Source: Candidatus Woesearchaeota archaeon
Lineage (GTDB): Archaea > Nanobdellota > Nanobdellia > SCGC-AAA011-G17 > JAGVZF01
Assembly: GCA_018302805.1 (NCBI GenBank)
Contig: JAGVZD010000001.1
Coordinates: forward strand, 1 to 51,290
Direction: 5' to 3'
DNA: 51,290 bases
Notes under the pieces: model-generated
Databases searched by the model: none
What the model was told of the DNA's origin: nothing
The model's input: the letters and a program-made list of their open reading frames with translations, nothing else
Translations under genes and position numbers: made by a program
In this document: positions 1 to 51,290 of the stretch, piece by piece
Layout of the letters: each line of letters starts with the position of its first letter
Numbering within the stretch: position 1 is the stretch's first letter

Positions 1-66
1 TGAAAGATTTTCTAATTCCTCTAATTTTATATGTTTGTTTGGATTATATTCAAGTATCGACGACAT
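1..66 (-). CDS. 5' end of an unidentified gene running off the left edge (MSSILEYNPNKHIKLEELENLS...)
   Basis: ATG at 64-66 on the minus strand, preceded by a GGGGG Shine-Dalgarno-like run (plus-strand ccccc at 75-79). The frame is open to the window edge. Only 22 codons are visible, so no product can be named. It lies directly downstream of nrdR. Confidence 0.3.
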   Translation of the reverse strand, partial: MSSILEYNPNKHIKLEELENLS

Positions 67-145
67 TTTCTATTCCCCCTTGATTTTTTTATGTTAACAA
101 GTAGCTAAAGTTAGTTCTATCTAGTACTTGTTGATAAAATAATTT

Positions 146-595
146 TTATCTAAGTTGATTCAATTCTTTTTCAAAACTGTCTAGATCTGTAAATTCCCTG
201 TAAACTGAAGCAAATCTTATGTATGCTACTGGGTCTAGTTGTTTTAGTTTTTCCATTACTAAATTCCCGATAATACTACTTTTAATTTCTGTTGTATCTT
301 GATTTCGTAATTGTAGTTCTATTTCATGAGCAATATCACTAATAACAATATTACTTACAGGTCTTTTTTCACAAGCTTTCTGCAAACCTTTTATTAATTT
401 AGTGATATCAAATAATTCTCTTCGACCATCTTTTTTTACTATCATTAATTCGAGGTGCTCTACTCTTTCATATGTAGTAAACCGTTTGTCACACTTCGTG
501 CATTCACGCCTTCTTCTTGTAGTATTTTTTACTGTTTCTGAGTCTCTTTTGTCTATCACCTTTGTTATAGAATGAAGACAATAAGGACATTTCAT
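146..595 (-). CDS. nrdR: NrdR transcriptional repressor of ribonucleotide reductase genes (zinc ribbon + ATP-cone)
   Basis: The N-terminus MKCPYCxxxxTKVIDKR...RRRRECxKCxxRFTTYE is the canonical NrdR zinc ribbon (CxxC...CxxC). The remainder matches an ATP-cone (VKKDGRRELFDxxKLxxGLxKAxEKRPV). Confidence 0.85.
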   Translation of the reverse strand: MKCPYCLHSITKVIDKRDSETVKNTTRRRRECTKCDKRFTTYERVEHLELMIVKKDGRRELFDITKLIKGLQKACEKRPVSNIVISDIAHEIELQLRNQDTTEIKSSIIGNLVMEKLKQLDPVAYIRFASVYREFTDLDSFEKELNQLR

Positions 596-604
596 GTTTT
601 ATTA

Positions 605-653
605 ATACAATATCTTGTGGTTTACCTCATTTTTTAATACAAAATACAGTTGT
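605..653. promoter_or_regulatory. Two NrdR-box-like 16-mers in tandem immediately upstream of nrdR
   Basis: atacaatatcttgtgg (605-620) fits the published NrdR-box core C-w-A-n-A-T-n-T-w-G at every core position. A weaker palindrome, atacaaaatacagttgt, starts at 637. The start-to-start distance of 32 bp is the spacing typical of tandem NrdR boxes. Confidence 0.45.
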
Positions 654-777
654 CATATACTAACTTATATTTAAAGATTCTCTAACTAAAAAATATAAGA
701 TATAAATGATATTCTGAAAAATACAGACTCTTCTATAGATTTTATTTTAAAATCCATGTTGACATTTTTGAGTTAAA

Positions 778-1416
778 ATGAATAAAGACGATGTAGAAAT
801 AATGGTAGTTGAAAAGAATATTTTACTTGGAAATAATTATTTTCAGGGTTTTAAAGATAATAAAGATGTTAATTTTGAAGAAGTAATTTTAGACAATTAT
901 TTTTACATAAGAAGGGGAGATGCTGAACACAATTTTAATCTTAAACAACCTATAAGCTATATGCTTCTTTATAATCCTAAATTAGATTTTCTTTTTGCAT
1001 ATGAAAGATCAAAGGAAAATGAGAAATATTCTGAAACTAGACTGCAAGGAAAGGTTTCTTGTGGAGTGGGAGGACATATTGAAAAAGTTGATCTAATTAA
1101 TAATAATCCCATACATGATAGTATGTTAAGAGAATTAGAAGAAGAAGTCGAATTTATTGGAAAGAGAAATCCCAAAGTAATAGGCTATATAAATGATGAT
1201 TCTAATGATGTTGGCAAGGTTCATTTTGGAATTTTGTATTTTATTGAAACTGATGCTAGTATTATAATTCCTAAAGCTAAAGAAATGAAAAATGGAAAAT
1301 TGCTACCATTTGATTATATAGATAAATTTGAAGAACTAAATCTTAAAGAATTAGTAGTCGAAGATTGGTCAAAAATTGCAATTGGAGCCCTAAAAAATTA
1401 TTTGGGGAAAATATAA
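778..1416 (+). CDS. NUDIX-like hydrolase (divergent Nudix box)
   Basis: GGHIEKVDLINNNPIHDSMLRELEEEVEF resembles Gx5Ex7REUxEExGU but has a longer spacer. No other recognisable motif. Confidence 0.4.
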   Translation: MNKDDVEIMVVEKNILLGNNYFQGFKDNKDVNFEEVILDNYFYIRRGDAEHNFNLKQPISYMLLYNPKLDFLFAYERSKENEKYSETRLQGKVSCGVGGHIEKVDLINNNPIHDSMLRELEEEVEFIGKRNPKVIGYINDDSNDVGKVHFGILYFIETDASIIIPKAKEMKNGKLLPFDYIDKFEELNLKELVVEDWSKIAIGALKNYLGKI

Positions 1417-1935
1417 CTATTCTATTTTGCAAGAACTGAACCAATCTTTTTCAAATAATTTTTGAGGAACTTTATTTAGTTCTTCAATTTGTGCTTCAAT
1501 TAAATATGTAATTGTTAATTTATTATTTTCTTTATCAATTTCAATGTTGAGTAATTTACATTTATTTGAATTATTTTGGATAACTAATTTTATATCTTTT
1601 TCATTTACAATTTTTTTGGTTACAACTGTAATTTTCTTTTGGTAACTGCCAATACCTTTTTTTTCTAAATATCGATCTCCAAAGACTATGAGCCAAATTA
1701 AAAGGTATAAAATTGATCCAATTATGTATTGGCCTATTCCAATTGTTAATCCAAAAATTGCAAAAATCCAAATTGAAGCAGCTGTGTTAAAACCAAATAT
1801 TTTATCTGTTGTTTTTATTAAAGCTCCAGCACCAAGAAAGCCTATACCTGTTATAATTGCACTTAATAATCCACTTGGATTTTCTAAATTTAGAATTACA
1901 GATATCAAAGCTAAACCACAACTTCCAACGGCCAC
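1417..1935 (-). CDS. mgtC: MgtC/SapB-family membrane protein, apparently disrupted at its 5' end
   Basis: ITGIGFLGAGALIK and NTAASIWIFAIFGLTIGIG are MgtC signature segments. The ORF-track start is a GTG. The same frame continues upstream as GIERQRSHKPIGFATFIF (MgtC-like) until a stop at 2011-2013. A second frame (2036 down to 1983) supplies the missing N-terminal TM helix. See the frameshift finding. Confidence 0.7.
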   Translation of the reverse strand: MAVGSCGLALISVILNLENPSGLLSAIITGIGFLGAGALIKTTDKIFGFNTAASIWIFAIFGLTIGIGQYIIGSILYLLIWLIVFGDRYLEKKGIGSYQKKITVVTKKIVNEKDIKLVIQNNSNKCKLLNIEIDKENNKLTITYLIEAQIEELNKVPQKLFEKDWFSSCKIE

Positions 1936-2123
1936 AAAGATAAATGTTGCAAATCCAATTGGTTTATGGCTTCTTTGTCTTTCTATTCCAATATGAATAC
2001 TACTGCAAATCTAATAATTATAATTTGTAAGTCCACGCCGTGAATTGAATAAAGAAGTTATATATAAAGATAGATGCCCTGATCTTAAAATATATTACTT
2101 TATAGTGGTAAAAAATAGAAAGA

Positions 2124-2131
2124 TTTAAATA
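2124..2131 (+). promoter_or_regulatory. BRE/TATA promoter for the 2161 gene
   Basis: agaaagaTTTAAATa lies 30-37 nt upstream of the ATG at 2161. The GAAAG purine-rich BRE-like element abuts the TATA box. The same GAAAGnTTTAWAWA pattern recurs before other genes in the window. Confidence 0.4.
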
Positions 2132-2160
2132 GTATAAAAATCATTTTTTATAAAATTAAA

Positions 2161-2967
2161 ATGGGCGGATCAATAGGAGTAACAGTAAGAGAAGAAAATG
2201 GTAAAGAACATAGAATGTGTAGATGGACAAATACATTACCTTGGTTTATAACAAACCTTAGGTTTCTAAACAAAGATCCTAAACATCTTGAAGCTTATTT
2301 AGAACAGTGGAATATCATGAAGGCGGATTATGACAACCATAAGAATGAATGGGAATCAATAAAACAAAAATATGGAAGAGATGCTTGGAATCATGAACCA
2401 TTTGAAAATAATATGACTGGTTGTTACGCTCCCTATGCCTTTTTAGCACCCCAAGGTTATGGATTAGTTGTTGTGGATATGCAAAAAGATATTGTTTTGG
2501 ATTTTCAAGGTTATACTTCTCTTGATACAATTCATGGTGTCTCAATAGCTTCTGATATGAGTTCTGTTGCTCCAGGATTGCATGAATTTGTTATAGGTGG
2601 ACAACAAACTAAAAAATTAAGTAAAAAAGCGTTCTACCTGAAAAATGATTTTTTGAATAGTGTGAGATTTAGGGAACTATTTGAAGCGGGACGGATTACA
2701 AAGGCTATTATGGATATTAGATACCCAGATAAATTAATTTCATTAAATGGAAAATCATTAAACGATACTATTGATCTTCTAGAAAATGATGTCGAGAAAT
2801 TTTTGCAATTTCCAATAAACATGTCCCCGTATGAAGTTATAAAATACAAAGAACATAATTCAAAAGAAGCACAAAGAATGCAAGTTAAAATTAAAGAATT
2901 AGGATTCACTTTGAGTGATGAAGAAGAATCTATGTGGGATGAATGGATTGAATCCACATCAGGATAA
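2161..2967 (+). CDS. hypothetical protein (268 aa)
   Basis: Long ORF with a plausible promoter. No motif I can name. Confidence 0.55.
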   Translation: MGGSIGVTVREENGKEHRMCRWTNTLPWFITNLRFLNKDPKHLEAYLEQWNIMKADYDNHKNEWESIKQKYGRDAWNHEPFENNMTGCYAPYAFLAPQGYGLVVVDMQKDIVLDFQGYTSLDTIHGVSIASDMSSVAPGLHEFVIGGQQTKKLSKKAFYLKNDFLNSVRFRELFEAGRITKAIMDIRYPDKLISLNGKSLNDTIDLLENDVEKFLQFPINMSPYEVIKYKEHNSKEAQRMQVKIKELGFTLSDEEESMWDEWIESTSG

Positions 2968-3147
2968 TAATTCTTTTAAATAATAAAAGTTTGTTCAAAA
3001 AACATTGATAATCCCCAATAAATCATGATGATTAATATTATTGCCTATCCAATAACCTATTTATTTCTTGTTTGACTCATTACTAATTTATTACTCAAGA
3101 AATATATAAGATATAATAAAAATTAGGTCTGAATCTTATATACTTAA

Positions 3148-4920
3148 TTATCCATATGCATAATAATCACCAGATGTTTTTTGTTTTTGATCTAATTGAG
3201 ATCCGGGCTTATTGATTCTTGGTCTATTGGTTTGCTTATCTCTTCTATATGTTATATTTAGATCTTTTAGAACTCTGTTCATACCTTCTTTTTTTTCGAC
3301 AGGACCATAGACAGTTCCATTAATTCCAGATTGACCTTCAAAAACTAACATAGAATCTGCAATGTAATCAATAAATTGAACATCATGATCTACAACAATA
3401 GCACATTTCTCATAAACTTCAATAAAATCTTTTATTACATGAGCAACATGTAATCTATCTTCAACATCAATAAAAGCACTAGGCTCATCAAAAGCATAAA
3501 TATCTGCCTGTTTTGAAATGGTTAAGGCAATATGAAACTTTTGTAATTCTCCTCCGCTTAGATATGAAACTTCATGATCGAGTAAATTTTGAAGACCTAA
3601 TTTTTCTAGAACATTATGTTTGTACCAACCTGAAGCAAATAGAGGACCAGCAGCTTTCATAAGTAATTGCTGAACTTTACCTTCAATAGCTTTTGGATAC
3701 TGTTCTTTGTAGACAATTTTGTATTTTGAAATCTTTCCCTTTGTTGGATTTTCAATTCCACTTAAAATTTTAAGGAAAGTTGATTTTCCCAAACCATTAG
3801 CACCCATTACCCCTAGAATTTCCTTTTTATGAATTGTACCTGAAGTTATTTTTAAATTAAATTTATCATAATTCTTTTCTATGTCAGGATATTCTAGTAA
3901 TATATCTTTTGTATATTTAATTTTTTCTTCGGCTGGAAAATATTTTATTTTATAATCTCTAAAACGCATATTTTCATTAATTAAATATCCATCTAAGTAT
4001 TCATTAATTCCATTTCTTACAGATTTCGATTGAGAAAATATACCATAACATGCTCTCTCTCCATAAACTATTACAATTTCATCAGAGACATAATCCAATG
4101 TTGTAAGATCATGTTCAACCAACACTACTGATGTTTCTTCTGATAATTTTCTTATTAAATTTGCAACTTTAATCCTTGCATTAATATCTAGAAATGAAGC
4201 AGGTTCATCAAAATAAATTACATCTGCATCTTTTACTGATGCCGCAATAATTGCAACTTTTTGTAATTCTCCCCCGCTTAAATCTTGAATATTTCTATTT
4301 TTTAGATGTTCAATTTCCAACTCTTTAAGCAGCTGAAGACCTGTATTTTTCTTGTCAACTTTTTCAATTAATTCAAAAACTGTTCCTTTGTATAATTGGG
4401 GTATTAACTCAATTCTTTGAGGCTTATAAGATATTTTTATTTTGCCATTGAATAAATCTTTGAAATAATCACCAAGAATTGAGCCTTTAAAATATGAAAT
4501 AATTTCCTTATCATCAATTTTTTTATTATAATTACCAAAGTTTAGTTTTAAGGTATCTGTAAGAAGTTCAAGTGCAGTTGATTTTCCAATACCATTTCTT
4601 CCTAATATGCCAACCACTTTCCCTTTTTTTGGAGTTGGTAAAGAGAATAACTCAAATGAATTTTTTGCATATCTGAATAAGGGATTTTCCTTTCTCTCAG
4701 GTAAGTTAATGATATGAATTGCTCCAAATGGGCAAGCTTTTTCGCAAATTTTGCAGCCATCATTACTTAATTCTTCATTAATTTCAATTTTGCCATCATC
4801 GCTTTTTACCATGCATTCTTTGCCCATCCTATTATTTGGACAAACTCGTAGGCAATAATAGGTTCCTGGACACTCTAATGGGTGGCATTTATCTTTTTCT
4901 AGAATAGCAATTCTAACCAT
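3148..4920 (-). CDS. abce1: ABCE1 / RNase L inhibitor-type ribosome recycling ATPase
   Basis: N-terminal 2x[4Fe-4S] Cys clusters (CHPLECPGTYYCLRVCP, CKICEKACP) are followed by two ABC cassettes: Walker A GRNGIGKST and GANGLGKST, and signature LSGGELQK twice. This architecture is diagnostic of ABCE1, which is restricted to archaea and eukaryotes. Confidence 0.95.
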   Translation of the reverse strand: MVRIAILEKDKCHPLECPGTYYCLRVCPNNRMGKECMVKSDDGKIEINEELSNDGCKICEKACPFGAIHIINLPERKENPLFRYAKNSFELFSLPTPKKGKVVGILGRNGIGKSTALELLTDTLKLNFGNYNKKIDDKEIISYFKGSILGDYFKDLFNGKIKISYKPQRIELIPQLYKGTVFELIEKVDKKNTGLQLLKELEIEHLKNRNIQDLSGGELQKVAIIAASVKDADVIYFDEPASFLDINARIKVANLIRKLSEETSVVLVEHDLTTLDYVSDEIVIVYGERACYGIFSQSKSVRNGINEYLDGYLINENMRFRDYKIKYFPAEEKIKYTKDILLEYPDIEKNYDKFNLKITSGTIHKKEILGVMGANGLGKSTFLKILSGIENPTKGKISKYKIVYKEQYPKAIEGKVQQLLMKAAGPLFASGWYKHNVLEKLGLQNLLDHEVSYLSGGELQKFHIALTISKQADIYAFDEPSAFIDVEDRLHVAHVIKDFIEVYEKCAIVVDHDVQFIDYIADSMLVFEGQSGINGTVYGPVEKKEGMNRVLKDLNITYRRDKQTNRPRINKPGSQLDQKQKTSGDYYAYG

Positions 4921-4961
4921 AGAATTAAATCATAATAAGAATTTATAAGATTTTGGTATTC

Positions 4962-5621
4962 TCAAAAGTTGGTTTCAATACTTCCCTGTTTTTTCCTCTC
5001 ATTCAAATGACCATAGATATCTACTAGAGTCTTTACTAACACTAAAAACAAATCAGGGGCTTTAATAAGCATACCAAATACAATTACTGCATGAATTATT
5101 ATTACCCTTTGCCAAGGCGAATGCATAACATCGTATAATGTGGTTTTCTTATATTCTTTATATTTAATAAAATTAAGCTTATAACTTAGAGTATGACTAG
5201 CAATAAACGCTATAGCCAGAACCATTATGGATACTAATGTATTGTAATTCAAACTTAGTTTTACTTTAGTGGCTAAGTCACTACCGGATATTGTTGTGCC
5301 TAAAGGAATAAAAATCCACCCCAATATAAAAAATAAATAGAAAAAGAGAATAAAAATATATGATTTTGCAAATGCCTTTATAATATAATTTTTACTTCTG
5401 CGAGGATTATTATAATAAGGTCCAAATTTCTCAACTTTTCTTGCTTTAAGAATTACAAATATTAAAAAAAATAAACTTTCTAACCAATATGCTAATAATA
5501 GAGATGCTGAATTTAAATTATTGGTAATAACTGCATAAGCAGCAACAGAGTTTACCAAAATAAGAACAATTACTGAAATGCTTTTATGTCCTATGTTGCT
5601 AATTTTAGTATCCTTGGTCAT
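4962..5621 (-). CDS. hypothetical polytopic membrane protein
   Basis: Several long hydrophobic segments. A TATA-like cttataaacc lies about 30 nt upstream. Confidence 0.55.
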   Translation of the reverse strand: MTKDTKISNIGHKSISVIVLILVNSVAAYAVITNNLNSASLLLAYWLESLFFLIFVILKARKVEKFGPYYNNPRRSKNYIIKAFAKSYIFILFFYLFFILGWIFIPLGTTISGSDLATKVKLSLNYNTLVSIMVLAIAFIASHTLSYKLNFIKYKEYKKTTLYDVMHSPWQRVIIIHAVIVFGMLIKAPDLFLVLVKTLVDIYGHLNERKKQGSIETNF

Positions 5622-5696
5622 AGACCTTTTTACCTCTTTTTCTATGGTTTATAAGGTTTTGGTAATGTTTTTAAATCAAATATGATTATCATTTTT

Positions 5697-5834
5697 ATGA
5701 GATGTAGTATTTGTGATCAAAAAATTGAATTAACATTTTTGGATAAAATTAAAGGTACTTACATTAAGAAGAAACTTGTATGCCGTGTTTGTCAGCAGAA
5801 GTACAAGAAAGAAGAATTATTGCAAAAAATATAA
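5697..5834 (+). CDS. possible 45 aa zinc-ribbon mini-protein (MRCSICDQK...VCRVCQQKYKKEELLQKI)
   Basis: Hand translation gives a CxxC...CxxC pair. The ORF is below the ORF-track size cut-off. An in-frame ATG also exists at 5682. Confidence 0.3.
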   Translation: MRCSICDQKIELTFLDKIKGTYIKKKLVCRVCQQKYKKEELLQKI

Positions 5835-5881
5835 GATATTGCTCTTGATTAAGTTCGCGTAGTCATGTTATTTAATCTTCT

Positions 5882-5956
5882 GCCCCTATAGCTCAGATTT
5901 GGTAGAGCACCATCCTCGTAAGATGGGGGTCCTGGGTCCAAATCCCAGTAGGGGCT
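5882..5956 (+). tRNA. trnT: tRNA-Thr (anticodon CGU)
   Basis: Folds by hand into a cloverleaf: acceptor GCCCCTA/TAGGGGC, D stem GCTC/GAGC, anticodon stem CCATC/GATGG with loop CTCGTAA, T stem CTGGG/CCCAG with loop TCCAAAT. 75 nt, no encoded CCA. Confidence 0.9.
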
Positions 5957-5998
5957 TATTTTAAATTGAGAATTAATCAGTAAGTTTAAAATGGAATT

Positions 5999-6697
5999 TT
6001 ATGATTTTGATAAGTATTTATTGAGAATTTTTTGTAAGTCTGCAAGTACTGGAGTTAATTCTGAAATTTTATAGTCTTTGGCAACCTCAGAGATGTATTT
6101 TAAATTAGGAACAATTATATGCATTGAATTTGGTGAACTTCTTGGATTATAAGAGGAAATATCTGAATTTGACATAGCACGATCTATTGCAATAGCCACT
6201 AATGAACGATTACTTATATCCATCCCCATTGGTAAAATTAATGGATTTCCATTTAGTTCACGCGTAATATCACAAACTAATTGATCAATCACTATTATTT
6301 CAGGAAGCCTTTTTGAATATTCTGCTTTTGTAAGTTTTGCATCGTCTGAGCATTTAAGGTCAGTACTTAAAAGATAGCTGTTACTTATTGAATCTATCAA
6401 GTAATTCCAAATATCACCTGGAATTTCAGGTTCAAGAGCTACTTTTTGTCTTATTGTATTATCGTATTGATTTCTAACTGGCGCAATGTTTAGCAAATAT
6501 GGGCCAAATGATTCCAAGAAAATCCTTATATTATTATAAATTTTAGTTTGCTGTTCAAAAAAATTATTAACTAAGAAATTAGATAATATTTTATTGGCAT
6601 CAGAAATTAAAGTTGATTTATTAGTTTGATTTGGCACATTAACTTTGTCTTTTGATTCGTCTATTTCAATTCCGTTTAATTGATCATCAATTGGCAT
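5999..6697 (-). CDS. MPID-motif paralog 17 of 17, family C (start moved to the MPID Met)
   Basis: The ORF track starts at 6727 (MINTGEMKLKMPID...). The MPID Met is at 6695-6697, 1 nt after the upstream stop. This is the last gene of the array, and the tRNA-Thr lies just downstream. Confidence 0.75.
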   Translation of the reverse strand: MPIDDQLNGIEIDESKDKVNVPNQTNKSTLISDANKILSNFLVNNFFEQQTKIYNNIRIFLESFGPYLLNIAPVRNQYDNTIRQKVALEPEIPGDIWNYLIDSISNSYLLSTDLKCSDDAKLTKAEYSKRLPEIIVIDQLVCDITRELNGNPLILPMGMDISNRSLVAIAIDRAMSNSDISSYNPRSSPNSMHIIVPNLKYISEVAKDYKISELTPVLADLQKILNKYLSKS

Positions 6698-6698
6698 T

Positions 6699-7406
6699 TT
6701 AAGCTTCATCTCTCCAGTATTTATCAATTTCTTCCTTCAATTTATATTCAAGATCTGATTTTTCATCATCTGAGATTTTAATAGATGGTGTGTTAAAATG
6801 AACAAATGGTTTTTGTAAAGGTAATTCCTGAGTTGCAAATTTAGATGTTCTATCTTTGAAAATAACACATATATCATATCTACCATTGCATGTTGTATTA
6901 ACTTCTTCACCATCAATTGTGCATTGGTCTAATATATTCCTTTTGGAAAAATCCGGATCATATTTAAAATATGGACAAACAAGATTTAATCCCAATGGCG
7001 CTAACTTAGCGTAAAATTGTAATGCATCATCAGAAGTTGGATTTAATTCCAATTGTATTGCTTTCATTGAAATATATTCTATTCTATCTAATTGATTAGA
7101 AAGTATTAATGCATTTTTGTATATTTCTGGAAATTCTGGATTCGTTACAAAATTACAAATTGCCTTATCTAGTTCATTTAAAGAATTATTAAGAGGCCAA
7201 AAATTGGATAAACCTTTTAGATGAGCTTTTATTAATTGCACTTGCTTTTCTTTGTCTTTTGATATTAAAAAATTCTGGTAGTGTTCAACTTCCCTAGTTA
7301 AATTTTCAATCTGAAGTTTATATTCGTGTGCTTTTCTTTGAAGTTCTTCCAATTGCTTTAATTCATCTGCAATTCTCAATTTTTCTATTTGATCATCTAT
7401 TGGCAT
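6699..7406 (-). CDS. MPID-motif paralog 16 of 17, family E (coiled-coil-like N-terminal third)
   Basis: The ORF track starts at 7430 (MSKYGAHKMPID...). The MPID Met is at 7404-7406. Heptad-like segment: LRIADELKQLEELQRKAHEYKLQIENLTREVEHYQNF. Confidence 0.75.
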   Translation of the reverse strand: MPIDDQIEKLRIADELKQLEELQRKAHEYKLQIENLTREVEHYQNFLISKDKEKQVQLIKAHLKGLSNFWPLNNSLNELDKAICNFVTNPEFPEIYKNALILSNQLDRIEYISMKAIQLELNPTSDDALQFYAKLAPLGLNLVCPYFKYDPDFSKRNILDQCTIDGEEVNTTCNGRYDICVIFKDRTSKFATQELPLQKPFVHFNTPSIKISDDEKSDLEYKLKEEIDKYWRDEA

Positions 7407-7407
7407 T

Positions 7408-8175
7408 TTATGGGCACCATATTTTGACATAATTGTCTCTTGTTTTATTGAAATCTTCCATTGTTCGAACTATTTCTTTAACACTATATTGTTTAGCCAC
7501 TGTCAAATAATTGCCAGCAAATGGTGTCAACTTTTCAAAAATATACTTTAAATTAGCGGAACCTGCTATTAAGTCACTCCTCTTAGAGGTAATCTGGTCA
7601 ATCTGAACTGATTTAAGAAACTCATCTACTACTAATGTTGCTAGGGATCTATATTGAAGATTCATTGACATAACTATCAATTGAGGATGACAAGTCATTA
7701 ATTGCGATGCTCTTTCATTATTTCCTGAAATAACTAAATCATTTTTTAATAATTTAAATTCAGGAATTAAATCTCTTAATTGATTAAAAAATCTATCCTT
7801 CTTAAAATATGTCACCAAATCAGTAGATTCAACATAATCTCCAAGTATTATATTTCCTATTTCCTTAAGCTTATCATCAGCTAGATCAGCATTAAAACGT
7901 GAAATTATTAGCTTCCTGCTACTGAATGGAATTAATTCTGGCAAAAATGTTAGTAATTCTAATCCCAAAGATCGCAGAATATTTTGAGAATAATTACTTA
8001 TCTGGTGAAGTGGATGATCTTGCCCAGATAGTTTTCCATGGTAAAAATCAAGTAAATATCCACCCATTACCTTTCTTGCATCAGCGTCTAAGGAATCTGG
8101 TATGGTAATCTTACTACTTTGATCTGGTTTATTTGGCAAATCTTCAAGATTATCAAGTTGTTCATCAATTGGCAT
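7408..8175 (-). CDS. MPID-motif paralog 15 of 17, family C (start moved to the MPID Met)
   Basis: The ORF track starts at 8280, 35 codons upstream and inside the preceding gene. The MPID Met is at 8173-8175, 1 nt after the upstream stop. Contains IPEFKLLKNDL and CHPQLIVMS. Confidence 0.75.
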   Translation of the reverse strand: MPIDEQLDNLEDLPNKPDQSSKITIPDSLDADARKVMGGYLLDFYHGKLSGQDHPLHQISNYSQNILRSLGLELLTFLPELIPFSSRKLIISRFNADLADDKLKEIGNIILGDYVESTDLVTYFKKDRFFNQLRDLIPEFKLLKNDLVISGNNERASQLMTCHPQLIVMSMNLQYRSLATLVVDEFLKSVQIDQITSKRSDLIAGSANLKYIFEKLTPFAGNYLTVAKQYSVKEIVRTMEDFNKTRDNYVKIWCP

Positions 8176-8176
8176 T

Positions 8177-8917
8177 TTACACCTTGAGCTTCCCTGGTCT
8201 AACAGCCATCCATGAGACAGAAATACGTGGATTCCCAATCTGCAGGTGAATTTCTTGTCGTTTATAATAACTATCAGCACAGATTATCCTGGCTTTAGAT
8301 GGTGATCCGATAGTACATGGGTAATAGTAGCCCACTTTTCCAACAGTTACATCTGCTCTTGGAAAACCTTGGTGTGTAGAATTTCTAAGCCAATCTAATA
8401 AGTCAATTAATTTTGGTTTCCTTACCGCGATTAAAGTTTCCGGGTCAATTTCTTCTGTTTTTTTAATTAATCTATTTTCTAAAAATTGGTGGTAAGTAAT
8501 TAATTCTTCACGGTCTTTCCTGGAAAAAACAATGTCCACCCATTCACCTCTTGACAGTTCTTGTGGATCTATAATATTATTTAATAATCTTTGACGTATT
8601 TCTTGTGGCACTTTCGTACCGTCTCCGTAAAATACACTTCTTGATTCTAACAAGTTTAATAAGTCAACATACTGTCGCATATTAAGCATGAACATACCTT
8701 CGCGATGGAGTAATTTATGGGTTTTTGTAAAAGAGGTACGCCAATGCTTTTTTTTCAAGGCAATAAAAATATCTGGATAAGAATAAGTTCCGTATAATTT
8801 ACCTTCTAATATAATATAATTCTTGAGCTGGTCAGAATCAAGAGGTTCATCTAATTTAATATGTCTAGTGCTATCTTGTAAATCTTCTAATTTTTCCAGG
8901 TGATCGTCAATTGGCAT
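8177..8917 (-). CDS. MPID-motif paralog 14 of 17, family A
   Basis: Starts MPIDDHLEKLEDLQ. Contains YIILEGKLYGTYSYPDIFI, MLNMRQYVDLLNLLESRSVFYGDG, GEWVDIVF, QGFPRAD and C-terminal MAVRPGKLKV. Confidence 0.8.
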   Translation of the reverse strand: MPIDDHLEKLEDLQDSTRHIKLDEPLDSDQLKNYIILEGKLYGTYSYPDIFIALKKKHWRTSFTKTHKLLHREGMFMLNMRQYVDLLNLLESRSVFYGDGTKVPQEIRQRLLNNIIDPQELSRGEWVDIVFSRKDREELITYHQFLENRLIKKTEEIDPETLIAVRKPKLIDLLDWLRNSTHQGFPRADVTVGKVGYYYPCTIGSPSKARIICADSYYKRQEIHLQIGNPRISVSWMAVRPGKLKV

Positions 8918-8918
8918 T

Positions 8919-9659
8919 TTAACTTATACAACGTGTATATTTTTCAATGGCTGTTTCTAAGGCCATTAAATTGGATAGAATTGTTTTGCAATTATATGTA
9001 GATGCGGTTTCTAAAAAATCTTTAGTTGAAGGCATAAATTGTTCTAATATATTTAGTTTTTTTGCATGAGAGAGAATGCGCCAATTTGCGCAACCAGACA
9101 AATCAATAGTTCCCTTATTAATTGATCTTTCAATTGCTAGAGCTGTAAGAGGTCTGTCTTCTGGAATTAAACTCATTACAATTAATTGTGGGTGAAGTGT
9201 AGTCCTCTGAATAGCAGTCTCAATTTTACAATTTATTAGCTTATTTTTAACAACTTTAAATTCTGGTAATATTTCCTCAAGTTTTTTTGGATTACTTCCA
9301 TCAACGAAGCTATAGAGATCTGTTTTCAGTGCTTCATTTCCATACATTTTTCTGATAATACATTCTATATCTCTAGGATCTGTTATATTCAAAAGATTTA
9401 TCTTTAAATAAAAATCATATCGTGTTTTTGTAGGATAAATTGCAAACAAATCAGGTCCTAATGTAGTGATTGCTTTTCTTGTTTGAGTGTCTAATTCTAA
9501 GGATGTTTGTTGACCTGGCAATTCACCTTGAAAAAATTGTGTTAGATATTTTTCAAGAATAGATTTTGCTCCACTAACTAATTGTTCTTCATTAGACTTC
9601 TGACTGACAATATCTCTTTCATCGTCTGCAACTTGTTCTAATATTTTGTCTATTGGCAT
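8919..9659 (-). CDS. MPID-motif paralog 13 of 17, family C
   Basis: Starts MPIDKILEQVADDE. Shares LPEFKVVKNKL and LHPQLIVMS with 7408-8175. Its start overlaps the moxR stop by 1 nt. Confidence 0.8.
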   Translation of the reverse strand: MPIDKILEQVADDERDIVSQKSNEEQLVSGAKSILEKYLTQFFQGELPGQQTSLELDTQTRKAITTLGPDLFAIYPTKTRYDFYLKINLLNITDPRDIECIIRKMYGNEALKTDLYSFVDGSNPKKLEEILPEFKVVKNKLINCKIETAIQRTTLHPQLIVMSLIPEDRPLTALAIERSINKGTIDLSGCANWRILSHAKKLNILEQFMPSTKDFLETASTYNCKTILSNLMALETAIEKYTRCIS

Positions 9660-11131
9660 TATACATTATCTTCTTCTTGTTGCTTAGATTGTATTTTTGA
9701 TAGTAAGTATTTTTGCGCATGTGGTTTTAGTTCACTTTCCAACATCAATTTTCTCTGGAATTTTTGGAAATTGGCTTGAGTCATTTCCATGCTATCTATC
9801 TCATCAAATAAGGTTCTAAATTCTTTCTTTCCAGCTTCTTCAATTAATGGCTGGAAATGTCTCTTGACAACTAAATCTTTACTGATATCGTTAATCTTAG
9901 ATTTTTCTGGAGCAATATCCCCTCTAAGTACTTGGGGTAATTCTTTTAATGCATCTTTAACTGTATTATATGATTGAGTTGCCTTATCAACAAGTTGTTC
10001 TAAAAATTCTAATTTTGCACCATAAAATGGATCTTTACCTAGAATCATCTCATTTGGTTGAACTCTATGATACATTAAATAAGGTGCAATAGTAGATATT
10101 GTTTCTACTTGAACCTGTGGATTTTTAGGATCTGTGAATGCATTTACAAACCAAGCATATGCTTTTCCCCATCTTTGAAAGTCGAGGAATGCTCTACCAC
10201 TAATTCCAGTTTGCGTCATTTTACATATGGCTGCTGAAGTGTCAAAACCACAGCCTTTACATCTTTCTCCAACTGGGATTTCATTGTGTGATTTATCAAA
10301 GTAATCTGCTCTTTCACAAGTTGACACTGCCTGTGTTAAATAAATTGCATATACTAAGGCATCAGGACTCATTCTTACATCTTTTGAAATTAATTTTCTG
10401 GTTTTAGTAAGCTCGTCGAATGTCATTACTGGAGTTACTTTTAAATTCTGAAGTTTATCATCAAGTCTTTCTGCTAATAATGATAGGTCTGCTGCTGATG
10501 GTATTTGTGGTGCCGGTACACAGAAACTAAATCTGTCTATAAATGGCTTACTTAATGGATATGTACCAGAATCATTTGGATTTTCAGTGGCAAAAGCTAT
10601 GAAATCAGGTATTTCATATACTTGATCAATGAATTCGATTCTTCCTTTATTCATGATTTCAAATAGTGCATTTTGTGCTGGTGGTGGAAATCTATTAACT
10701 TCATCAATTATTTTTACAGGACATTTTACAAAATTTCTCCATAAAACTTCTTCTTCACCTGTAGTCATTAATTTTCCAAGCCTTAAAGTTGCTAATAATG
10801 TATTTACATTTTGGTCATCATTACCCCTGATCATAGCACTAAGGATCTCATCTTCAGGTATAGAAGTTAACATATGAGTTACCTTTTCTATTAAAGTTGT
10901 TTTACCTCCGCCATGACCACCTCTATAAATTACTCCACTTTTTGGAACTAAAGCATTAACTATTGCAGAGCTTGTAACAGGATCTAAATAAATTTTCTTT
11001 ATTTCTCCACCAGAATTTTTGTATGTAAATTCTATAGCCCCTCTACTGTTGTAATAAATACCTTGAGTAGGAATTTCTGTATAAGCTGTTCTTACCTTTT
11101 CCCTTAATGAATCATGAAGTTTTAAGTCCAT
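9659..11131 (-). CDS. MoxR-class AAA+ ATPase with a C-terminal extension
   Basis: Walker A GGHGGGKT (10898-10921), Walker B KIIDEVNRFPP, sensor-1 FATENPND and Arg-finger region PFIDRFSF, all in the order and spacing typical of MoxR/RavA-type AAA+ proteins. An additional roughly 230 aa C-terminal part contains CKGCGFDTSAAIC. Confidence 0.85.
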   Translation of the reverse strand: MDLKLHDSLREKVRTAYTEIPTQGIYYNSRGAIEFTYKNSGGEIKKIYLDPVTSSAIVNALVPKSGVIYRGGHGGGKTTLIEKVTHMLTSIPEDEILSAMIRGNDDQNVNTLLATLRLGKLMTTGEEEVLWRNFVKCPVKIIDEVNRFPPPAQNALFEIMNKGRIEFIDQVYEIPDFIAFATENPNDSGTYPLSKPFIDRFSFCVPAPQIPSAADLSLLAERLDDKLQNLKVTPVMTFDELTKTRKLISKDVRMSPDALVYAIYLTQAVSTCERADYFDKSHNEIPVGERCKGCGFDTSAAICKMTQTGISGRAFLDFQRWGKAYAWFVNAFTDPKNPQVQVETISTIAPYLMYHRVQPNEMILGKDPFYGAKLEFLEQLVDKATQSYNTVKDALKELPQVLRGDIAPEKSKINDISKDLVVKRHFQPLIEEAGKKEFRTLFDEIDSMEMTQANFQKFQRKLMLESELKPHAQKYLLSKIQSKQQEEDNV

Positions 11132-11132
11132 T

Positions 11133-11936
11133 TTATGCCTCCGTTAATATTAATTCTGGATGATATTTTGATAATCTGTCAAATAAATTGGATTTAACAA
11201 TATCTGTATCTGGTGTCCCATTATAGTTTGATATAAATTCGAATAATTCTACAAGATCACAATACATTTCTTTTATTTCTTTAACTCCAGTTTGTTCACA
11301 AAAATTTTTTAATTCTGTTTTTGATGGCATTTTAAAAAAATGCAAAACTACTTTTCTTAATGGTATTTCAAATTCTGATAGTGCCAAATATTTATCAGAT
11401 TCCCAGTTTGAAAGTTCAGCACATCTTCTAAATTTATCTCCTTCATTTATAAACAGACTTAAAAATTCATAATTTGGTATAGAGAAAAAATTAGGACCTA
11501 CATCTTTAACAAAATGTGATATTTTATCTTTCTGTAATAATAATTCTAATTCATTGTACTCACCAGAGGGAATATCGATATGGGTTGTATTAAGTAATAA
11601 TGCTGAAAAGTCTGTTTCCTTTAATAGATAACCTAAATCTACATCAAGATCACTTACTAAGTTTATCAATTCAGGCTTTGTTAAAGGTACAAAGCTTGGT
11701 AACAAATTTTTCTGAAATCTAAACCACGGGAGATATTTTTCAATTGGTGCATATGAGCAGCAATCGCCATTTCTATTACTTGTCCGTCTGTAATTTTCAT
11801 TATGCATATTAACTACAGATCTTACATAACCTCTAAGCAGTTGAATTATTTGATTATTTGGAGTTTCAATTAATTTAGGTTGTTCTGGTTTATTTTCAGG
11901 AACTTCAAGATTTTCGAGCTGTTGGTCTATTGGCAT
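11133..11936 (-). CDS. MPID-motif paralog 12 of 17, family D
   Basis: Starts MPIDQQLENLEVPENK. Contains FFSIPNYEFLSLFINEG and C-terminal YHPELILTEA, which match the paralog at 17516-18298. Confidence 0.8.
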   Translation of the reverse strand: MPIDQQLENLEVPENKPEQPKLIETPNNQIIQLLRGYVRSVVNMHNENYRRTSNRNGDCCSYAPIEKYLPWFRFQKNLLPSFVPLTKPELINLVSDLDVDLGYLLKETDFSALLLNTTHIDIPSGEYNELELLLQKDKISHFVKDVGPNFFSIPNYEFLSLFINEGDKFRRCAELSNWESDKYLALSEFEIPLRKVVLHFFKMPSKTELKNFCEQTGVKEIKEMYCDLVELFEFISNYNGTPDTDIVKSNLFDRLSKYHPELILTEA

Positions 11937-11966
11937 GTTTTATCAATATTTTAAGCTTTTTAGTGA

Positions 11967-11974
11967 TTTATAAA
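11967..11974 (-). promoter_or_regulatory. Internal BRE/TATA promoter in front of paralog 12 and moxR, with a conserved upstream element at 11996-12008
   Basis: On the coding strand: TGTTACTACTATT, then 21 nt, then (GAAAGG)TTTATAAA, then 30 nt to ATG 11936. It is a near copy of the element set at 21081-21122. Confidence 0.5.
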
Positions 11975-12010
11975 CCTTTCGTTTTATAATCTCTAAATAG
12001 TAGTAACATT

Positions 12011-12901
12011 TTAAAGTAGTTCTAGTGCTTTGACTTTTGTAGTAGCCTGACGAATTCCAATGAAATATGGTTTATTATGAATTGGAATAGTACAATTTAA
12101 TATTAAATAATTCGCTTCACCAGGGAAACCAGACGCCGAAATATCTGAAAAGGCTTCAAATGTAGTCCCACATGCATCCATTGGAGCTTTATAAACTAAA
12201 CCAAGATTCATTCCTTTATAAACATTATTATTAGTTGGCAAACCTTGAATACTTGGATACATTAACCAATGATTAAAATCAATTCCAGTTGTTAACCCCC
12301 TATTTTCTGATAATGTTTTTACATCTAACTCTTCCACTTTAAAATCTAATTGACTTTGTGTATTAAATTTATAATATAATACAAATAAAGTATCTTTTAC
12401 TTTAATGTAATTCTGATTTAACCATTCCCCTTTTGTTTTATCACAAGAAAGTAAATCATCAATAATCGAATTTTGTTCATTGGTTTGAATTAAAATTCCA
12501 TGTCCATTGTATACTTTCTCCTGAGTTATTAATTTTAGAAATTCAATAAAAATATTTGGAGGTAAGATGAAGCTATTTAAATCTCTCATCAGCAGATTTG
12601 CTTCATGAAGTGAAATATTATGTATTGGATCGGAGTTATAAAATGGCTGAAATGGCCTATCATAATTGTGAAACTCTTCATAATCTATTTTCAATTTTTT
12701 ACATATACTTTCAATTTTCTTATCATTAACTAATTTCCTTTTGGCAACTAGTAAATCTGGATGTTCTTTGGTTTCTGGCAATAAAACAAATTCATCTAAA
12801 TATATTTCTGGAATAATTTCTTTTTCAGATGGATATTTTATCTTATTTTTTATTTGTATTTTTCTATTTTCCAATTTCCTTAAATAATCATCTATTGGCA
12901 T
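12011..12901 (-). CDS. MPID-motif paralog 11 of 17, family A (subfamily A2)
   Basis: Starts MPIDDYLRKLENRK. Contains VLLPETKEHPDLLV, IFIEFLKLITQ, GEWLNQ and QGLPTNN. Its start overlaps the upstream stop by 1 nt (TAATG). Confidence 0.8.
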   Translation of the reverse strand: MPIDDYLRKLENRKIQIKNKIKYPSEKEIIPEIYLDEFVLLPETKEHPDLLVAKRKLVNDKKIESICKKLKIDYEEFHNYDRPFQPFYNSDPIHNISLHEANLLMRDLNSFILPPNIFIEFLKLITQEKVYNGHGILIQTNEQNSIIDDLLSCDKTKGEWLNQNYIKVKDTLFVLYYKFNTQSQLDFKVEELDVKTLSENRGLTTGIDFNHWLMYPSIQGLPTNNNVYKGMNLGLVYKAPMDACGTTFEAFSDISASGFPGEANYLILNCTIPIHNKPYFIGIRQATTKVKALELL

Positions 12902-13629
12902 TATTTACTCCTTATTCTAGCATGACGTACCCCGAGGACAGGATCCGAGCTCGAAGGATCCCTATTGCAACTCAGGAAAGCCCCGACTGAATCAGCGTAG
13001 AACCAAGCGACACAATTATTGTCCTCCAAGGGGGCATAATAATATAACTCCCCATTTTTAATTTTACGAGGCGGTAATCCGTGAATAGTTGCTGTATTAA
13101 GCCAATCGTCTAAATTAATTCCTATACCTGCACCTTTGAGTAAATGATTTGAAGATGTTCGAATTTGACCTGGTATTAAGTCACCATTAATAATTCGATT
13201 ATCATATTTTATATATAATAGATTATTATTAATATTAAAAAGTGCATCTATCCATTCTCCTCTTAAAGGATCTCTTTTTTCGAAAATATCATCTAAAATT
13301 AATTCTAATATTTTAGGTTCTATTAAATTTCCATTTTCATCAAATGCTTTGCCATTTTTCAGTAATTTAAGAAAATCCACATATTGCCTTAGATTTAACA
13401 TGAATGAATCTTCTTCATATAATGCTTGATGTGTTTCATACCAATTTTTTCCATGATGTGACTTTCCCATAGAAACTAATAAATCTGGATATGAATATGT
13501 CTCATGTAATTTTCCTTCAAGGATTATGTATCTTCGAGTATTTTCAATAGAAAATATTGGTAGTGGATTTAAAATCTTTTTTGATACCCTGGATCCTTCT
13601 AATTTTTCTAGATACTTATCTATCGGCAT
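12901..13629 (-). CDS. MPID-motif paralog 10 of 17, family A
   Basis: Starts MPIDKYLEKLEGSR. Contains YIILEGKLHETYSYPDLLV, MLNLRQYVDFLKLLKNG, GEWIDALF, HGLPPRK and C-terminal LGVRHARIRSK. The last roughly 40 codons are strikingly GC-rich. Confidence 0.8.
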   Translation of the reverse strand: MPIDKYLEKLEGSRVSKKILNPLPIFSIENTRRYIILEGKLHETYSYPDLLVSMGKSHHGKNWYETHQALYEEDSFMLNLRQYVDFLKLLKNGKAFDENGNLIEPKILELILDDIFEKRDPLRGEWIDALFNINNNLLYIKYDNRIINGDLIPGQIRTSSNHLLKGAGIGINLDDWLNTATIHGLPPRKIKNGELYYYAPLEDNNCVAWFYADSVGAFLSCNRDPSSSDPVLGVRHARIRSK

Positions 13630-13631
13630 TT

Positions 13632-14447
13632 TTATGTTTTAATTCTTGCATGTCGTACTCCAAAATTATCATCATAGTATTCAGAACTCGTATCAAAAAA
13701 TAGACCAGTGCCCCAGGAATCAACCCGGAAATAAGCGATATCAAGGTACTTTGTTGAAGGCCAGTAATAAAATTCTCCACTAGCAACATCTTTTTTAGGC
13801 AATCCTTGTTTTGTTGAATTTCTTAACCAATTATTAAGACTAATTCGCTTTTCTTGTATTAATGCATCTTCTTCTATTGGTTCTTCAACTTCTGTTAATC
13901 TACTAGTAGGATCAAATTTAAGATATTTTATTTTCCCACTGTATATTAGTTGATTATTAATCCTCTTTACTTTAATGTTATATCTTCCATTTAGCCATTC
14001 CATTCTCGCAGGACTTCTTACATTTAATAAATCTTCTAATATTGCCTCTATTCTTCTTTGAGCAACTGGATTATTATTTTCATCTAATGTATTTCCTGAC
14101 ATTAATTTATTTACAAATTCAACAAATAAATTTAGTGGAAGTGTAAATCCGCCCAGAGCTGTATTTATATCAATAGCTTGATCATAATTACTGATTCCTA
14201 AATATCCATTTTTATATAATGAATCTCTATTATCATTATTTTGCGGATTTATCTCAAGGGATCTCACAAAACTTTCTATATTTTCTGTGTACACAAACCT
14301 TGTTTGCGAAACCAATATATCTGGATGTTCTTTGGTTTCTGGCAATAATATGTATGATTCAGTATCCAGACTAATTGAATTAGGTAATTTTATTTTACTA
14401 AATATTCTTATTCCTTCTAATTTTTCTAGATATTTATCTATTGGCAT
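13632..14447 (-). CDS. MPID-motif paralog 9 of 17, family A (subfamily A2)
   Basis: Starts MPIDKYLEKLEGIR. Contains YILLPETKEHPDILV, LNLFVEFVNKLMSG, MEWLNG, QGLPKKDVASGEFYYW and C-terminal FGVRHARIKT. Confidence 0.8.
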   Translation of the reverse strand: MPIDKYLEKLEGIRIFSKIKLPNSISLDTESYILLPETKEHPDILVSQTRFVYTENIESFVRSLEINPQNNDNRDSLYKNGYLGISNYDQAIDINTALGGFTLPLNLFVEFVNKLMSGNTLDENNNPVAQRRIEAILEDLLNVRSPARMEWLNGRYNIKVKRINNQLIYSGKIKYLKFDPTSRLTEVEEPIEEDALIQEKRISLNNWLRNSTKQGLPKKDVASGEFYYWPSTKYLDIAYFRVDSWGTGLFFDTSSEYYDDNFGVRHARIKT

Positions 14448-14449
14448 TT

Positions 14450-15190
14450 TTATTTAAATACATTAAAAAATGATTTCTTTAGTTTGGGTGATTGATCTTG
14501 AAACCAACCATCTTGATAATGATTTGTAATTAGCTTTATATCAGTTTTATCTTTTGAAAAAATTTCTAAATTATTTAAATATAACACAAAATAAGAAGGT
14601 GTAATCTTATGTCCTGTGATATGTGTAAAATCATCTTTTAATTTAGAAATAAGTTTAGACAAAGCTGTTCCAAGGCTTACTACTTGAACTAAATTTTGTG
14701 TATTCATTAAATCTTTTGAGATATCATCCATTCTTAAACATAGATCTATTAAATGAGGCGAAGGATTGCTTATGTCAGGTAAATTATCTGAAAATAAATT
14801 GATATTATAGTATGTTTCTACGGTTTTATCCTTGATCCATTTATAAAGAGATGGTGGAATTGTCACTTCACTGCTTGGGTAATTGGATAAAGTAGTAAAG
14901 GAGATTTTCCAATCTTCTAGGTTTGCCGATAAATTTCCTAGATTTTCTGTAACTCCTAAATAAAAATTATGATATTGTTTAAACCTCTCTAGTTGATTTA
15001 AAATATCTATGGTATAAGCATTCATAGTAGTGAATGGCGGAAATTGTTTACCTATTAATTCAAATTCTTTGAATAATTGAGATAATTCATTGACTGGTAA
15101 AGTTAAATTTGATAATTGATTTTGCAATGGCAGTTCTTGAGCCTTGGTATTTGAAACTTCTAACTCCGATAATTGATCATCTATTGGCAT
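14450..15190 (-). CDS. MPID-motif paralog 8 of 17, family B (start moved to the MPID Met)
   Basis: The ORF track starts at 15208 (MVEYITMPID...). The MPID Met is at 15188-15190. Ends SPKLKKSFFNVFK. Confidence 0.75.
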   Translation of the reverse strand: MPIDDQLSELEVSNTKAQELPLQNQLSNLTLPVNELSQLFKEFELIGKQFPPFTTMNAYTIDILNQLERFKQYHNFYLGVTENLGNLSANLEDWKISFTTLSNYPSSEVTIPPSLYKWIKDKTVETYYNINLFSDNLPDISNPSPHLIDLCLRMDDISKDLMNTQNLVQVVSLGTALSKLISKLKDDFTHITGHKITPSYFVLYLNNLEIFSKDKTDIKLITNHYQDGWFQDQSPKLKKSFFNVFK

Positions 15191-15192
15191 AG

Positions 15193-15924
15193 TTATATAT
15201 TCCACCATTTCTTTGGTTTTGGTGAAAGATCTTTAAATGAACTAGTGTAATCATAGTATGTATTTAATTTAATCATCGTTTTATTTTGTGAAAACTGCTT
15301 AATTGAGTTTAAATATGCAATAAAATTACTAGGATTAATCTCGTAACCCTTATACATTATATATTGTTGATGTAATTTACTCACTAGGGTATTCAATCCA
15401 GATCCCATTGAAACTACTTTAGATAAATTTTGGGTTGTTTGCAACTCATTTGAAATCAAATCTATTTTTTCACATACATCTGTTAACCATGGAAGTGATG
15501 AACAATTATATTTTGATTTTTGTGATGCTTTATTTATTTCTGAATAAGCAGCATTAACTTCCTTTATAATCCAATCATATAAGGAATTTGCAATTGTTGT
15601 ATCATTATTATTTATAGAAGGTAATAGATTAAATGATGATTGCCAGTTATTAAGTTCTGAACATAATTTCTGAAAACTATTACAAACATCACTGTAAAAT
15701 ACTATATACGGATGAAACCTTTCCACTACTGTCAAAATTGAGGCTGTATACATATCTAAATAAGAATTTGGTGGAATTTCTTTTACAATTGTCCTGAATT
15801 CTAATAATAAAAATGCCAGTTGATCTGCAGGTAAAATTAAATTAAATGGGCTCGGCAATGAGTTCTTTAGTTTTACCTTTGTGTTTGAATCTTCCAATCC
15901 TGATAAATGTTGGTCTATTGGCAT
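15193..15924 (-). CDS. MPID-motif paralog 7 of 17, family B (start moved to the MPID Met)
   Basis: The ORF track starts at 15942 (MEKKINMPID...). The MPID Met is at 15922-15924, 2 nt after the upstream stop. Confidence 0.75.
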   Translation of the reverse strand: MPIDQHLSGLEDSNTKVKLKNSLPSPFNLILPADQLAFLLLEFRTIVKEIPPNSYLDMYTASILTVVERFHPYIVFYSDVCNSFQKLCSELNNWQSSFNLLPSINNNDTTIANSLYDWIIKEVNAAYSEINKASQKSKYNCSSLPWLTDVCEKIDLISNELQTTQNLSKVVSMGSGLNTLVSKLHQQYIMYKGYEINPSNFIAYLNSIKQFSQNKTMIKLNTYYDYTSSFKDLSPKPKKWWNI

Positions 15925-15950
15925 GTTTATTTTCTTCTCCAAAATGATTT
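15908..15950 (-). repeat. 43 nt gene-junction repeat, copy 1 (C-terminal tail + RBS + stop + MPID start)
   Basis: tgttggtctattggcatgtttattttcttctccaaaatgattt matches 16702-16744 at 41 of 43 positions by hand alignment. On the coding strand it reads AAATCATTTTGGAGAAGAAAATAAAcATGCCaATAGACCAACA. Confidence 0.8.
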
Positions 15951-16718
15951 CTTCAACTTAGGTTTTGATGTGTGGTCTTGTATATTTAGTAATTTACCAC
16001 CATTGCAATACCCAGAGATTAAAGTTTTACCATGAGCAAAATTCACTAAACGTTCAATATCATCACAAAACTGAGTACAATTAGGAGGATTTTCCTTTTT
16101 CCAATTCCAATATGGACATGCATAATATCCATTTATCTTATTTATTTGGGACAGAATAGAATGACCAAGTAGATTTACATCAACCAAATCAGAAGTGTTA
16201 TATAAATCTACTAAATTATTATTAATCCCATTACAATATTTTAAAATTTCATATGTTACGCCAGATTTTGGCTGAATTGTTAATTCTGTGGAATTAATTT
16301 TTTTAAAGGCTTCTTCTATTGGGTCTATTATTTGGGCGTATAACGATGGCGGTATTTGCTTAGGATTATGTATAAATGCAGATAATTCTCTGATGTTTCT
16401 AAATGATCTACTCCAAACTTGAAGATTTTCTGAGAGGTTTGACATAGATTCTGCAAAATTAGAAAGATATTCTCGGTATGGCCATATATCTTTTATTTTA
16501 TCTAGAAGATCTCTAGTTGATATTTCATCTGTAGTATAATGACTGAAATTTAACTTGCCCCAGGTTTGAGCGAAAATTGGATGTAAATTTGCTATATTAT
16601 TTGATGGAAGCATAAATGGCGCTTGGAATCCATATAATATTTTCTTTTCTATTCCATTATTTTCTTTTCCTTTAGAAGGTAAATCTTCAAGATTTTCGAG
16701 CTGTTGGTCTATAGGCAT
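15927..16718 (-). CDS. MPID-motif paralog 6 of 17, family B (start moved to the MPID Met)
   Basis: The ORF track starts at 16736 (MEKKIKMPID...). Aligning all paralogs puts the real start at ATG 16716-16718, 2 nt after the upstream stop. Ends KLKKSFWRRK. Confidence 0.75.
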   Translation of the reverse strand: MPIDQQLENLEDLPSKGKENNGIEKKILYGFQAPFMLPSNNIANLHPIFAQTWGKLNFSHYTTDEISTRDLLDKIKDIWPYREYLSNFAESMSNLSENLQVWSRSFRNIRELSAFIHNPKQIPPSLYAQIIDPIEEAFKKINSTELTIQPKSGVTYEILKYCNGINNNLVDLYNTSDLVDVNLLGHSILSQINKINGYYACPYWNWKKENPPNCTQFCDDIERLVNFAHGKTLISGYCNGGKLLNIQDHTSKPKLKKSFWRRK

Positions 16719-16744
16719 TTTTATTTTCTTCTCCAAAATGATTT
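16702..16744 (-). repeat. 43 nt gene-junction repeat, copy 2
   Basis: tgttggtctataggcatttttattttcttctccaaaatgattt. See 15908-15950. Confidence 0.8.
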
Positions 16745-17506
16745 TTTCTTATTTTGTGTAATTGGTGGATTTTTTGGAGATATGTCTATCAAGGATGATT
16801 CAAAATTATTCCAATGATATGTAGAATAATTAACCTTTGATTTATTTTGGATAAAAGTGGACAATGACCTAATACAATTTAAATATTGGCTAGCCGGTAA
16901 TTTTCTATTCTGATCATTATATTCAAGCACAGATATGTTTTCATTTAGAGTATGAATCACTCGGAATAACGCACCAGCTATCCAGTTTAATTCTATAAAT
17001 CTATTATTTGAACCAAGTTCTCTATATAAATCTTCAAATTTCCTGCAATCATTAAATATCCAAGATTGATAACTCTGATCAAGAGGTATATCCATACTAG
17101 CAAGGGAAATTTTTGTAATCGCAGTCTCAAGATCTTTTAGGAGGCAACCTCTAACACTTTCTGGAACTATTGAATTTTCATTTAACTTGCTTGATTGAAT
17201 CTCTACTGGAATGTCACTCAAATTTTTCTTCCAATTTGATATTTCAAATCCGGTTACATTTAATGCTTGACTAGTTGTCACATATAATGCATAGTAGGGT
17301 TGAAATTTGTCTAAAATTGGTTTTATTTCTGATACATTCATCTCATATGACTGACCATATTGTAAAATTGATTTTACTTTTTGAAATTTTGCAACCATCT
17401 CTTCAATTTTTTCTGCAGGTAATCTATATTCAAATCTTAAATCAATAGAGTTTGCTTTATTAGTTTTGTTTGATTCCAAGTTTTTAAGTTGATCATCTAT
17501 TGGCAT
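16721..17506 (-). CDS. MPID-motif paralog 5 of 17, family B
   Basis: Starts MPIDDQLKNLESNK and ends KKKSFWRRK. First of four tandem family B genes. Confidence 0.8.
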   Translation of the reverse strand: MPIDDQLKNLESNKTNKANSIDLRFEYRLPAEKIEEMVAKFQKVKSILQYGQSYEMNVSEIKPILDKFQPYYALYVTTSQALNVTGFEISNWKKNLSDIPVEIQSSKLNENSIVPESVRGCLLKDLETAITKISLASMDIPLDQSYQSWIFNDCRKFEDLYRELGSNNRFIELNWIAGALFRVIHTLNENISVLEYNDQNRKLPASQYLNCIRSLSTFIQNKSKVNYSTYHWNNFESSLIDISPKNPPITQNKKKSFWRRK

Positions 17507-17515
17507 TTTACATCT

Positions 17516-18298
17516 TTAATAATTAATTGTTAATTCAGGATGAAATGTTGTTAATTTTTCATACAGACCTTTCCTTAATTTTTGAGAGTCTCGCGTTGAC
17601 CTAATATAGTCTACTAAATCCAATGTCTGTTCTATCATATTACTTAAATTCTGAGAGGAATATGGTTTTTTCAAGTATTTTGTTATATTATCAAAGTTGA
17701 GAATATCTGTCATGTCCATATGTTTAACATCGTTGGTGAGAAATAAAATTGGTTTATCTCTTTCATCAAAACTTTGTGATACCGAAGATAATTCAAATCC
17801 ATCACTTATAAATAAACTCAAGAATGTCAGATCAGGTATAATAAATACGTGGTTTGTTAAATCATTAAATGCCTGGATTAAAGGATAGTTTAAAATCTTT
17901 GGAATTACAAATTTTTCATTCCCAGGGATTGGATAAACTACTCTAGAGCATAACTTCTCTATATTAGGTATTTCACTATGTTCAGAGAAATCTGAATCTG
18001 CGTCTAAAGCTATCTCAATCATATTTGATGGATCATAACAACCAAGTATATGTTTAAGACCCGGTCTGAATTTAAGGAAACAATATAAAGACTCTAACAT
18101 TTTAAACTCGTTATCACCATTTAATTTTATTTTTTGAACATGTTTTGGTAAAAGTTCAGAATCACCTAAATTTAATATTTCATGAGAATAGGACATTAGT
18201 GCATCAAGAACATAATCTTCTTGCGGTAGGTCTTGTGATTTGTTTGATTCGTTATCCTTATCTGTATGCATTTTCCTAATTTGGTCATCAATTGGCAT
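17516..18298 (-). CDS. MPID-motif paralog 4 of 17, family D
   Basis: Starts MPIDDQIRKMHTDK. Shares FIIPDLTFLSLFISDG and C-terminal FHPELTINY with the paralog at 11133-11936. Confidence 0.8.
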   Translation of the reverse strand: MPIDDQIRKMHTDKDNESNKSQDLPQEDYVLDALMSYSHEILNLGDSELLPKHVQKIKLNGDNEFKMLESLYCFLKFRPGLKHILGCYDPSNMIEIALDADSDFSEHSEIPNIEKLCSRVVYPIPGNEKFVIPKILNYPLIQAFNDLTNHVFIIPDLTFLSLFISDGFELSSVSQSFDERDKPILFLTNDVKHMDMTDILNFDNITKYLKKPYSSQNLSNMIEQTLDLVDYIRSTRDSQKLRKGLYEKLTTFHPELTINY

Positions 18299-18299
18299 T

Positions 18300-19040
18300 T
18301 TACACCTTTAACTTTGCTGCTCTAAGTCCCATTGAACTTACTGCCAAAGGATACACTCCTAAAAATAATCCACCATCCTTTAATATACTCGAATCTTCTG
18401 GAAAAATAATTATCCTTAAACATTTTGGCTGCGAAGCGAAACATGAGAATGAATATCCTAAACTTCCGGGAGAGATATCATACTCAGGTAATCCTTGATC
18501 ATTTGATTTGATTATCCATTCTTGATAACTAATCCTTTTGTTGTGACAATCCTTCAGGGTTTTAAACTCTAATTCCACTGTTTTTTCTACTAATTTTTTA
18601 TTTTCAAATTGATGAAAAATAATATAATCTTCATTCTTTTTTCTTGATAAAACAGCATCAAGCCATTCTCCCCTAGGAACATGTTTAGGTTCTTTTATAT
18701 CCACCAATAGCTTTTCTATCGTCGAATATTCAACTTTGCTACCATCTCCATAAAATACAGATCGTGATTCCAATATCTTTAGAAAGTCAACATATTGCCT
18801 CATTGTCAGTAAAAATGATTGTTCTTTTTGAAGCATGGTGTGGATTTGATAAAATGGATTTCCATAATGAGTTCTGCTTAATGGAACTAAAATGTCTGGA
18901 TAAGAATAGGTTCCATGTAATTTACCTTCTAATATAATGTAATTTTTTAATTTATCGGATGGGATAGATGTATCTAATTTATTTTGATTTGAGTTTTGTT
19001 GCATTTGTTCAAGATTACCCAGATAATCATCAATCGGCAT
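18300..19040 (-). CDS. MPID-motif paralog 3 of 17, family A
   Basis: Starts MPIDDYLGNLEQMQ. Contains YIILEGKLHGTYSYPDILV, LLTMRQYVDFLKILESRSVFYGDG, GEWLDAV, QGLPEYD and C-terminal MGLRAAKLKV. Its first 11 nt overlap the 3' end of the vWA gene. Confidence 0.8.
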   Translation of the reverse strand: MPIDDYLGNLEQMQQNSNQNKLDTSIPSDKLKNYIILEGKLHGTYSYPDILVPLSRTHYGNPFYQIHTMLQKEQSFLLTMRQYVDFLKILESRSVFYGDGSKVEYSTIEKLLVDIKEPKHVPRGEWLDAVLSRKKNEDYIIFHQFENKKLVEKTVELEFKTLKDCHNKRISYQEWIIKSNDQGLPEYDISPGSLGYSFSCFASQPKCLRIIIFPEDSSILKDGGLFLGVYPLAVSSMGLRAAKLKV

Positions 19041-21042
19041 CGTTTTCTTTCACATCCTCATATTCTTTTCGAACTTCACCAATGATTAATCCTATTAAAT
19101 CATCAATTCTTTTTATTTTGTAAATATTTGCTCCTCTTCCAGCTACTGAATTTGATAAGTTAGATGAATCTGAATGAATGAGAAATACTGCTAATTTATC
19201 ATGTTCAGTTATTGCTTTGTGAAAAACTTCTGTTGCCTGGTTATCATTTGATATCATGCAATCACTAATTAAACAAGTTAAGAGAGGATTTTTTGTTCCT
19301 TTGATTAGTTTATATGTCTCATCAATAGGAACTACTGTACCACCACCATAATAAGACATAATTGCTCTTTCAATGCTATTCATATCTGATGTGTAATATT
19401 GCTCTGTAACATTACTTTCGCCAGAAAAATTTAGAATGGCAACTTTGCCACCATTTTTTATTGAATATAATGAAGCTGCTTCTGCTGCTAAAATTGCTTT
19501 ATCATATTCTCCTCTTTGCTCTGGATTATCTGACATTGGACTCCAGCTCATACTTCCTGAAGAATCAATTGCAATGAAAATGTCTGGAATTGCCTTTAAC
19601 TTCCCTTTGTAATTAGAGGAGGTCATTTTTCTTTTGAAAGTTGTAATTCCAGGAATTGGCTTTCCAGATGACATAACAGAAGGAATTATTTCTAAACCAC
19701 CTTTACCCATAATTGGATCTCCAATATTCCAAGGCGTTTGGTAAGCTGGAACTTTTTCAGCTCTTTGATTTTCTAGCTCATTAATTGACATTAATAATTC
19801 TCGAGCTCTTGCTCTGTACATTAATCTAAGTAAGTCATCAGGTTCTAATTTTGTTAAAGCACCCATTGTACCCGCAAATTTTCCAGGAGATTTTTTATTT
19901 CTTTGATAAATCTCATCTATAATTCTTTCATCTATAGAATCAGCTATTTGATCAGCTTCACTTTGGGATTCATTTCTATCATGGCTTTGTTTAGATTCTT
20001 TTGCTCCAGATCCTTCTCCTTTCCTATACTTCTTGTATTTCCCTTTACCAGAGCCAATTTTACTTTCTGTTGGATTTCCCATTTGAGTTTGAACATCATC
20101 AGGTATTGGTAAATTATTACCACTTTGTTTTTGATCTCCATATCTACTTTTTCCACCTTGTTGCTGCATGTCTTGCACATCTTGTTTAATGATTGGTTCT
20201 AAAATAGCTGCAAATTTTCTAACTTTATCTTCCCATGTATCTCTATTTCTATAATCATTTCCCAGAACTTTAACAAGATCTTCAGCTGCCTTTTCAGTTA
20301 CCGGATTTCTTTTTTGAACAACATCATTTAAACCAAGATCTTCCTGCCACAATTTTTCATATGAAGATACTAAGGTTTGCCATATCATAGAAGGTTTTTG
20401 AGGCGTATTTCTTGCTTCCCTTACAAATTCTTTGGTTCTCCAAACTGTTAAATCTGAAAAATCATCTCGTCCATATGATTTTCTAGCTAATAAAGTATCT
20501 CCGATTAAGTCTCCCATTATATTCATAGCTAAAAAAGAATAATCTGCTGCTAAGTGCTTATTTTTTGCAATGTTGGGATCAGTAAAACCTTTTATTGCTG
20601 AATCTATAAGTATTGCTTCTGTCACAGCATCAGATGGGACTTGAGTGAAATGTGCTCCACATTCATGTTGAAATAGACTCCTAGCTAGCAGCTTATGTTC
20701 TTTACCTTTTGATTTTTTATCATATTCAGAAAGATATCTTTCTAAATTAGATTCTCCTTCTATTTTTTTGGGCATATCTTGAACATTGAAGCGAATTTGC
20801 CAAGTCTTAGTGTCAATGGCAAAACCTCTAGGAATATGCTTTCTGGGATCGTCTTCTTTACCTTTTTCTGCATTGTTGATGATTTTTGGATCAGGTAAAT
20901 TTGAAACATAAAGGTCCCAACAAGCATGTCTAAAAGCCTGAATAATATCTTCTTCTGTAAAACCTTCGATTCCAGTTGCTAAATTCTCTAGTTTTGGTTT
21001 TTTTTGCTTCGAGCTAGTTCCGTATTTTTCAAAAAGAGGCAT
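19030..21042 (-). CDS. vWA-domain protein with intact MIDAS motif (partner of the MoxR ATPase), unknown N-terminal domain and disordered charged linker
   Basis: DIFIAIDSSGSMSW (DxSxS MIDAS, codons at 19552-19566) is followed by a vWA-like alternating beta/alpha pattern (VAILNFSG, GGGT, LISD). Residues about 290-390 are a Gly/Lys/Gln/Ser-rich low-complexity stretch. The N-terminal roughly 290 aa carry no recognisable motif. Confidence 0.85.
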   Translation of the reverse strand: MPLFEKYGTSSKQKKPKLENLATGIEGFTEEDIIQAFRHACWDLYVSNLPDPKIINNAEKGKEDDPRKHIPRGFAIDTKTWQIRFNVQDMPKKIEGESNLERYLSEYDKKSKGKEHKLLARSLFQHECGAHFTQVPSDAVTEAILIDSAIKGFTDPNIAKNKHLAADYSFLAMNIMGDLIGDTLLARKSYGRDDFSDLTVWRTKEFVREARNTPQKPSMIWQTLVSSYEKLWQEDLGLNDVVQKRNPVTEKAAEDLVKVLGNDYRNRDTWEDKVRKFAAILEPIIKQDVQDMQQQGGKSRYGDQKQSGNNLPIPDDVQTQMGNPTESKIGSGKGKYKKYRKGEGSGAKESKQSHDRNESQSEADQIADSIDERIIDEIYQRNKKSPGKFAGTMGALTKLEPDDLLRLMYRARARELLMSINELENQRAEKVPAYQTPWNIGDPIMGKGGLEIIPSVMSSGKPIPGITTFKRKMTSSNYKGKLKAIPDIFIAIDSSGSMSWSPMSDNPEQRGEYDKAILAAEAASLYSIKNGGKVAILNFSGESNVTEQYYTSDMNSIERAIMSYYGGGTVVPIDETYKLIKGTKNPLLTCLISDCMISNDNQATEVFHKAITEHDKLAVFLIHSDSSNLSNSVAGRGANIYKIKRIDDLIGLIIGEVRKEYEDVKENDAD

Positions 21043-21080
21043 TTTGGATCAAATCTTATTATTTTAGGCCATTTTGATAG

Positions 21081-21088
21081 TTTATAAA
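21081..21088 (-). promoter_or_regulatory. Internal BRE/TATA promoter in front of the vWA gene, with a conserved upstream element at 21110-21122
   Basis: On the coding strand: TGTTACCACTATT, then 21 nt, then (GAAAGA)TTTATAAA, then 38 nt to ATG 21042. The same three-part layout with identical spacing occurs at 11967-12008. Confidence 0.5.
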
Positions 21089-21240
21089 TCTTTCTAATTA
21101 TTATTTCTTAATAGTGGTAACAGTATATTAATTTTAAATATCTTATAAATGGGTTTAAAATAACTTTAGCAGGCGATTCTAAATATTCATTTCTTTGTAT
21201 TTTATTATTAAATGAAATTAAGTAAATAAAATTATTAATT

Positions 21241-21984
21241 CTAGCATTTCTGAGCCTTAAAAGTCATGGGAAAGGTCAAAGGATCACCTACTATATGTGG
21301 ACGAAAAACTTCTTTTTCAGTGTTTAAATTGAATCGTCTTTCTATTATATCAGATCCTCCATATGTTGCAACATTACCATCTCTTTGTGGTGAATGATAT
21401 TTAATTAGGAAATTTCCATAATTGGATTTTGAATAAGGTAATCCAAAACTGTTAGGTGTAGCAAGGAAATTGTCTAATGTTAAACAACAATCTGAAATTA
21501 AGAAATCAAATGGATTTAGAAAATGTCTATCATGTGCTACTGGGCCTTCACTAGTATTAAGATGATTATAATAAATAAATTTGGCATCACCCTGTATTCT
21601 AAATTCAGTATCTAACCAAATTAATTTATCTGTATTAATAATATTATTAAATTTATATATTAAAAATTTTGGATTTAATTTTCTTTTATATTGATCACAG
21701 GCATTACCAGATTTTAGAAGTTTTAAATAATCAATGAATTGTCTAGGCGTTAACATAAAAGAATCTAAGTCATCTAATAATTCGTGTGCATAATCCCAAT
21801 TTTGTGCAGGTAAATAAGTTGTAGAAATTAATAGATCTGGATAGTTATAATTTTTATATTGCTTCCCTTCTAGGAAAATTTGTGTAAGAGATGTAATTGG
21901 CGGATATTTTTCTCTTTTTGGGGTAATTTTTTGCTTGATGTACCGATGTCCTTTCAAGTTTCCCAAATAATCATCTATTGGCAT
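21241..21984 (-). CDS. MPID-motif paralog 2 of 17, family A (divergent)
   Basis: Starts MPIDDYLGNLKGHR. Contains FLEGKQYKNYNYPDLLIS, MLTPRQFIDYLKLLKSG and FGLPYSK. There is 1 nt between the stop of paralog 1 and this ATG. Confidence 0.8.
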   Translation of the reverse strand: MPIDDYLGNLKGHRYIKQKITPKREKYPPITSLTQIFLEGKQYKNYNYPDLLISTTYLPAQNWDYAHELLDDLDSFMLTPRQFIDYLKLLKSGNACDQYKRKLNPKFLIYKFNNIINTDKLIWLDTEFRIQGDAKFIYYNHLNTSEGPVAHDRHFLNPFDFLISDCCLTLDNFLATPNSFGLPYSKSNYGNFLIKYHSPQRDGNVATYGGSDIIERRFNLNTEKEVFRPHIVGDPLTFPMTFKAQKC

Positions 21985-21985
21985 T

Positions 21986-22699
21986 TTATTTTATTAATTT
22001 TGCTGGACGTACTCCAAGCCAAGTAGCTAAGAACGATGGACTACCATGCAATATTAAGTCAATCCCCCCAGAATTTGCATTAAACCATGTGGCCCCACCT
22101 TCTCTTAGATACCAAAAGTAGACATTTCCCCTTGCAATATCTTTTCTCGGAAGACCTTGGGTATTGGCATCACTTAACCATTCATCTAGGTCTATTTGTT
22201 TATCTTCCATCAAAGTATCTTGATCTAATTTATCTGGCATAATTATTGGCTGATCATCTGAGTTAAATTTATAATAGTCTATTGTTGTAGTCTCTCCTCG
22301 AATGGTAAATTTATTATTCAACCATTCTGCTCTCCATGGATCTCTAACTGCATAAATATTATTAAGAATTTCAACAACCTTTTCTTCAAATATCCTATCT
22401 CCATTTGCGTCATAAGCAGTTCCTGATTTTAATATATTAAGAAAATCAATATATTGTCTTAAATTTAGCATAACCGAATCTTCCTGATGCAAAATTTTAA
22501 GGGTCTCCAACCAAGTCAAGTTATAATGGGATCTTTCCATTGAAACTAATAGATTAGGATATGAAAAAGTTTTATGCGATCTACCTTCAAGAATAACATA
22601 ATTTTCAGGGTTTTCAATAAATTCATAAGGAACAGGATTTACAAATTTATGAAAAGATCTTGCTCCTTGGATTTTTTCTAAATATTTATCAATTGGCAT
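21986..22699 (-). CDS. MPID-motif paralog 1 of 17, family A
   Basis: Starts MPIDKYLEKIQGAR. Family A core: YVILEGRSHKTFSYPNLLV, MLNLRQYIDFLNILKSG, AEWL, QGLPRKD, and C-terminal LGVRPAKLIK. Confidence 0.8.
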   Translation of the reverse strand: MPIDKYLEKIQGARSFHKFVNPVPYEFIENPENYVILEGRSHKTFSYPNLLVSMERSHYNLTWLETLKILHQEDSVMLNLRQYIDFLNILKSGTAYDANGDRIFEEKVVEILNNIYAVRDPWRAEWLNNKFTIRGETTTIDYYKFNSDDQPIIMPDKLDQDTLMEDKQIDLDEWLSDANTQGLPRKDIARGNVYFWYLREGGATWFNANSGGIDLILHGSPSFLATWLGVRPAKLIK

Positions 22700-22729
22700 A
22701 ATTAAAAATAGTGAAGAAAATAATAAAAA

Positions 22730-23293
22730 TTATATGTTTTCAGGCAAAGGTATTGGTAAATTTATATCTCCCAATTCCTTTGGAAGAAATTGATCTTTGA
22801 GCAGATTAACTAAGTATTCTTTTACATCAATTTTAAATGAGAATGGAATAGGATAATTTCTAATAATTGGGAAATCAATTATAGCTTTTCCATCTAAAAC
22901 AGCAAAAACATTTTCTTTTGTTAAAATATCCCTTGAAGTTTTTAATGTCGAAGGGAATGTGGCTTCATGATTAATTGTAATTTTTGTTGTTGATGAACTT
23001 TTTAAAGTAAATTTTGGGACTGCTCCAAGACCTATCTGATCATTTGTATCTTCTAATGTTAATCTATAATTAACTGCCTTTATCGGAATTGCTATCTTAC
23101 TCGGATTATTAACATAAAGATTAACCTTAATACTAAATGAGCTGCTATTAATTATTTTAAATTCTTCAATTTCAGTTTTTTCAAGTTTTACATTCACTAA
23201 ATCTTTGGCATAATAAGCAAAAATTCCTATAGCTACAATTAATATAATAAATAAAGATAAGATTACTAATAGTATTATAAAAATCTTCTTCAT
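22730..23293 (-). CDS. membrane-anchored LEA_2 / WHy-like (LEA14-like) protein
   Basis: An N-terminal TM helix is followed by a beta-rich region whose pattern, VKVNLYVNNPSKIAIPIKAVNYRLTLEDTNDQIGLG, resembles the NPN-x-f-x-l...y-x-l core of LEA_2 domains. Confidence 0.45.
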   Translation of the reverse strand: MKKIFIILLVILSLFIILIVAIGIFAYYAKDLVNVKLEKTEIEEFKIINSSSFSIKVNLYVNNPSKIAIPIKAVNYRLTLEDTNDQIGLGAVPKFTLKSSSTTKITINHEATFPSTLKTSRDILTKENVFAVLDGKAIIDFPIIRNYPIPFSFKIDVKEYLVNLLKDQFLPKELGDINLPIPLPENI

Positions 23294-23333
23294 AATTTAA
23301 ATATTAAATTTTCCTGGTTTAAAAAGTTTGTTA

Positions 23334-23618
23334 TTATTTAATTTGCTTATAATAAAGACCACCATCTAGGTAATAGGTTTCTTTCATTAATCCTTCCTGA
23401 GTCATATTTTTAATTTCATCCACTATAATCCCAGGTTCAAATTGTTTATAAGATCTTCTTATATTGGTAATTAAGTAATCTATTCTAATACCTAAAACTT
23501 CATATTTTGGAGATATTTCATTGATTGATTTTTCAATAATATGTCTTAAATCCTGATGAGCATAATTTGTTGATAATTCTGGCTCACCTACTTTTTGATT
23601 TTGATTGTCTAAAACCAT
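23334..23618 (-). CDS. hypothetical protein (94 aa)
   Basis: ORF with a TATA-like ttttttataat about 30 nt upstream. No recognisable motif. It may be the first gene of the minus-strand transcription unit leading into the MPID array. Confidence 0.5.
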   Translation of the reverse strand: MVLDNQNQKVGEPELSTNYAHQDLRHIIEKSINEISPKYEVLGIRIDYLITNIRRSYKQFEPGIIVDEIKNMTQEGLMKETYYLDGGLYYKQIK

Positions 23619-23755
23619 TTTTTCGAGAGATCTAATAAGATTATACTATTATAAAAAATTAACTCTTTTATATTTTATTTAAGAAAACATATATTTTATT
23701 ATCAGAATCTTTAATAATATGAAATGTATCACTTAATATGGGGGGGTTAAATATA

Positions 23756-24244
23756 ATGAAAAAGAACCTATTTTTTGTATTTGTTGGAATATTGTTATTA
23801 GCTCTCTCCTCTTTTGGGGAAGCAAGCACCTGTTATATAGAAAAGCTTGATGTCAGATATGACTATACTTGGACAAGCGGTAGAGATTATCTTTTTAAGT
23901 TAAAAGTAACTAATCCTAGTACTGGCCAAGAATTAGATGAAGAAGGCGAGGACTTTAATTATAGGGATTTAAAATGGATTTATAGATTTGAAATAGATAA
24001 TCCTAGCCATTCTAATATTGTCAATTTAATATTAAAAAAAATAAGTTGGCATGGAGTTAGAATCAGAATGGATAACCTACAAGGAATACAAGGAGATACA
24101 AAATTTGAAGCTTTTATCTACAAAGGTGGACAATTGATAAAATACGACACAGCTATAATACCATTAACTTGTAATCTAGAAGTCAACGAACATAAAGATG
24201 TATACTTTGGCAATTTTAAGATTACTAAAGCTGAGAAATCTTAA
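23756..24244 (+). CDS. secreted hypothetical protein
   Basis: ATG 23756 (MKKNLFFVFVGILLLALSSFGEAS, signal-peptide-like) is preceded by a GGGGGG run at 23741-23746. The ORF-track start at 23738 is probably too far upstream. Confidence 0.55.
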   Translation: MKKNLFFVFVGILLLALSSFGEASTCYIEKLDVRYDYTWTSGRDYLFKLKVTNPSTGQELDEEGEDFNYRDLKWIYRFEIDNPSHSNIVNLILKKISWHGVRIRMDNLQGIQGDTKFEAFIYKGGQLIKYDTAIIPLTCNLEVNEHKDVYFGNFKITKAEKS

Positions 24245-24490
24245 TTTTTTCTTTTTTAAATTTTCAATTATTTAAGTTAAATGTAATATGTACAATATAT
24301 CAGTATGCCGTATATAAAAAAGAATTATGAAATTTATTCACAAAAGTTATTTTATACATCGAATATTCACAAATTCTATTCTAATATCTTTAATATTACC
24401 AAATTGGGCTAATTGTTGTTACTATTAAGATACATCAATAGAAGAATTTAAATACTAGTTGTACATCCTTATATTAGGAGTAAAGATAAA

Positions 24491-24943
24491 ATGGATAATC
24501 TAAAAGAAATTGTGAAACAATTCGCTGATAACTATAAAAATAATGGTCATGATATTGAAGGTGTAAATATATTAGAAGAGGAACTCTATCGCATGTCTGG
24601 AATTGATAGATCAGATCCTTCGGGTATTTTATTAATTCCAATTGATTCGCCCAACTTAGAGAATATTGGATCAGCTTGCGGTAATGTTGGAAATAGGATA
24701 TTTTCAAACAAGTCTCTTATTAGTTTTTTAAAAAATAAAAAGGTCGAAAAATTTTTAGGTATAATCTATGGTCCTAATGCTAATGAAACTTATGATAGAG
24801 GAGTAATAGCCTTAAATTCGGTTGCGTTGCCTATTACGGGAAGAGATGGCCATATTTTTGAATCACTTGCAACAAAGAATGGTGGGAGTTTCAGATATGA
24901 GAGGTCTAGAATTCAAGGCTGGTCAGTATTTGAATCAGAATAA
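24491..24943 (+). CDS. hypothetical protein (150 aa)
   Basis: Strong AGGAG Shine-Dalgarno-like sequence 8-12 nt upstream of the ATG. No recognisable motif. Confidence 0.55.
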   Translation: MDNLKEIVKQFADNYKNNGHDIEGVNILEEELYRMSGIDRSDPSGILLIPIDSPNLENIGSACGNVGNRIFSNKSLISFLKNKKVEKFLGIIYGPNANETYDRGVIALNSVALPITGRDGHIFESLATKNGGSFRYERSRIQGWSVFESE

Positions 24944-24991
24944 AAAACTTTAAGACTATAAAGGATAATATCTACTTGAAGGGAGAATAAA

Positions 24992-25288
24992 ATGGATACA
25001 GAAAAAGAAAAATTAGAATCACTTGTGGTGAATATTCTTGGAAAATATAATTCAGACCCTCAAACTCAAGCTAAAGAAACTCTAAGAATTGCTACTGAAG
25101 TTGCAAATGAGATTAAAAAGGCAAGAACTAAATGTCAATCAATAACTCAAATAGAAGGTCACCCAGCATCTATTATTGGATTGAAAATGACTGGTAAAAC
25201 TGGAGTTGATTTAATTGGTATAACTTATGTTTCAAATTGGCAAAGATTAGAAAGAACTTATTTAAAAGAAGATTTTTATAATATTTAA
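24992..25288 (+). CDS. hypothetical protein (98 aa)
   Basis: GGGAG lies upstream of the ATG. No recognisable motif. Confidence 0.5.
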   Translation: MDTEKEKLESLVVNILGKYNSDPQTQAKETLRIATEVANEIKKARTKCQSITQIEGHPASIIGLKMTGKTGVDLIGITYVSNWQRLERTYLKEDFYNI

Positions 25289-25296
25289 TATATTAC

Positions 25297-25322
25297 AAAA
25301 AAGTGCTCTTTTTATTTTGATT
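25297..25322 (+). terminator. conserved 3' element, copy 1 (AAAAAG-TGCT-CTTTTT hairpin followed by a T-rich run)
   Basis: aaaaaagtgctctttttattttgatt sits directly after the stop at 25288. A near-identical motif follows the 5S rRNA at 37187-37210. Confidence 0.4.
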
Positions 25323-25395
25323 CTTTTTGATATATTATTTTACACAAAATCATTAAATTCATAAGATTTATTAATTGCTAATATTTTATTATTTT

Positions 25396-26355
25396 ATGTC
25401 CTCAAATAACCAATTGAAATTTATCCTACCATTATTATCTATTACAGTTTTATTAATTTTTGGATCTAATTATTATCTTTATAACAAGCTTACTGATGAA
25501 TATAGTAATCAAGTAACTTCTTTAAACCAAAAAATAGATAGTCTTGAGAAGGATTTAAATGACCAAGTTGAATATGAAAAAAAATTAAGATCGGAACAAC
25601 TTAAGCAGCTTGATCAAAAAGCAAGTAATATAGAAAAAAATTTGGAATCGCAAGTAAATGATGTAAGTTCAAATATTGAAGAAGTAAGAAGCAATACAGA
25701 ACAAAATTTACAAGATATTAGTAATAAGGTTGGTGGTATAGAAAAGAAGAGTTCCTTATTAGAAAATAAACTTTCGCAAATTGAAGTTTCAAGCTCTGAT
25801 TTTTCAAGTATTATTGAAGATGTTGTTAAGACTGTTGTTAGTGTGAGAACAAATATTGGGCAAGGTAGTGGTGTAATTATAGATTCCAGAGGTTATATTG
25901 TTACAAGCGATCATGTAATTGATGGAGCTACTGAAATTAATGTAATTGATTATAGTGGAGGCAGTTACAGTGCAACTCTTGTAAGAAGGGATACTAATTT
26001 GGATTTAGCAGTACTTTTAGTTAATAGCGTTAATTCATTTTCATATTTACAATTGGAGGATGAAGGTAATATTGGTGTAGGAGATCGAGTCATTGCAGTT
26101 GGAAATCCTTTAGGATTAGCATTCAGTGTAACAGAAGGCATAATCAGTGCTGAAAATAGACATATGGATGATTCTGGAATTGGGTACTTACAAACAGATG
26201 TTTCTATTAACCCTGGTAATTCTGGGGGGCCATTAGTAAATTCAGGTAAAAAAATAGTCGGAATTGCAACTAAAAAGATTGTTAATACAGAAGGTCTAGG
26301 ATTTGCTATACCCTCCAATATTGTAAAGAATTTTGTGGCTCAATCATTACCTTAA
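25396..26355 (+). CDS. membrane-anchored trypsin-like serine protease (HtrA/DegP-like S1C, no PDZ) with a coiled-coil stalk
   Basis: Catalytic triad contexts: TSDHVIDGA (His), DLAVLLV (Asp), NPGNSGGPLVN (Ser). Also an N-terminal TM helix and a long heptad-rich region. The start is placed at ATG 25396 rather than the TTG at 25375. Confidence 0.8.
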   Translation: MSSNNQLKFILPLLSITVLLIFGSNYYLYNKLTDEYSNQVTSLNQKIDSLEKDLNDQVEYEKKLRSEQLKQLDQKASNIEKNLESQVNDVSSNIEEVRSNTEQNLQDISNKVGGIEKKSSLLENKLSQIEVSSSDFSSIIEDVVKTVVSVRTNIGQGSGVIIDSRGYIVTSDHVIDGATEINVIDYSGGSYSATLVRRDTNLDLAVLLVNSVNSFSYLQLEDEGNIGVGDRVIAVGNPLGLAFSVTEGIISAENRHMDDSGIGYLQTDVSINPGNSGGPLVNSGKKIVGIATKKIVNTEGLGFAIPSNIVKNFVAQSLP

Positions 26356-26405
26356 AATAGTCAGTAAAAGAAAGTTTTATAAAGCTTTATTTATAAAAAA
26401 AAATC

Positions 26406-26603
26406 ATGATAATCCCAATTAGGTGTTTTGGTTGCGGTACTCCAGTCGGTCACTTGTATGAAGATTACTTAGAAAGACTTAAGAATGGCCAAGAAAAAGG
26501 TAAAGCTATGACTGAATTGGGATTAAATAGATACTGTTGCAGAGCTTTATTCTTAGGACATGTAGATTTAATTGATACTGTTGCTCAATTTAAGAAATTC
26601 TAA
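26406..26603 (+). CDS. rpoN: DNA-directed RNA polymerase subunit N (Rpo10)
   Basis: MIIPIRCFGCGTPVGHLYEDY...RYCCRALFLGHVDLID is the conserved Rpo10/RPB10 zinc-bundle sequence. Confidence 0.9.
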   Translation: MIIPIRCFGCGTPVGHLYEDYLERLKNGQEKGKAMTELGLNRYCCRALFLGHVDLIDTVAQFKKF

Positions 26604-26702
26604 GAAATTTGATTAGACTAAAATTTAATTAGTAACATTTAAATAGTTTGATACTATTTTATAAAAATATTATTGTTGGGGTTGTAGTGATTTGATTTGA
26701 TC

Positions 26703-27449
26703 ATGAGGCAGAAGATTAAACAGATATTAACGAGGAAAGCCTCTGCAATTACATTTCTTTTAGGTATGGGTGGCGCAACTCTAGGAAATTCTGAAACTAT
26801 TGCGCAAGAATGTGCAAATATTCAAAACATTTGGGGAAAAGCTTACCAAGCAAATGGAATTAATACAATACCCTCAGGTCAAAGAATATATATTCAATCA
26901 ATAAATCGGGAACCTATTGATACTTTAACAACATTTACAGCTGTAGATACAACCGGATGGTATGATTTTGATATGCCTATTGGAACTCTTGGCAATGGAG
27001 AAGAAATTAGCCATGGTTCTACTTTTTTAATGATCTGGCAAAGTCCAAGTGGACCCAGAAGATTATGTACTTTAAATGGATGTGATAGTACAAGAGTTTA
27101 TTGCAATTACTTTGGAAGGAGTAATGTAAAAGATTCTGGAATTAGAGTTGGTATAGATGATATATCTTTAGAAAATCAGTTGTTAGAATTTAAAGCTAAT
27201 CCAAATCCATTTCATTCATTTACTGATATTAGTATTGAATTAGATACACGGAAAGAGATTTCCTTAGAAATTTATAATATACTTGGGGAAAGGATTTACT
27301 CTATTGATAAAGTTTTGTCTCAAGGGATTAATAACATTAGGTGGGATGGAGTTAATGCAAAGGGAGACGTAGTATCAAGTGGGATATATATTGCTAAAAT
27401 ACAACTAGATGAGGCAAAAGGAACAAAAAAATTTATTAAGTTAAGGTAG
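26703..27449 (+). CDS. secreted protein with C-terminal FlgD-Ig / T9SS type-A-sorting-like beta-sandwich domain
   Basis: The C-terminus NPNPFHSFTDISIELDTRKEISLEIYNILGERIY...NIRWDGVNAKGDVVSSGIYIAKIQL matches the bacterial Por_Secre_tail/FlgD_ig pattern. N-terminal signal-like segment present. Confidence 0.6.
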   Translation: MRQKIKQILTRKASAITFLLGMGGATLGNSETIAQECANIQNIWGKAYQANGINTIPSGQRIYIQSINREPIDTLTTFTAVDTTGWYDFDMPIGTLGNGEEISHGSTFLMIWQSPSGPRRLCTLNGCDSTRVYCNYFGRSNVKDSGIRVGIDDISLENQLLEFKANPNPFHSFTDISIELDTRKEISLEIYNILGERIYSIDKVLSQGINNIRWDGVNAKGDVVSSGIYIAKIQLDEAKGTKKFIKLR

Positions 27450-27455
27450 TATAAA

Positions 27456-29630
27456 ATGAAAGTGAATATTTTTGTGCTGTTGATTGTTTTCTTCTTATTC
27501 ATTTCCTTATTTAATATAAGTGCACAATCAGATATTGATATATTAGAAATCGGAACTGATGAATTAAATACAGAAATAAATCCAGAGAAAAATTCACCAC
27601 CTGATATTCTTGATCTACCAGTTATTGGCTTAAATAATTATTTTAATGAAGTTAAAATTAATTTAGAGGAATATGTGAAAGATGAAAATAATGATTTTAA
27701 GGAATTGAAATGGGAATTAGAAACTAGTCCAAATTTCAATCTAGAGATAACTGATAATATATTAGTGATTTCTTATGATGGAAATTTAAATCAAGTATCT
27801 GAAAATATAAAAGTTGTAGTTACTGATCCTTTTGGAGAAAGTGATTCTGAAGAATTATCATTATTGTATGTAAATATTGATGAAACTAATCCACCAATTC
27901 AAGGAATGCCAGAACAGAATCTATTTGATAATAGAGCTTATGGAGTTAGTCAGAATAGGGGTGGACAATTAACCCAGTATACATTAAATTTGAATCCAGG
28001 ATGGAATTTAATTTCACTGCCAGTTGTACCTAATACAAATATTGTTGAGGAATTACTAGAACCATTAGAGGGACATTATCTCTATGCCACTACATATGCC
28101 TATAACAGATACAGAAATGAATTTAAAATATTTCAGCCAGGTATCGGAGTTCCTCCTGAATTTAGAACATTTGATAGAGTAGATGAATCAATGGCTTTTT
28201 GGATTTTGATGTTGGATGATACTGACTTAATAGTAAATGGAAATCAAGTAATTGAAAGTGAATTTAAATTAAATAAAGGATGGAATTTAATTGGATTCCC
28301 AAGCCAAGTTGAATTAAATCTAGATGATGTCATTGTTCCAATTAATGATTTTAATTATTATTTTGAGGTAATTTATGAATATGATTCTGATAGACCTGAT
28401 CAATGGAATGACTACAATAGAAATAAACCACCTGAATTGAATACACTTCATACTTTAAAACCAGGTTATGGTTATTGGATTTACACAAACTATGCAATGA
28501 AATGGAGATATAATTTAGATACACAAAAATATGAATTTGTTGAGCTTGATAACAATGATCTATATAACTCAAAGTCATTTGTTTATGTCAAGGGCAAAAA
28601 TGTTGCTCAGGTAAATAACAATGAAATAAGATATGTGCATGGTGATTTGCTTGGTAGTACTAGAGCTATTACTGATGATAATGGTAATACAGTTTGGAGT
28701 GAAACTTACTACCCCTTTGGAGGTCAGGTAAGTGCAACTGGCTCAGATAATAGTATAAAATATACTGGTAAACAATATGATTACAGTTCTGGATTGTATT
28801 ATTACGGTAGTAGATATATGGATCCTAATCTTGGGAGATTTATCTCTACTGATAAGGCAGATGGAGATTTAAAAGTTCCACAATCTCTGAATAAATATGT
28901 TTATGCATTGAATAATCCGTATGCTTATGTAGATTCTGATGGTAATCTTCCAAGATTCTTACAGAAAGCTTGGGATTGGTACAGAAGCGAACAAATTGAA
29001 CGTCTTGAAAGAATGAGACAAAGTTATCTTGAAATGAATAAATTCATGGAAGAAAAGGGTAAACTATCTCACTCTGAAAGAGTTAGGAATGATGAAAGTA
29101 TGAATAAACAATATTTGAATTCAATTACTTTTTACCAAGGTAGTTGGAATTTGCGTGATGTTAGAATTGGGCCAACTGTTAGTGCTGGCGGTGATGCAGT
29201 ATTAGGTGGAAGTGCACGAGTAACTTATGGATTTCTAACCAAAGATATCACGGCGGGTGCTGCAGCCACATATAACCTTGGACCTGTTCAGGGAGGATTA
29301 GGAGTTGGAGTATCAATTAATTCAGATAGTTTAACTAATGGTGATATTGACAGCGAAGATTTCCAAACTCGTGAGATTTTTTTAGGTAGATTAAGGACAG
29401 ATATGGGTACAGCTTATGTTGCTCAACCAGTATCAAATAATGGTGTTTTAATTAACGGAGTTGTTGTTCCTTTATACAAAATTCCAAGAGTATGTACAAT
29501 TGGAGTTTGTGTCGATGGTGTGTGGAATGCTCCTCAAGTACAAGGTGTACATGCACCAGGAGATACTTGTGATGTTTGTGGTTTAATTGAGGGTACGGAT
29601 AATTATGCGAATCGTGAAGGTGGACAATGA
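27456..29630 (+). CDS. secreted protein carrying an RHS repeat-associated core domain and a roughly 230 aa variable C-terminal (toxin-like) region, but no YD-repeat shell
   Basis: RYVHGDLLGSTRAITDDNGNTVWSETYYPFGG...YTGKQYDYSSGLYYYGSRYMDPNLGRFISTD...NKYVYALNNPYAYVDSDG (about 28626-28946) is the RHS core signature. N-terminal signal peptide, plus repeated GWNLIS/GWNLIG and GYGYW motifs in the first 380 aa. Confidence 0.8.
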   Translation: MKVNIFVLLIVFFLFISLFNISAQSDIDILEIGTDELNTEINPEKNSPPDILDLPVIGLNNYFNEVKINLEEYVKDENNDFKELKWELETSPNFNLEITDNILVISYDGNLNQVSENIKVVVTDPFGESDSEELSLLYVNIDETNPPIQGMPEQNLFDNRAYGVSQNRGGQLTQYTLNLNPGWNLISLPVVPNTNIVEELLEPLEGHYLYATTYAYNRYRNEFKIFQPGIGVPPEFRTFDRVDESMAFWILMLDDTDLIVNGNQVIESEFKLNKGWNLIGFPSQVELNLDDVIVPINDFNYYFEVIYEYDSDRPDQWNDYNRNKPPELNTLHTLKPGYGYWIYTNYAMKWRYNLDTQKYEFVELDNNDLYNSKSFVYVKGKNVAQVNNNEIRYVHGDLLGSTRAITDDNGNTVWSETYYPFGGQVSATGSDNSIKYTGKQYDYSSGLYYYGSRYMDPNLGRFISTDKADGDLKVPQSLNKYVYALNNPYAYVDSDGNLPRFLQKAWDWYRSEQIERLERMRQSYLEMNKFMEEKGKLSHSERVRNDESMNKQYLNSITFYQGSWNLRDVRIGPTVSAGGDAVLGGSARVTYGFLTKDITAGAAATYNLGPVQGGLGVGVSINSDSLTNGDIDSEDFQTREIFLGRLRTDMGTAYVAQPVSNNGVLINGVVVPLYKIPRVCTIGVCVDGVWNAPQVQGVHAPGDTCDVCGLIEGTDNYANREGGQ

Positions 29631-30763
29631 TGAAAAAATATAAACCAGGAATAGGAATATCACTTGCAGCAGCAACACTAGCAGCTGGCACTTTAATTGG
29701 TTCATATTTAGCTTGCAGATCAAATGAAAAGGATATTTTAGCAATTCAAAACCCTAGAGCAGAAGAATTACATATTAATGGACTTAGAAATTTTCATATG
29801 GGTTTAAGTGCAAGTGGTGTTGCTGACAGTTCAAGGCTTGAATTAGCTATTTCAGATTTTGAAAAATCAATTGAATTAAATAATGATCCTAGCAAGGTTT
29901 CAACGCTTTTTGCTTTAGGTAGTGCAAATTATACAATGGGAGATTGGCAAAATACTATTGCCGCTTACTCAGCAGCTTTAACAATTAATGATTCTCTAGA
30001 TTTACATTTAGATGTAACTAAAGGTTACAATGATGAATCGCTAGAACTTGACGTGATTCGATATCAACTGGGGCATGCACAACTTCAACTTGGACAATAT
30101 GATAATGCCTTTAATACTGCCTACAGAGGCCTGGAAATATATAATAACAATGAAAACTTACAAAATTTATTAGGGATAACAGGTAAAACTCTTAGAGAAT
30201 ACTTACATAGACAAATTCTTGAAACTAGAGATCCAAATAAAATTGTTGATTTGTATAAACGATTAGCTGATATTTATATTAAGGATGGTGTACAAAATCC
30301 CTTAAGTTTATCTGAGGTTTTAAATTGTGCCCAGGAAATTGAAAAGTACAATCCTGGAAATCCTAGTGTATCAGCCATACTGGGGCAGGCTCATTTAGAA
30401 TTTGGTATATATATGTCGGGCTTAAATCAAGAATTCGATTCACCTTACCGACATTATAGAATGGCTGTTGATAATTTTAGAAACCTGTTAATTAATGATC
30501 CTAAAAATATTATTGGATATAGGGGACTTGGATCAGCACTTTATAATCTTGGTGATTATAATGCAGCCAAGGATATCTTAAAGGACGGACTTAGGCAATA
30601 TCCAGAAGATCCTGATCTTAATTATTATTATGGGAATACATTATTGAATTTAGGAAACAGAAAGTTGGGATTAAAACATTTTAAGAAGGCATGCAAAAAC
30701 GAACCAGAAGATCCTAAATTCTGCAGTAAGTATGAAGAATTAATACATGGAGGAAGAGAATGA
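29627..30763 (+). CDS. TPR-repeat lipoprotein-like protein
   Basis: Signal plus Cys (GSYLAC). Several TPR units (ALGSANYTMGDWQNTIAAYSAAL, GLGSALYNLGDYNAAKDILKDGL, YYYGNTLLNLGNRKLGLKHFKKA). ATGA overlaps on both sides. Confidence 0.75.
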   Translation: MMKKYKPGIGISLAAATLAAGTLIGSYLACRSNEKDILAIQNPRAEELHINGLRNFHMGLSASGVADSSRLELAISDFEKSIELNNDPSKVSTLFALGSANYTMGDWQNTIAAYSAALTINDSLDLHLDVTKGYNDESLELDVIRYQLGHAQLQLGQYDNAFNTAYRGLEIYNNNENLQNLLGITGKTLREYLHRQILETRDPNKIVDLYKRLADIYIKDGVQNPLSLSEVLNCAQEIEKYNPGNPSVSAILGQAHLEFGIYMSGLNQEFDSPYRHYRMAVDNFRNLLINDPKNIIGYRGLGSALYNLGDYNAAKDILKDGLRQYPEDPDLNYYYGNTLLNLGNRKLGLKHFKKACKNEPEDPKFCSKYEELIHGGRE

Positions 30764-33700
30764 ATCTGAAATTAATTCTGTTATTGTTAATTTTATTTTC
30801 TATGAATGTACACGCTAGTGAGAATCCTGAGATTACTAGCTTTAAAATTCCGGAATTAAATAATTATGTCAATTTGCATACAGGTGATTTAAATTTTGAG
30901 ATTCCTTTAGTTACAGTTCCGGGGAGGGGTGGATTAGATTATGATATTAAAATGATCTATGAATCTGGTATAAAACTTGATCAGCAAGCAAGTGAAGTTG
31001 GTTTAGGTTGGAAATTAAATAATCCTTCTATAATGAGAACTCCGATTAATGTACCTGATGATTATTGTGGTGGGTGTGTTAATGCACAAGCAAATTACTG
31101 GTTTAAGCATCCAATGAATCATCAAAGTCCTTCATATATTAATAATGTATTAAATTCTATAAATGTTCCTGGGTTATTTATGCAGATAATAACTGGAGAT
31201 GTAGTATCATTAGCTATGAGTAATGCAATTCCAACTATACTTAGTCCAACAGAAGAACAGCAAATTAGATTACCATGCGAAGATGGATGTAATCTAAATG
31301 TTAATGGTTTTAGATGGCATACTAAAAATGATAATGGGCTTGCAAAATATGTTTATGATTTAAACACGCCCGACTTATATACACTTTCAGGTGATGTGCT
31401 TTCAGGGCAGATTATATTTAGTAATCATGATGCTACAGAAGTGGGGCCAAGAATGCATCTAAAGAAATTAAAGGGTCATGCATCAGATGAACTAATAAAT
31501 ATGAATAATTGCCCTGCACCTGGAGAAGCACTTGAGAATTGTGAAGATACGGTTAGAATAGAATTTAGCACAGATGTTACTGATAAGACATTTGATCAGT
31601 TCACAATAACTGACAATGACGGTACTCAATATGTATTTGAACCAACCAAAAAGTATACAACTGTTTTTCTAGATGATTATGTAAAGAGGAGCAGGAAAAG
31701 ATTATCGCCTGGACCATTTTGCGATTATTACACAAGTCCAGAAAAATGGAGTACTGTAAAATTACTTCAGTCTTTTGCGTACGAATTTGGAATTACTGAA
31801 ATTTTGGGACCGGATTATGTTGATGATAGTGTTCCTGGCATCTCATCAGGTGATAGTGGAAACTGGATAAAATTTAGTTATAGACATTGGAATGGACTTT
31901 ATGAGAAGGGTACTCCTCATGATGGTGGATGCATGGAAGGACCAGATGGATCTCAAACCATGACTAGAGAAAACAATGACTTAAATTATGTTGACAAAAT
32001 AGAGACACCAACACACTTTGCAAAATTCAATTATGAATATGACAGGACTGATGCTAAAAATGATATGATTCCACCACCTTCAGGTACAGGTTATGTTCCA
32101 AGATTAAGTAGTATTGAATTATTCAGCAAGAGTCAGCCCACAGTTGTAATCCAACGAATTGTACTTACTCAAGATTATACACTTGCCGAAGGCTCACCGG
32201 ATGCAGAAGAAGGGAAATTAACTTTAAAACGAATTCAAAGATTTGGGTTAAATGGATTAGAGTCAGACCCATATATGCAATTTGTTTACTCATTTAATGA
32301 CCTTTGGGAAAAATATGATTTTGATAGATGGGGTTATTATTTTAGAGAAGGAAATCAGTTAGATCATAATCAGGAAGGAGCAGAAAATTATGTCTGGAAC
32401 AATGCTTGGGCATTAACTGGAATACGTTGGCAAAACGGAGGGGTTACATGGATTGATTATGAAACTGACAGATATAATAGAGTTGCTAAATCTTATCCGG
32501 ACGCAAATGCAAACATAGAGCGAGATGATGCTCATTTTGGGGGAGGCATAAGAGTAAATAAAATCCAGAATTGTGATGGTTTAGGTGAATGTAGTTATAC
32601 AAAATATTTATATCAAATTACTGATTTTGATGGCGCAGATATTTCTGAAGAGTCAGGAGTTGGTTTACCTGGAGTTCCAGGTGAAACTAGTGGTGTTGCA
32701 GTACTTGAACCCGGCAATTTTGAAGAATGGAATGATTTAGTTTATCCAGGTTACGCTGGAAATTCTCCTTATGTAGGCTACAGAAAAGTGACAGTAATTC
32801 CTGGTTATCAAACAAGTGGAGATCCTGCACCATATGGTTGGACAACCTATGAATTTACATCTGCAATTGATTACCCTAATGGGGGGAAGTATATACCTGC
32901 AACCAGAAAGGAAGTTAGTGGTTGGAAATATGGTTTTAATTCTGAGGATGCAGGACTAGCAAATTGTGTTCAAATGATTGCTGGACCTACAAATCACGAA
33001 ATGCGTATATATAGTATACCTCAAGGAAATTTAGTTAAGACTTTTACTTTGAATAAAAATTGTAATTTATGGGATTCTAGTTTAATGTGTAACACTTTTC
33101 AATCTGATTTTGCCCGAGGAAATTATAAAATTGTGGACGCAACTGTTAATGTACAACAGGCAATATTTAGCACAGCATTAGTAGAGCCAGCTGAAGCACA
33201 TCGATGTCTTCCAGACAAAAATAATAATGATGAATGGGACTATTTGGACTTACCTGTGGCAGATAGAGTTAGCGGAATTAACGATAATGATCACTATAGA
33301 GGATTGATTAAAAAGATTATATCTTATAATAGCTTAGGTCAATTAATTAAACAAACTGATAATGAATATAGTTTTGATGAGCAAACGAACTTTGGTGGAT
33401 TTAGCAAAAGTATTTGGGCAAAATTGGAAACAGTAACAGAACAATTGGATGGTGTTACCAAAGTTATTGAGTATCAATATGATAATTTAAATGGGCTGCC
33501 AAGTAGAGTAGTAGAAAATGGAAATGATGGCAATAAAAGAATTAGTACAAATAATTATGCATTTAGAATTCACTCAAGTATGCTAAAGGATGAACATATG
33601 TGGAGTCAGCTTGGAGAATTAAGGGTGTATGACACTGATGATAGTGTACCCGAGAATTTAGTGAAACAAGAAAGATATGTTTATGGTAGGGGTACAATAG

Positions 33701-35775
33701 ATTTTCCAGGAAATCCTGACAGTCAATGGTTTGTTAAAGAAGCATATAATGGAGTTAATAGTGAGGAGACTAAAGTAACTACATTTATAGACTATGATAA
33801 CTATGGGAATATTTTGCATACTACAGACAGTTTAGGCTATGATTCATATTTCTATTATGGAAATAATAATCAATGTGGTTCAGGCAGTCAGTGGGCTAAT
33901 ACTTATTTGACATGTAAACTTAATGAGTTAAATCAGGCAAATATGATGGGTTATGATTCAAGAGGGAATATTATTCAGGAAACTAAAGAGAATAATGTAG
34001 TATTTAATTACAATTTTGACAATTTAAATAGGTTGCAAACAGAGTCAAGAAATGGTATCTTGCTCAAGGAATATGATTACTTTGTTGCGGGTAGTAGTCT
34101 AAGCCAGAACAATCTAAATTATGTTGAAACTAAGCAACATCTTGATCTTAATACTGAAAAGATTTCATATGAAAAAATGGATGGTCAAGGTAAAGAAGTT
34201 ATGAAAACTATAGTTAGTGGGGCCAATCAAATTAGGCAAGAGTTATTGTATAATCCAGATGTTCTTAAAGTTAGTGAACAGACAGAGTATTATGAAACTC
34301 CGGATACTTATGATACTACTGAAAGACATCAATATAAAGATGATCCACTATTGAGAAATTGGAAAGTATTTCCCAAGGGTGCAAGCGATTCTGTTTATAG
34401 AGAATTTACATATGGTAATGTTGATAATGAGTTTAACTTTATTAATTTGAGAGATGAAAATGGAAGAATTACTCAATATAAATATGATAAATTAGGCAAT
34501 TTAGTAGAAGTAATTGATCCTTATAATGAGCACACATACTATAGATATGATGTGCTTGGGAATATTGAAAGAATAATAAATTCGTTGAATGAAGAGACTA
34601 TTATAGACTATAATAGTCTAGGGAGACTAATTACCAAGACAAATCCTGAATCAGGTAATTTAGTATATACATATTATGATAGTGGAAATGTGGATACAAT
34701 TACGGATTCATTAGGTATTGTGATTGATTATGATTATGATAGATTAAATAGAAATACATTAATTAATTATCCAAGTAGTCCTGATGTAATATATGTTTAT
34801 GATGAACAAAGCCATAGCTATCCTGGCACTACTTCAGCTATTGGAAAATTGACTACAATTAATGATGGTACTGGGTCTATGAGACTTTATTATGATAGCT
34901 TGGGAAGAGTAGATTATGAAATTAAAATAATTGATGGGGAAGATTATACAATTGACTATGCTTATGATCAACTTGATAATTTAAAGACAATAATTGATCC
35001 AAATGGAGTTAGAACAGATTACTATTATAATAATTTGGGTGAAATAGATTATGTTGAAGTAAATGGAGAGGTTGTTAACTTTGCATTTAATCCATCTGGT
35101 ACTGTTAAAGAAATTGATTATCCAAATGGAGTTAATTCTAAATATTCATATAGTAATAGGGATTGGGTAACTTCTATTAATGCTGAAAAAGGAGATAATC
35201 CCATATTTAAAGAAACTTACTATTATGATAGTGGAAATGTGCACACTATTGGTAATTTAATACAAATTTTTGAAGGTGTTAATGAAGCAAATCCTGGCGA
35301 TTGGGCTAATTTAAATAACCTGATGTTGTTGACCTATGATAGATTGAGAAGAGTCACTAACATCAACATGGATCCTCAAGGACCCCCTGGATGTAATATG
35401 GGGCCAAATTGTGAAGATAAAAATTTTGTTTATGATCCTATTGGAAATAGATTAAATGTAAATGGAATAATTATGGAATATACTGATCCTACAAGCAGAA
35501 ACAGGATATCTTTTGATGGTACTTATGATTATACTTATGACGCTAATGGGAATATGATAACCAAGACACACAGACAGTTGGGTACAGTAACTACATTTAT
35601 CTGGGATGAGGAAAATAGACTAAAACAAATTGATTTTGCTAATGGTAATAGTGAAACTTATAAGTATGATGGAAAAGGAAATAGAGTTCAAAAAATAGAA
35701 CCTTGGGGAAAAACAAATTATATATATTCTTACAGTGGACAACTAGTATATCAAGAATTTATATTAGATGAGTAA
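30760..35775 (+). CDS. 1671 aa SpvB-N/TcB-like + YD-repeat (RHS shell) protein that ends where the RHS core should begin
   Basis: Signal peptide. HTGDLNFEIPLVTVPGRGGLDYDIKMIYESG...GLGWKLNNPSIMR matches the SpvB/TcaC N-terminal domain. The C-terminal third is packed with YD repeats (YDKLGNLVEVIDP, YRYDVLGNIERI, YNSLGRLITKT, YYDSLGRVDYE, YDANGNMITK). There is no xxHxDxLGS core and no C-terminal toxin. Confidence 0.85.
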   Translation: MNLKLILLLLILFSMNVHASENPEITSFKIPELNNYVNLHTGDLNFEIPLVTVPGRGGLDYDIKMIYESGIKLDQQASEVGLGWKLNNPSIMRTPINVPDDYCGGCVNAQANYWFKHPMNHQSPSYINNVLNSINVPGLFMQIITGDVVSLAMSNAIPTILSPTEEQQIRLPCEDGCNLNVNGFRWHTKNDNGLAKYVYDLNTPDLYTLSGDVLSGQIIFSNHDATEVGPRMHLKKLKGHASDELINMNNCPAPGEALENCEDTVRIEFSTDVTDKTFDQFTITDNDGTQYVFEPTKKYTTVFLDDYVKRSRKRLSPGPFCDYYTSPEKWSTVKLLQSFAYEFGITEILGPDYVDDSVPGISSGDSGNWIKFSYRHWNGLYEKGTPHDGGCMEGPDGSQTMTRENNDLNYVDKIETPTHFAKFNYEYDRTDAKNDMIPPPSGTGYVPRLSSIELFSKSQPTVVIQRIVLTQDYTLAEGSPDAEEGKLTLKRIQRFGLNGLESDPYMQFVYSFNDLWEKYDFDRWGYYFREGNQLDHNQEGAENYVWNNAWALTGIRWQNGGVTWIDYETDRYNRVAKSYPDANANIERDDAHFGGGIRVNKIQNCDGLGECSYTKYLYQITDFDGADISEESGVGLPGVPGETSGVAVLEPGNFEEWNDLVYPGYAGNSPYVGYRKVTVIPGYQTSGDPAPYGWTTYEFTSAIDYPNGGKYIPATRKEVSGWKYGFNSEDAGLANCVQMIAGPTNHEMRIYSIPQGNLVKTFTLNKNCNLWDSSLMCNTFQSDFARGNYKIVDATVNVQQAIFSTALVEPAEAHRCLPDKNNNDEWDYLDLPVADRVSGINDNDHYRGLIKKIISYNSLGQLIKQTDNEYSFDEQTNFGGFSKSIWAKLETVTEQLDGVTKVIEYQYDNLNGLPSRVVENGNDGNKRISTNNYAFRIHSSMLKDEHMWSQLGELRVYDTDDSVPENLVKQERYVYGRGTIDFPGNPDSQWFVKEAYNGVNSEETKVTTFIDYDNYGNILHTTDSLGYDSYFYYGNNNQCGSGSQWANTYLTCKLNELNQANMMGYDSRGNIIQETKENNVVFNYNFDNLNRLQTESRNGILLKEYDYFVAGSSLSQNNLNYVETKQHLDLNTEKISYEKMDGQGKEVMKTIVSGANQIRQELLYNPDVLKVSEQTEYYETPDTYDTTERHQYKDDPLLRNWKVFPKGASDSVYREFTYGNVDNEFNFINLRDENGRITQYKYDKLGNLVEVIDPYNEHTYYRYDVLGNIERIINSLNEETIIDYNSLGRLITKTNPESGNLVYTYYDSGNVDTITDSLGIVIDYDYDRLNRNTLINYPSSPDVIYVYDEQSHSYPGTTSAIGKLTTINDGTGSMRLYYDSLGRVDYEIKIIDGEDYTIDYAYDQLDNLKTIIDPNGVRTDYYYNNLGEIDYVEVNGEVVNFAFNPSGTVKEIDYPNGVNSKYSYSNRDWVTSINAEKGDNPIFKETYYYDSGNVHTIGNLIQIFEGVNEANPGDWANLNNLMLLTYDRLRRVTNINMDPQGPPGCNMGPNCEDKNFVYDPIGNRLNVNGIIMEYTDPTSRNRISFDGTYDYTYDANGNMITKTHRQLGTVTTFIWDEENRLKQIDFANGNSETYKYDGKGNRVQKIEPWGKTNYIYSYSGQLVYQEFILDE

Positions 35776-35970
35776 TTATTTTATTATTATTTTGAGTAAA
35801 AAGTTTTAATAATTAATATATCTTTTAAACTCGAATAATTTGCTTGTTTTTTCAATAATGAATCTTTCTAGAAAATCTGCTTATCAAACAAAAATAATAA
35901 TTTACCCTTCCCTTTTTTTAAATTCCTTAATATTTATGTAAGTACTTAAAAGTAGTTAAAAATCAAAAGA

Positions 35971-35978
35971 TTTATATA
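35971..35978 (+). promoter_or_regulatory. TATA box for the 36001 gene
   Basis: TTTATATA lies 23-30 nt upstream of ATG 36001, implying a leaderless or very short-leader transcript. This supports ATG 36001 over the TTG at 35980. Confidence 0.4.
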
Positions 35979-36000
35979 GTTGTTACCCTGCATTTTCTTC

Positions 36001-36606
36001 ATGAAACGTTCCAAAATACTTGATAAATTTATTTCAGAAAAAACACGATTAGATATTAAAGCAAGGTCTCCAGAAAGAAGATCATTTAGTTTAGATGCTG
36101 TTTTATTAGATTATGATCGAGATGGTTACTTGTTTAGAGGTAAGCAGTATGGGCGACGAGCAGAGAGTTCATATTATATTCCAAGAATTGAACTAATTTA
36201 TTTTGCTTATGACATTGAAAAATGGTCTCCGGAGAATACTTCTTCCAATGAGGTATCCCAAGGATATGAAAGAGTTGAAGAACAGATATATATTTTCAAA
36301 GATGCATCTTATAGTCCAATTAGTAAAGAATTACAACGGTCTGGACAAGCAATGTTATTTGAAGGGAAAAAGGAAAATTATGCATTAAATCTTTTATTTA
36401 ATCAAAAATACAGAAGGAAATTTATACCACTAGAGAAATTTATAATGGATCAATCTGATAATGAGCCAAATAAGACTCAAAGGCAAGCAGTTAGAGCAAT
36501 GATGAGTAGACTTAGAAATAAATTGAAAAAATTTAACCTTGTCATTGAGAATTTTCAAGGTGGTTACAGATTAAAGGATTTAGATCAAGTACAGATTTCT
36601 AAATAA
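36001..36606 (+). CDS. putative OmpR/CadC-type winged-helix DNA-binding protein
   Basis: The C-terminus RAMMSRLRNKLKKFNLVIENFQGGYRLKD resembles the recognition helix and wing of Trans_reg_C (xxxISRLRKKLxxxxIxTVRGxGYRL). No receiver domain. Confidence 0.4.
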   Translation: MKRSKILDKFISEKTRLDIKARSPERRSFSLDAVLLDYDRDGYLFRGKQYGRRAESSYYIPRIELIYFAYDIEKWSPENTSSNEVSQGYERVEEQIYIFKDASYSPISKELQRSGQAMLFEGKKENYALNLLFNQKYRRKFIPLEKFIMDQSDNEPNKTQRQAVRAMMSRLRNKLKKFNLVIENFQGGYRLKDLDQVQISK

Positions 36607-36700
36607 TTTCTAGGCGCCTTCTTTCAAGCTATTAAAGAAGTGAATTTGTGGGGTAGATAATTTTTACATTTACTTGAACTACAAACTTATCAATAAAAAC

Positions 36701-37015
36701 CTATCCGGGGATTATTGTGCAAGGATCTTGTTTATCATACTTTAGGTTACTGAGATTTTCATACATCTCTTTAGGGCAGCAAGTAGCAGGCATTTGAATT
36801 CTCTGTACATCATCTAACAAATGCCACACACAACCTTTAGATGTACATAAGTTTTCATTAGAAAAGTCACATGACTTATCCTTGGGAGGCACATAACTGT
36901 AAAAACTGCATCCTACAATGAAAATGACAATTAAAATAAAGATGAGAATGAAGAATTTACTTGTCATAGAAGTACAAATTTCTTGAACTTTAAGTATTTT
37001 TCTAAGTCTAGACAC
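36701..37015 (-). CDS. small membrane-anchored Cys-rich protein
   Basis: One TM helix, then 7 Cys in about 60 aa. Confidence 0.45.
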   Translation of the reverse strand: MSRLRKILKVQEICTSMTSKFFILIFILIVIFIVGCSFYSYVPPKDKSCDFSNENLCTSKGCVWHLLDDVQRIQMPATCCPKEMYENLSNLKYDKQDPCTIIPG

Positions 37016-37026
37016 TTTTAGTTAAA

Positions 37027-37034
37027 TTTATAAA
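37027..37034 (+). promoter_or_regulatory. TATA box of the 5S rRNA gene
   Basis: TTTATAAA ends 23 nt before the predicted 5S 5' end. Confidence 0.5.
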
Positions 37035-37057
37035 GTTTTTATTTATTCAAAATCTTA

Positions 37058-37172
37058 GGACGGCCATAGGGGCTTGGTGATACCCGGTCTCATCTCGAAC
37101 CCGGAAGTCAAGAAAGCCTCCGTTTCTGGTTGTACTGTATTCTTACGGGAAGCCAGGAAAGCTGTCCGCCCT
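37058..37172 (+). rRNA. rrf: 5S ribosomal RNA (stand-alone)
   Basis: GGACGGCCATAGGGGCTTGGTGATACCCGGTCTCATCTCGAACCCGGAAGTCAAG...GGGAAGCCAGGAAAGCTGTCCGCC. Conserved 5S loop A/B/C sequences are present, and helix I closes as GGACGGC/GCTGTCC. The ends are approximate, within a few nt. Confidence 0.9.
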
Positions 37173-37186
37173 TTATATTTAAGGGT

Positions 37187-37210
37187 AAAAAGTGCTCTTT
37201 TCTTTTGATT
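37187..37210 (+). terminator. conserved 3' element, copy 2
   Basis: aaaaagtgctcttttcttttgatt lies about 15 nt after the 5S 3' end. It closely matches 25297-25322. Confidence 0.4.
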
Positions 37211-37300
37211 GTAATACTTAAAGCCTTAAACTTACTTCTAATATTATTATTTCATGAAAGGACATAAATGTTTATATATTTAGGTTATATAATCGAAAAT

Positions 37301-37744
37301 ATGAGAAAAAAAGAGTTAGTAATAATTTTAATTATATCTTTAGTTTTAATTATTGGATGCAAAAATGACCCAAGTGGAAATGCTGTAGTTGACATAGATG
37401 ATTCTGATGATAATGAACCTGAATCTCAAATAATCCCAGAAAATATAACCAATATAACTTACTATATTAATGCTACTATTGATTTATCAAAAGAAGCTAG
37501 GCAAAGGATATTCATTGCTGAAGAAGAAATTGACAATACTAGATTTTTATTAAAGAGTATAATTGAAAAAAAATTGATTGGTAATCAAAGAAAACAGAAA
37601 GCTGAAAGATTAATAAATTCTGCAGAATTATTTCTTATTAAATCAAAGGAAAGTTATAATAAAACTTTGTATCAGAATGCTGTAGATCTTGCGATAGATT
37701 CCAAGATTAAAATAACTGAAGCGCAGTCAGTAATAAACAAATGA
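37301..37744 (+). CDS. putative lipoprotein
   Basis: MRKKELVIILIISLVLIIGC has a lipobox-like sequence. TTTATATA at 37271-37278 is 23-30 nt upstream of ATG 37301, which favours this start over 37268. Confidence 0.55.
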   Translation: MRKKELVIILIISLVLIIGCKNDPSGNAVVDIDDSDDNEPESQIIPENITNITYYINATIDLSKEARQRIFIAEEEIDNTRFLLKSIIEKKLIGNQRKQKAERLINSAELFLIKSKESYNKTLYQNAVDLAIDSKIKITEAQSVINK

Positions 37745-38070
37745 AAATACATCGCAAAAAAGAAGTTATAAGAGAAGCCAAACACAGGATTGAAAATTTG
37801 TTTGAACAGGCAGATTTAATTTTCAAAGACAATAAAAAATTAGCAAATAGATATGTTTCTCTGGCAAGAAAGATAGGAATGAAGTTAAATCTTAGGCTTC
37901 CTTCGAGATTACAAAAAAGGTTTTGTAAACATTGTTATTCATTTTTAGTACCAGGAATTAATTGTAGGATTAGAACTCGAGAAAATAAAGTTGTTTATTA
38001 TTGTCTGGAATGCAAAAAATATATGAGATTTCCCTTCATAAAAGAGAAAAAACTAAAAAGGAATCTTTAA
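37741..38070 (+). CDS. rnp4: RNase P protein component 4 (Rpp21/Rpr2)
   Basis: N-terminal helical part ending ANRYVSLARKIGMK, then the zinc ribbon CKHCYSFLVPGINCRIRTRENKVVYYCLECKKYMRFP. Confidence 0.85.
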   Translation: MKIHRKKEVIREAKHRIENLFEQADLIFKDNKKLANRYVSLARKIGMKLNLRLPSRLQKRFCKHCYSFLVPGINCRIRTRENKVVYYCLECKKYMRFPFIKEKKLKRNL

Positions 38071-38223
38071 AATATTTGAAATTTATTGAGTAAATTAAAT
38101 ATTGAAATTCTTGATTAATAAAACTCTGAATGTTATATGCAAAAATAAGATTAAATAATATAGTTTTTCATTTAATTCAGCACTAATTTATATATTATAT
38201 ATAGAAAATATATAGAAAGTTGA

Positions 38224-38685
38224 TTAAAATCTAAACCATTTTATTAAGTTAGAATAATTACTAGATCTACTTTTTCTATTATATTTTGTAAGTTCCTGGT
38301 GCATTTTAGGCCATTCATTTTTAATGAAGTTCTTTTCTAATGATAATTGATTTGCAAAACCTCTTTGCTTAAGTTCTTTTGTTACTATACCACCTTTATG
38401 CGGATGGCTATATAACTTTGGCAGTGGAGAATGAAAGCCATGACTATAGTGAATTAATTCATGAGCAATAGTTAAATCAATAATATATTCTGGAACAAGA
38501 GAACTTTGAAACAAGGAATTTACAGCTATTTCTGTGTCCTTATTTTTTAATGTTTTAATATGGCCAAACTTGTTTTTCCACTTGCCTTTGAACTTGATGA
38601 TGACATTATTTTTTCTTTGTGTGTCTTGAAATAATAATTCCCAAATTTGTTCGAGTCTTCGTCCAAGCCATAAATTATTTCTCAT
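38224..38685 (-). CDS. SprT/DUF45-like zinc metallopeptidase
   Basis: HExxH motif in the context IIDLTIAHELIHYSHG. Small size typical of this family. Confidence 0.5.
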   Translation of the reverse strand: MRNNLWLGRRLEQIWELLFQDTQRKNNVIIKFKGKWKNKFGHIKTLKNKDTEIAVNSLFQSSLVPEYIIDLTIAHELIHYSHGFHSPLPKLYSHPHKGGIVTKELKQRGFANQLSLEKNFIKNEWPKMHQELTKYNRKSRSSNYSNLIKWFRF

Positions 38686-38719
38686 AAAATTCAGATAAAG
38701 AGTTTATTTAAAAAGTTTA

Positions 38720-39064
38720 TTATAGCATTTTCAATTTTGATGTGACTTTATCAATTTCTTCTTCAAGATCTGGGCCTAGGGCTAGGCATGTTGTTGTTGG
38801 TTCTTTAAAATAAGTTAAACCTGAATCTGTAATTAATGCTGTAACTAATTTATTTTTTTGTGCTTGTTTCTTTAAATCTACTAATTCTCTTAGATTTGAA
38901 ACTTTTAAGATAATTTTTGGCATTCCTTGATCTCTCCATTTTTCTACCATTGATTTATCTGACTTTAGAACAGATTCCACTGAGGCATGCGCTACTTGAC
39001 TTGAAAGCTTCCCCTTGGCCATCTTAAGGTCAGAGCGAACTATAATTACTTGCTTGTAATCCAT
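38720..39064 (-). CDS. pth2: peptidyl-tRNA hydrolase, archaeal/eukaryal type (Pth2)
   Basis: MDYKQVIIVRSDLKMAKGKLSSQVAHASV...DSGLTYFKEPTTTCLALGP matches the Pth2 signature along its full length. Confidence 0.9.
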   Translation of the reverse strand: MDYKQVIIVRSDLKMAKGKLSSQVAHASVESVLKSDKSMVEKWRDQGMPKIILKVSNLRELVDLKKQAQKNKLVTALITDSGLTYFKEPTTTCLALGPDLEEEIDKVTSKLKML

Positions 39065-39965
39065 CTATACAGCGTTTACTTAAGTGATTTATAAACCTAT
39101 CGTGCTTTCTTTTTAGAAGAAGTTTCCCTGCATTTTCATACATCCAAATACAAAGCTTTCTTGCATCGTCTCCGTAATACAAACAAATGTATAGGTTATA
39201 ATATTGCTTTCTTCTTTTATTAATTCTTAATCCAAGTTTCTTATTTAATTCTTTTTCCAAACCACTTATGAAACTAATATTTCCTACAAAAGCTATTTTT
39301 ATTGTGTTAGGATAATTAAACATTATACTACCATCGCCATCGAAGAATCCACGAATGAAACTCGCTAAATATTCTTTAGGTATTTTTGGAAAGGGATAGT
39401 CATTAAATGATTTTCTAGGTTTGCAGCCAAGGTTAATCAGATCTCTATGTAGCATTTTAGATTCTACCCTTAGCATAACACTATCTTTGTAGAAACTAAT
39501 TGGGCCACCGTAATCTAGCAGGTTCTTGATTTCTTCTAAAATATAAGAATCTTTTTTATGTAAATGAATTGAACAACTATGTTTATTTGTTGACACTGTA
39601 CCATCACTAAAAAACCAACCTAAAACATATGCCATTTCATGAGACCAAATCTTAAAGAAACCTTCATTTAGTTTATATTTTCTACAAGTAACATCTCTTT
39701 TTAAGCGAAGTCTAGATGCTTTATGGTTAATGGACTTAACTGTCCTCTTTGGAAATAATTTATATACTATTAAATTGACAGAGTAATGCTTCTTCAATAG
39801 TTCTATCTCCCACTTTTTCCAACAGACATGAGGTTTGGTTAGCCCAAATTTTCTCTTTCTTCTTATTATTGTTGATGGATCAACATTAAGCTCTTTGGCT
39901 AATTCTTTATAACTTTTTGTTTGTAATTCATGCCTCAAATATTCTTCATTATGATATAACTTCAT
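39030..39965 (-). CDS. free-standing double-motif LAGLIDADG homing-endonuclease-like protein with an N-terminal HTH
   Basis: Two LAGLIDADG motifs, YVLGWFFSDGTVS and FIRGFFDGDGSIM, about 100 aa apart. N-terminal LAKELNVDPSTIIRRKRKFGL HTH. It is not embedded in any host gene. Confidence 0.75.
   Translation of the reverse strand: MKLYHNEEYLRHELQTKSYKELAKELNVDPSTIIRRKRKFGLTKPHVCWKKWEIELLKKHYSVNLIVYKLFPKRTVKSINHKASRLRLKRDVTCRKYKLNEGFFKIWSHEMAYVLGWFFSDGTVSTNKHSCSIHLHKKDSYILEEIKNLLDYGGPISFYKDSVMLRVESKMLHRDLINLGCKPRKSFNDYPFPKIPKEYLASFIRGFFDGDGSIMFNYPNTIKIAFVGNISFISGLEKELNKKLGLRINKRRKQYYNLYICLYYGDDARKLCIWMYENAGKLLLKRKHDRFINHLSKRCIDGLQASNYSSL
39088..39095 (-). promoter_or_regulatory. TATA box of pth2, located inside the 3' end of the LAGLIDADG ORF
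   Basis: The coding strand AGGTTTATAAATCACT is identical over 16 nt to the promoter at 11963-11976. It lies 24-31 nt upstream of ATG 39064. Confidence 0.45.
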
Positions 39966-40070
39966 CTACTGACTTTTGTATGTCTGATTTATATATCTTA
40001 TTTGCGCTCTTGTCCAGTGTGTCCAGTGATTTCAATTATTATCATCTCTCTTATAACAGAATTTCTAATT

Positions 40071-43000
40071 TTACTTTATCAACCCTTCTTGTGGTATATT
40101 CTTTAAAAATAAAGGACTTCCTATACCACCACCTCTAGGTATTTCAATAACATTAAATGAATCACACCATACTATTCCACTTCCTACTGGATTAGGTCCA
40201 GGAGTATTATAACAAAGAACTCTTAAGAATCTAGCATCTTGCCTGTTATTCTCTACATCAAATTCTATATAAGTCCAATCATTATCATTATATAATCTCC
40301 TAATATCAATAGGATTAATATTTAATTTACAATTACTATAATCCCATATTGGTTGATGATTTATATTTTCACATTCACTTATTATAGTTCCATAACAATT
40401 ATTATCATTACAATCTGTTTTTATATATCCACTTACTCTATATCTTTTATTATAGTCTACTGGAATATCCTGATAAGAATAACCTCTGTCATTAGTTACT
40501 TGAATTTTTAAAGACTTACTCCCTTGGTATTTAATAACATTATCTAATAATCCACTACCAGAAGTTACATATCCATCAGGTTTATTATTATTAGAAATAT
40601 TATCTTCTTGATTCCAGTTAGGATAATAATCTATTCCAGAATCTATTTCATAAGATGGGTTTCTTTGTTTATTTACGCTAGGATAATAACCTGTATTCTT
40701 ACCATCTTTACCGAATTCAGGCCAACCTGTAAATTGATTTGCTCTACCATTTAATTCCCACGCATATATATAAGGTCCATAATTTAGAGCAACGATTTCT
40801 AAATTTCCATCATTATTTATATCTTCAATGATTGGAGCTGAATAAAAGATTTCACTGGTGGAAATAGGCCAACCATTCACATCAGATGCATCTTCATTCA
40901 AAGCATATAATTTATAATTAGTCGCAGTAAAAACTATCTCTAAATTGTTATCATTGTCCACATCAGCTATTACTGGAGATCCAATAAAGCCGTTTATTGT
41001 TTTTGGCCAACCCGTTAAAATAGAACCATCACTATTTATTACATAAATCTTATTTGAGAGTTGGTTAATATAAGTAACTACAATAATTTCAGGTAGATCA
41101 TCATTATTAAGATCTGCAACTGCAAGTGTACTAATTGGAGGTTCACTTATTGTTTTTGGCCAACCAGACTTGATTAAACCATTATATCCATAAATAAACA
41201 ATTTATTATTCGATATTACTTCGAAATCTCTTGATCCAACAATTATTTCCAATAGTTTATCACCATCTATGTCTGCAACAACTGGAGACATCAAAGCGCC
41301 GACATTATTCTGGATTGGCCAACCTGGTAACAAACTACCATTTGCCCTAAATACATAAAGCCATCCATCTTCAAGACTAGCAACAATATCTAATGAACCA
41401 TCATTATCTATATCTGCAATTGGAGTTTGGGGGTATAGTCTATTAGATAAACTGACAATTGGCCATCCGTTAACATATGTTCTATCTTCGTTGAAGACAT
41501 ACAGGTTATTGCCACTACCCACTACAATTTCTAATAATCCATCATTATCTATATCTCCAAGAGAGGGTGTATTTACGCCACTTGTCGTTAGTGTTATTGG
41601 CCAGCCATTATGAATTGAGCCATCTTCATCATAAACAATGAGATTGCTTCCAATATTCGTTGATCGTGTTCCAACAACAATTTCAGGAGTTGCATCATTA
41701 TTTATATCACCAACTGCAGGAGAAGTCCAAAATCCAGGAAAACCTCCTGCAATTGGCCAACCTGGATATGTAGATCCATCATAGTTATATACATAAACCC
41801 AAGTCCATTGTCCTAATGCAATTATTTCCATATTTCTATCACCATTAAAATCTGTTATTGTAGGAGAAGCTTCTAAATACTCACCAATTTGGGTTAGGAT
41901 AGGCCAACCAGTCAATTGAATATGTAAATTTCTTTCGAAACTAAATGTATCAAAAGCTTCCTGACCATAAATATCAGTAACTACTAACTTAACTTGATAA
42001 TTTCCTGGAGATAATGTTAATAAATCAATTGAGTATAGCAGACCATCATTTTGAGTAGTTTGATGAGATAATAAGGTCCAGGATTGAGGATAAATTTCTG
42101 TGCCAAGATATATTTTATAATCTGAAAATCTGCTACTTCGTGCAGTTCCAAATATGTTTAAAATATTGCTGGTAACCCTGGTTTGAGTTCCATCTATAAT
42201 AGCAATCGGATAGCTTCCTGTTTGCAAAGTTCTCTGAGTTAATCTCAGTGCATTGAATGCATTAATTCTTCCAGTGCCAAAATATACTGTTGGTTCAACA
42301 AATGGATCAACAGATGACTGGATAATTGATATAACCTCCTTAGGTGACAATGCAGGATTATAGGATAAAATTAAAGCTCCAACTCCTGCAACAATAGGTG
42401 TAGCTATTGATGTTGCTCCATGTTTAGAATATTTAGTTGTAGCATCATTATTAGTTGTATAAACATAATTAGCTGGCGCACCAATATCTGTTTTAGGTCC
42501 AAAATTACTGCTTTCTTTAAGTTTATCTTGCTGTGTACTAGCAGTTACACATAAAACATTTTCATTATTACAAAGATGATTAACTTCCCAAACCCCATCC
42601 CTGTTACCTGCAGCTGTAACTAATAAGATATTTCTGGATATCGCGTAATTTAATATGTCAGCCCATATCCCTGAAGATTCACCATACAGGCTCATACTAA
42701 TAACTTTAGCACCATTATCAATATCATATTCAATTTCATTTACATCATCAAATCCTGCTGTAGCAATAATTTTGCAATTCCAGCAAACTCCAGCAACACC
42801 TATATTGTTGTTTGGTTTTGCAGCTATTACCCCAGTCGTAAATGTACCATGTTCCCAATTTGGTGAACATGGATATGGCGGACCACAAGGAATAAATGGA
42901 TCATTGTCATTATTTTTAAAATCCCATCCGATAAAATCATCTGTAAACCCATTATTATCATCATCAATGTTGTTTATATCTCCTGAGTCAAAGACATATC

Positions 43001-43793
43001 TATTTTGAGAAGCACTCCATTCTAAGGTATCTCCATCGCGGTCTAAATCTTCCCCTAAATTTCTCCATATATTATCAACAAGGTCTTCGTGAAACCATTT
43101 AACAGCAGAATCTGGATTTCCTACAATAATATTTCCTTTTTCAATATACCAAGCTTCAGGAGAATCAATATCTGCATCAGGGGTAGGGGAAGGAATCTCT
43201 GGATTTCTTCCTGTATTTTTGTGATGCCATTGACTAATAAATAAGGGATCATTTGGAATAATTTGTGTAGAGCCTCCTCTAGGAATAGTTTCATCTGGTT
43301 CTAAGGGTATTTCTTCTAAAGTAAACCTAGATTTTGATACTGGTTCTGCTAACTCAATTTCAGAAAGGGAAGACCATTTATTTGCCTCAACAATTGTGTC
43401 AACATTTTCTGGTAAGTTAATTCTAACCCATCTATCTAATCCAATTTGTTTTTTAACTTCATAATTTTTTAAATCTGGTCTAGCATTAAAGATTTTCTTA
43501 ATATCAAGAACTTCTGCTAAATTTGAATTTTTGCTTTTAATTTGATTTATTAGATTTTCTACATTTTGCTTTTCTACTATGTCGTATCCTTCTTTAAATT
43601 TAACATAGATTACTCCTGTTTGATATTCTTTAATGTAGGTTAATTCATTATTAATATCTTGAAAAGTTACTTCTGCGATTGGTTTCGGTGATTTAAGAAG
43701 AATTTTTTCGTATTTTTGTTCTAATACAATACCCAATAAAATGATGATAATAAATACAATTATTGCAAGAAAAAGAAGTTTATTATCCTTCAT
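40071..43793 (-). CDS. 1240 aa membrane-anchored S8 subtilase fused to an FG-GAP/VCBS beta-propeller and a C-terminal CBM-like domain
   Basis: HGTFTTGVIAA (His) and HGATSIATPIVAG (Ser). At least 7 FG-GAP-like repeats (GDINNDATPEIVVG, GDIDNDGLLEIVVG, ADIDNDGSLDIVA, ADIDGDKLLEIIVG, ADLNNDDLPEIIVV, ADVDNDNNLEIVF, EDINNDGNLEIVA). N-terminal TM anchor. Confidence 0.85.
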   Translation of the reverse strand: MKDNKLLFLAIIVFIIIILLGIVLEQKYEKILLKSPKPIAEVTFQDINNELTYIKEYQTGVIYVKFKEGYDIVEKQNVENLINQIKSKNSNLAEVLDIKKIFNARPDLKNYEVKKQIGLDRWVRINLPENVDTIVEANKWSSLSEIELAEPVSKSRFTLEEIPLEPDETIPRGGSTQIIPNDPLFISQWHHKNTGRNPEIPSPTPDADIDSPEAWYIEKGNIIVGNPDSAVKWFHEDLVDNIWRNLGEDLDRDGDTLEWSASQNRYVFDSGDINNIDDDNNGFTDDFIGWDFKNNDNDPFIPCGPPYPCSPNWEHGTFTTGVIAAKPNNNIGVAGVCWNCKIIATAGFDDVNEIEYDIDNGAKVISMSLYGESSGIWADILNYAISRNILLVTAAGNRDGVWEVNHLCNNENVLCVTASTQQDKLKESSNFGPKTDIGAPANYVYTTNNDATTKYSKHGATSIATPIVAGVGALILSYNPALSPKEVISIIQSSVDPFVEPTVYFGTGRINAFNALRLTQRTLQTGSYPIAIIDGTQTRVTSNILNIFGTARSSRFSDYKIYLGTEIYPQSWTLLSHQTTQNDGLLYSIDLLTLSPGNYQVKLVVTDIYGQEAFDTFSFERNLHIQLTGWPILTQIGEYLEASPTITDFNGDRNMEIIALGQWTWVYVYNYDGSTYPGWPIAGGFPGFWTSPAVGDINNDATPEIVVGTRSTNIGSNLIVYDEDGSIHNGWPITLTTSGVNTPSLGDIDNDGLLEIVVGSGNNLYVFNEDRTYVNGWPIVSLSNRLYPQTPIADIDNDGSLDIVASLEDGWLYVFRANGSLLPGWPIQNNVGALMSPVVADIDGDKLLEIIVGSRDFEVISNNKLFIYGYNGLIKSGWPKTISEPPISTLAVADLNNDDLPEIIVVTYINQLSNKIYVINSDGSILTGWPKTINGFIGSPVIADVDNDNNLEIVFTATNYKLYALNEDASDVNGWPISTSEIFYSAPIIEDINNDGNLEIVALNYGPYIYAWELNGRANQFTGWPEFGKDGKNTGYYPSVNKQRNPSYEIDSGIDYYPNWNQEDNISNNNKPDGYVTSGSGLLDNVIKYQGSKSLKIQVTNDRGYSYQDIPVDYNKRYRVSGYIKTDCNDNNCYGTIISECENINHQPIWDYSNCKLNINPIDIRRLYNDNDWTYIEFDVENNRQDARFLRVLCYNTPGPNPVGSGIVWCDSFNVIEIPRGGGIGSPLFLKNIPQEGLIK

Positions 43794-43809
43794 TAATTAC
43801 ACCTTTTTT

Positions 43810-44157
43810 TCATTCTTCTTCAAGTTTTCTTTTAGTTAAAAATCTCCATTTTAAAGGCTTGGACTTGAATTTGTGTTCTATTTCTCTGAGAACTGCTTCA
43901 AAAGCTTTATGCAAAGCTTTATTTAAGTCCCAGTCTGATGAATTTGCATTTATTAATACAGATGGTTGATCTATACGTATTTTAATAGTAAATCTTTCTC
44001 TTTTTCCTGCAGTATCATCAATTTTTACTTGAAGATCTACATCAACATCTTTTTTTAAATTCCTCGCAATCTTTTGATAATATTTATTAGATATTTTATT
44101 AATTGCAGCTTGCTGTCCATCATTTAATTTTTTTAATCCAATAAATCTGATTACCAT
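43810..44157 (-). CDS. HPF/RaiA (S30EA)-like ribosome-associated protein
   Basis: By-eye alignment to bacterial YfiA/HPF holds along the whole length. The beta-alpha-beta-beta-beta-alpha spacing is conserved, and the C-terminal helix DWDLNKALHKAFEAVLREIEHKFKSK resembles [23 protein letters not shown]. Confidence 0.5.
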   Translation of the reverse strand: MVIRFIGLKKLNDGQQAAINKISNKYYQKIARNLKKDVDVDLQVKIDDTAGKRERFTIKIRIDQPSVLINANSSDWDLNKALHKAFEAVLREIEHKFKSKPLKWRFLTKRKLEEE

Positions 44158-44161
44158 TTTT

Positions 44162-44722
44162 TCACCTCTTTAATAAACAAATAATATATATTTCTTTACT
44201 TGTTTTTTTGCTTGCCATTGGTTTTGTTGATTTTACAAATCTGAATTTCTTTTTTAATTTTTCTATGAATTTATTTGTGTCTTTTCCTTGGAATATTTTT
44301 ACAAGGAAGTTTCCTTTATACCTCAAAACATTTTCTGCTATATATAATGCTCTATTTGATAAATCTAGGCTTAAATCAGAATCTAATGTACCTGTAGTTT
44401 TTGGTGCCAAATCTGATAAAACCAAGTCAAAATCAACTGAAATTTTCCTGATTTCGGAAATGATATCTTTATCCATAACATCTTTTTTCAGAAAGTTAAC
44501 ATCAAGGCCTAATATTTCCTGTTTATCAATTCCAAGAATTAGGCCAGTATTTCCTAATTTATTTTGGCAGTACTGTAACCAGGAACCAGGCCAACAACCC
44601 AAATCTAGGATTTTTTGATTTTTTTTAATTAATTTATATTTCTTATCTAAATCTTGCAGTTTGTATACTGAACGAGCTTTATAACCTTCAATTCTTGCTT
44701 TCTTTGAGAATTTATCTTGCAT
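44162..44722 (-). CDS. rlmE: 23S rRNA 2'-O-ribose U methyltransferase RlmE/FtsJ
   Basis: GYKARSVYKLQDLDKKYKLIKKNQKILDLGCWPGSWLQY and DLVLSDLAPKTTG are the FtsJ SAM-binding and catalytic motifs. The start is placed at MQDKFSKKA (ATG 44720-44722), 1 nt after the upstream stop. The ORF-track start is 44749. Confidence 0.85.
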   Translation of the reverse strand: MQDKFSKKARIEGYKARSVYKLQDLDKKYKLIKKNQKILDLGCWPGSWLQYCQNKLGNTGLILGIDKQEILGLDVNFLKKDVMDKDIISEIRKISVDFDLVLSDLAPKTTGTLDSDLSLDLSNRALYIAENVLRYKGNFLVKIFQGKDTNKFIEKLKKKFRFVKSTKPMASKKTSKEIYIICLLKR

Positions 44723-44723
44723 A

Positions 44724-45893
44724 TTAGTAGCTTTGAATTTGAGCATCAATTTTTGGAGGTTGATCAGGTTGTTGTGAGATTTGTAAATTCACATCCCTTG
44801 TTTCTATATTTATTTTTTCATGATCTTTTTGTATATTGATTACTTCTGCTTCAATTGGAGATCTAGCACCCCTTGCAAAGATCAAAGCTACTGGCTTAAG
44901 AATTGTTGCTTCTATAGGATCTACTCTTGTTTTATCAAAGAATTTGTCTACTTCCAGGTTAATTATTACACTTTCACATTTATTTTTCTGATTACATGTA
45001 AATCCTGTTGGACAACCACACTTTAAACAGTTTTCAATTAATAAACCATTATCACAAAATAATGGTTTTTCTGGAGAGCATTTATTATAATCAAGTTTAC
45101 CTTCGCAATATCCTAGAAATGACTCACTGTTTGTATTTATATTAACTGGGATGCAACATTTTCTGTTGATAATTTTTAAATCATAATCTAAATCCTGAGA
45201 AATTTCAAATTTTGTTTCATCCAAAATAAAATCGACATTTTTAATTGTGTATTCGAATTTATCTCCTTGGAAGTTTATGTTAAATTCTTCAATTGTTGAT
45301 TTATCTTGGTATGACAAACTAAAGTACAGTTTGTAAGGTTTTGATTTATCTAGATTTTGCGGCAGTTTTAAAATTAAGTCCTTTTGAAAGACTGCATAAG
45401 GTTCCATTATTTCTAGAAATAGACCATCTTGTGCTATAAAGGGAATGTAAGCCATTGCCGTAATATCCTTAATTGGAGCTTCTTTTAAATTTGTTAATTT
45501 TAGATCTAGTGTTAGAGAGGAACCTTCTAATTGAATTAATTTGTTAATATTTTCACCTGCATTGCAACTTTCAGTCAATGATATTAACTCTATTGAACCA
45601 GGACTGCATTCTGCTTGACAAATTCCATTAGATTGTTCGCAGTAATCAGATAATTCGCACTCATTTGTAAAAGTATTACAATTAAAACCTGCTGCACAGC
45701 CACATGTATTACATTCTTTAATTAAGGAACCTTGACTGCAGAAAAATGGCTTTTCTTGACTGCATTTATTGTTTAAAGTGCCATCTTTGCAAGTATCCCA
45801 AATAGCTAATGATGAAAGAAAGTTACTGCTCCCGGATAAGGTGAGTATTATAACAAATAGAAATGTTATTATTAAAAACAACCCTTTTTTCAT
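44724..45893 (-). CDS. secreted Cys-rich protein with two copies of a roughly 40 aa 6-7 Cys module
   Basis: Signal peptide. CSQEKPFFCSQGSLIKECNTCGCAAGFNCNTFTNEC is repeated as CSPEKPLFCDNGLLIENCLKCGCPTGFTCNQKNKC. Confidence 0.6.
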   Translation of the reverse strand: MKKGLFLIITFLFVIILTLSGSSNFLSSLAIWDTCKDGTLNNKCSQEKPFFCSQGSLIKECNTCGCAAGFNCNTFTNECELSDYCEQSNGICQAECSPGSIELISLTESCNAGENINKLIQLEGSSLTLDLKLTNLKEAPIKDITAMAYIPFIAQDGLFLEIMEPYAVFQKDLILKLPQNLDKSKPYKLYFSLSYQDKSTIEEFNINFQGDKFEYTIKNVDFILDETKFEISQDLDYDLKIINRKCCIPVNINTNSESFLGYCEGKLDYNKCSPEKPLFCDNGLLIENCLKCGCPTGFTCNQKNKCESVIINLEVDKFFDKTRVDPIEATILKPVALIFARGARSPIEAEVINIQKDHEKINIETRDVNLQISQQPDQPPKIDAQIQSY

Positions 45894-45916
45894 GCTTAAA
45901 AATTAGGCTAAGAAAC

Positions 45917-45924
45917 TTATAAAA
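45917..45924 (-). promoter_or_regulatory. BRE/TATA promoter of the Cys-rich protein gene
   Basis: The coding strand GAAAGTTTTATAAG lies 24-31 nt upstream of ATG 45893, within the 35 nt gap after the CPBP gene. Confidence 0.45.
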
Positions 45925-45928
45925 CTTT

Positions 45929-46804
45929 CTATAAAAATCTCTGGAGATACAAAAATAAAATAGGAAGAAGACTGAATATAATAAGGAAAATTATGTCATA
46001 AGAATTTAATTTCTGTGGAGATTTGGAAAATAATGGTTTTATTTCCTTGAAGAATGATTTAAATGTAATTAAGAATAAGATTGCCCATGTAATAAATAAG
46101 ATTGATTCTCCAAATAAATTATTGTTATTATGTAATATAATTTGATAAAATACTATAAAATTGTATAAAAGGTGCACTATGATTGTTAAAAATACATTCT
46201 TAGTTTTTTCATATAAAGATGAGATAACTAAAGATCCTAGAAAAACTGAAATTACTGTTATAACTGAATGATATATTGTATTAGGGATTAGGAAAAAATG
46301 TAGCAGTGCGAAATTTATTGATATTACTAAAATAACTACTGTGCTTTTATAAAATTTTGATAAGTAATTTTGAATTAATGACCTTTCTATTAATTCTTCT
46401 TTTATTATAAATAATGGCAGATTTATTAAAAAATATATTAATGCCAGAAATGATGATAAGTTGTAAGATGAGGTATACCATGAATCAAATGATGGATCTA
46501 AGATTCTGCCAATTAATGGAACTGGGAAAAGAAAGAATAAAGCATAAAAAGCAAGTTTGAGGTTATTTTTATTTAGTGACTTAAATCCAAAGAAAGATGA
46601 TTTTTCATTTGTAGTAAATTTTAATATTAAAATCAATAAGATAACTAAAAGTAGAGAATAGATTGCTGTAAGGTTAAACAAACCTAATGAATAGGAATTA
46701 TGTAATTTTATTGATATAAATGTGGATAATTTTGGAAGTATTAGAATTAGTAAAGAGTTTGAGAATACAAGTAATAGGATTATTTTTAAATTTATTTTTG
46801 CCAT
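45929..46804 (-). CDS. CPBP-family (CAAX protease/Abi) intramembrane metalloprotease
   Basis: Motif 1 EELIERS (EExxxR), motif 2 FALLH (FxxxH) and motif 3 HLLYN (HxxxN), in the correct order in a polytopic membrane protein. Confidence 0.75.
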   Translation of the reverse strand: MAKINLKIILLLVFSNSLLILILPKLSTFISIKLHNSYSLGLFNLTAIYSLLLVILLILILKFTTNEKSSFFGFKSLNKNNLKLAFYALFFLFPVPLIGRILDPSFDSWYTSSYNLSSFLALIYFLINLPLFIIKEELIERSLIQNYLSKFYKSTVVILVISINFALLHFFLIPNTIYHSVITVISVFLGSLVISSLYEKTKNVFLTIIVHLLYNFIVFYQIILHNNNNLFGESILFITWAILFLITFKSFFKEIKPLFSKSPQKLNSYDIIFLIIFSLLPILFLYLQRFL

Positions 46805-47769
46805 TTTTGATATTTATTTAAAGCTATTATAACTCTAAATGTTGTAAATACCTGACCAAAATTTTTTGGGGCATTTTTGGATAATAACCAACTTCCATTA
46901 TTCTCTTGTCTTGTAATTAGCTCTTGAGCTATTTTATCTATTTTTGCTTTATTTTGATAATTGCTTAATATTAGGACATCTAAAATATTTGCTAAGGTTG
47001 TAGTATCCTGCCATGTTTCTTTATCGTTTATTGAATTTGCTATATAGTCTTGAAAATATTTTATGTCTTTACTCGGTTCGTTAAATTCTACAAGCATTGT
47101 TAATGTATGTATTGCAGCATTTACTTTTGTAATTTTAATATGGTTTTCCTTAAGATAATTATAAGTATCCTGAACTAATTTTTCCTTCACGAATCTTATT
47201 TTTTCTTTGTAATGTTTTTGAATCAAGCGAACACACCAAGATTCATCTGCTATGGTTCTGAAATCTTGGTCTCCTTCATAGAAATTATCAGGTAGCCATT
47301 TGTTTAGATATAAACTATTCTGAACTAAAACTGCCATTTGTTTGTCGTTGTATAAATAACCTAGAATACAATATGTATCAAGAGCAAGGCCATTTGGCTT
47401 TTGCATTGAATCATTAATTATATTGTATAATTTTTCTTCTCTCCACAATGGAAGAAGCGATTCTAATATATTATTTGCTTCATTAACACTTGATTCTAGT
47501 GGTTTATATTCGTTGAATTCGTTTTTTATAAAAATTAAATTGAAGAATGCATCTAACTTCCTGTATGTTAACGTACAGTTTTGTGGTGGACATTCTAATT
47601 TTTCTGAGGGATATACATATTCTAGATAAGTATCTTTATAGCTTAAATCTAGATTTTCAACACTTTTTAGATATTGAATTCCTTTATTTATGGAATCTTG
47701 TGGATTTATTGTATAGGAACAAGAAGAAATAAAGATTAATAAAAATAAAATAAAATATGGCTTAAACAT
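46792..47769 (-). CDS. putative lipoprotein, weakly prenyltransferase/terpene-cyclase-repeat-like
   Basis: MFKPYFILFLLIFISSC has a lipobox-like start (ATG 47767-47769). A single Q-x-x-NGSW motif (LITRQENNGSWLL) is reminiscent of alpha/alpha-toroid repeats. The functional call is weak. Confidence 0.5.
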   Translation of the reverse strand: MFKPYFILFLLIFISSCSYTINPQDSINKGIQYLKSVENLDLSYKDTYLEYVYPSEKLECPPQNCTLTYRKLDAFFNLIFIKNEFNEYKPLESSVNEANNILESLLPLWREEKLYNIINDSMQKPNGLALDTYCILGYLYNDKQMAVLVQNSLYLNKWLPDNFYEGDQDFRTIADESWCVRLIQKHYKEKIRFVKEKLVQDTYNYLKENHIKITKVNAAIHTLTMLVEFNEPSKDIKYFQDYIANSINDKETWQDTTTLANILDVLILSNYQNKAKIDKIAQELITRQENNGSWLLSKNAPKNFGQVFTTFRVIIALNKYQKWQK

Positions 47770-47789
47770 TGTATATTGTGATACTATAA

Positions 47790-49352
47790 TTAACCTCCAC
47801 AATATCCATAGGGTTCAACGCAAGCTATTTTAAATAATGGAGAGAATATTGGACTACTACCCTGACCTATGCAGCAATCGTCATTGCAATCAATCAAATC
47901 ATTACAGTCATTATCCTTTAAGTCTGTACACATGGTTTGTCCTTGTTCACCTTCTACACCTGGGTTAATAAGACGATCATTGTCATCGCAATCATTACCA
48001 TCAACACATTCAGTGCTACAATATGTATCATTATCAGCATCACAACCTGGGTCACAAGGACCCTGTTTGCAGTTTTCATCAATAATTTCATTACAATTAT
48101 TATCTATCTTATCTCCACAAACTTCTGGGGTATACCAATTTATATTTGGATCGCCGTCATTACAATCTTCACCTGGCCATGGATGTGTATATCCAATTTC
48201 ACAATTCTCTTTACATGAACCATCATTATCTATATCACAACCATCAATACAATCACAAGGGCTTTCATCAGTTTGCTCATTACAATCATTATCCCATTGG
48301 TCTTCGCAGATTTCTCCTAATGGACGGTTTGGAAAACAATAAAAGCCACATTCAGTAACCAGATTATTACAATCTGTTTCTTTACCATTTGGGCAAATTT
48401 GCAATCCTGGATCGCCATAACCATCATTATCCTCATCATTGCACGTTCCACCACCATGAGCAGGACAGCTGTCATCATCATTATCTATTAAAGAATCGCA
48501 ATCATTATCAATTGTATCGATACATTGTTCATCTGTTGTTTCAAATGATGCGGGCGGATGAATAGAATCATCATTGTCCTGGCAATCATCGCCACCACAT
48601 AAAACACCATCAATTGTATCATCATCCCAATCACCATCAGGTATACATAAGGGGTTACCTACACATTTGCCATCGCAATTCGGATCTAATTCATCAGCAC
48701 CATTTTCGCAATCATTATCTAATTCATCAATACATAATTCACAATTATCTTCAGGATCATTATTTGGATGAGCTGCAGCTGATCCATCATTGCAATCTGT
48801 TTCAGCACCGTTGGTACATAAAGCAGAACCAGGATAACCATAACCATCACCATCACCATCAACACAATATACTTGTTCAGTTATATCACCAGAAATAATA
48901 GTTCCTTGATCTTCATGCGTAAGGACTTTACCAGCGATTTTATATGATACTTTTAAATTCCCTTTAAATCTTTGTTTATTTGATAACCCGTCGCAAGGTA
49001 CAAAAAACGGTTTTGAAGCATCAGATTCTATTGAAGGAAGATTTTCTGGATCTGATGAAGTACATATAACTCCTGGTTCAAGACTTTGTATACTTACAAA
49101 AACATCTGTAATAGTTTCTGGTAAAGCATTTGCCAAGATTAAAGAAACTCCTGCTTGAGATACCGAATATTCTTTGCAAATAGGTCCTCCTGGAGGAAGC
49201 ACACATACAGCAGAACCTGTGATTAAAGAAAGTGTGTTATCTCCAATTATCCCGAACTGCCAAAAAGCAGCTAGTGATACTAAAGCAGCTAGAATTGTCC
49301 AACCATAAGTCATTAAAAATTCAAGTGCACTTTGACCCTTTCTGTTAATCAT
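47790..49352 (-). CDS. archaeal type IV pilin-like protein (class III signal peptide) with a long Cys/Asp-rich MopE-like repeat region
   Basis: MINRKGQSALEFLMTYGWTILAALVSL is the archaeal prepilin signal (cleavage expected after KG). The C-terminal roughly 350 aa hold repeated C-x-D-x-D-x-DG-YG and DCND...P...E-x-C-x-D-x-DN-(D/N)-C modules. Confidence 0.75.
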   Translation of the reverse strand: MINRKGQSALEFLMTYGWTILAALVSLAAFWQFGIIGDNTLSLITGSAVCVLPPGGPICKEYSVSQAGVSLILANALPETITDVFVSIQSLEPGVICTSSDPENLPSIESDASKPFFVPCDGLSNKQRFKGNLKVSYKIAGKVLTHEDQGTIISGDITEQVYCVDGDGDGYGYPGSALCTNGAETDCNDGSAAAHPNNDPEDNCELCIDELDNDCENGADELDPNCDGKCVGNPLCIPDGDWDDDTIDGVLCGGDDCQDNDDSIHPPASFETTDEQCIDTIDNDCDSLIDNDDDSCPAHGGGTCNDEDNDGYGDPGLQICPNGKETDCNNLVTECGFYCFPNRPLGEICEDQWDNDCNEQTDESPCDCIDGCDIDNDGSCKENCEIGYTHPWPGEDCNDGDPNINWYTPEVCGDKIDNNCNEIIDENCKQGPCDPGCDADNDTYCSTECVDGNDCDDNDRLINPGVEGEQGQTMCTDLKDNDCNDLIDCNDDCCIGQGSSPIFSPLFKIACVEPYGYCGG

Positions 49353-49684
49353 TTCTTTTTTGACCTCTTTTTCGGTTTCTTAGAACTATGGATTTTATTG
49401 GATTTTGTCTTAGCTTTAAATAATTTGTTTTTATATTTATAATGCATTGATAAGAATAAAATTATTAAGAAATTATAAATTAGAAGAGGTATGACAATTT
49501 TTGTAATAATATTACTAGTTGTTGGAGGGAACATTACAAAATTACCTGTTATAAAATTCACTCTAGCTGGAATTACTGATCTTTCAATGATATAGTCTTT
49601 AATTACTTTATTCAGAATCAAACTATCTAAGATTATTAGCCAGATTGAGGCCAATATAGTAAATGTCAAGCCCCTCTTTTTCAT
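49349..49684 (-). CDS. small two-TM membrane protein with a Lys-rich tail
   Basis: Hydrophobic segments. The ATGA overlap with the pilin-like gene suggests co-translation. Confidence 0.5.
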   Translation of the reverse strand: MKKRGLTFTILASIWLIILDSLILNKVIKDYIIERSVIPARVNFITGNFVMFPPTTSNIITKIVIPLLIYNFLIILFLSMHYKYKNKLFKAKTKSNKIHSSKKPKKRSKKK

Positions 49685-49736
49685 TAGTTTATAAATTCAA
49701 ATTATGTATTTATAAGCTTTTCCATTGTGACGGCTT

Positions 49737-49796
49737 TGCCCGAGAAGTCCATGAAAAGTAAGACTTATCGGGCAGATTAAACACTTTTCGGGCAGA
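49737..49796. promoter_or_regulatory. GC-rich operator-like motif set (TCGGGCA x3) in a divergent promoter region
   Basis: tgcccgagaagt (49737-49748) and acttatcgggca (49763-49774) form an 11/12 inverted repeat. tcgggcaga is directly repeated at 49768-49776 and 49788-49796, 20 nt apart. The surrounding intergenic DNA is almost pure A/T. Confidence 0.4.
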
Positions 49797-49806
49797 ATTA
49801 GAAATA

Positions 49807-49814
49807 TTTATAAA
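49807..49814 (+). promoter_or_regulatory. TATA box of the terminal subtilase gene
   Basis: TTTATAAA lies 40 nt upstream of ATG 49854. GGAG Shine-Dalgarno-like sequence at 49844-49847. Confidence 0.4.
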
Positions 49815-49853
49815 GTCAAAAATTGGATGTTTTATAGCAGATAGGAGAAAAAT

Positions 49854-51290
49854 ATGAACTCAATACTTTCATTGATTATATCCATTTTGTTAATTCTTAG
49901 TACTAGTTTTAATGTTTCAGCAATTAATACTAATTCAGATGAACTAAAGAATCTCTATGTTGAGAATGAAATATTAGTTAAATTTAAAGAAAGCACAAAT
50001 ATTCATAATGAAATAGAAGCTTTACAAAAAATAAAATCATACAAACTAAAGTATAAATTGATTGATTTAAAACAACTAATTACAAGCACTAAGGATGATA
50101 GTTTAGGACTCACTAGGATATATAAACTAACTTTTTTTAATAAAATTAATATGGAACAAATAGTTCGATTGCTCATGCAATCTGGTGATCTTGAATATGC
50201 TGAACCAAATTATTTACTCCAACTCAGTGCGTCTCCCAATGATCCATACTTTTCTATGCAATGGTATCTCAATAATGTCGGTCAGTGTTATGATTACCCT
50301 ATTTGTTCTCCGAGAACTTCTGATGCAGATATTGATGCGATTGAAGCTTGGGATCTTGAAACTAGCTCAAATATCGTCATTGCTGTTATTGATAGTGGAT
50401 TAAAATTGAATCATCCAGATCTTCAGGGCAATATTTGGGAAAATTTGCTTGAAGTAAATGGTCAGCCAGGTATTGATGATGATTTTAATGGCTTAGTTGA
50501 TGACTTTTATGGATGGAATTATAAAGATAATAATAATCAATTACAAGATAATTTTAATCATGGTACACCAATAGCAGGTATTTATGCCGAAAGAACTAAC
50601 AATCTTCTTGGGGCCTCCGGTATTTGCTCCAATTGCAAGATAATGACTCTAAAAGTCACAGATACTAATTTATTTCCTTTAACTTTTGTAGTATCTTCCA
50701 TTAATTATGCCATTAATAAAAATGCAAAAATCATTAGTATGAGCTTTGCTACACCAAGTCCTTCAGAAACATTTAGAACAGCAATACTTAATGCTCATAA
50801 CGCTGGTATTATCATGGTTGCCAGTGCAAATAATGATAATTCATCAATCCTTAGATATCCTGCAGCATATCCAGAAGTAATTGGTGTTGCTGGTACAACT
50901 GCCCAAGATCTGAAATGGACTTCATCGAACTATGGAACATGGGTGGATATTTCTGCTCCTTCTTTGGATATTTTCTCAATTGATAGGTTGGGAAGTTATG
51001 GATTTAACGATGGTACTTCTTATGCAGCACCTATTGTTGGGGGTGTGGCAGCATTATTATTATCCAAAGATCCAAGTTTAACCAAAGCACAAGTGGAGCA
51101 AATTATATTAAATAGTTGTGATGATATTTATCCATTAAATCCACTTTATATTGGTATGCTTGGATGTGGAAGAGTTAATGCTTATAGAGCATTAATTGGA
51201 ATTCCCGGAACTTTATTAGATGTTGAAGCACATGATGGATATGTTTCAGGACAATCTGATTTAACACCTGGAGGAAGAGTAATAATTGGG
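49854..51290 (+). CDS. secreted S8 subtilisin-like protease, 3'-partial (runs off the right edge; absent from the ORF track)
   Basis: Hand translation gives 479 codons with no stop. Signal peptide MNSILSLIISILLILSTSFNVSA, I9-like propeptide, and catalytic contexts IAVIDSG (Asp), NHGTPIAG (His) and GTSYAAPIVGG (Ser). Confidence 0.85.
   Translation, partial: MNSILSLIISILLILSTSFNVSAINTNSDELKNLYVENEILVKFKESTNIHNEIEALQKIKSYKLKYKLIDLKQLITSTKDDSLGLTRIYKLTFFNKINMEQIVRLLMQSGDLEYAEPNYLLQLSASPNDPYFSMQWYLNNVGQCYDYPICSPRTSDADIDAIEAWDLETSSNIVIAVIDSGLKLNHPDLQGNIWENLLEVNGQPGIDDDFNGLVDDFYGWNYKDNNNQLQDNFNHGTPIAGIYAERTNNLLGASGICSNCKIMTLKVTDTNLFPLTFVVSSINYAINKNAKIISMSFATPSPSETFRTAILNAHNAGIIMVASANNDNSSILRYPAAYPEVIGVAGTTAQDLKWTSSNYGTWVDISAPSLDIFSIDRLGSYGFNDGTSYAAPIVGGVAALLLSKDPSLTKAQVEQIILNSCDDIYPLNPLYIGMLGCGRVNAYRALIGIPGTLLDVEAHDGYVSGQSDLTPGGRVIIG

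Follow-up and report, generated by a model that had tools for sequence, protein, structure and literature searches.

Seventeen proteins encoded in a single block of an archaeal chromosome begin with the same 11-residue peptide and share their gene cluster with a MoxR-class AAA+ ATPase and a vWA/MIDAS protein. The block lies in a 51,290-nucleotide stretch of a Candidatus Woesearchaeota archaeon (contig JAGVZD010000001.1), which was analysed as a whole and is called the window below. The same layout, with lineage-specific versions of the peptide, is found in related archaea and points to an undescribed protein-addressing system. We give a probability of about 0.5 to a tag-directed client system, in which the MoxR ATPase and a co-chaperone that joins a zincin-like HExxH domain to the vWA/MIDAS domain would use the peptide as a handle for the assembly or maturation of subunits.

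Gene content of the tagged block

A sequence-only reading of the window had described 19 genes, all on the minus strand between positions 5999 and 22699, and this arrangement was borne out by the ORF listing and by re-extraction of the genes from their MPID starts. The spacing it gave, recomputed from the coordinates, also stands: consecutive genes are separated by −11 to +9 nt except at two gaps of 74 and 198 nt. Each gap carries an archaeal BRE/TATA-like sequence, judged from its letters to be a likely internal promoter. The block has the same base composition as its flanks. A tRNA-Thr gene lies 42 nt past the last gene, and RHS/YD-repeat genes occur 5 kb from the block. The features are as follows, in the direction of transcription.

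21986..22699, minus: tagged protein, family A, 237 aa, MPIDKYLEKIQG (ORF listing, all-against-all BLASTP)
21241..21984, minus: tagged protein, family A, 247 aa, MPIDDYLGNLKG (ORF listing, BLASTP)
21043..21240, minus: 198-nt gap; likely promoter AAAGATTTATAAA, ~35 nt ahead of the start of the vWA gene
19030..21042, minus: 670-aa vWA protein; N-terminal helical domain with HECGAH, Gly/acidic disordered linker, C-terminal vWA domain
18300..19040, minus: tagged protein, family A, 246 aa; 11-nt overlap with the vWA gene (ORF listing, BLASTP)
17516..18298, minus: tagged protein, family D, 260 aa (BLASTP)
16721..17506, minus: tagged protein, family B, 261 aa (BLASTP)
15927..16718, minus: tagged protein, family B, 263 aa (BLASTP)
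15193..15924, minus: tagged protein, family B, 243 aa (BLASTP)
14450..15190, minus: tagged protein, family B, 246 aa (BLASTP)
13632..14447, minus: tagged protein, family A, 271 aa (BLASTP)
12901..13629, minus: tagged protein, family A, 242 aa (BLASTP)
12011..12901, minus: tagged protein, family A, 296 aa (BLASTP)
11937..12010, minus: 74-nt gap; likely promoter GAAAGGTTTATAAA, ~33 nt ahead of the start of the next gene
11133..11936, minus: tagged protein, family D, 267 aa (BLASTP)
9659..11131, minus: MoxR-class AAA+ ATPase, 490 aa (Pfam AAA_3, AAA_5)
8919..9659, minus: tagged protein, family C, 246 aa (BLASTP)
8177..8917, minus: tagged protein, family A, 246 aa (BLASTP)
7408..8175, minus: tagged protein, family C, 255 aa; modelled, pLDDT 89.2 (predicted structure)
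6699..7406, minus: tagged protein, family E, 235 aa (BLASTP)
5999..6697, minus: tagged protein, family C, 232 aa; final gene of the block (BLASTP)

The tagged proteins are soluble, span 232–296 aa and include all four example peptides that the sequence-only reading had singled out; none of the 17 contains a transmembrane-like hydrophobic stretch. Its division of their bodies into five families (seven A, four B, three C, two D and one E) was reproduced by all-against-all BLASTP. Profile-profile comparison after trimming of the tag revealed no significant similarity among families, the best pair being C and D (E 0.012 over 33 columns), and no tagged protein matches a named family in Pfam, NCBIfam, PADLOC, PHROGs or PDB. 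The family C model (7408..8175) is predicted to have a tag helix at residues 3–10, a disordered segment at residues 11–26 and a compact alpha/beta body, and despite its high pLDDT it has no match in PDB or BFVD. Family E has a heptad-rich N-terminal half that by eye looks like a coiled coil.

The remaining two genes are also what they had been taken for. The ATPase passes the Pfam cut-offs for both AAA domains and displays, by eye, Walker A (GGHGGGKT), Walker B (IIDEVN), sensor-1 (ENPND) and DRF arginine motifs. The MIDAS site of the vWA protein is intact, with DSSGS and the distal Thr and Asp, and all five positions are invariant in 16 homologues; Foldseek matches its predicted C-terminal domain to solved vWA domains, NorD among them. 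The N-terminal domain of this protein carries an HExxH motif that is kept in all 76 homologues covering the site, with the window's own copy reading HExxxH (HECGAH) through a one-residue insertion.

A peptide conserved as protein across related loci

The 17 window proteins share the pattern M-P-I-D-[DKQE]-[QYHI]-[LI]-x-x-[LIVM]-[ERAHKQ], or MPIDxxLxxLE, in which P2, I3 and D4 are invariant and L7, L10 and E11 conserved. A six-frame translation of the whole window contains 1944 Met residues and exactly 17 MPID tetrapeptides, every one at the start of these genes. Identity between families is 58% over residues 2–11 and only 6–10% beyond. Synonymous codons differ among the copies at the tag Leu, Ile, Asp and Pro positions, with six different Leu codons in use. 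Because the invariant and conserved residues are specified by several synonymous codons, and since orthologous loci keep the pattern with different sequence, we conclude that the tag is conserved at the protein level. Its general pattern is acidic and amphipathic (hydrophobic-acid-acid-x-hydrophobic-x-x-hydrophobic), and the peptide is predicted to be helical.

A vWA orthologue is present in nine independent DPANN loci (the window, L005, L006, L007, L009, L011, L014, L102 and L103), and in all nine it is adjoined by tagged genes, whose products range from ~140 to 330 aa and are mostly ~250 aa long. Seven of the nine also hold the orthologous MoxR gene; in L009, which combines vWA with eight tagged genes, no orthologue of the 490-aa MoxR lies within 10 kb. 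The core gene order is vWA-(B/D)n-MoxR-(E)-C-C. Family C, found in every orthologous locus, is the core client family; family D sits between the vWA and MoxR genes, and a family E orthologue (39% identity) directly follows MoxR in L006, the single other DPANN locus in which it was noted. Relatives carry 1, 3, 5, 6, 7, 8, at least 13 or 17 tagged genes. The orthologous loci lie among housekeeping genes, at different sites, and they have no membrane, shell or secretion component in common.

The tag changes from genome to genome, in dialects: MPIDDALGNIE in L005, MTIEDSLxKIE in L006, MAFEDLLRDIR in L007, MAIDDAIDEMxVP in L009, MGITDEMKKAR in L011, MGT[FLI]DDALEGLP in L014, MTNNWEEILKQKK in L102 and MPIDDALEKI in L103; MGTLDDALEGLP and NWEEILKQKK are among the genome-specific forms. 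Mean tag identity is 0.65 between different families of the same locus and 0.33 within the same family from loci of different dialects. The tag sequence thus tracks the genome and not the body family, as expected if all tags in one cell meet one partner. Among 106 full-length family C representatives, 45 carry a class-1 tag and at least 19 a class-2 tag; the second residue is small (P, T, A, G or S) in 40 of 42 class-1 representatives.

A second, deeply divergent clade combines family C clients with another tag and a divergent dynein/MoxR-like AAA protein (L098/L099, L100 and L101, with tags MAIL[IL]DG[DE]MM, MVKLIQGES and MTDKKIVDGKPP). Family D bodies are also present in L098, and L098 and L101 encode a vWA protein with HELFH...DSSGS. 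The sequence-only reading had noted neither this clade, nor the dialects, nor the fusion of an HExxH domain to vWA.

The association of tagged arrays with MoxR and vWA genes holds at all nine DPANN loci with a vWA orthologue and fails in two organisms (L001–L003; L004), where MPID arrays of 3–5 genes, mainly family A, have neither gene within 10 kb. Routine occurrence of such orphan arrays had been named as evidence against the proposal, and these two cases go part of the way towards it. Conversely, a MoxR and HExxH-vWA pair is encoded in ~70 Asgard genomes with the tagged array undetected nearby, so the pair is not dependent on an array. Single family A genes without the MPID tag are found in housekeeping surroundings as well.

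A proposed tag-directed machine and its alternatives

The established view of MoxR-vWA pairs assigns peptide capture to the vWA domain and remodelling of the bound protein to the ATPase (PMC7159879). Each client here would consist of three parts, namely the acidic amphipathic tag, a disordered charged linker of ~15–25 residues and a soluble body of ~200 aa from one of several unrelated families. The tag, perhaps with its linker, would be the handle by which the co-encoded machine captures every client in the cell. Most probably an acidic tag residue would coordinate the MIDAS metal while the hydrophobic face packs beside it, and ATP hydrolysis by the MoxR ring would then remodel, load or release the client. 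Where a lineage has kept HExxH intact, clipping of the tag or linker may occur as well; the insertion in HECGAH makes this doubtful in the window's organism. The vWA proteins have a conserved N-terminal motif of their own with a pattern similar to the tag, and the L102 MoxR has a tag-related W-E-E motif near its N terminus, so that the receptor could be MoxR or another protein and not the MIDAS site.

Families C and D accompany the machine through deep divergence and family E turns up in a second DPANN locus, which would make the assembly or maturation of a multi-subunit structure, built of paralogous tagged subunits, the likeliest purpose. Lineage-specific families (A, B, membrane proteins and repeat proteins) would be further clients. 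The idea of the tag as a common handle is favoured by its protein-level conservation, its genome-wise sequence and the MoxR/vWA link, while the orphan arrays, the lack of the MoxR orthologue near the L009 array and the array-less Asgard pairs speak against it and the untagged single family A genes qualify it.

Two other explanations are possible, although we consider each unlikely. The tagged proteins may be diversifying effectors, sensors or decoys used in conflict or host interaction, which MoxR/vWA holds until a stimulus leads to their release or activation, after the model put forward for the MoxR-vWA ternary conflict systems of bacteria. Tagged-gene number and family content shift quickly between relatives, and copy numbers of 1 to 17 fit such a repertoire as well as a structural complex. 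Lineage-specific families have been added (A and B in the window, membrane proteins in L004, and repeat proteins of 455 and 469 aa in L098), the organisms are DPANN-type archaea, RHS/YD-repeat genes lie nearby in the window, and a shared N-terminal adaptor on varied effectors has precedent (PMC7159879). However, the retention of families C and D over very deep divergence suggests fixed subunits, not swapped effectors. Moreover, none of the tagged proteins has a detectable toxin, nuclease, peptidase or other effector domain, a third component of the VMAP, iSTAND, FtsH or beta-propeller kind is absent, and PADLOC returns nothing.

It is likewise conceivable, if doubtful, that the tag addresses another partner, such as an unrecognised export route, a compartment, a hub protein or other tags in a bundle, with MoxR and vWA as neighbours or fellow clients. 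Such a partner would account for the orphan arrays and for the tag-like motifs of the vWA proteins and the L102 MoxR; a strictly N-terminal tag with a small second residue matches a free-N-terminus signal, and two L004 tagged proteins have hydrophobic stretches that by eye resemble membrane segments. Yet tagged genes stand beside the vWA orthologue in every such locus, co-directional and translationally coupled, the loci have no conserved component that would serve as membrane, shell or secretion partner, and the window's 17 clients lack any stretch typical of a membrane segment.

A morphogenesis module of a virus or provirus, with structural proteins and a MoxR-vWA assembly chaperone, is very improbable. 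MoxR-vWA pairs do aid virion or tail assembly in Acidianus two-tailed virus and jumbo phages (PMC7159879, PMC7824862), and a tRNA gene adjoins the block, but integrase, capsid, portal and terminase genes were not found. The PHROG search returned no family except a weak AAA match. Both the tag pattern and the vWA family are absent from IMG/VR, a tblastn search of 50,697 phage records with the vWA protein as query yielded nothing, and the family C model is unmatched in BFVD. The uniform base composition and the varied housekeeping settings of orthologous loci also argue against it. Least credible is a nucleotide-level signal for translational coupling or ribosome loading, or gene conversion, with no function for the peptide: tight coupling, with the upstream stop 1–2 nt before or overlapping most starts (TAAA-ATG), would suit it, but it is contradicted by the free synonymous variation, by other genomes in which altered residues and codons still preserve the hydrophobic/acidic pattern, and by the tags on the genes that open the inferred transcription units, each without an upstream partner.

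Relation to known systems

Terminal targeting by short peptides is familiar from bacterial microcompartments and encapsulins, whose unrelated cargo proteins carry a short terminal amphipathic helix of system-specific sequence on a flexible linker. The loci described here share this plan but have no shell protein; the partners they conserve are the ATPase and the vWA protein. In eukaryotic ribosome assembly, Midasin/Rea1, an AAA+ protein of the MoxR/dynein clade, engages through its MIDAS an acidic residue that Rsa4 and Ytm1 carry in a common N-terminal module, and pulls these substrates off a complex. Here too AAA+ and MIDAS domains would act on different substrates, the likeness being one of AAA and vWA folds; in contrast, Midasin is a single giant chain that binds ubiquitin-like domains and not peptides.

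RavA-ViaA, CbbQ-CbbO, NorQ-NorD, CoxD-CoxE and ATV p618-p892 likewise pair a MoxR-class AAA+ protein with a MIDAS-bearing vWA partner. Classical pairs have one dedicated target each (Rubisco, nitric oxide reductase, fumarate reductase), whereas many unrelated clients with a common peptide, an extra HExxH domain and client folds without a match distinguish the present system. The ternary conflict systems (Kaur et al. 2020, PMC7159879) share the MoxR-vWA core and the logic of an N-terminal adaptor. They occur in multicellular bacteria, whereas the present distribution is archaeal (DPANN, Asgard), their adaptor is a folded domain where ours is an 11-residue peptide, and their VMAP, iSTAND, FtsH, beta-propeller and recognisable effector domains have no counterpart here.

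The group 2.2 jumbo phages (Iyer et al. 2021, PMC7824862) have the same MoxR ATPase gene adjoining a fusion of an N-terminal HExxH metallopeptidase-like domain to vWA, and the pair was proposed to act there in virion assembly and in the processing of structural proteins by proteolysis. The present genes are archaeal and chromosomal and have no detectable sequence similarity to phage records. They also differ in being accompanied by 1–17 clients with a common N-terminal tag, a feature undescribed for the phage pair.

The tagged array

The block of 19 consecutive minus-strand genes that the sequence-only reading had claimed at window positions 5999-22699 was recovered by an ORF listing and by re-extraction from the MPID start codons. 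Its 17 MPID proteins have the length (232-296 amino acids) and the start reported for them, M-P-I-D-[DKQE]-[QYHI]-[LI]-x-x-[LIVM] followed by E and other residues, and gene spacing recomputed from the coordinates again came to -11 to +9 nt, two larger gaps excepted. All-against-all BLASTP reproduced the five body families with their memberships (A, seven proteins; B, four; C, three; D, two; E, one). These families had been described as dissimilar, and hidden homology among the five was rejected: a profile-profile comparison by hhalign, with 14 N-terminal residues trimmed from each protein and the families enlarged by sequences from other loci, gave no significant similarity.

Within the shared N-terminal peptide (MPIDxxLxxLE, here called the tag), M1, P2, I3 and D4 are invariant among the 17 tagged proteins of the window, its clients, while L7 is present in 15 of 17, L10 in 13 and E11 in 12. 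Identity between families is 58% at residues 2-11 versus 6-10% downstream, and the MPID tetrapeptide occurs just 17 times when the 51-kb window is translated in six frames, each time at an array gene start. The MPID array is genuine and lies far beyond chance.

Searches of Pfam, NCBIfam, PADLOC, PHROGs and PDB sequences were all empty for the MPID proteins, in agreement with the earlier statement that no named family was recognised in them. A hydrophobic stretch of the membrane-segment type is found in none of the 17 clients, and family E has the look of a coiled coil by eye. The model of the family C protein at 7408-8175 (71-sequence alignment, pLDDT 89.2, pTM 0.84) predicts a helix in the tag at residues 3-10, disorder at residues 11-26 and then a compact alpha/beta domain. 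The family C model has no structural neighbour in the PDB, where the best match reached only E 1.1 with TM below 0.2, nor one among predicted viral proteins, and it did not match capsid-like folds.

The window is chromosomal DNA of an archaeon with low GC content (about 30%), and its genes include ABCE1, RNase P Rpr2, PTH2, FtsJ, a 5S rRNA and one tRNA. Named relatives of the window proteins come from Woesearchaeota, Pacearchaeota and Nanoarchaeota, so that a DPANN origin is well supported. In each of the two larger gaps of the array an A-rich stretch is followed by TTTATAAA, 33-35 nt 5′ of the next start codon, and these elements resemble archaeal BRE/TATA sequences. Three transcription units (22699-21241, 21042-12011 and 11936-5999) may reasonably be inferred, no more than that. 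Several features accompany the array in the window.

5882-5956, plus strand: tRNA-Thr (CGT), 42 nt past the last array gene
26697-27449, plus strand: gene for a 250-aa protein with a C-terminal Por_Secre_tail/CHU_C domain
27456-35775, plus strand: three genes, for two RHS/YD-repeat proteins (724 and 1671 aa) and a TPR protein
39030-39965, minus strand: LAGLIDADG endonuclease gene
40071-43793, minus strand: adjoining gene for a 1240-aa S8 subtilase with FG-GAP repeats

A mobile island at the tRNA was rejected, as no integrase was found and composition is unchanged in the window. The RHS/YD-repeat genes, at a distance of 5 kb from the array, give this DPANN genome a polymorphic-toxin-like module, and the 1671-aa protein gives a weak SpvB-like hit at its N-terminus. 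In bacteria the Por_Secre_tail/CHU_C domain serves as the sorting signal for type IX secretion, and its presence in an archaeon is unexpected.

The MoxR ATPase and the HExxH-vWA protein

The remaining two genes of the block encode the proteins that we call the machine. The gene at 9659-11131, which had been named a MoxR-class AAA+ ATPase, exceeds the Pfam cut-offs for PF07726 AAA_3 (41.0 bits; cut-off 27) and PF07728 AAA_5 (39.7 bits; cut-off 22), and its motifs appear intact by eye (Walker A GGHGGGKT, Walker B IIDEVN, sensor-1 ENPND, arginine finger FIDRF). Its only solved relative by sequence is 2r44 (E 7.5e-10), deposited as ‘Uncharacterized protein’, which we take to be a MoxR-type ATPase.

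In the protein encoded at 19030-21042, the MIDAS site claimed from sequence (DxSxS with distal Thr and Asp) holds up, with D493, S495, S497, T569 and D594 invariant among 16 homologues. The Pfam VWA_2 score is 18.4 bits, under the cut-off of 27. An AF2 model is confident over residues 434-660 (pLDDT about 85-94) and in Foldseek finds TFIIH p44, Rpn10, an integrin I domain, ArnB and NorD at E values of 1e-4 to 1e-3; the predicted fold of the C-terminal domain is thus the Rossmann-like alpha/beta fold of vWA domains. NorD is the partner of the MoxR protein NorQ.

The sequence-only reading had overlooked the N-terminal half of this protein, which in the model consists of a small sheet and then a confident helical domain with an HExxH site. 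The motif is present in all 76 homologues that cover the site, from DPANN and Asgard archaea, and also in divergent proteins of two further loci (L098 and L101). Past the motif, a Pro, an Asn and an Asp are invariant, the Asn and Asp lying 45-50 residues downstream. The window copy (20650-20670, residues about 125-132) reads HECGAH, a one-residue insertion in HExxH, which makes catalytic competence doubtful in this organism. The genome with this altered motif also has the largest array seen, with 17 clients. No sequence match to the HExxH domain was found in Pfam or the PDB, domain-only profiles included, and Foldseek yielded no structural identity for it: the matches listed for the full-length model fit the vWA domain only, as judged by length and identity. 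By its motif and topology we call the domain putatively zincin-like.

In the DPANN clade the vWA proteins share a conserved N-terminus of their own (window 21000-21042; A2 alignment columns 18-30). It reads M-[GS]-L-x-D-K-[LI]..G and leads into a disordered stretch of about 20 residues, a layout like that of the client tag. At another DPANN locus, L102 (7024-7080 and 10001-10040), a motif of W plus charged residues lies near the N-terminus of a client (MTNNWEEILKQKK), of the vWA protein (MDWKKFFRKIEEK) and of MoxR (..RTWEEMKMEQR).

Conservation of the association and dialects of the tag

Only 22 close homologues of the vWA protein exist in a large protein collection, and the contexts of these, together with a scan of one genome per species, make up the set of loci compared with the window. 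Nine DPANN loci are independent: the window, L005 (the same as L008), L006 (the same as L010), L007, L009, L011, L014, L102 and L103. In all nine, genes with a shared N-terminus, encoding proteins of about 140-330 aa (mostly about 250 aa), adjoin the vWA gene. An orthologous MoxR is present in seven, with 52-71% identity where measured. The L011 locus ends at a contig edge, and L009 has eight MAIDDAIDEM-tagged genes and no orthologous 490-aa MoxR within 10 kb; a different AAA gene lies nearby.

L009 7461-8513, minus strand: 351-aa AAA gene, 1.4 kb upstream, on the other strand

The record that holds L009 is labelled Methanosarcinales and has a GC content of 30% and DPANN-like gene content. At L103 (GCA_053533275.1), the vWA gene is preceded, 2 kb upstream, by two neighbouring genes for proteins with Pup-ligase (PafA/Dop-like) domains (6004-7382, minus strand).

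Gene order recurs as vWA, at least one B or D, MoxR, E at some loci, and two or three C. Family C is found in nine of nine loci and family D or B in most. Family A, the largest of the window, did not turn up when the other loci, L102 and L103 excepted, were searched with the window families. Each locus has its own version, or dialect, of the tag.

Tag dialects at DPANN loci compared with the window
L005: MPIDDALGNIE
L006: MTIEDSLxKIE
L007: MAFEDLLRDIR
L009: MAIDDAIDEMxVP
L011 (Aenigmatarchaeota): MGITDEMKKAR
L014: MGT[FLI]DDALEGLP
L102: MTNNWEEILKQKK
L103: MPIDDALEKI

The pattern hydrophobic-acid-acid-x-hydrophobic-x-x-hydrophobic is common to most dialects, and the L102 tag deviates from it; in all dialects except that of L102, position 4, position 5 or both are acidic, beside an aliphatic residue. 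Mean tag identity is 0.65 between different body families of one locus and 0.33 within one body family across loci with different dialects, which indicates concerted evolution of the tag within a genome. Such concerted change, as read from these sequences, is the signature expected if every tag fits one common partner. The sequence-only reading had allowed that the shared 5′ end might be nothing but a nucleotide-level coupling signal. Codon usage and dialects speak against this: conserved tag residues are written with synonymous codons (CCA/CCG/CCT, ATA/ATT, GAT/GAC and six Leu codons), which excludes a purely nucleotide-level signal. Together, conserved gene order and tag dialects bear out the proposed connection to MoxR and vWA, and on this comparative evidence a functional link of the tagged genes to both is well supported.

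An exhaustive profile search with family C retrieved 117 representatives among 1.84 billion, nearly all of 210-300 aa, versus only five proteins by a word-indexed search. Among 106 full-length representatives, 45 carry a tag of the hydrophobic-acid-acid type and at least 19 a hydrophobic-hydrophobic-x-G-[DE] motif, and a further subset by eye has an N-terminal W-[ED]-x-hydrophobic-hydrophobic motif; these N-terminal motifs mostly precede a charged stretch. The second type of tag marks a second clade. L098 (GCA_964632045.1, GC 45%) has at least 12 co-directional genes starting MAIL[IL]DG[DEK]M, with bodies of families C and D and of new types, together with a divergent dynein/MoxR-like AAA protein (GDTGVGKT) and a protein of 758 aa in which both HELFH and VDSSGS occur. 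L101 (GC 38%) has the same parts, with the tags MVKLIQGES and MAKLIKGAD. The design of AAA protein, HExxH-vWA protein and N-tagged clients thus predates any one tag. The L098 array is also flanked, at 18693-20152 on the minus strand, by genes for a 373-aa AAA ATPase, whose N-terminus by eye resembles an MIT domain (Vps4-like), and for a 106-aa protein of MIT-like appearance.

The association has bounds in both directions. The sequence-only reading had held that MPID arrays routinely lacking MoxR or vWA neighbours would count against it. Two organisms (L001-L003 and L004) do have arrays with neither gene within 10 kb, and tagged genes accompany the vWA orthologue at nine of nine loci. The arrays of these two organisms consist of three to five MPID-tagged genes with housekeeping flanks, and encode family A and new bodies, two of them with hydrophobic stretches resembling membrane segments. 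Solitary family A genes are found too, in housekeeping contexts, and their proteins start differently (MAPI[IM][ED][VI]..., MSESKRING...). Family A homologues from Pacearchaeota-like genomes (P0024, P0029, P0030, P0032-P0034 and P0039) share a conserved start, MAP[IT][IMY][ED][VI]..., which may be a further tag dialect; in the one context examined for these, L096 10001-10630, a lone gene lies beside DNA polymerase D. A metagenome scan with a DNA pattern of the MPID tag found only nine stretches, mostly from organisms already in the set, and yields no unbiased figure for co-occurrence.

Conversely, about 70 Asgard genomes encode full-length vWA homologues (24-30% identity, HExxH and MIDAS intact) beside a MoxR of 570-630 aa. 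Among these genomes are those of Thor-, Prometheo-, Hod-, Hermod-, Baldr-, Odin- and Sigynarchaeota and that of Promethearchaeum syntrophicum MK-D1, which is in culture (pair at about 3.314-3.318 Mb of NZ_CP042905.2). Within 10 kb of the Asgard pairs, neither arrays with a shared N-terminus nor genes of family C or D were found. At four loci of Thorarchaeota (L026 about 1009, L028 about 1221, L052 about 745 and L062 about 2934, minus strand), a gene about 9 kb away from the MoxR-vWA pair encodes a conserved protein of about 150 aa, which has no Pfam match and whose start, MGAGVEDMLEALGLPED, resembles the L014 tag MGTLDDALEGLPDG. One full-length HExxH-vWA homologue comes from a contig assigned to a Desulfobacteraceae bacterium (L083, CAJBLH010000315.1), through either horizontal transfer or a binning error.

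A possible addressing code and its known relatives

We infer both the physical mechanism and the biological purpose of the tagged system. In MoxR-vWA pairs an acidic residue of the target is bound at the vWA MIDAS site and the ATPase remodels the target (PMC7159879). In jumbo phages a MoxR gene adjoins a metallopeptidase-vWA fusion, for which a role in virion assembly and processing has been proposed (PMC7824862). In our best reading, the strictly N-terminal tag, with a flexible linker after it, would recruit each client to the co-encoded MoxR/vWA machine, which would remodel, assemble or mature the client and might clip it where HExxH is intact. The tag-like motifs on the N-termini of vWA proteins, and of MoxR at L102, make it possible that the receptor is MoxR instead, or that tags contact each other.

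A bolder reading is a previously unknown protein-addressing code of DPANN archaea, in which a genome-specific N-terminal peptide and flexible linker would be read by a MoxR/HExxH-vWA machine, its core pair shared with Asgard archaea, that assembles, matures or deploys a repertoire of new folds. We consider this tentative, with a probability of roughly 0.3. The main rival of the best reading takes the tagged proteins for a conflict or host-interaction repertoire, as fast turnover of copy number and the presence of accessory families would suggest; the occurrence of families C and D with the machine in both clades favours fixed subunits of one assembly.

Other identities were rejected. A MoxR-vWA ternary conflict system lacks its third component (VMAP, iSTAND, FtsH or beta-propeller) among the block genes, and PADLOC was empty. 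For microcompartment or encapsulin cargo, a Pfam shell family is absent from the window and from the precomputed annotations of other loci. Neither viral hallmark genes nor occurrence on viral contigs was found for a virus or provirus morphogenesis module. The family A C-terminus (QGLPR...YYW.P...GVRAAK) may be akin to variable domains of the C-type-lectin or FGE-like kind. A diversity-generating retroelement needs a reverse transcriptase and a template repeat; the window ORFs include no reverse transcriptase, and on this ground the clients were rejected as its targets.

If the addressing code is real, it would add a new class to the known targeting signals, beside signal peptides and cargo-loading peptides, and may serve host interaction in episymbionts. 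Several protein families are defined here, of which one or more lack any known structural relative, and some very small DPANN genomes gain a first context for a large part of their unannotated genes.

As a MoxR-vWA chaperone, of the variant with a fused metallopeptidase-like domain, the core pair is of a familiar type. As far as literature searches show, there is no earlier description of a multi-client N-terminal tag with co-evolving dialects or of the new client families. To our knowledge, MoxR-vWA pairs are widespread and their clients are known in a handful of cases, with one target per known pair. Here the clients seem to label themselves, with a short N-terminal tag on up to 17 unrelated proteins per genome that shifts jointly across all clients between lineages. 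The system thereby offers a direct, testable route to substrate recognition by MoxR-vWA pairs through peptide, MIDAS site and metal, and the Asgard core pair, including that of cultured MK-D1, opens the way to experiments and possibly to a comparison with the principle of eukaryotic midasin.
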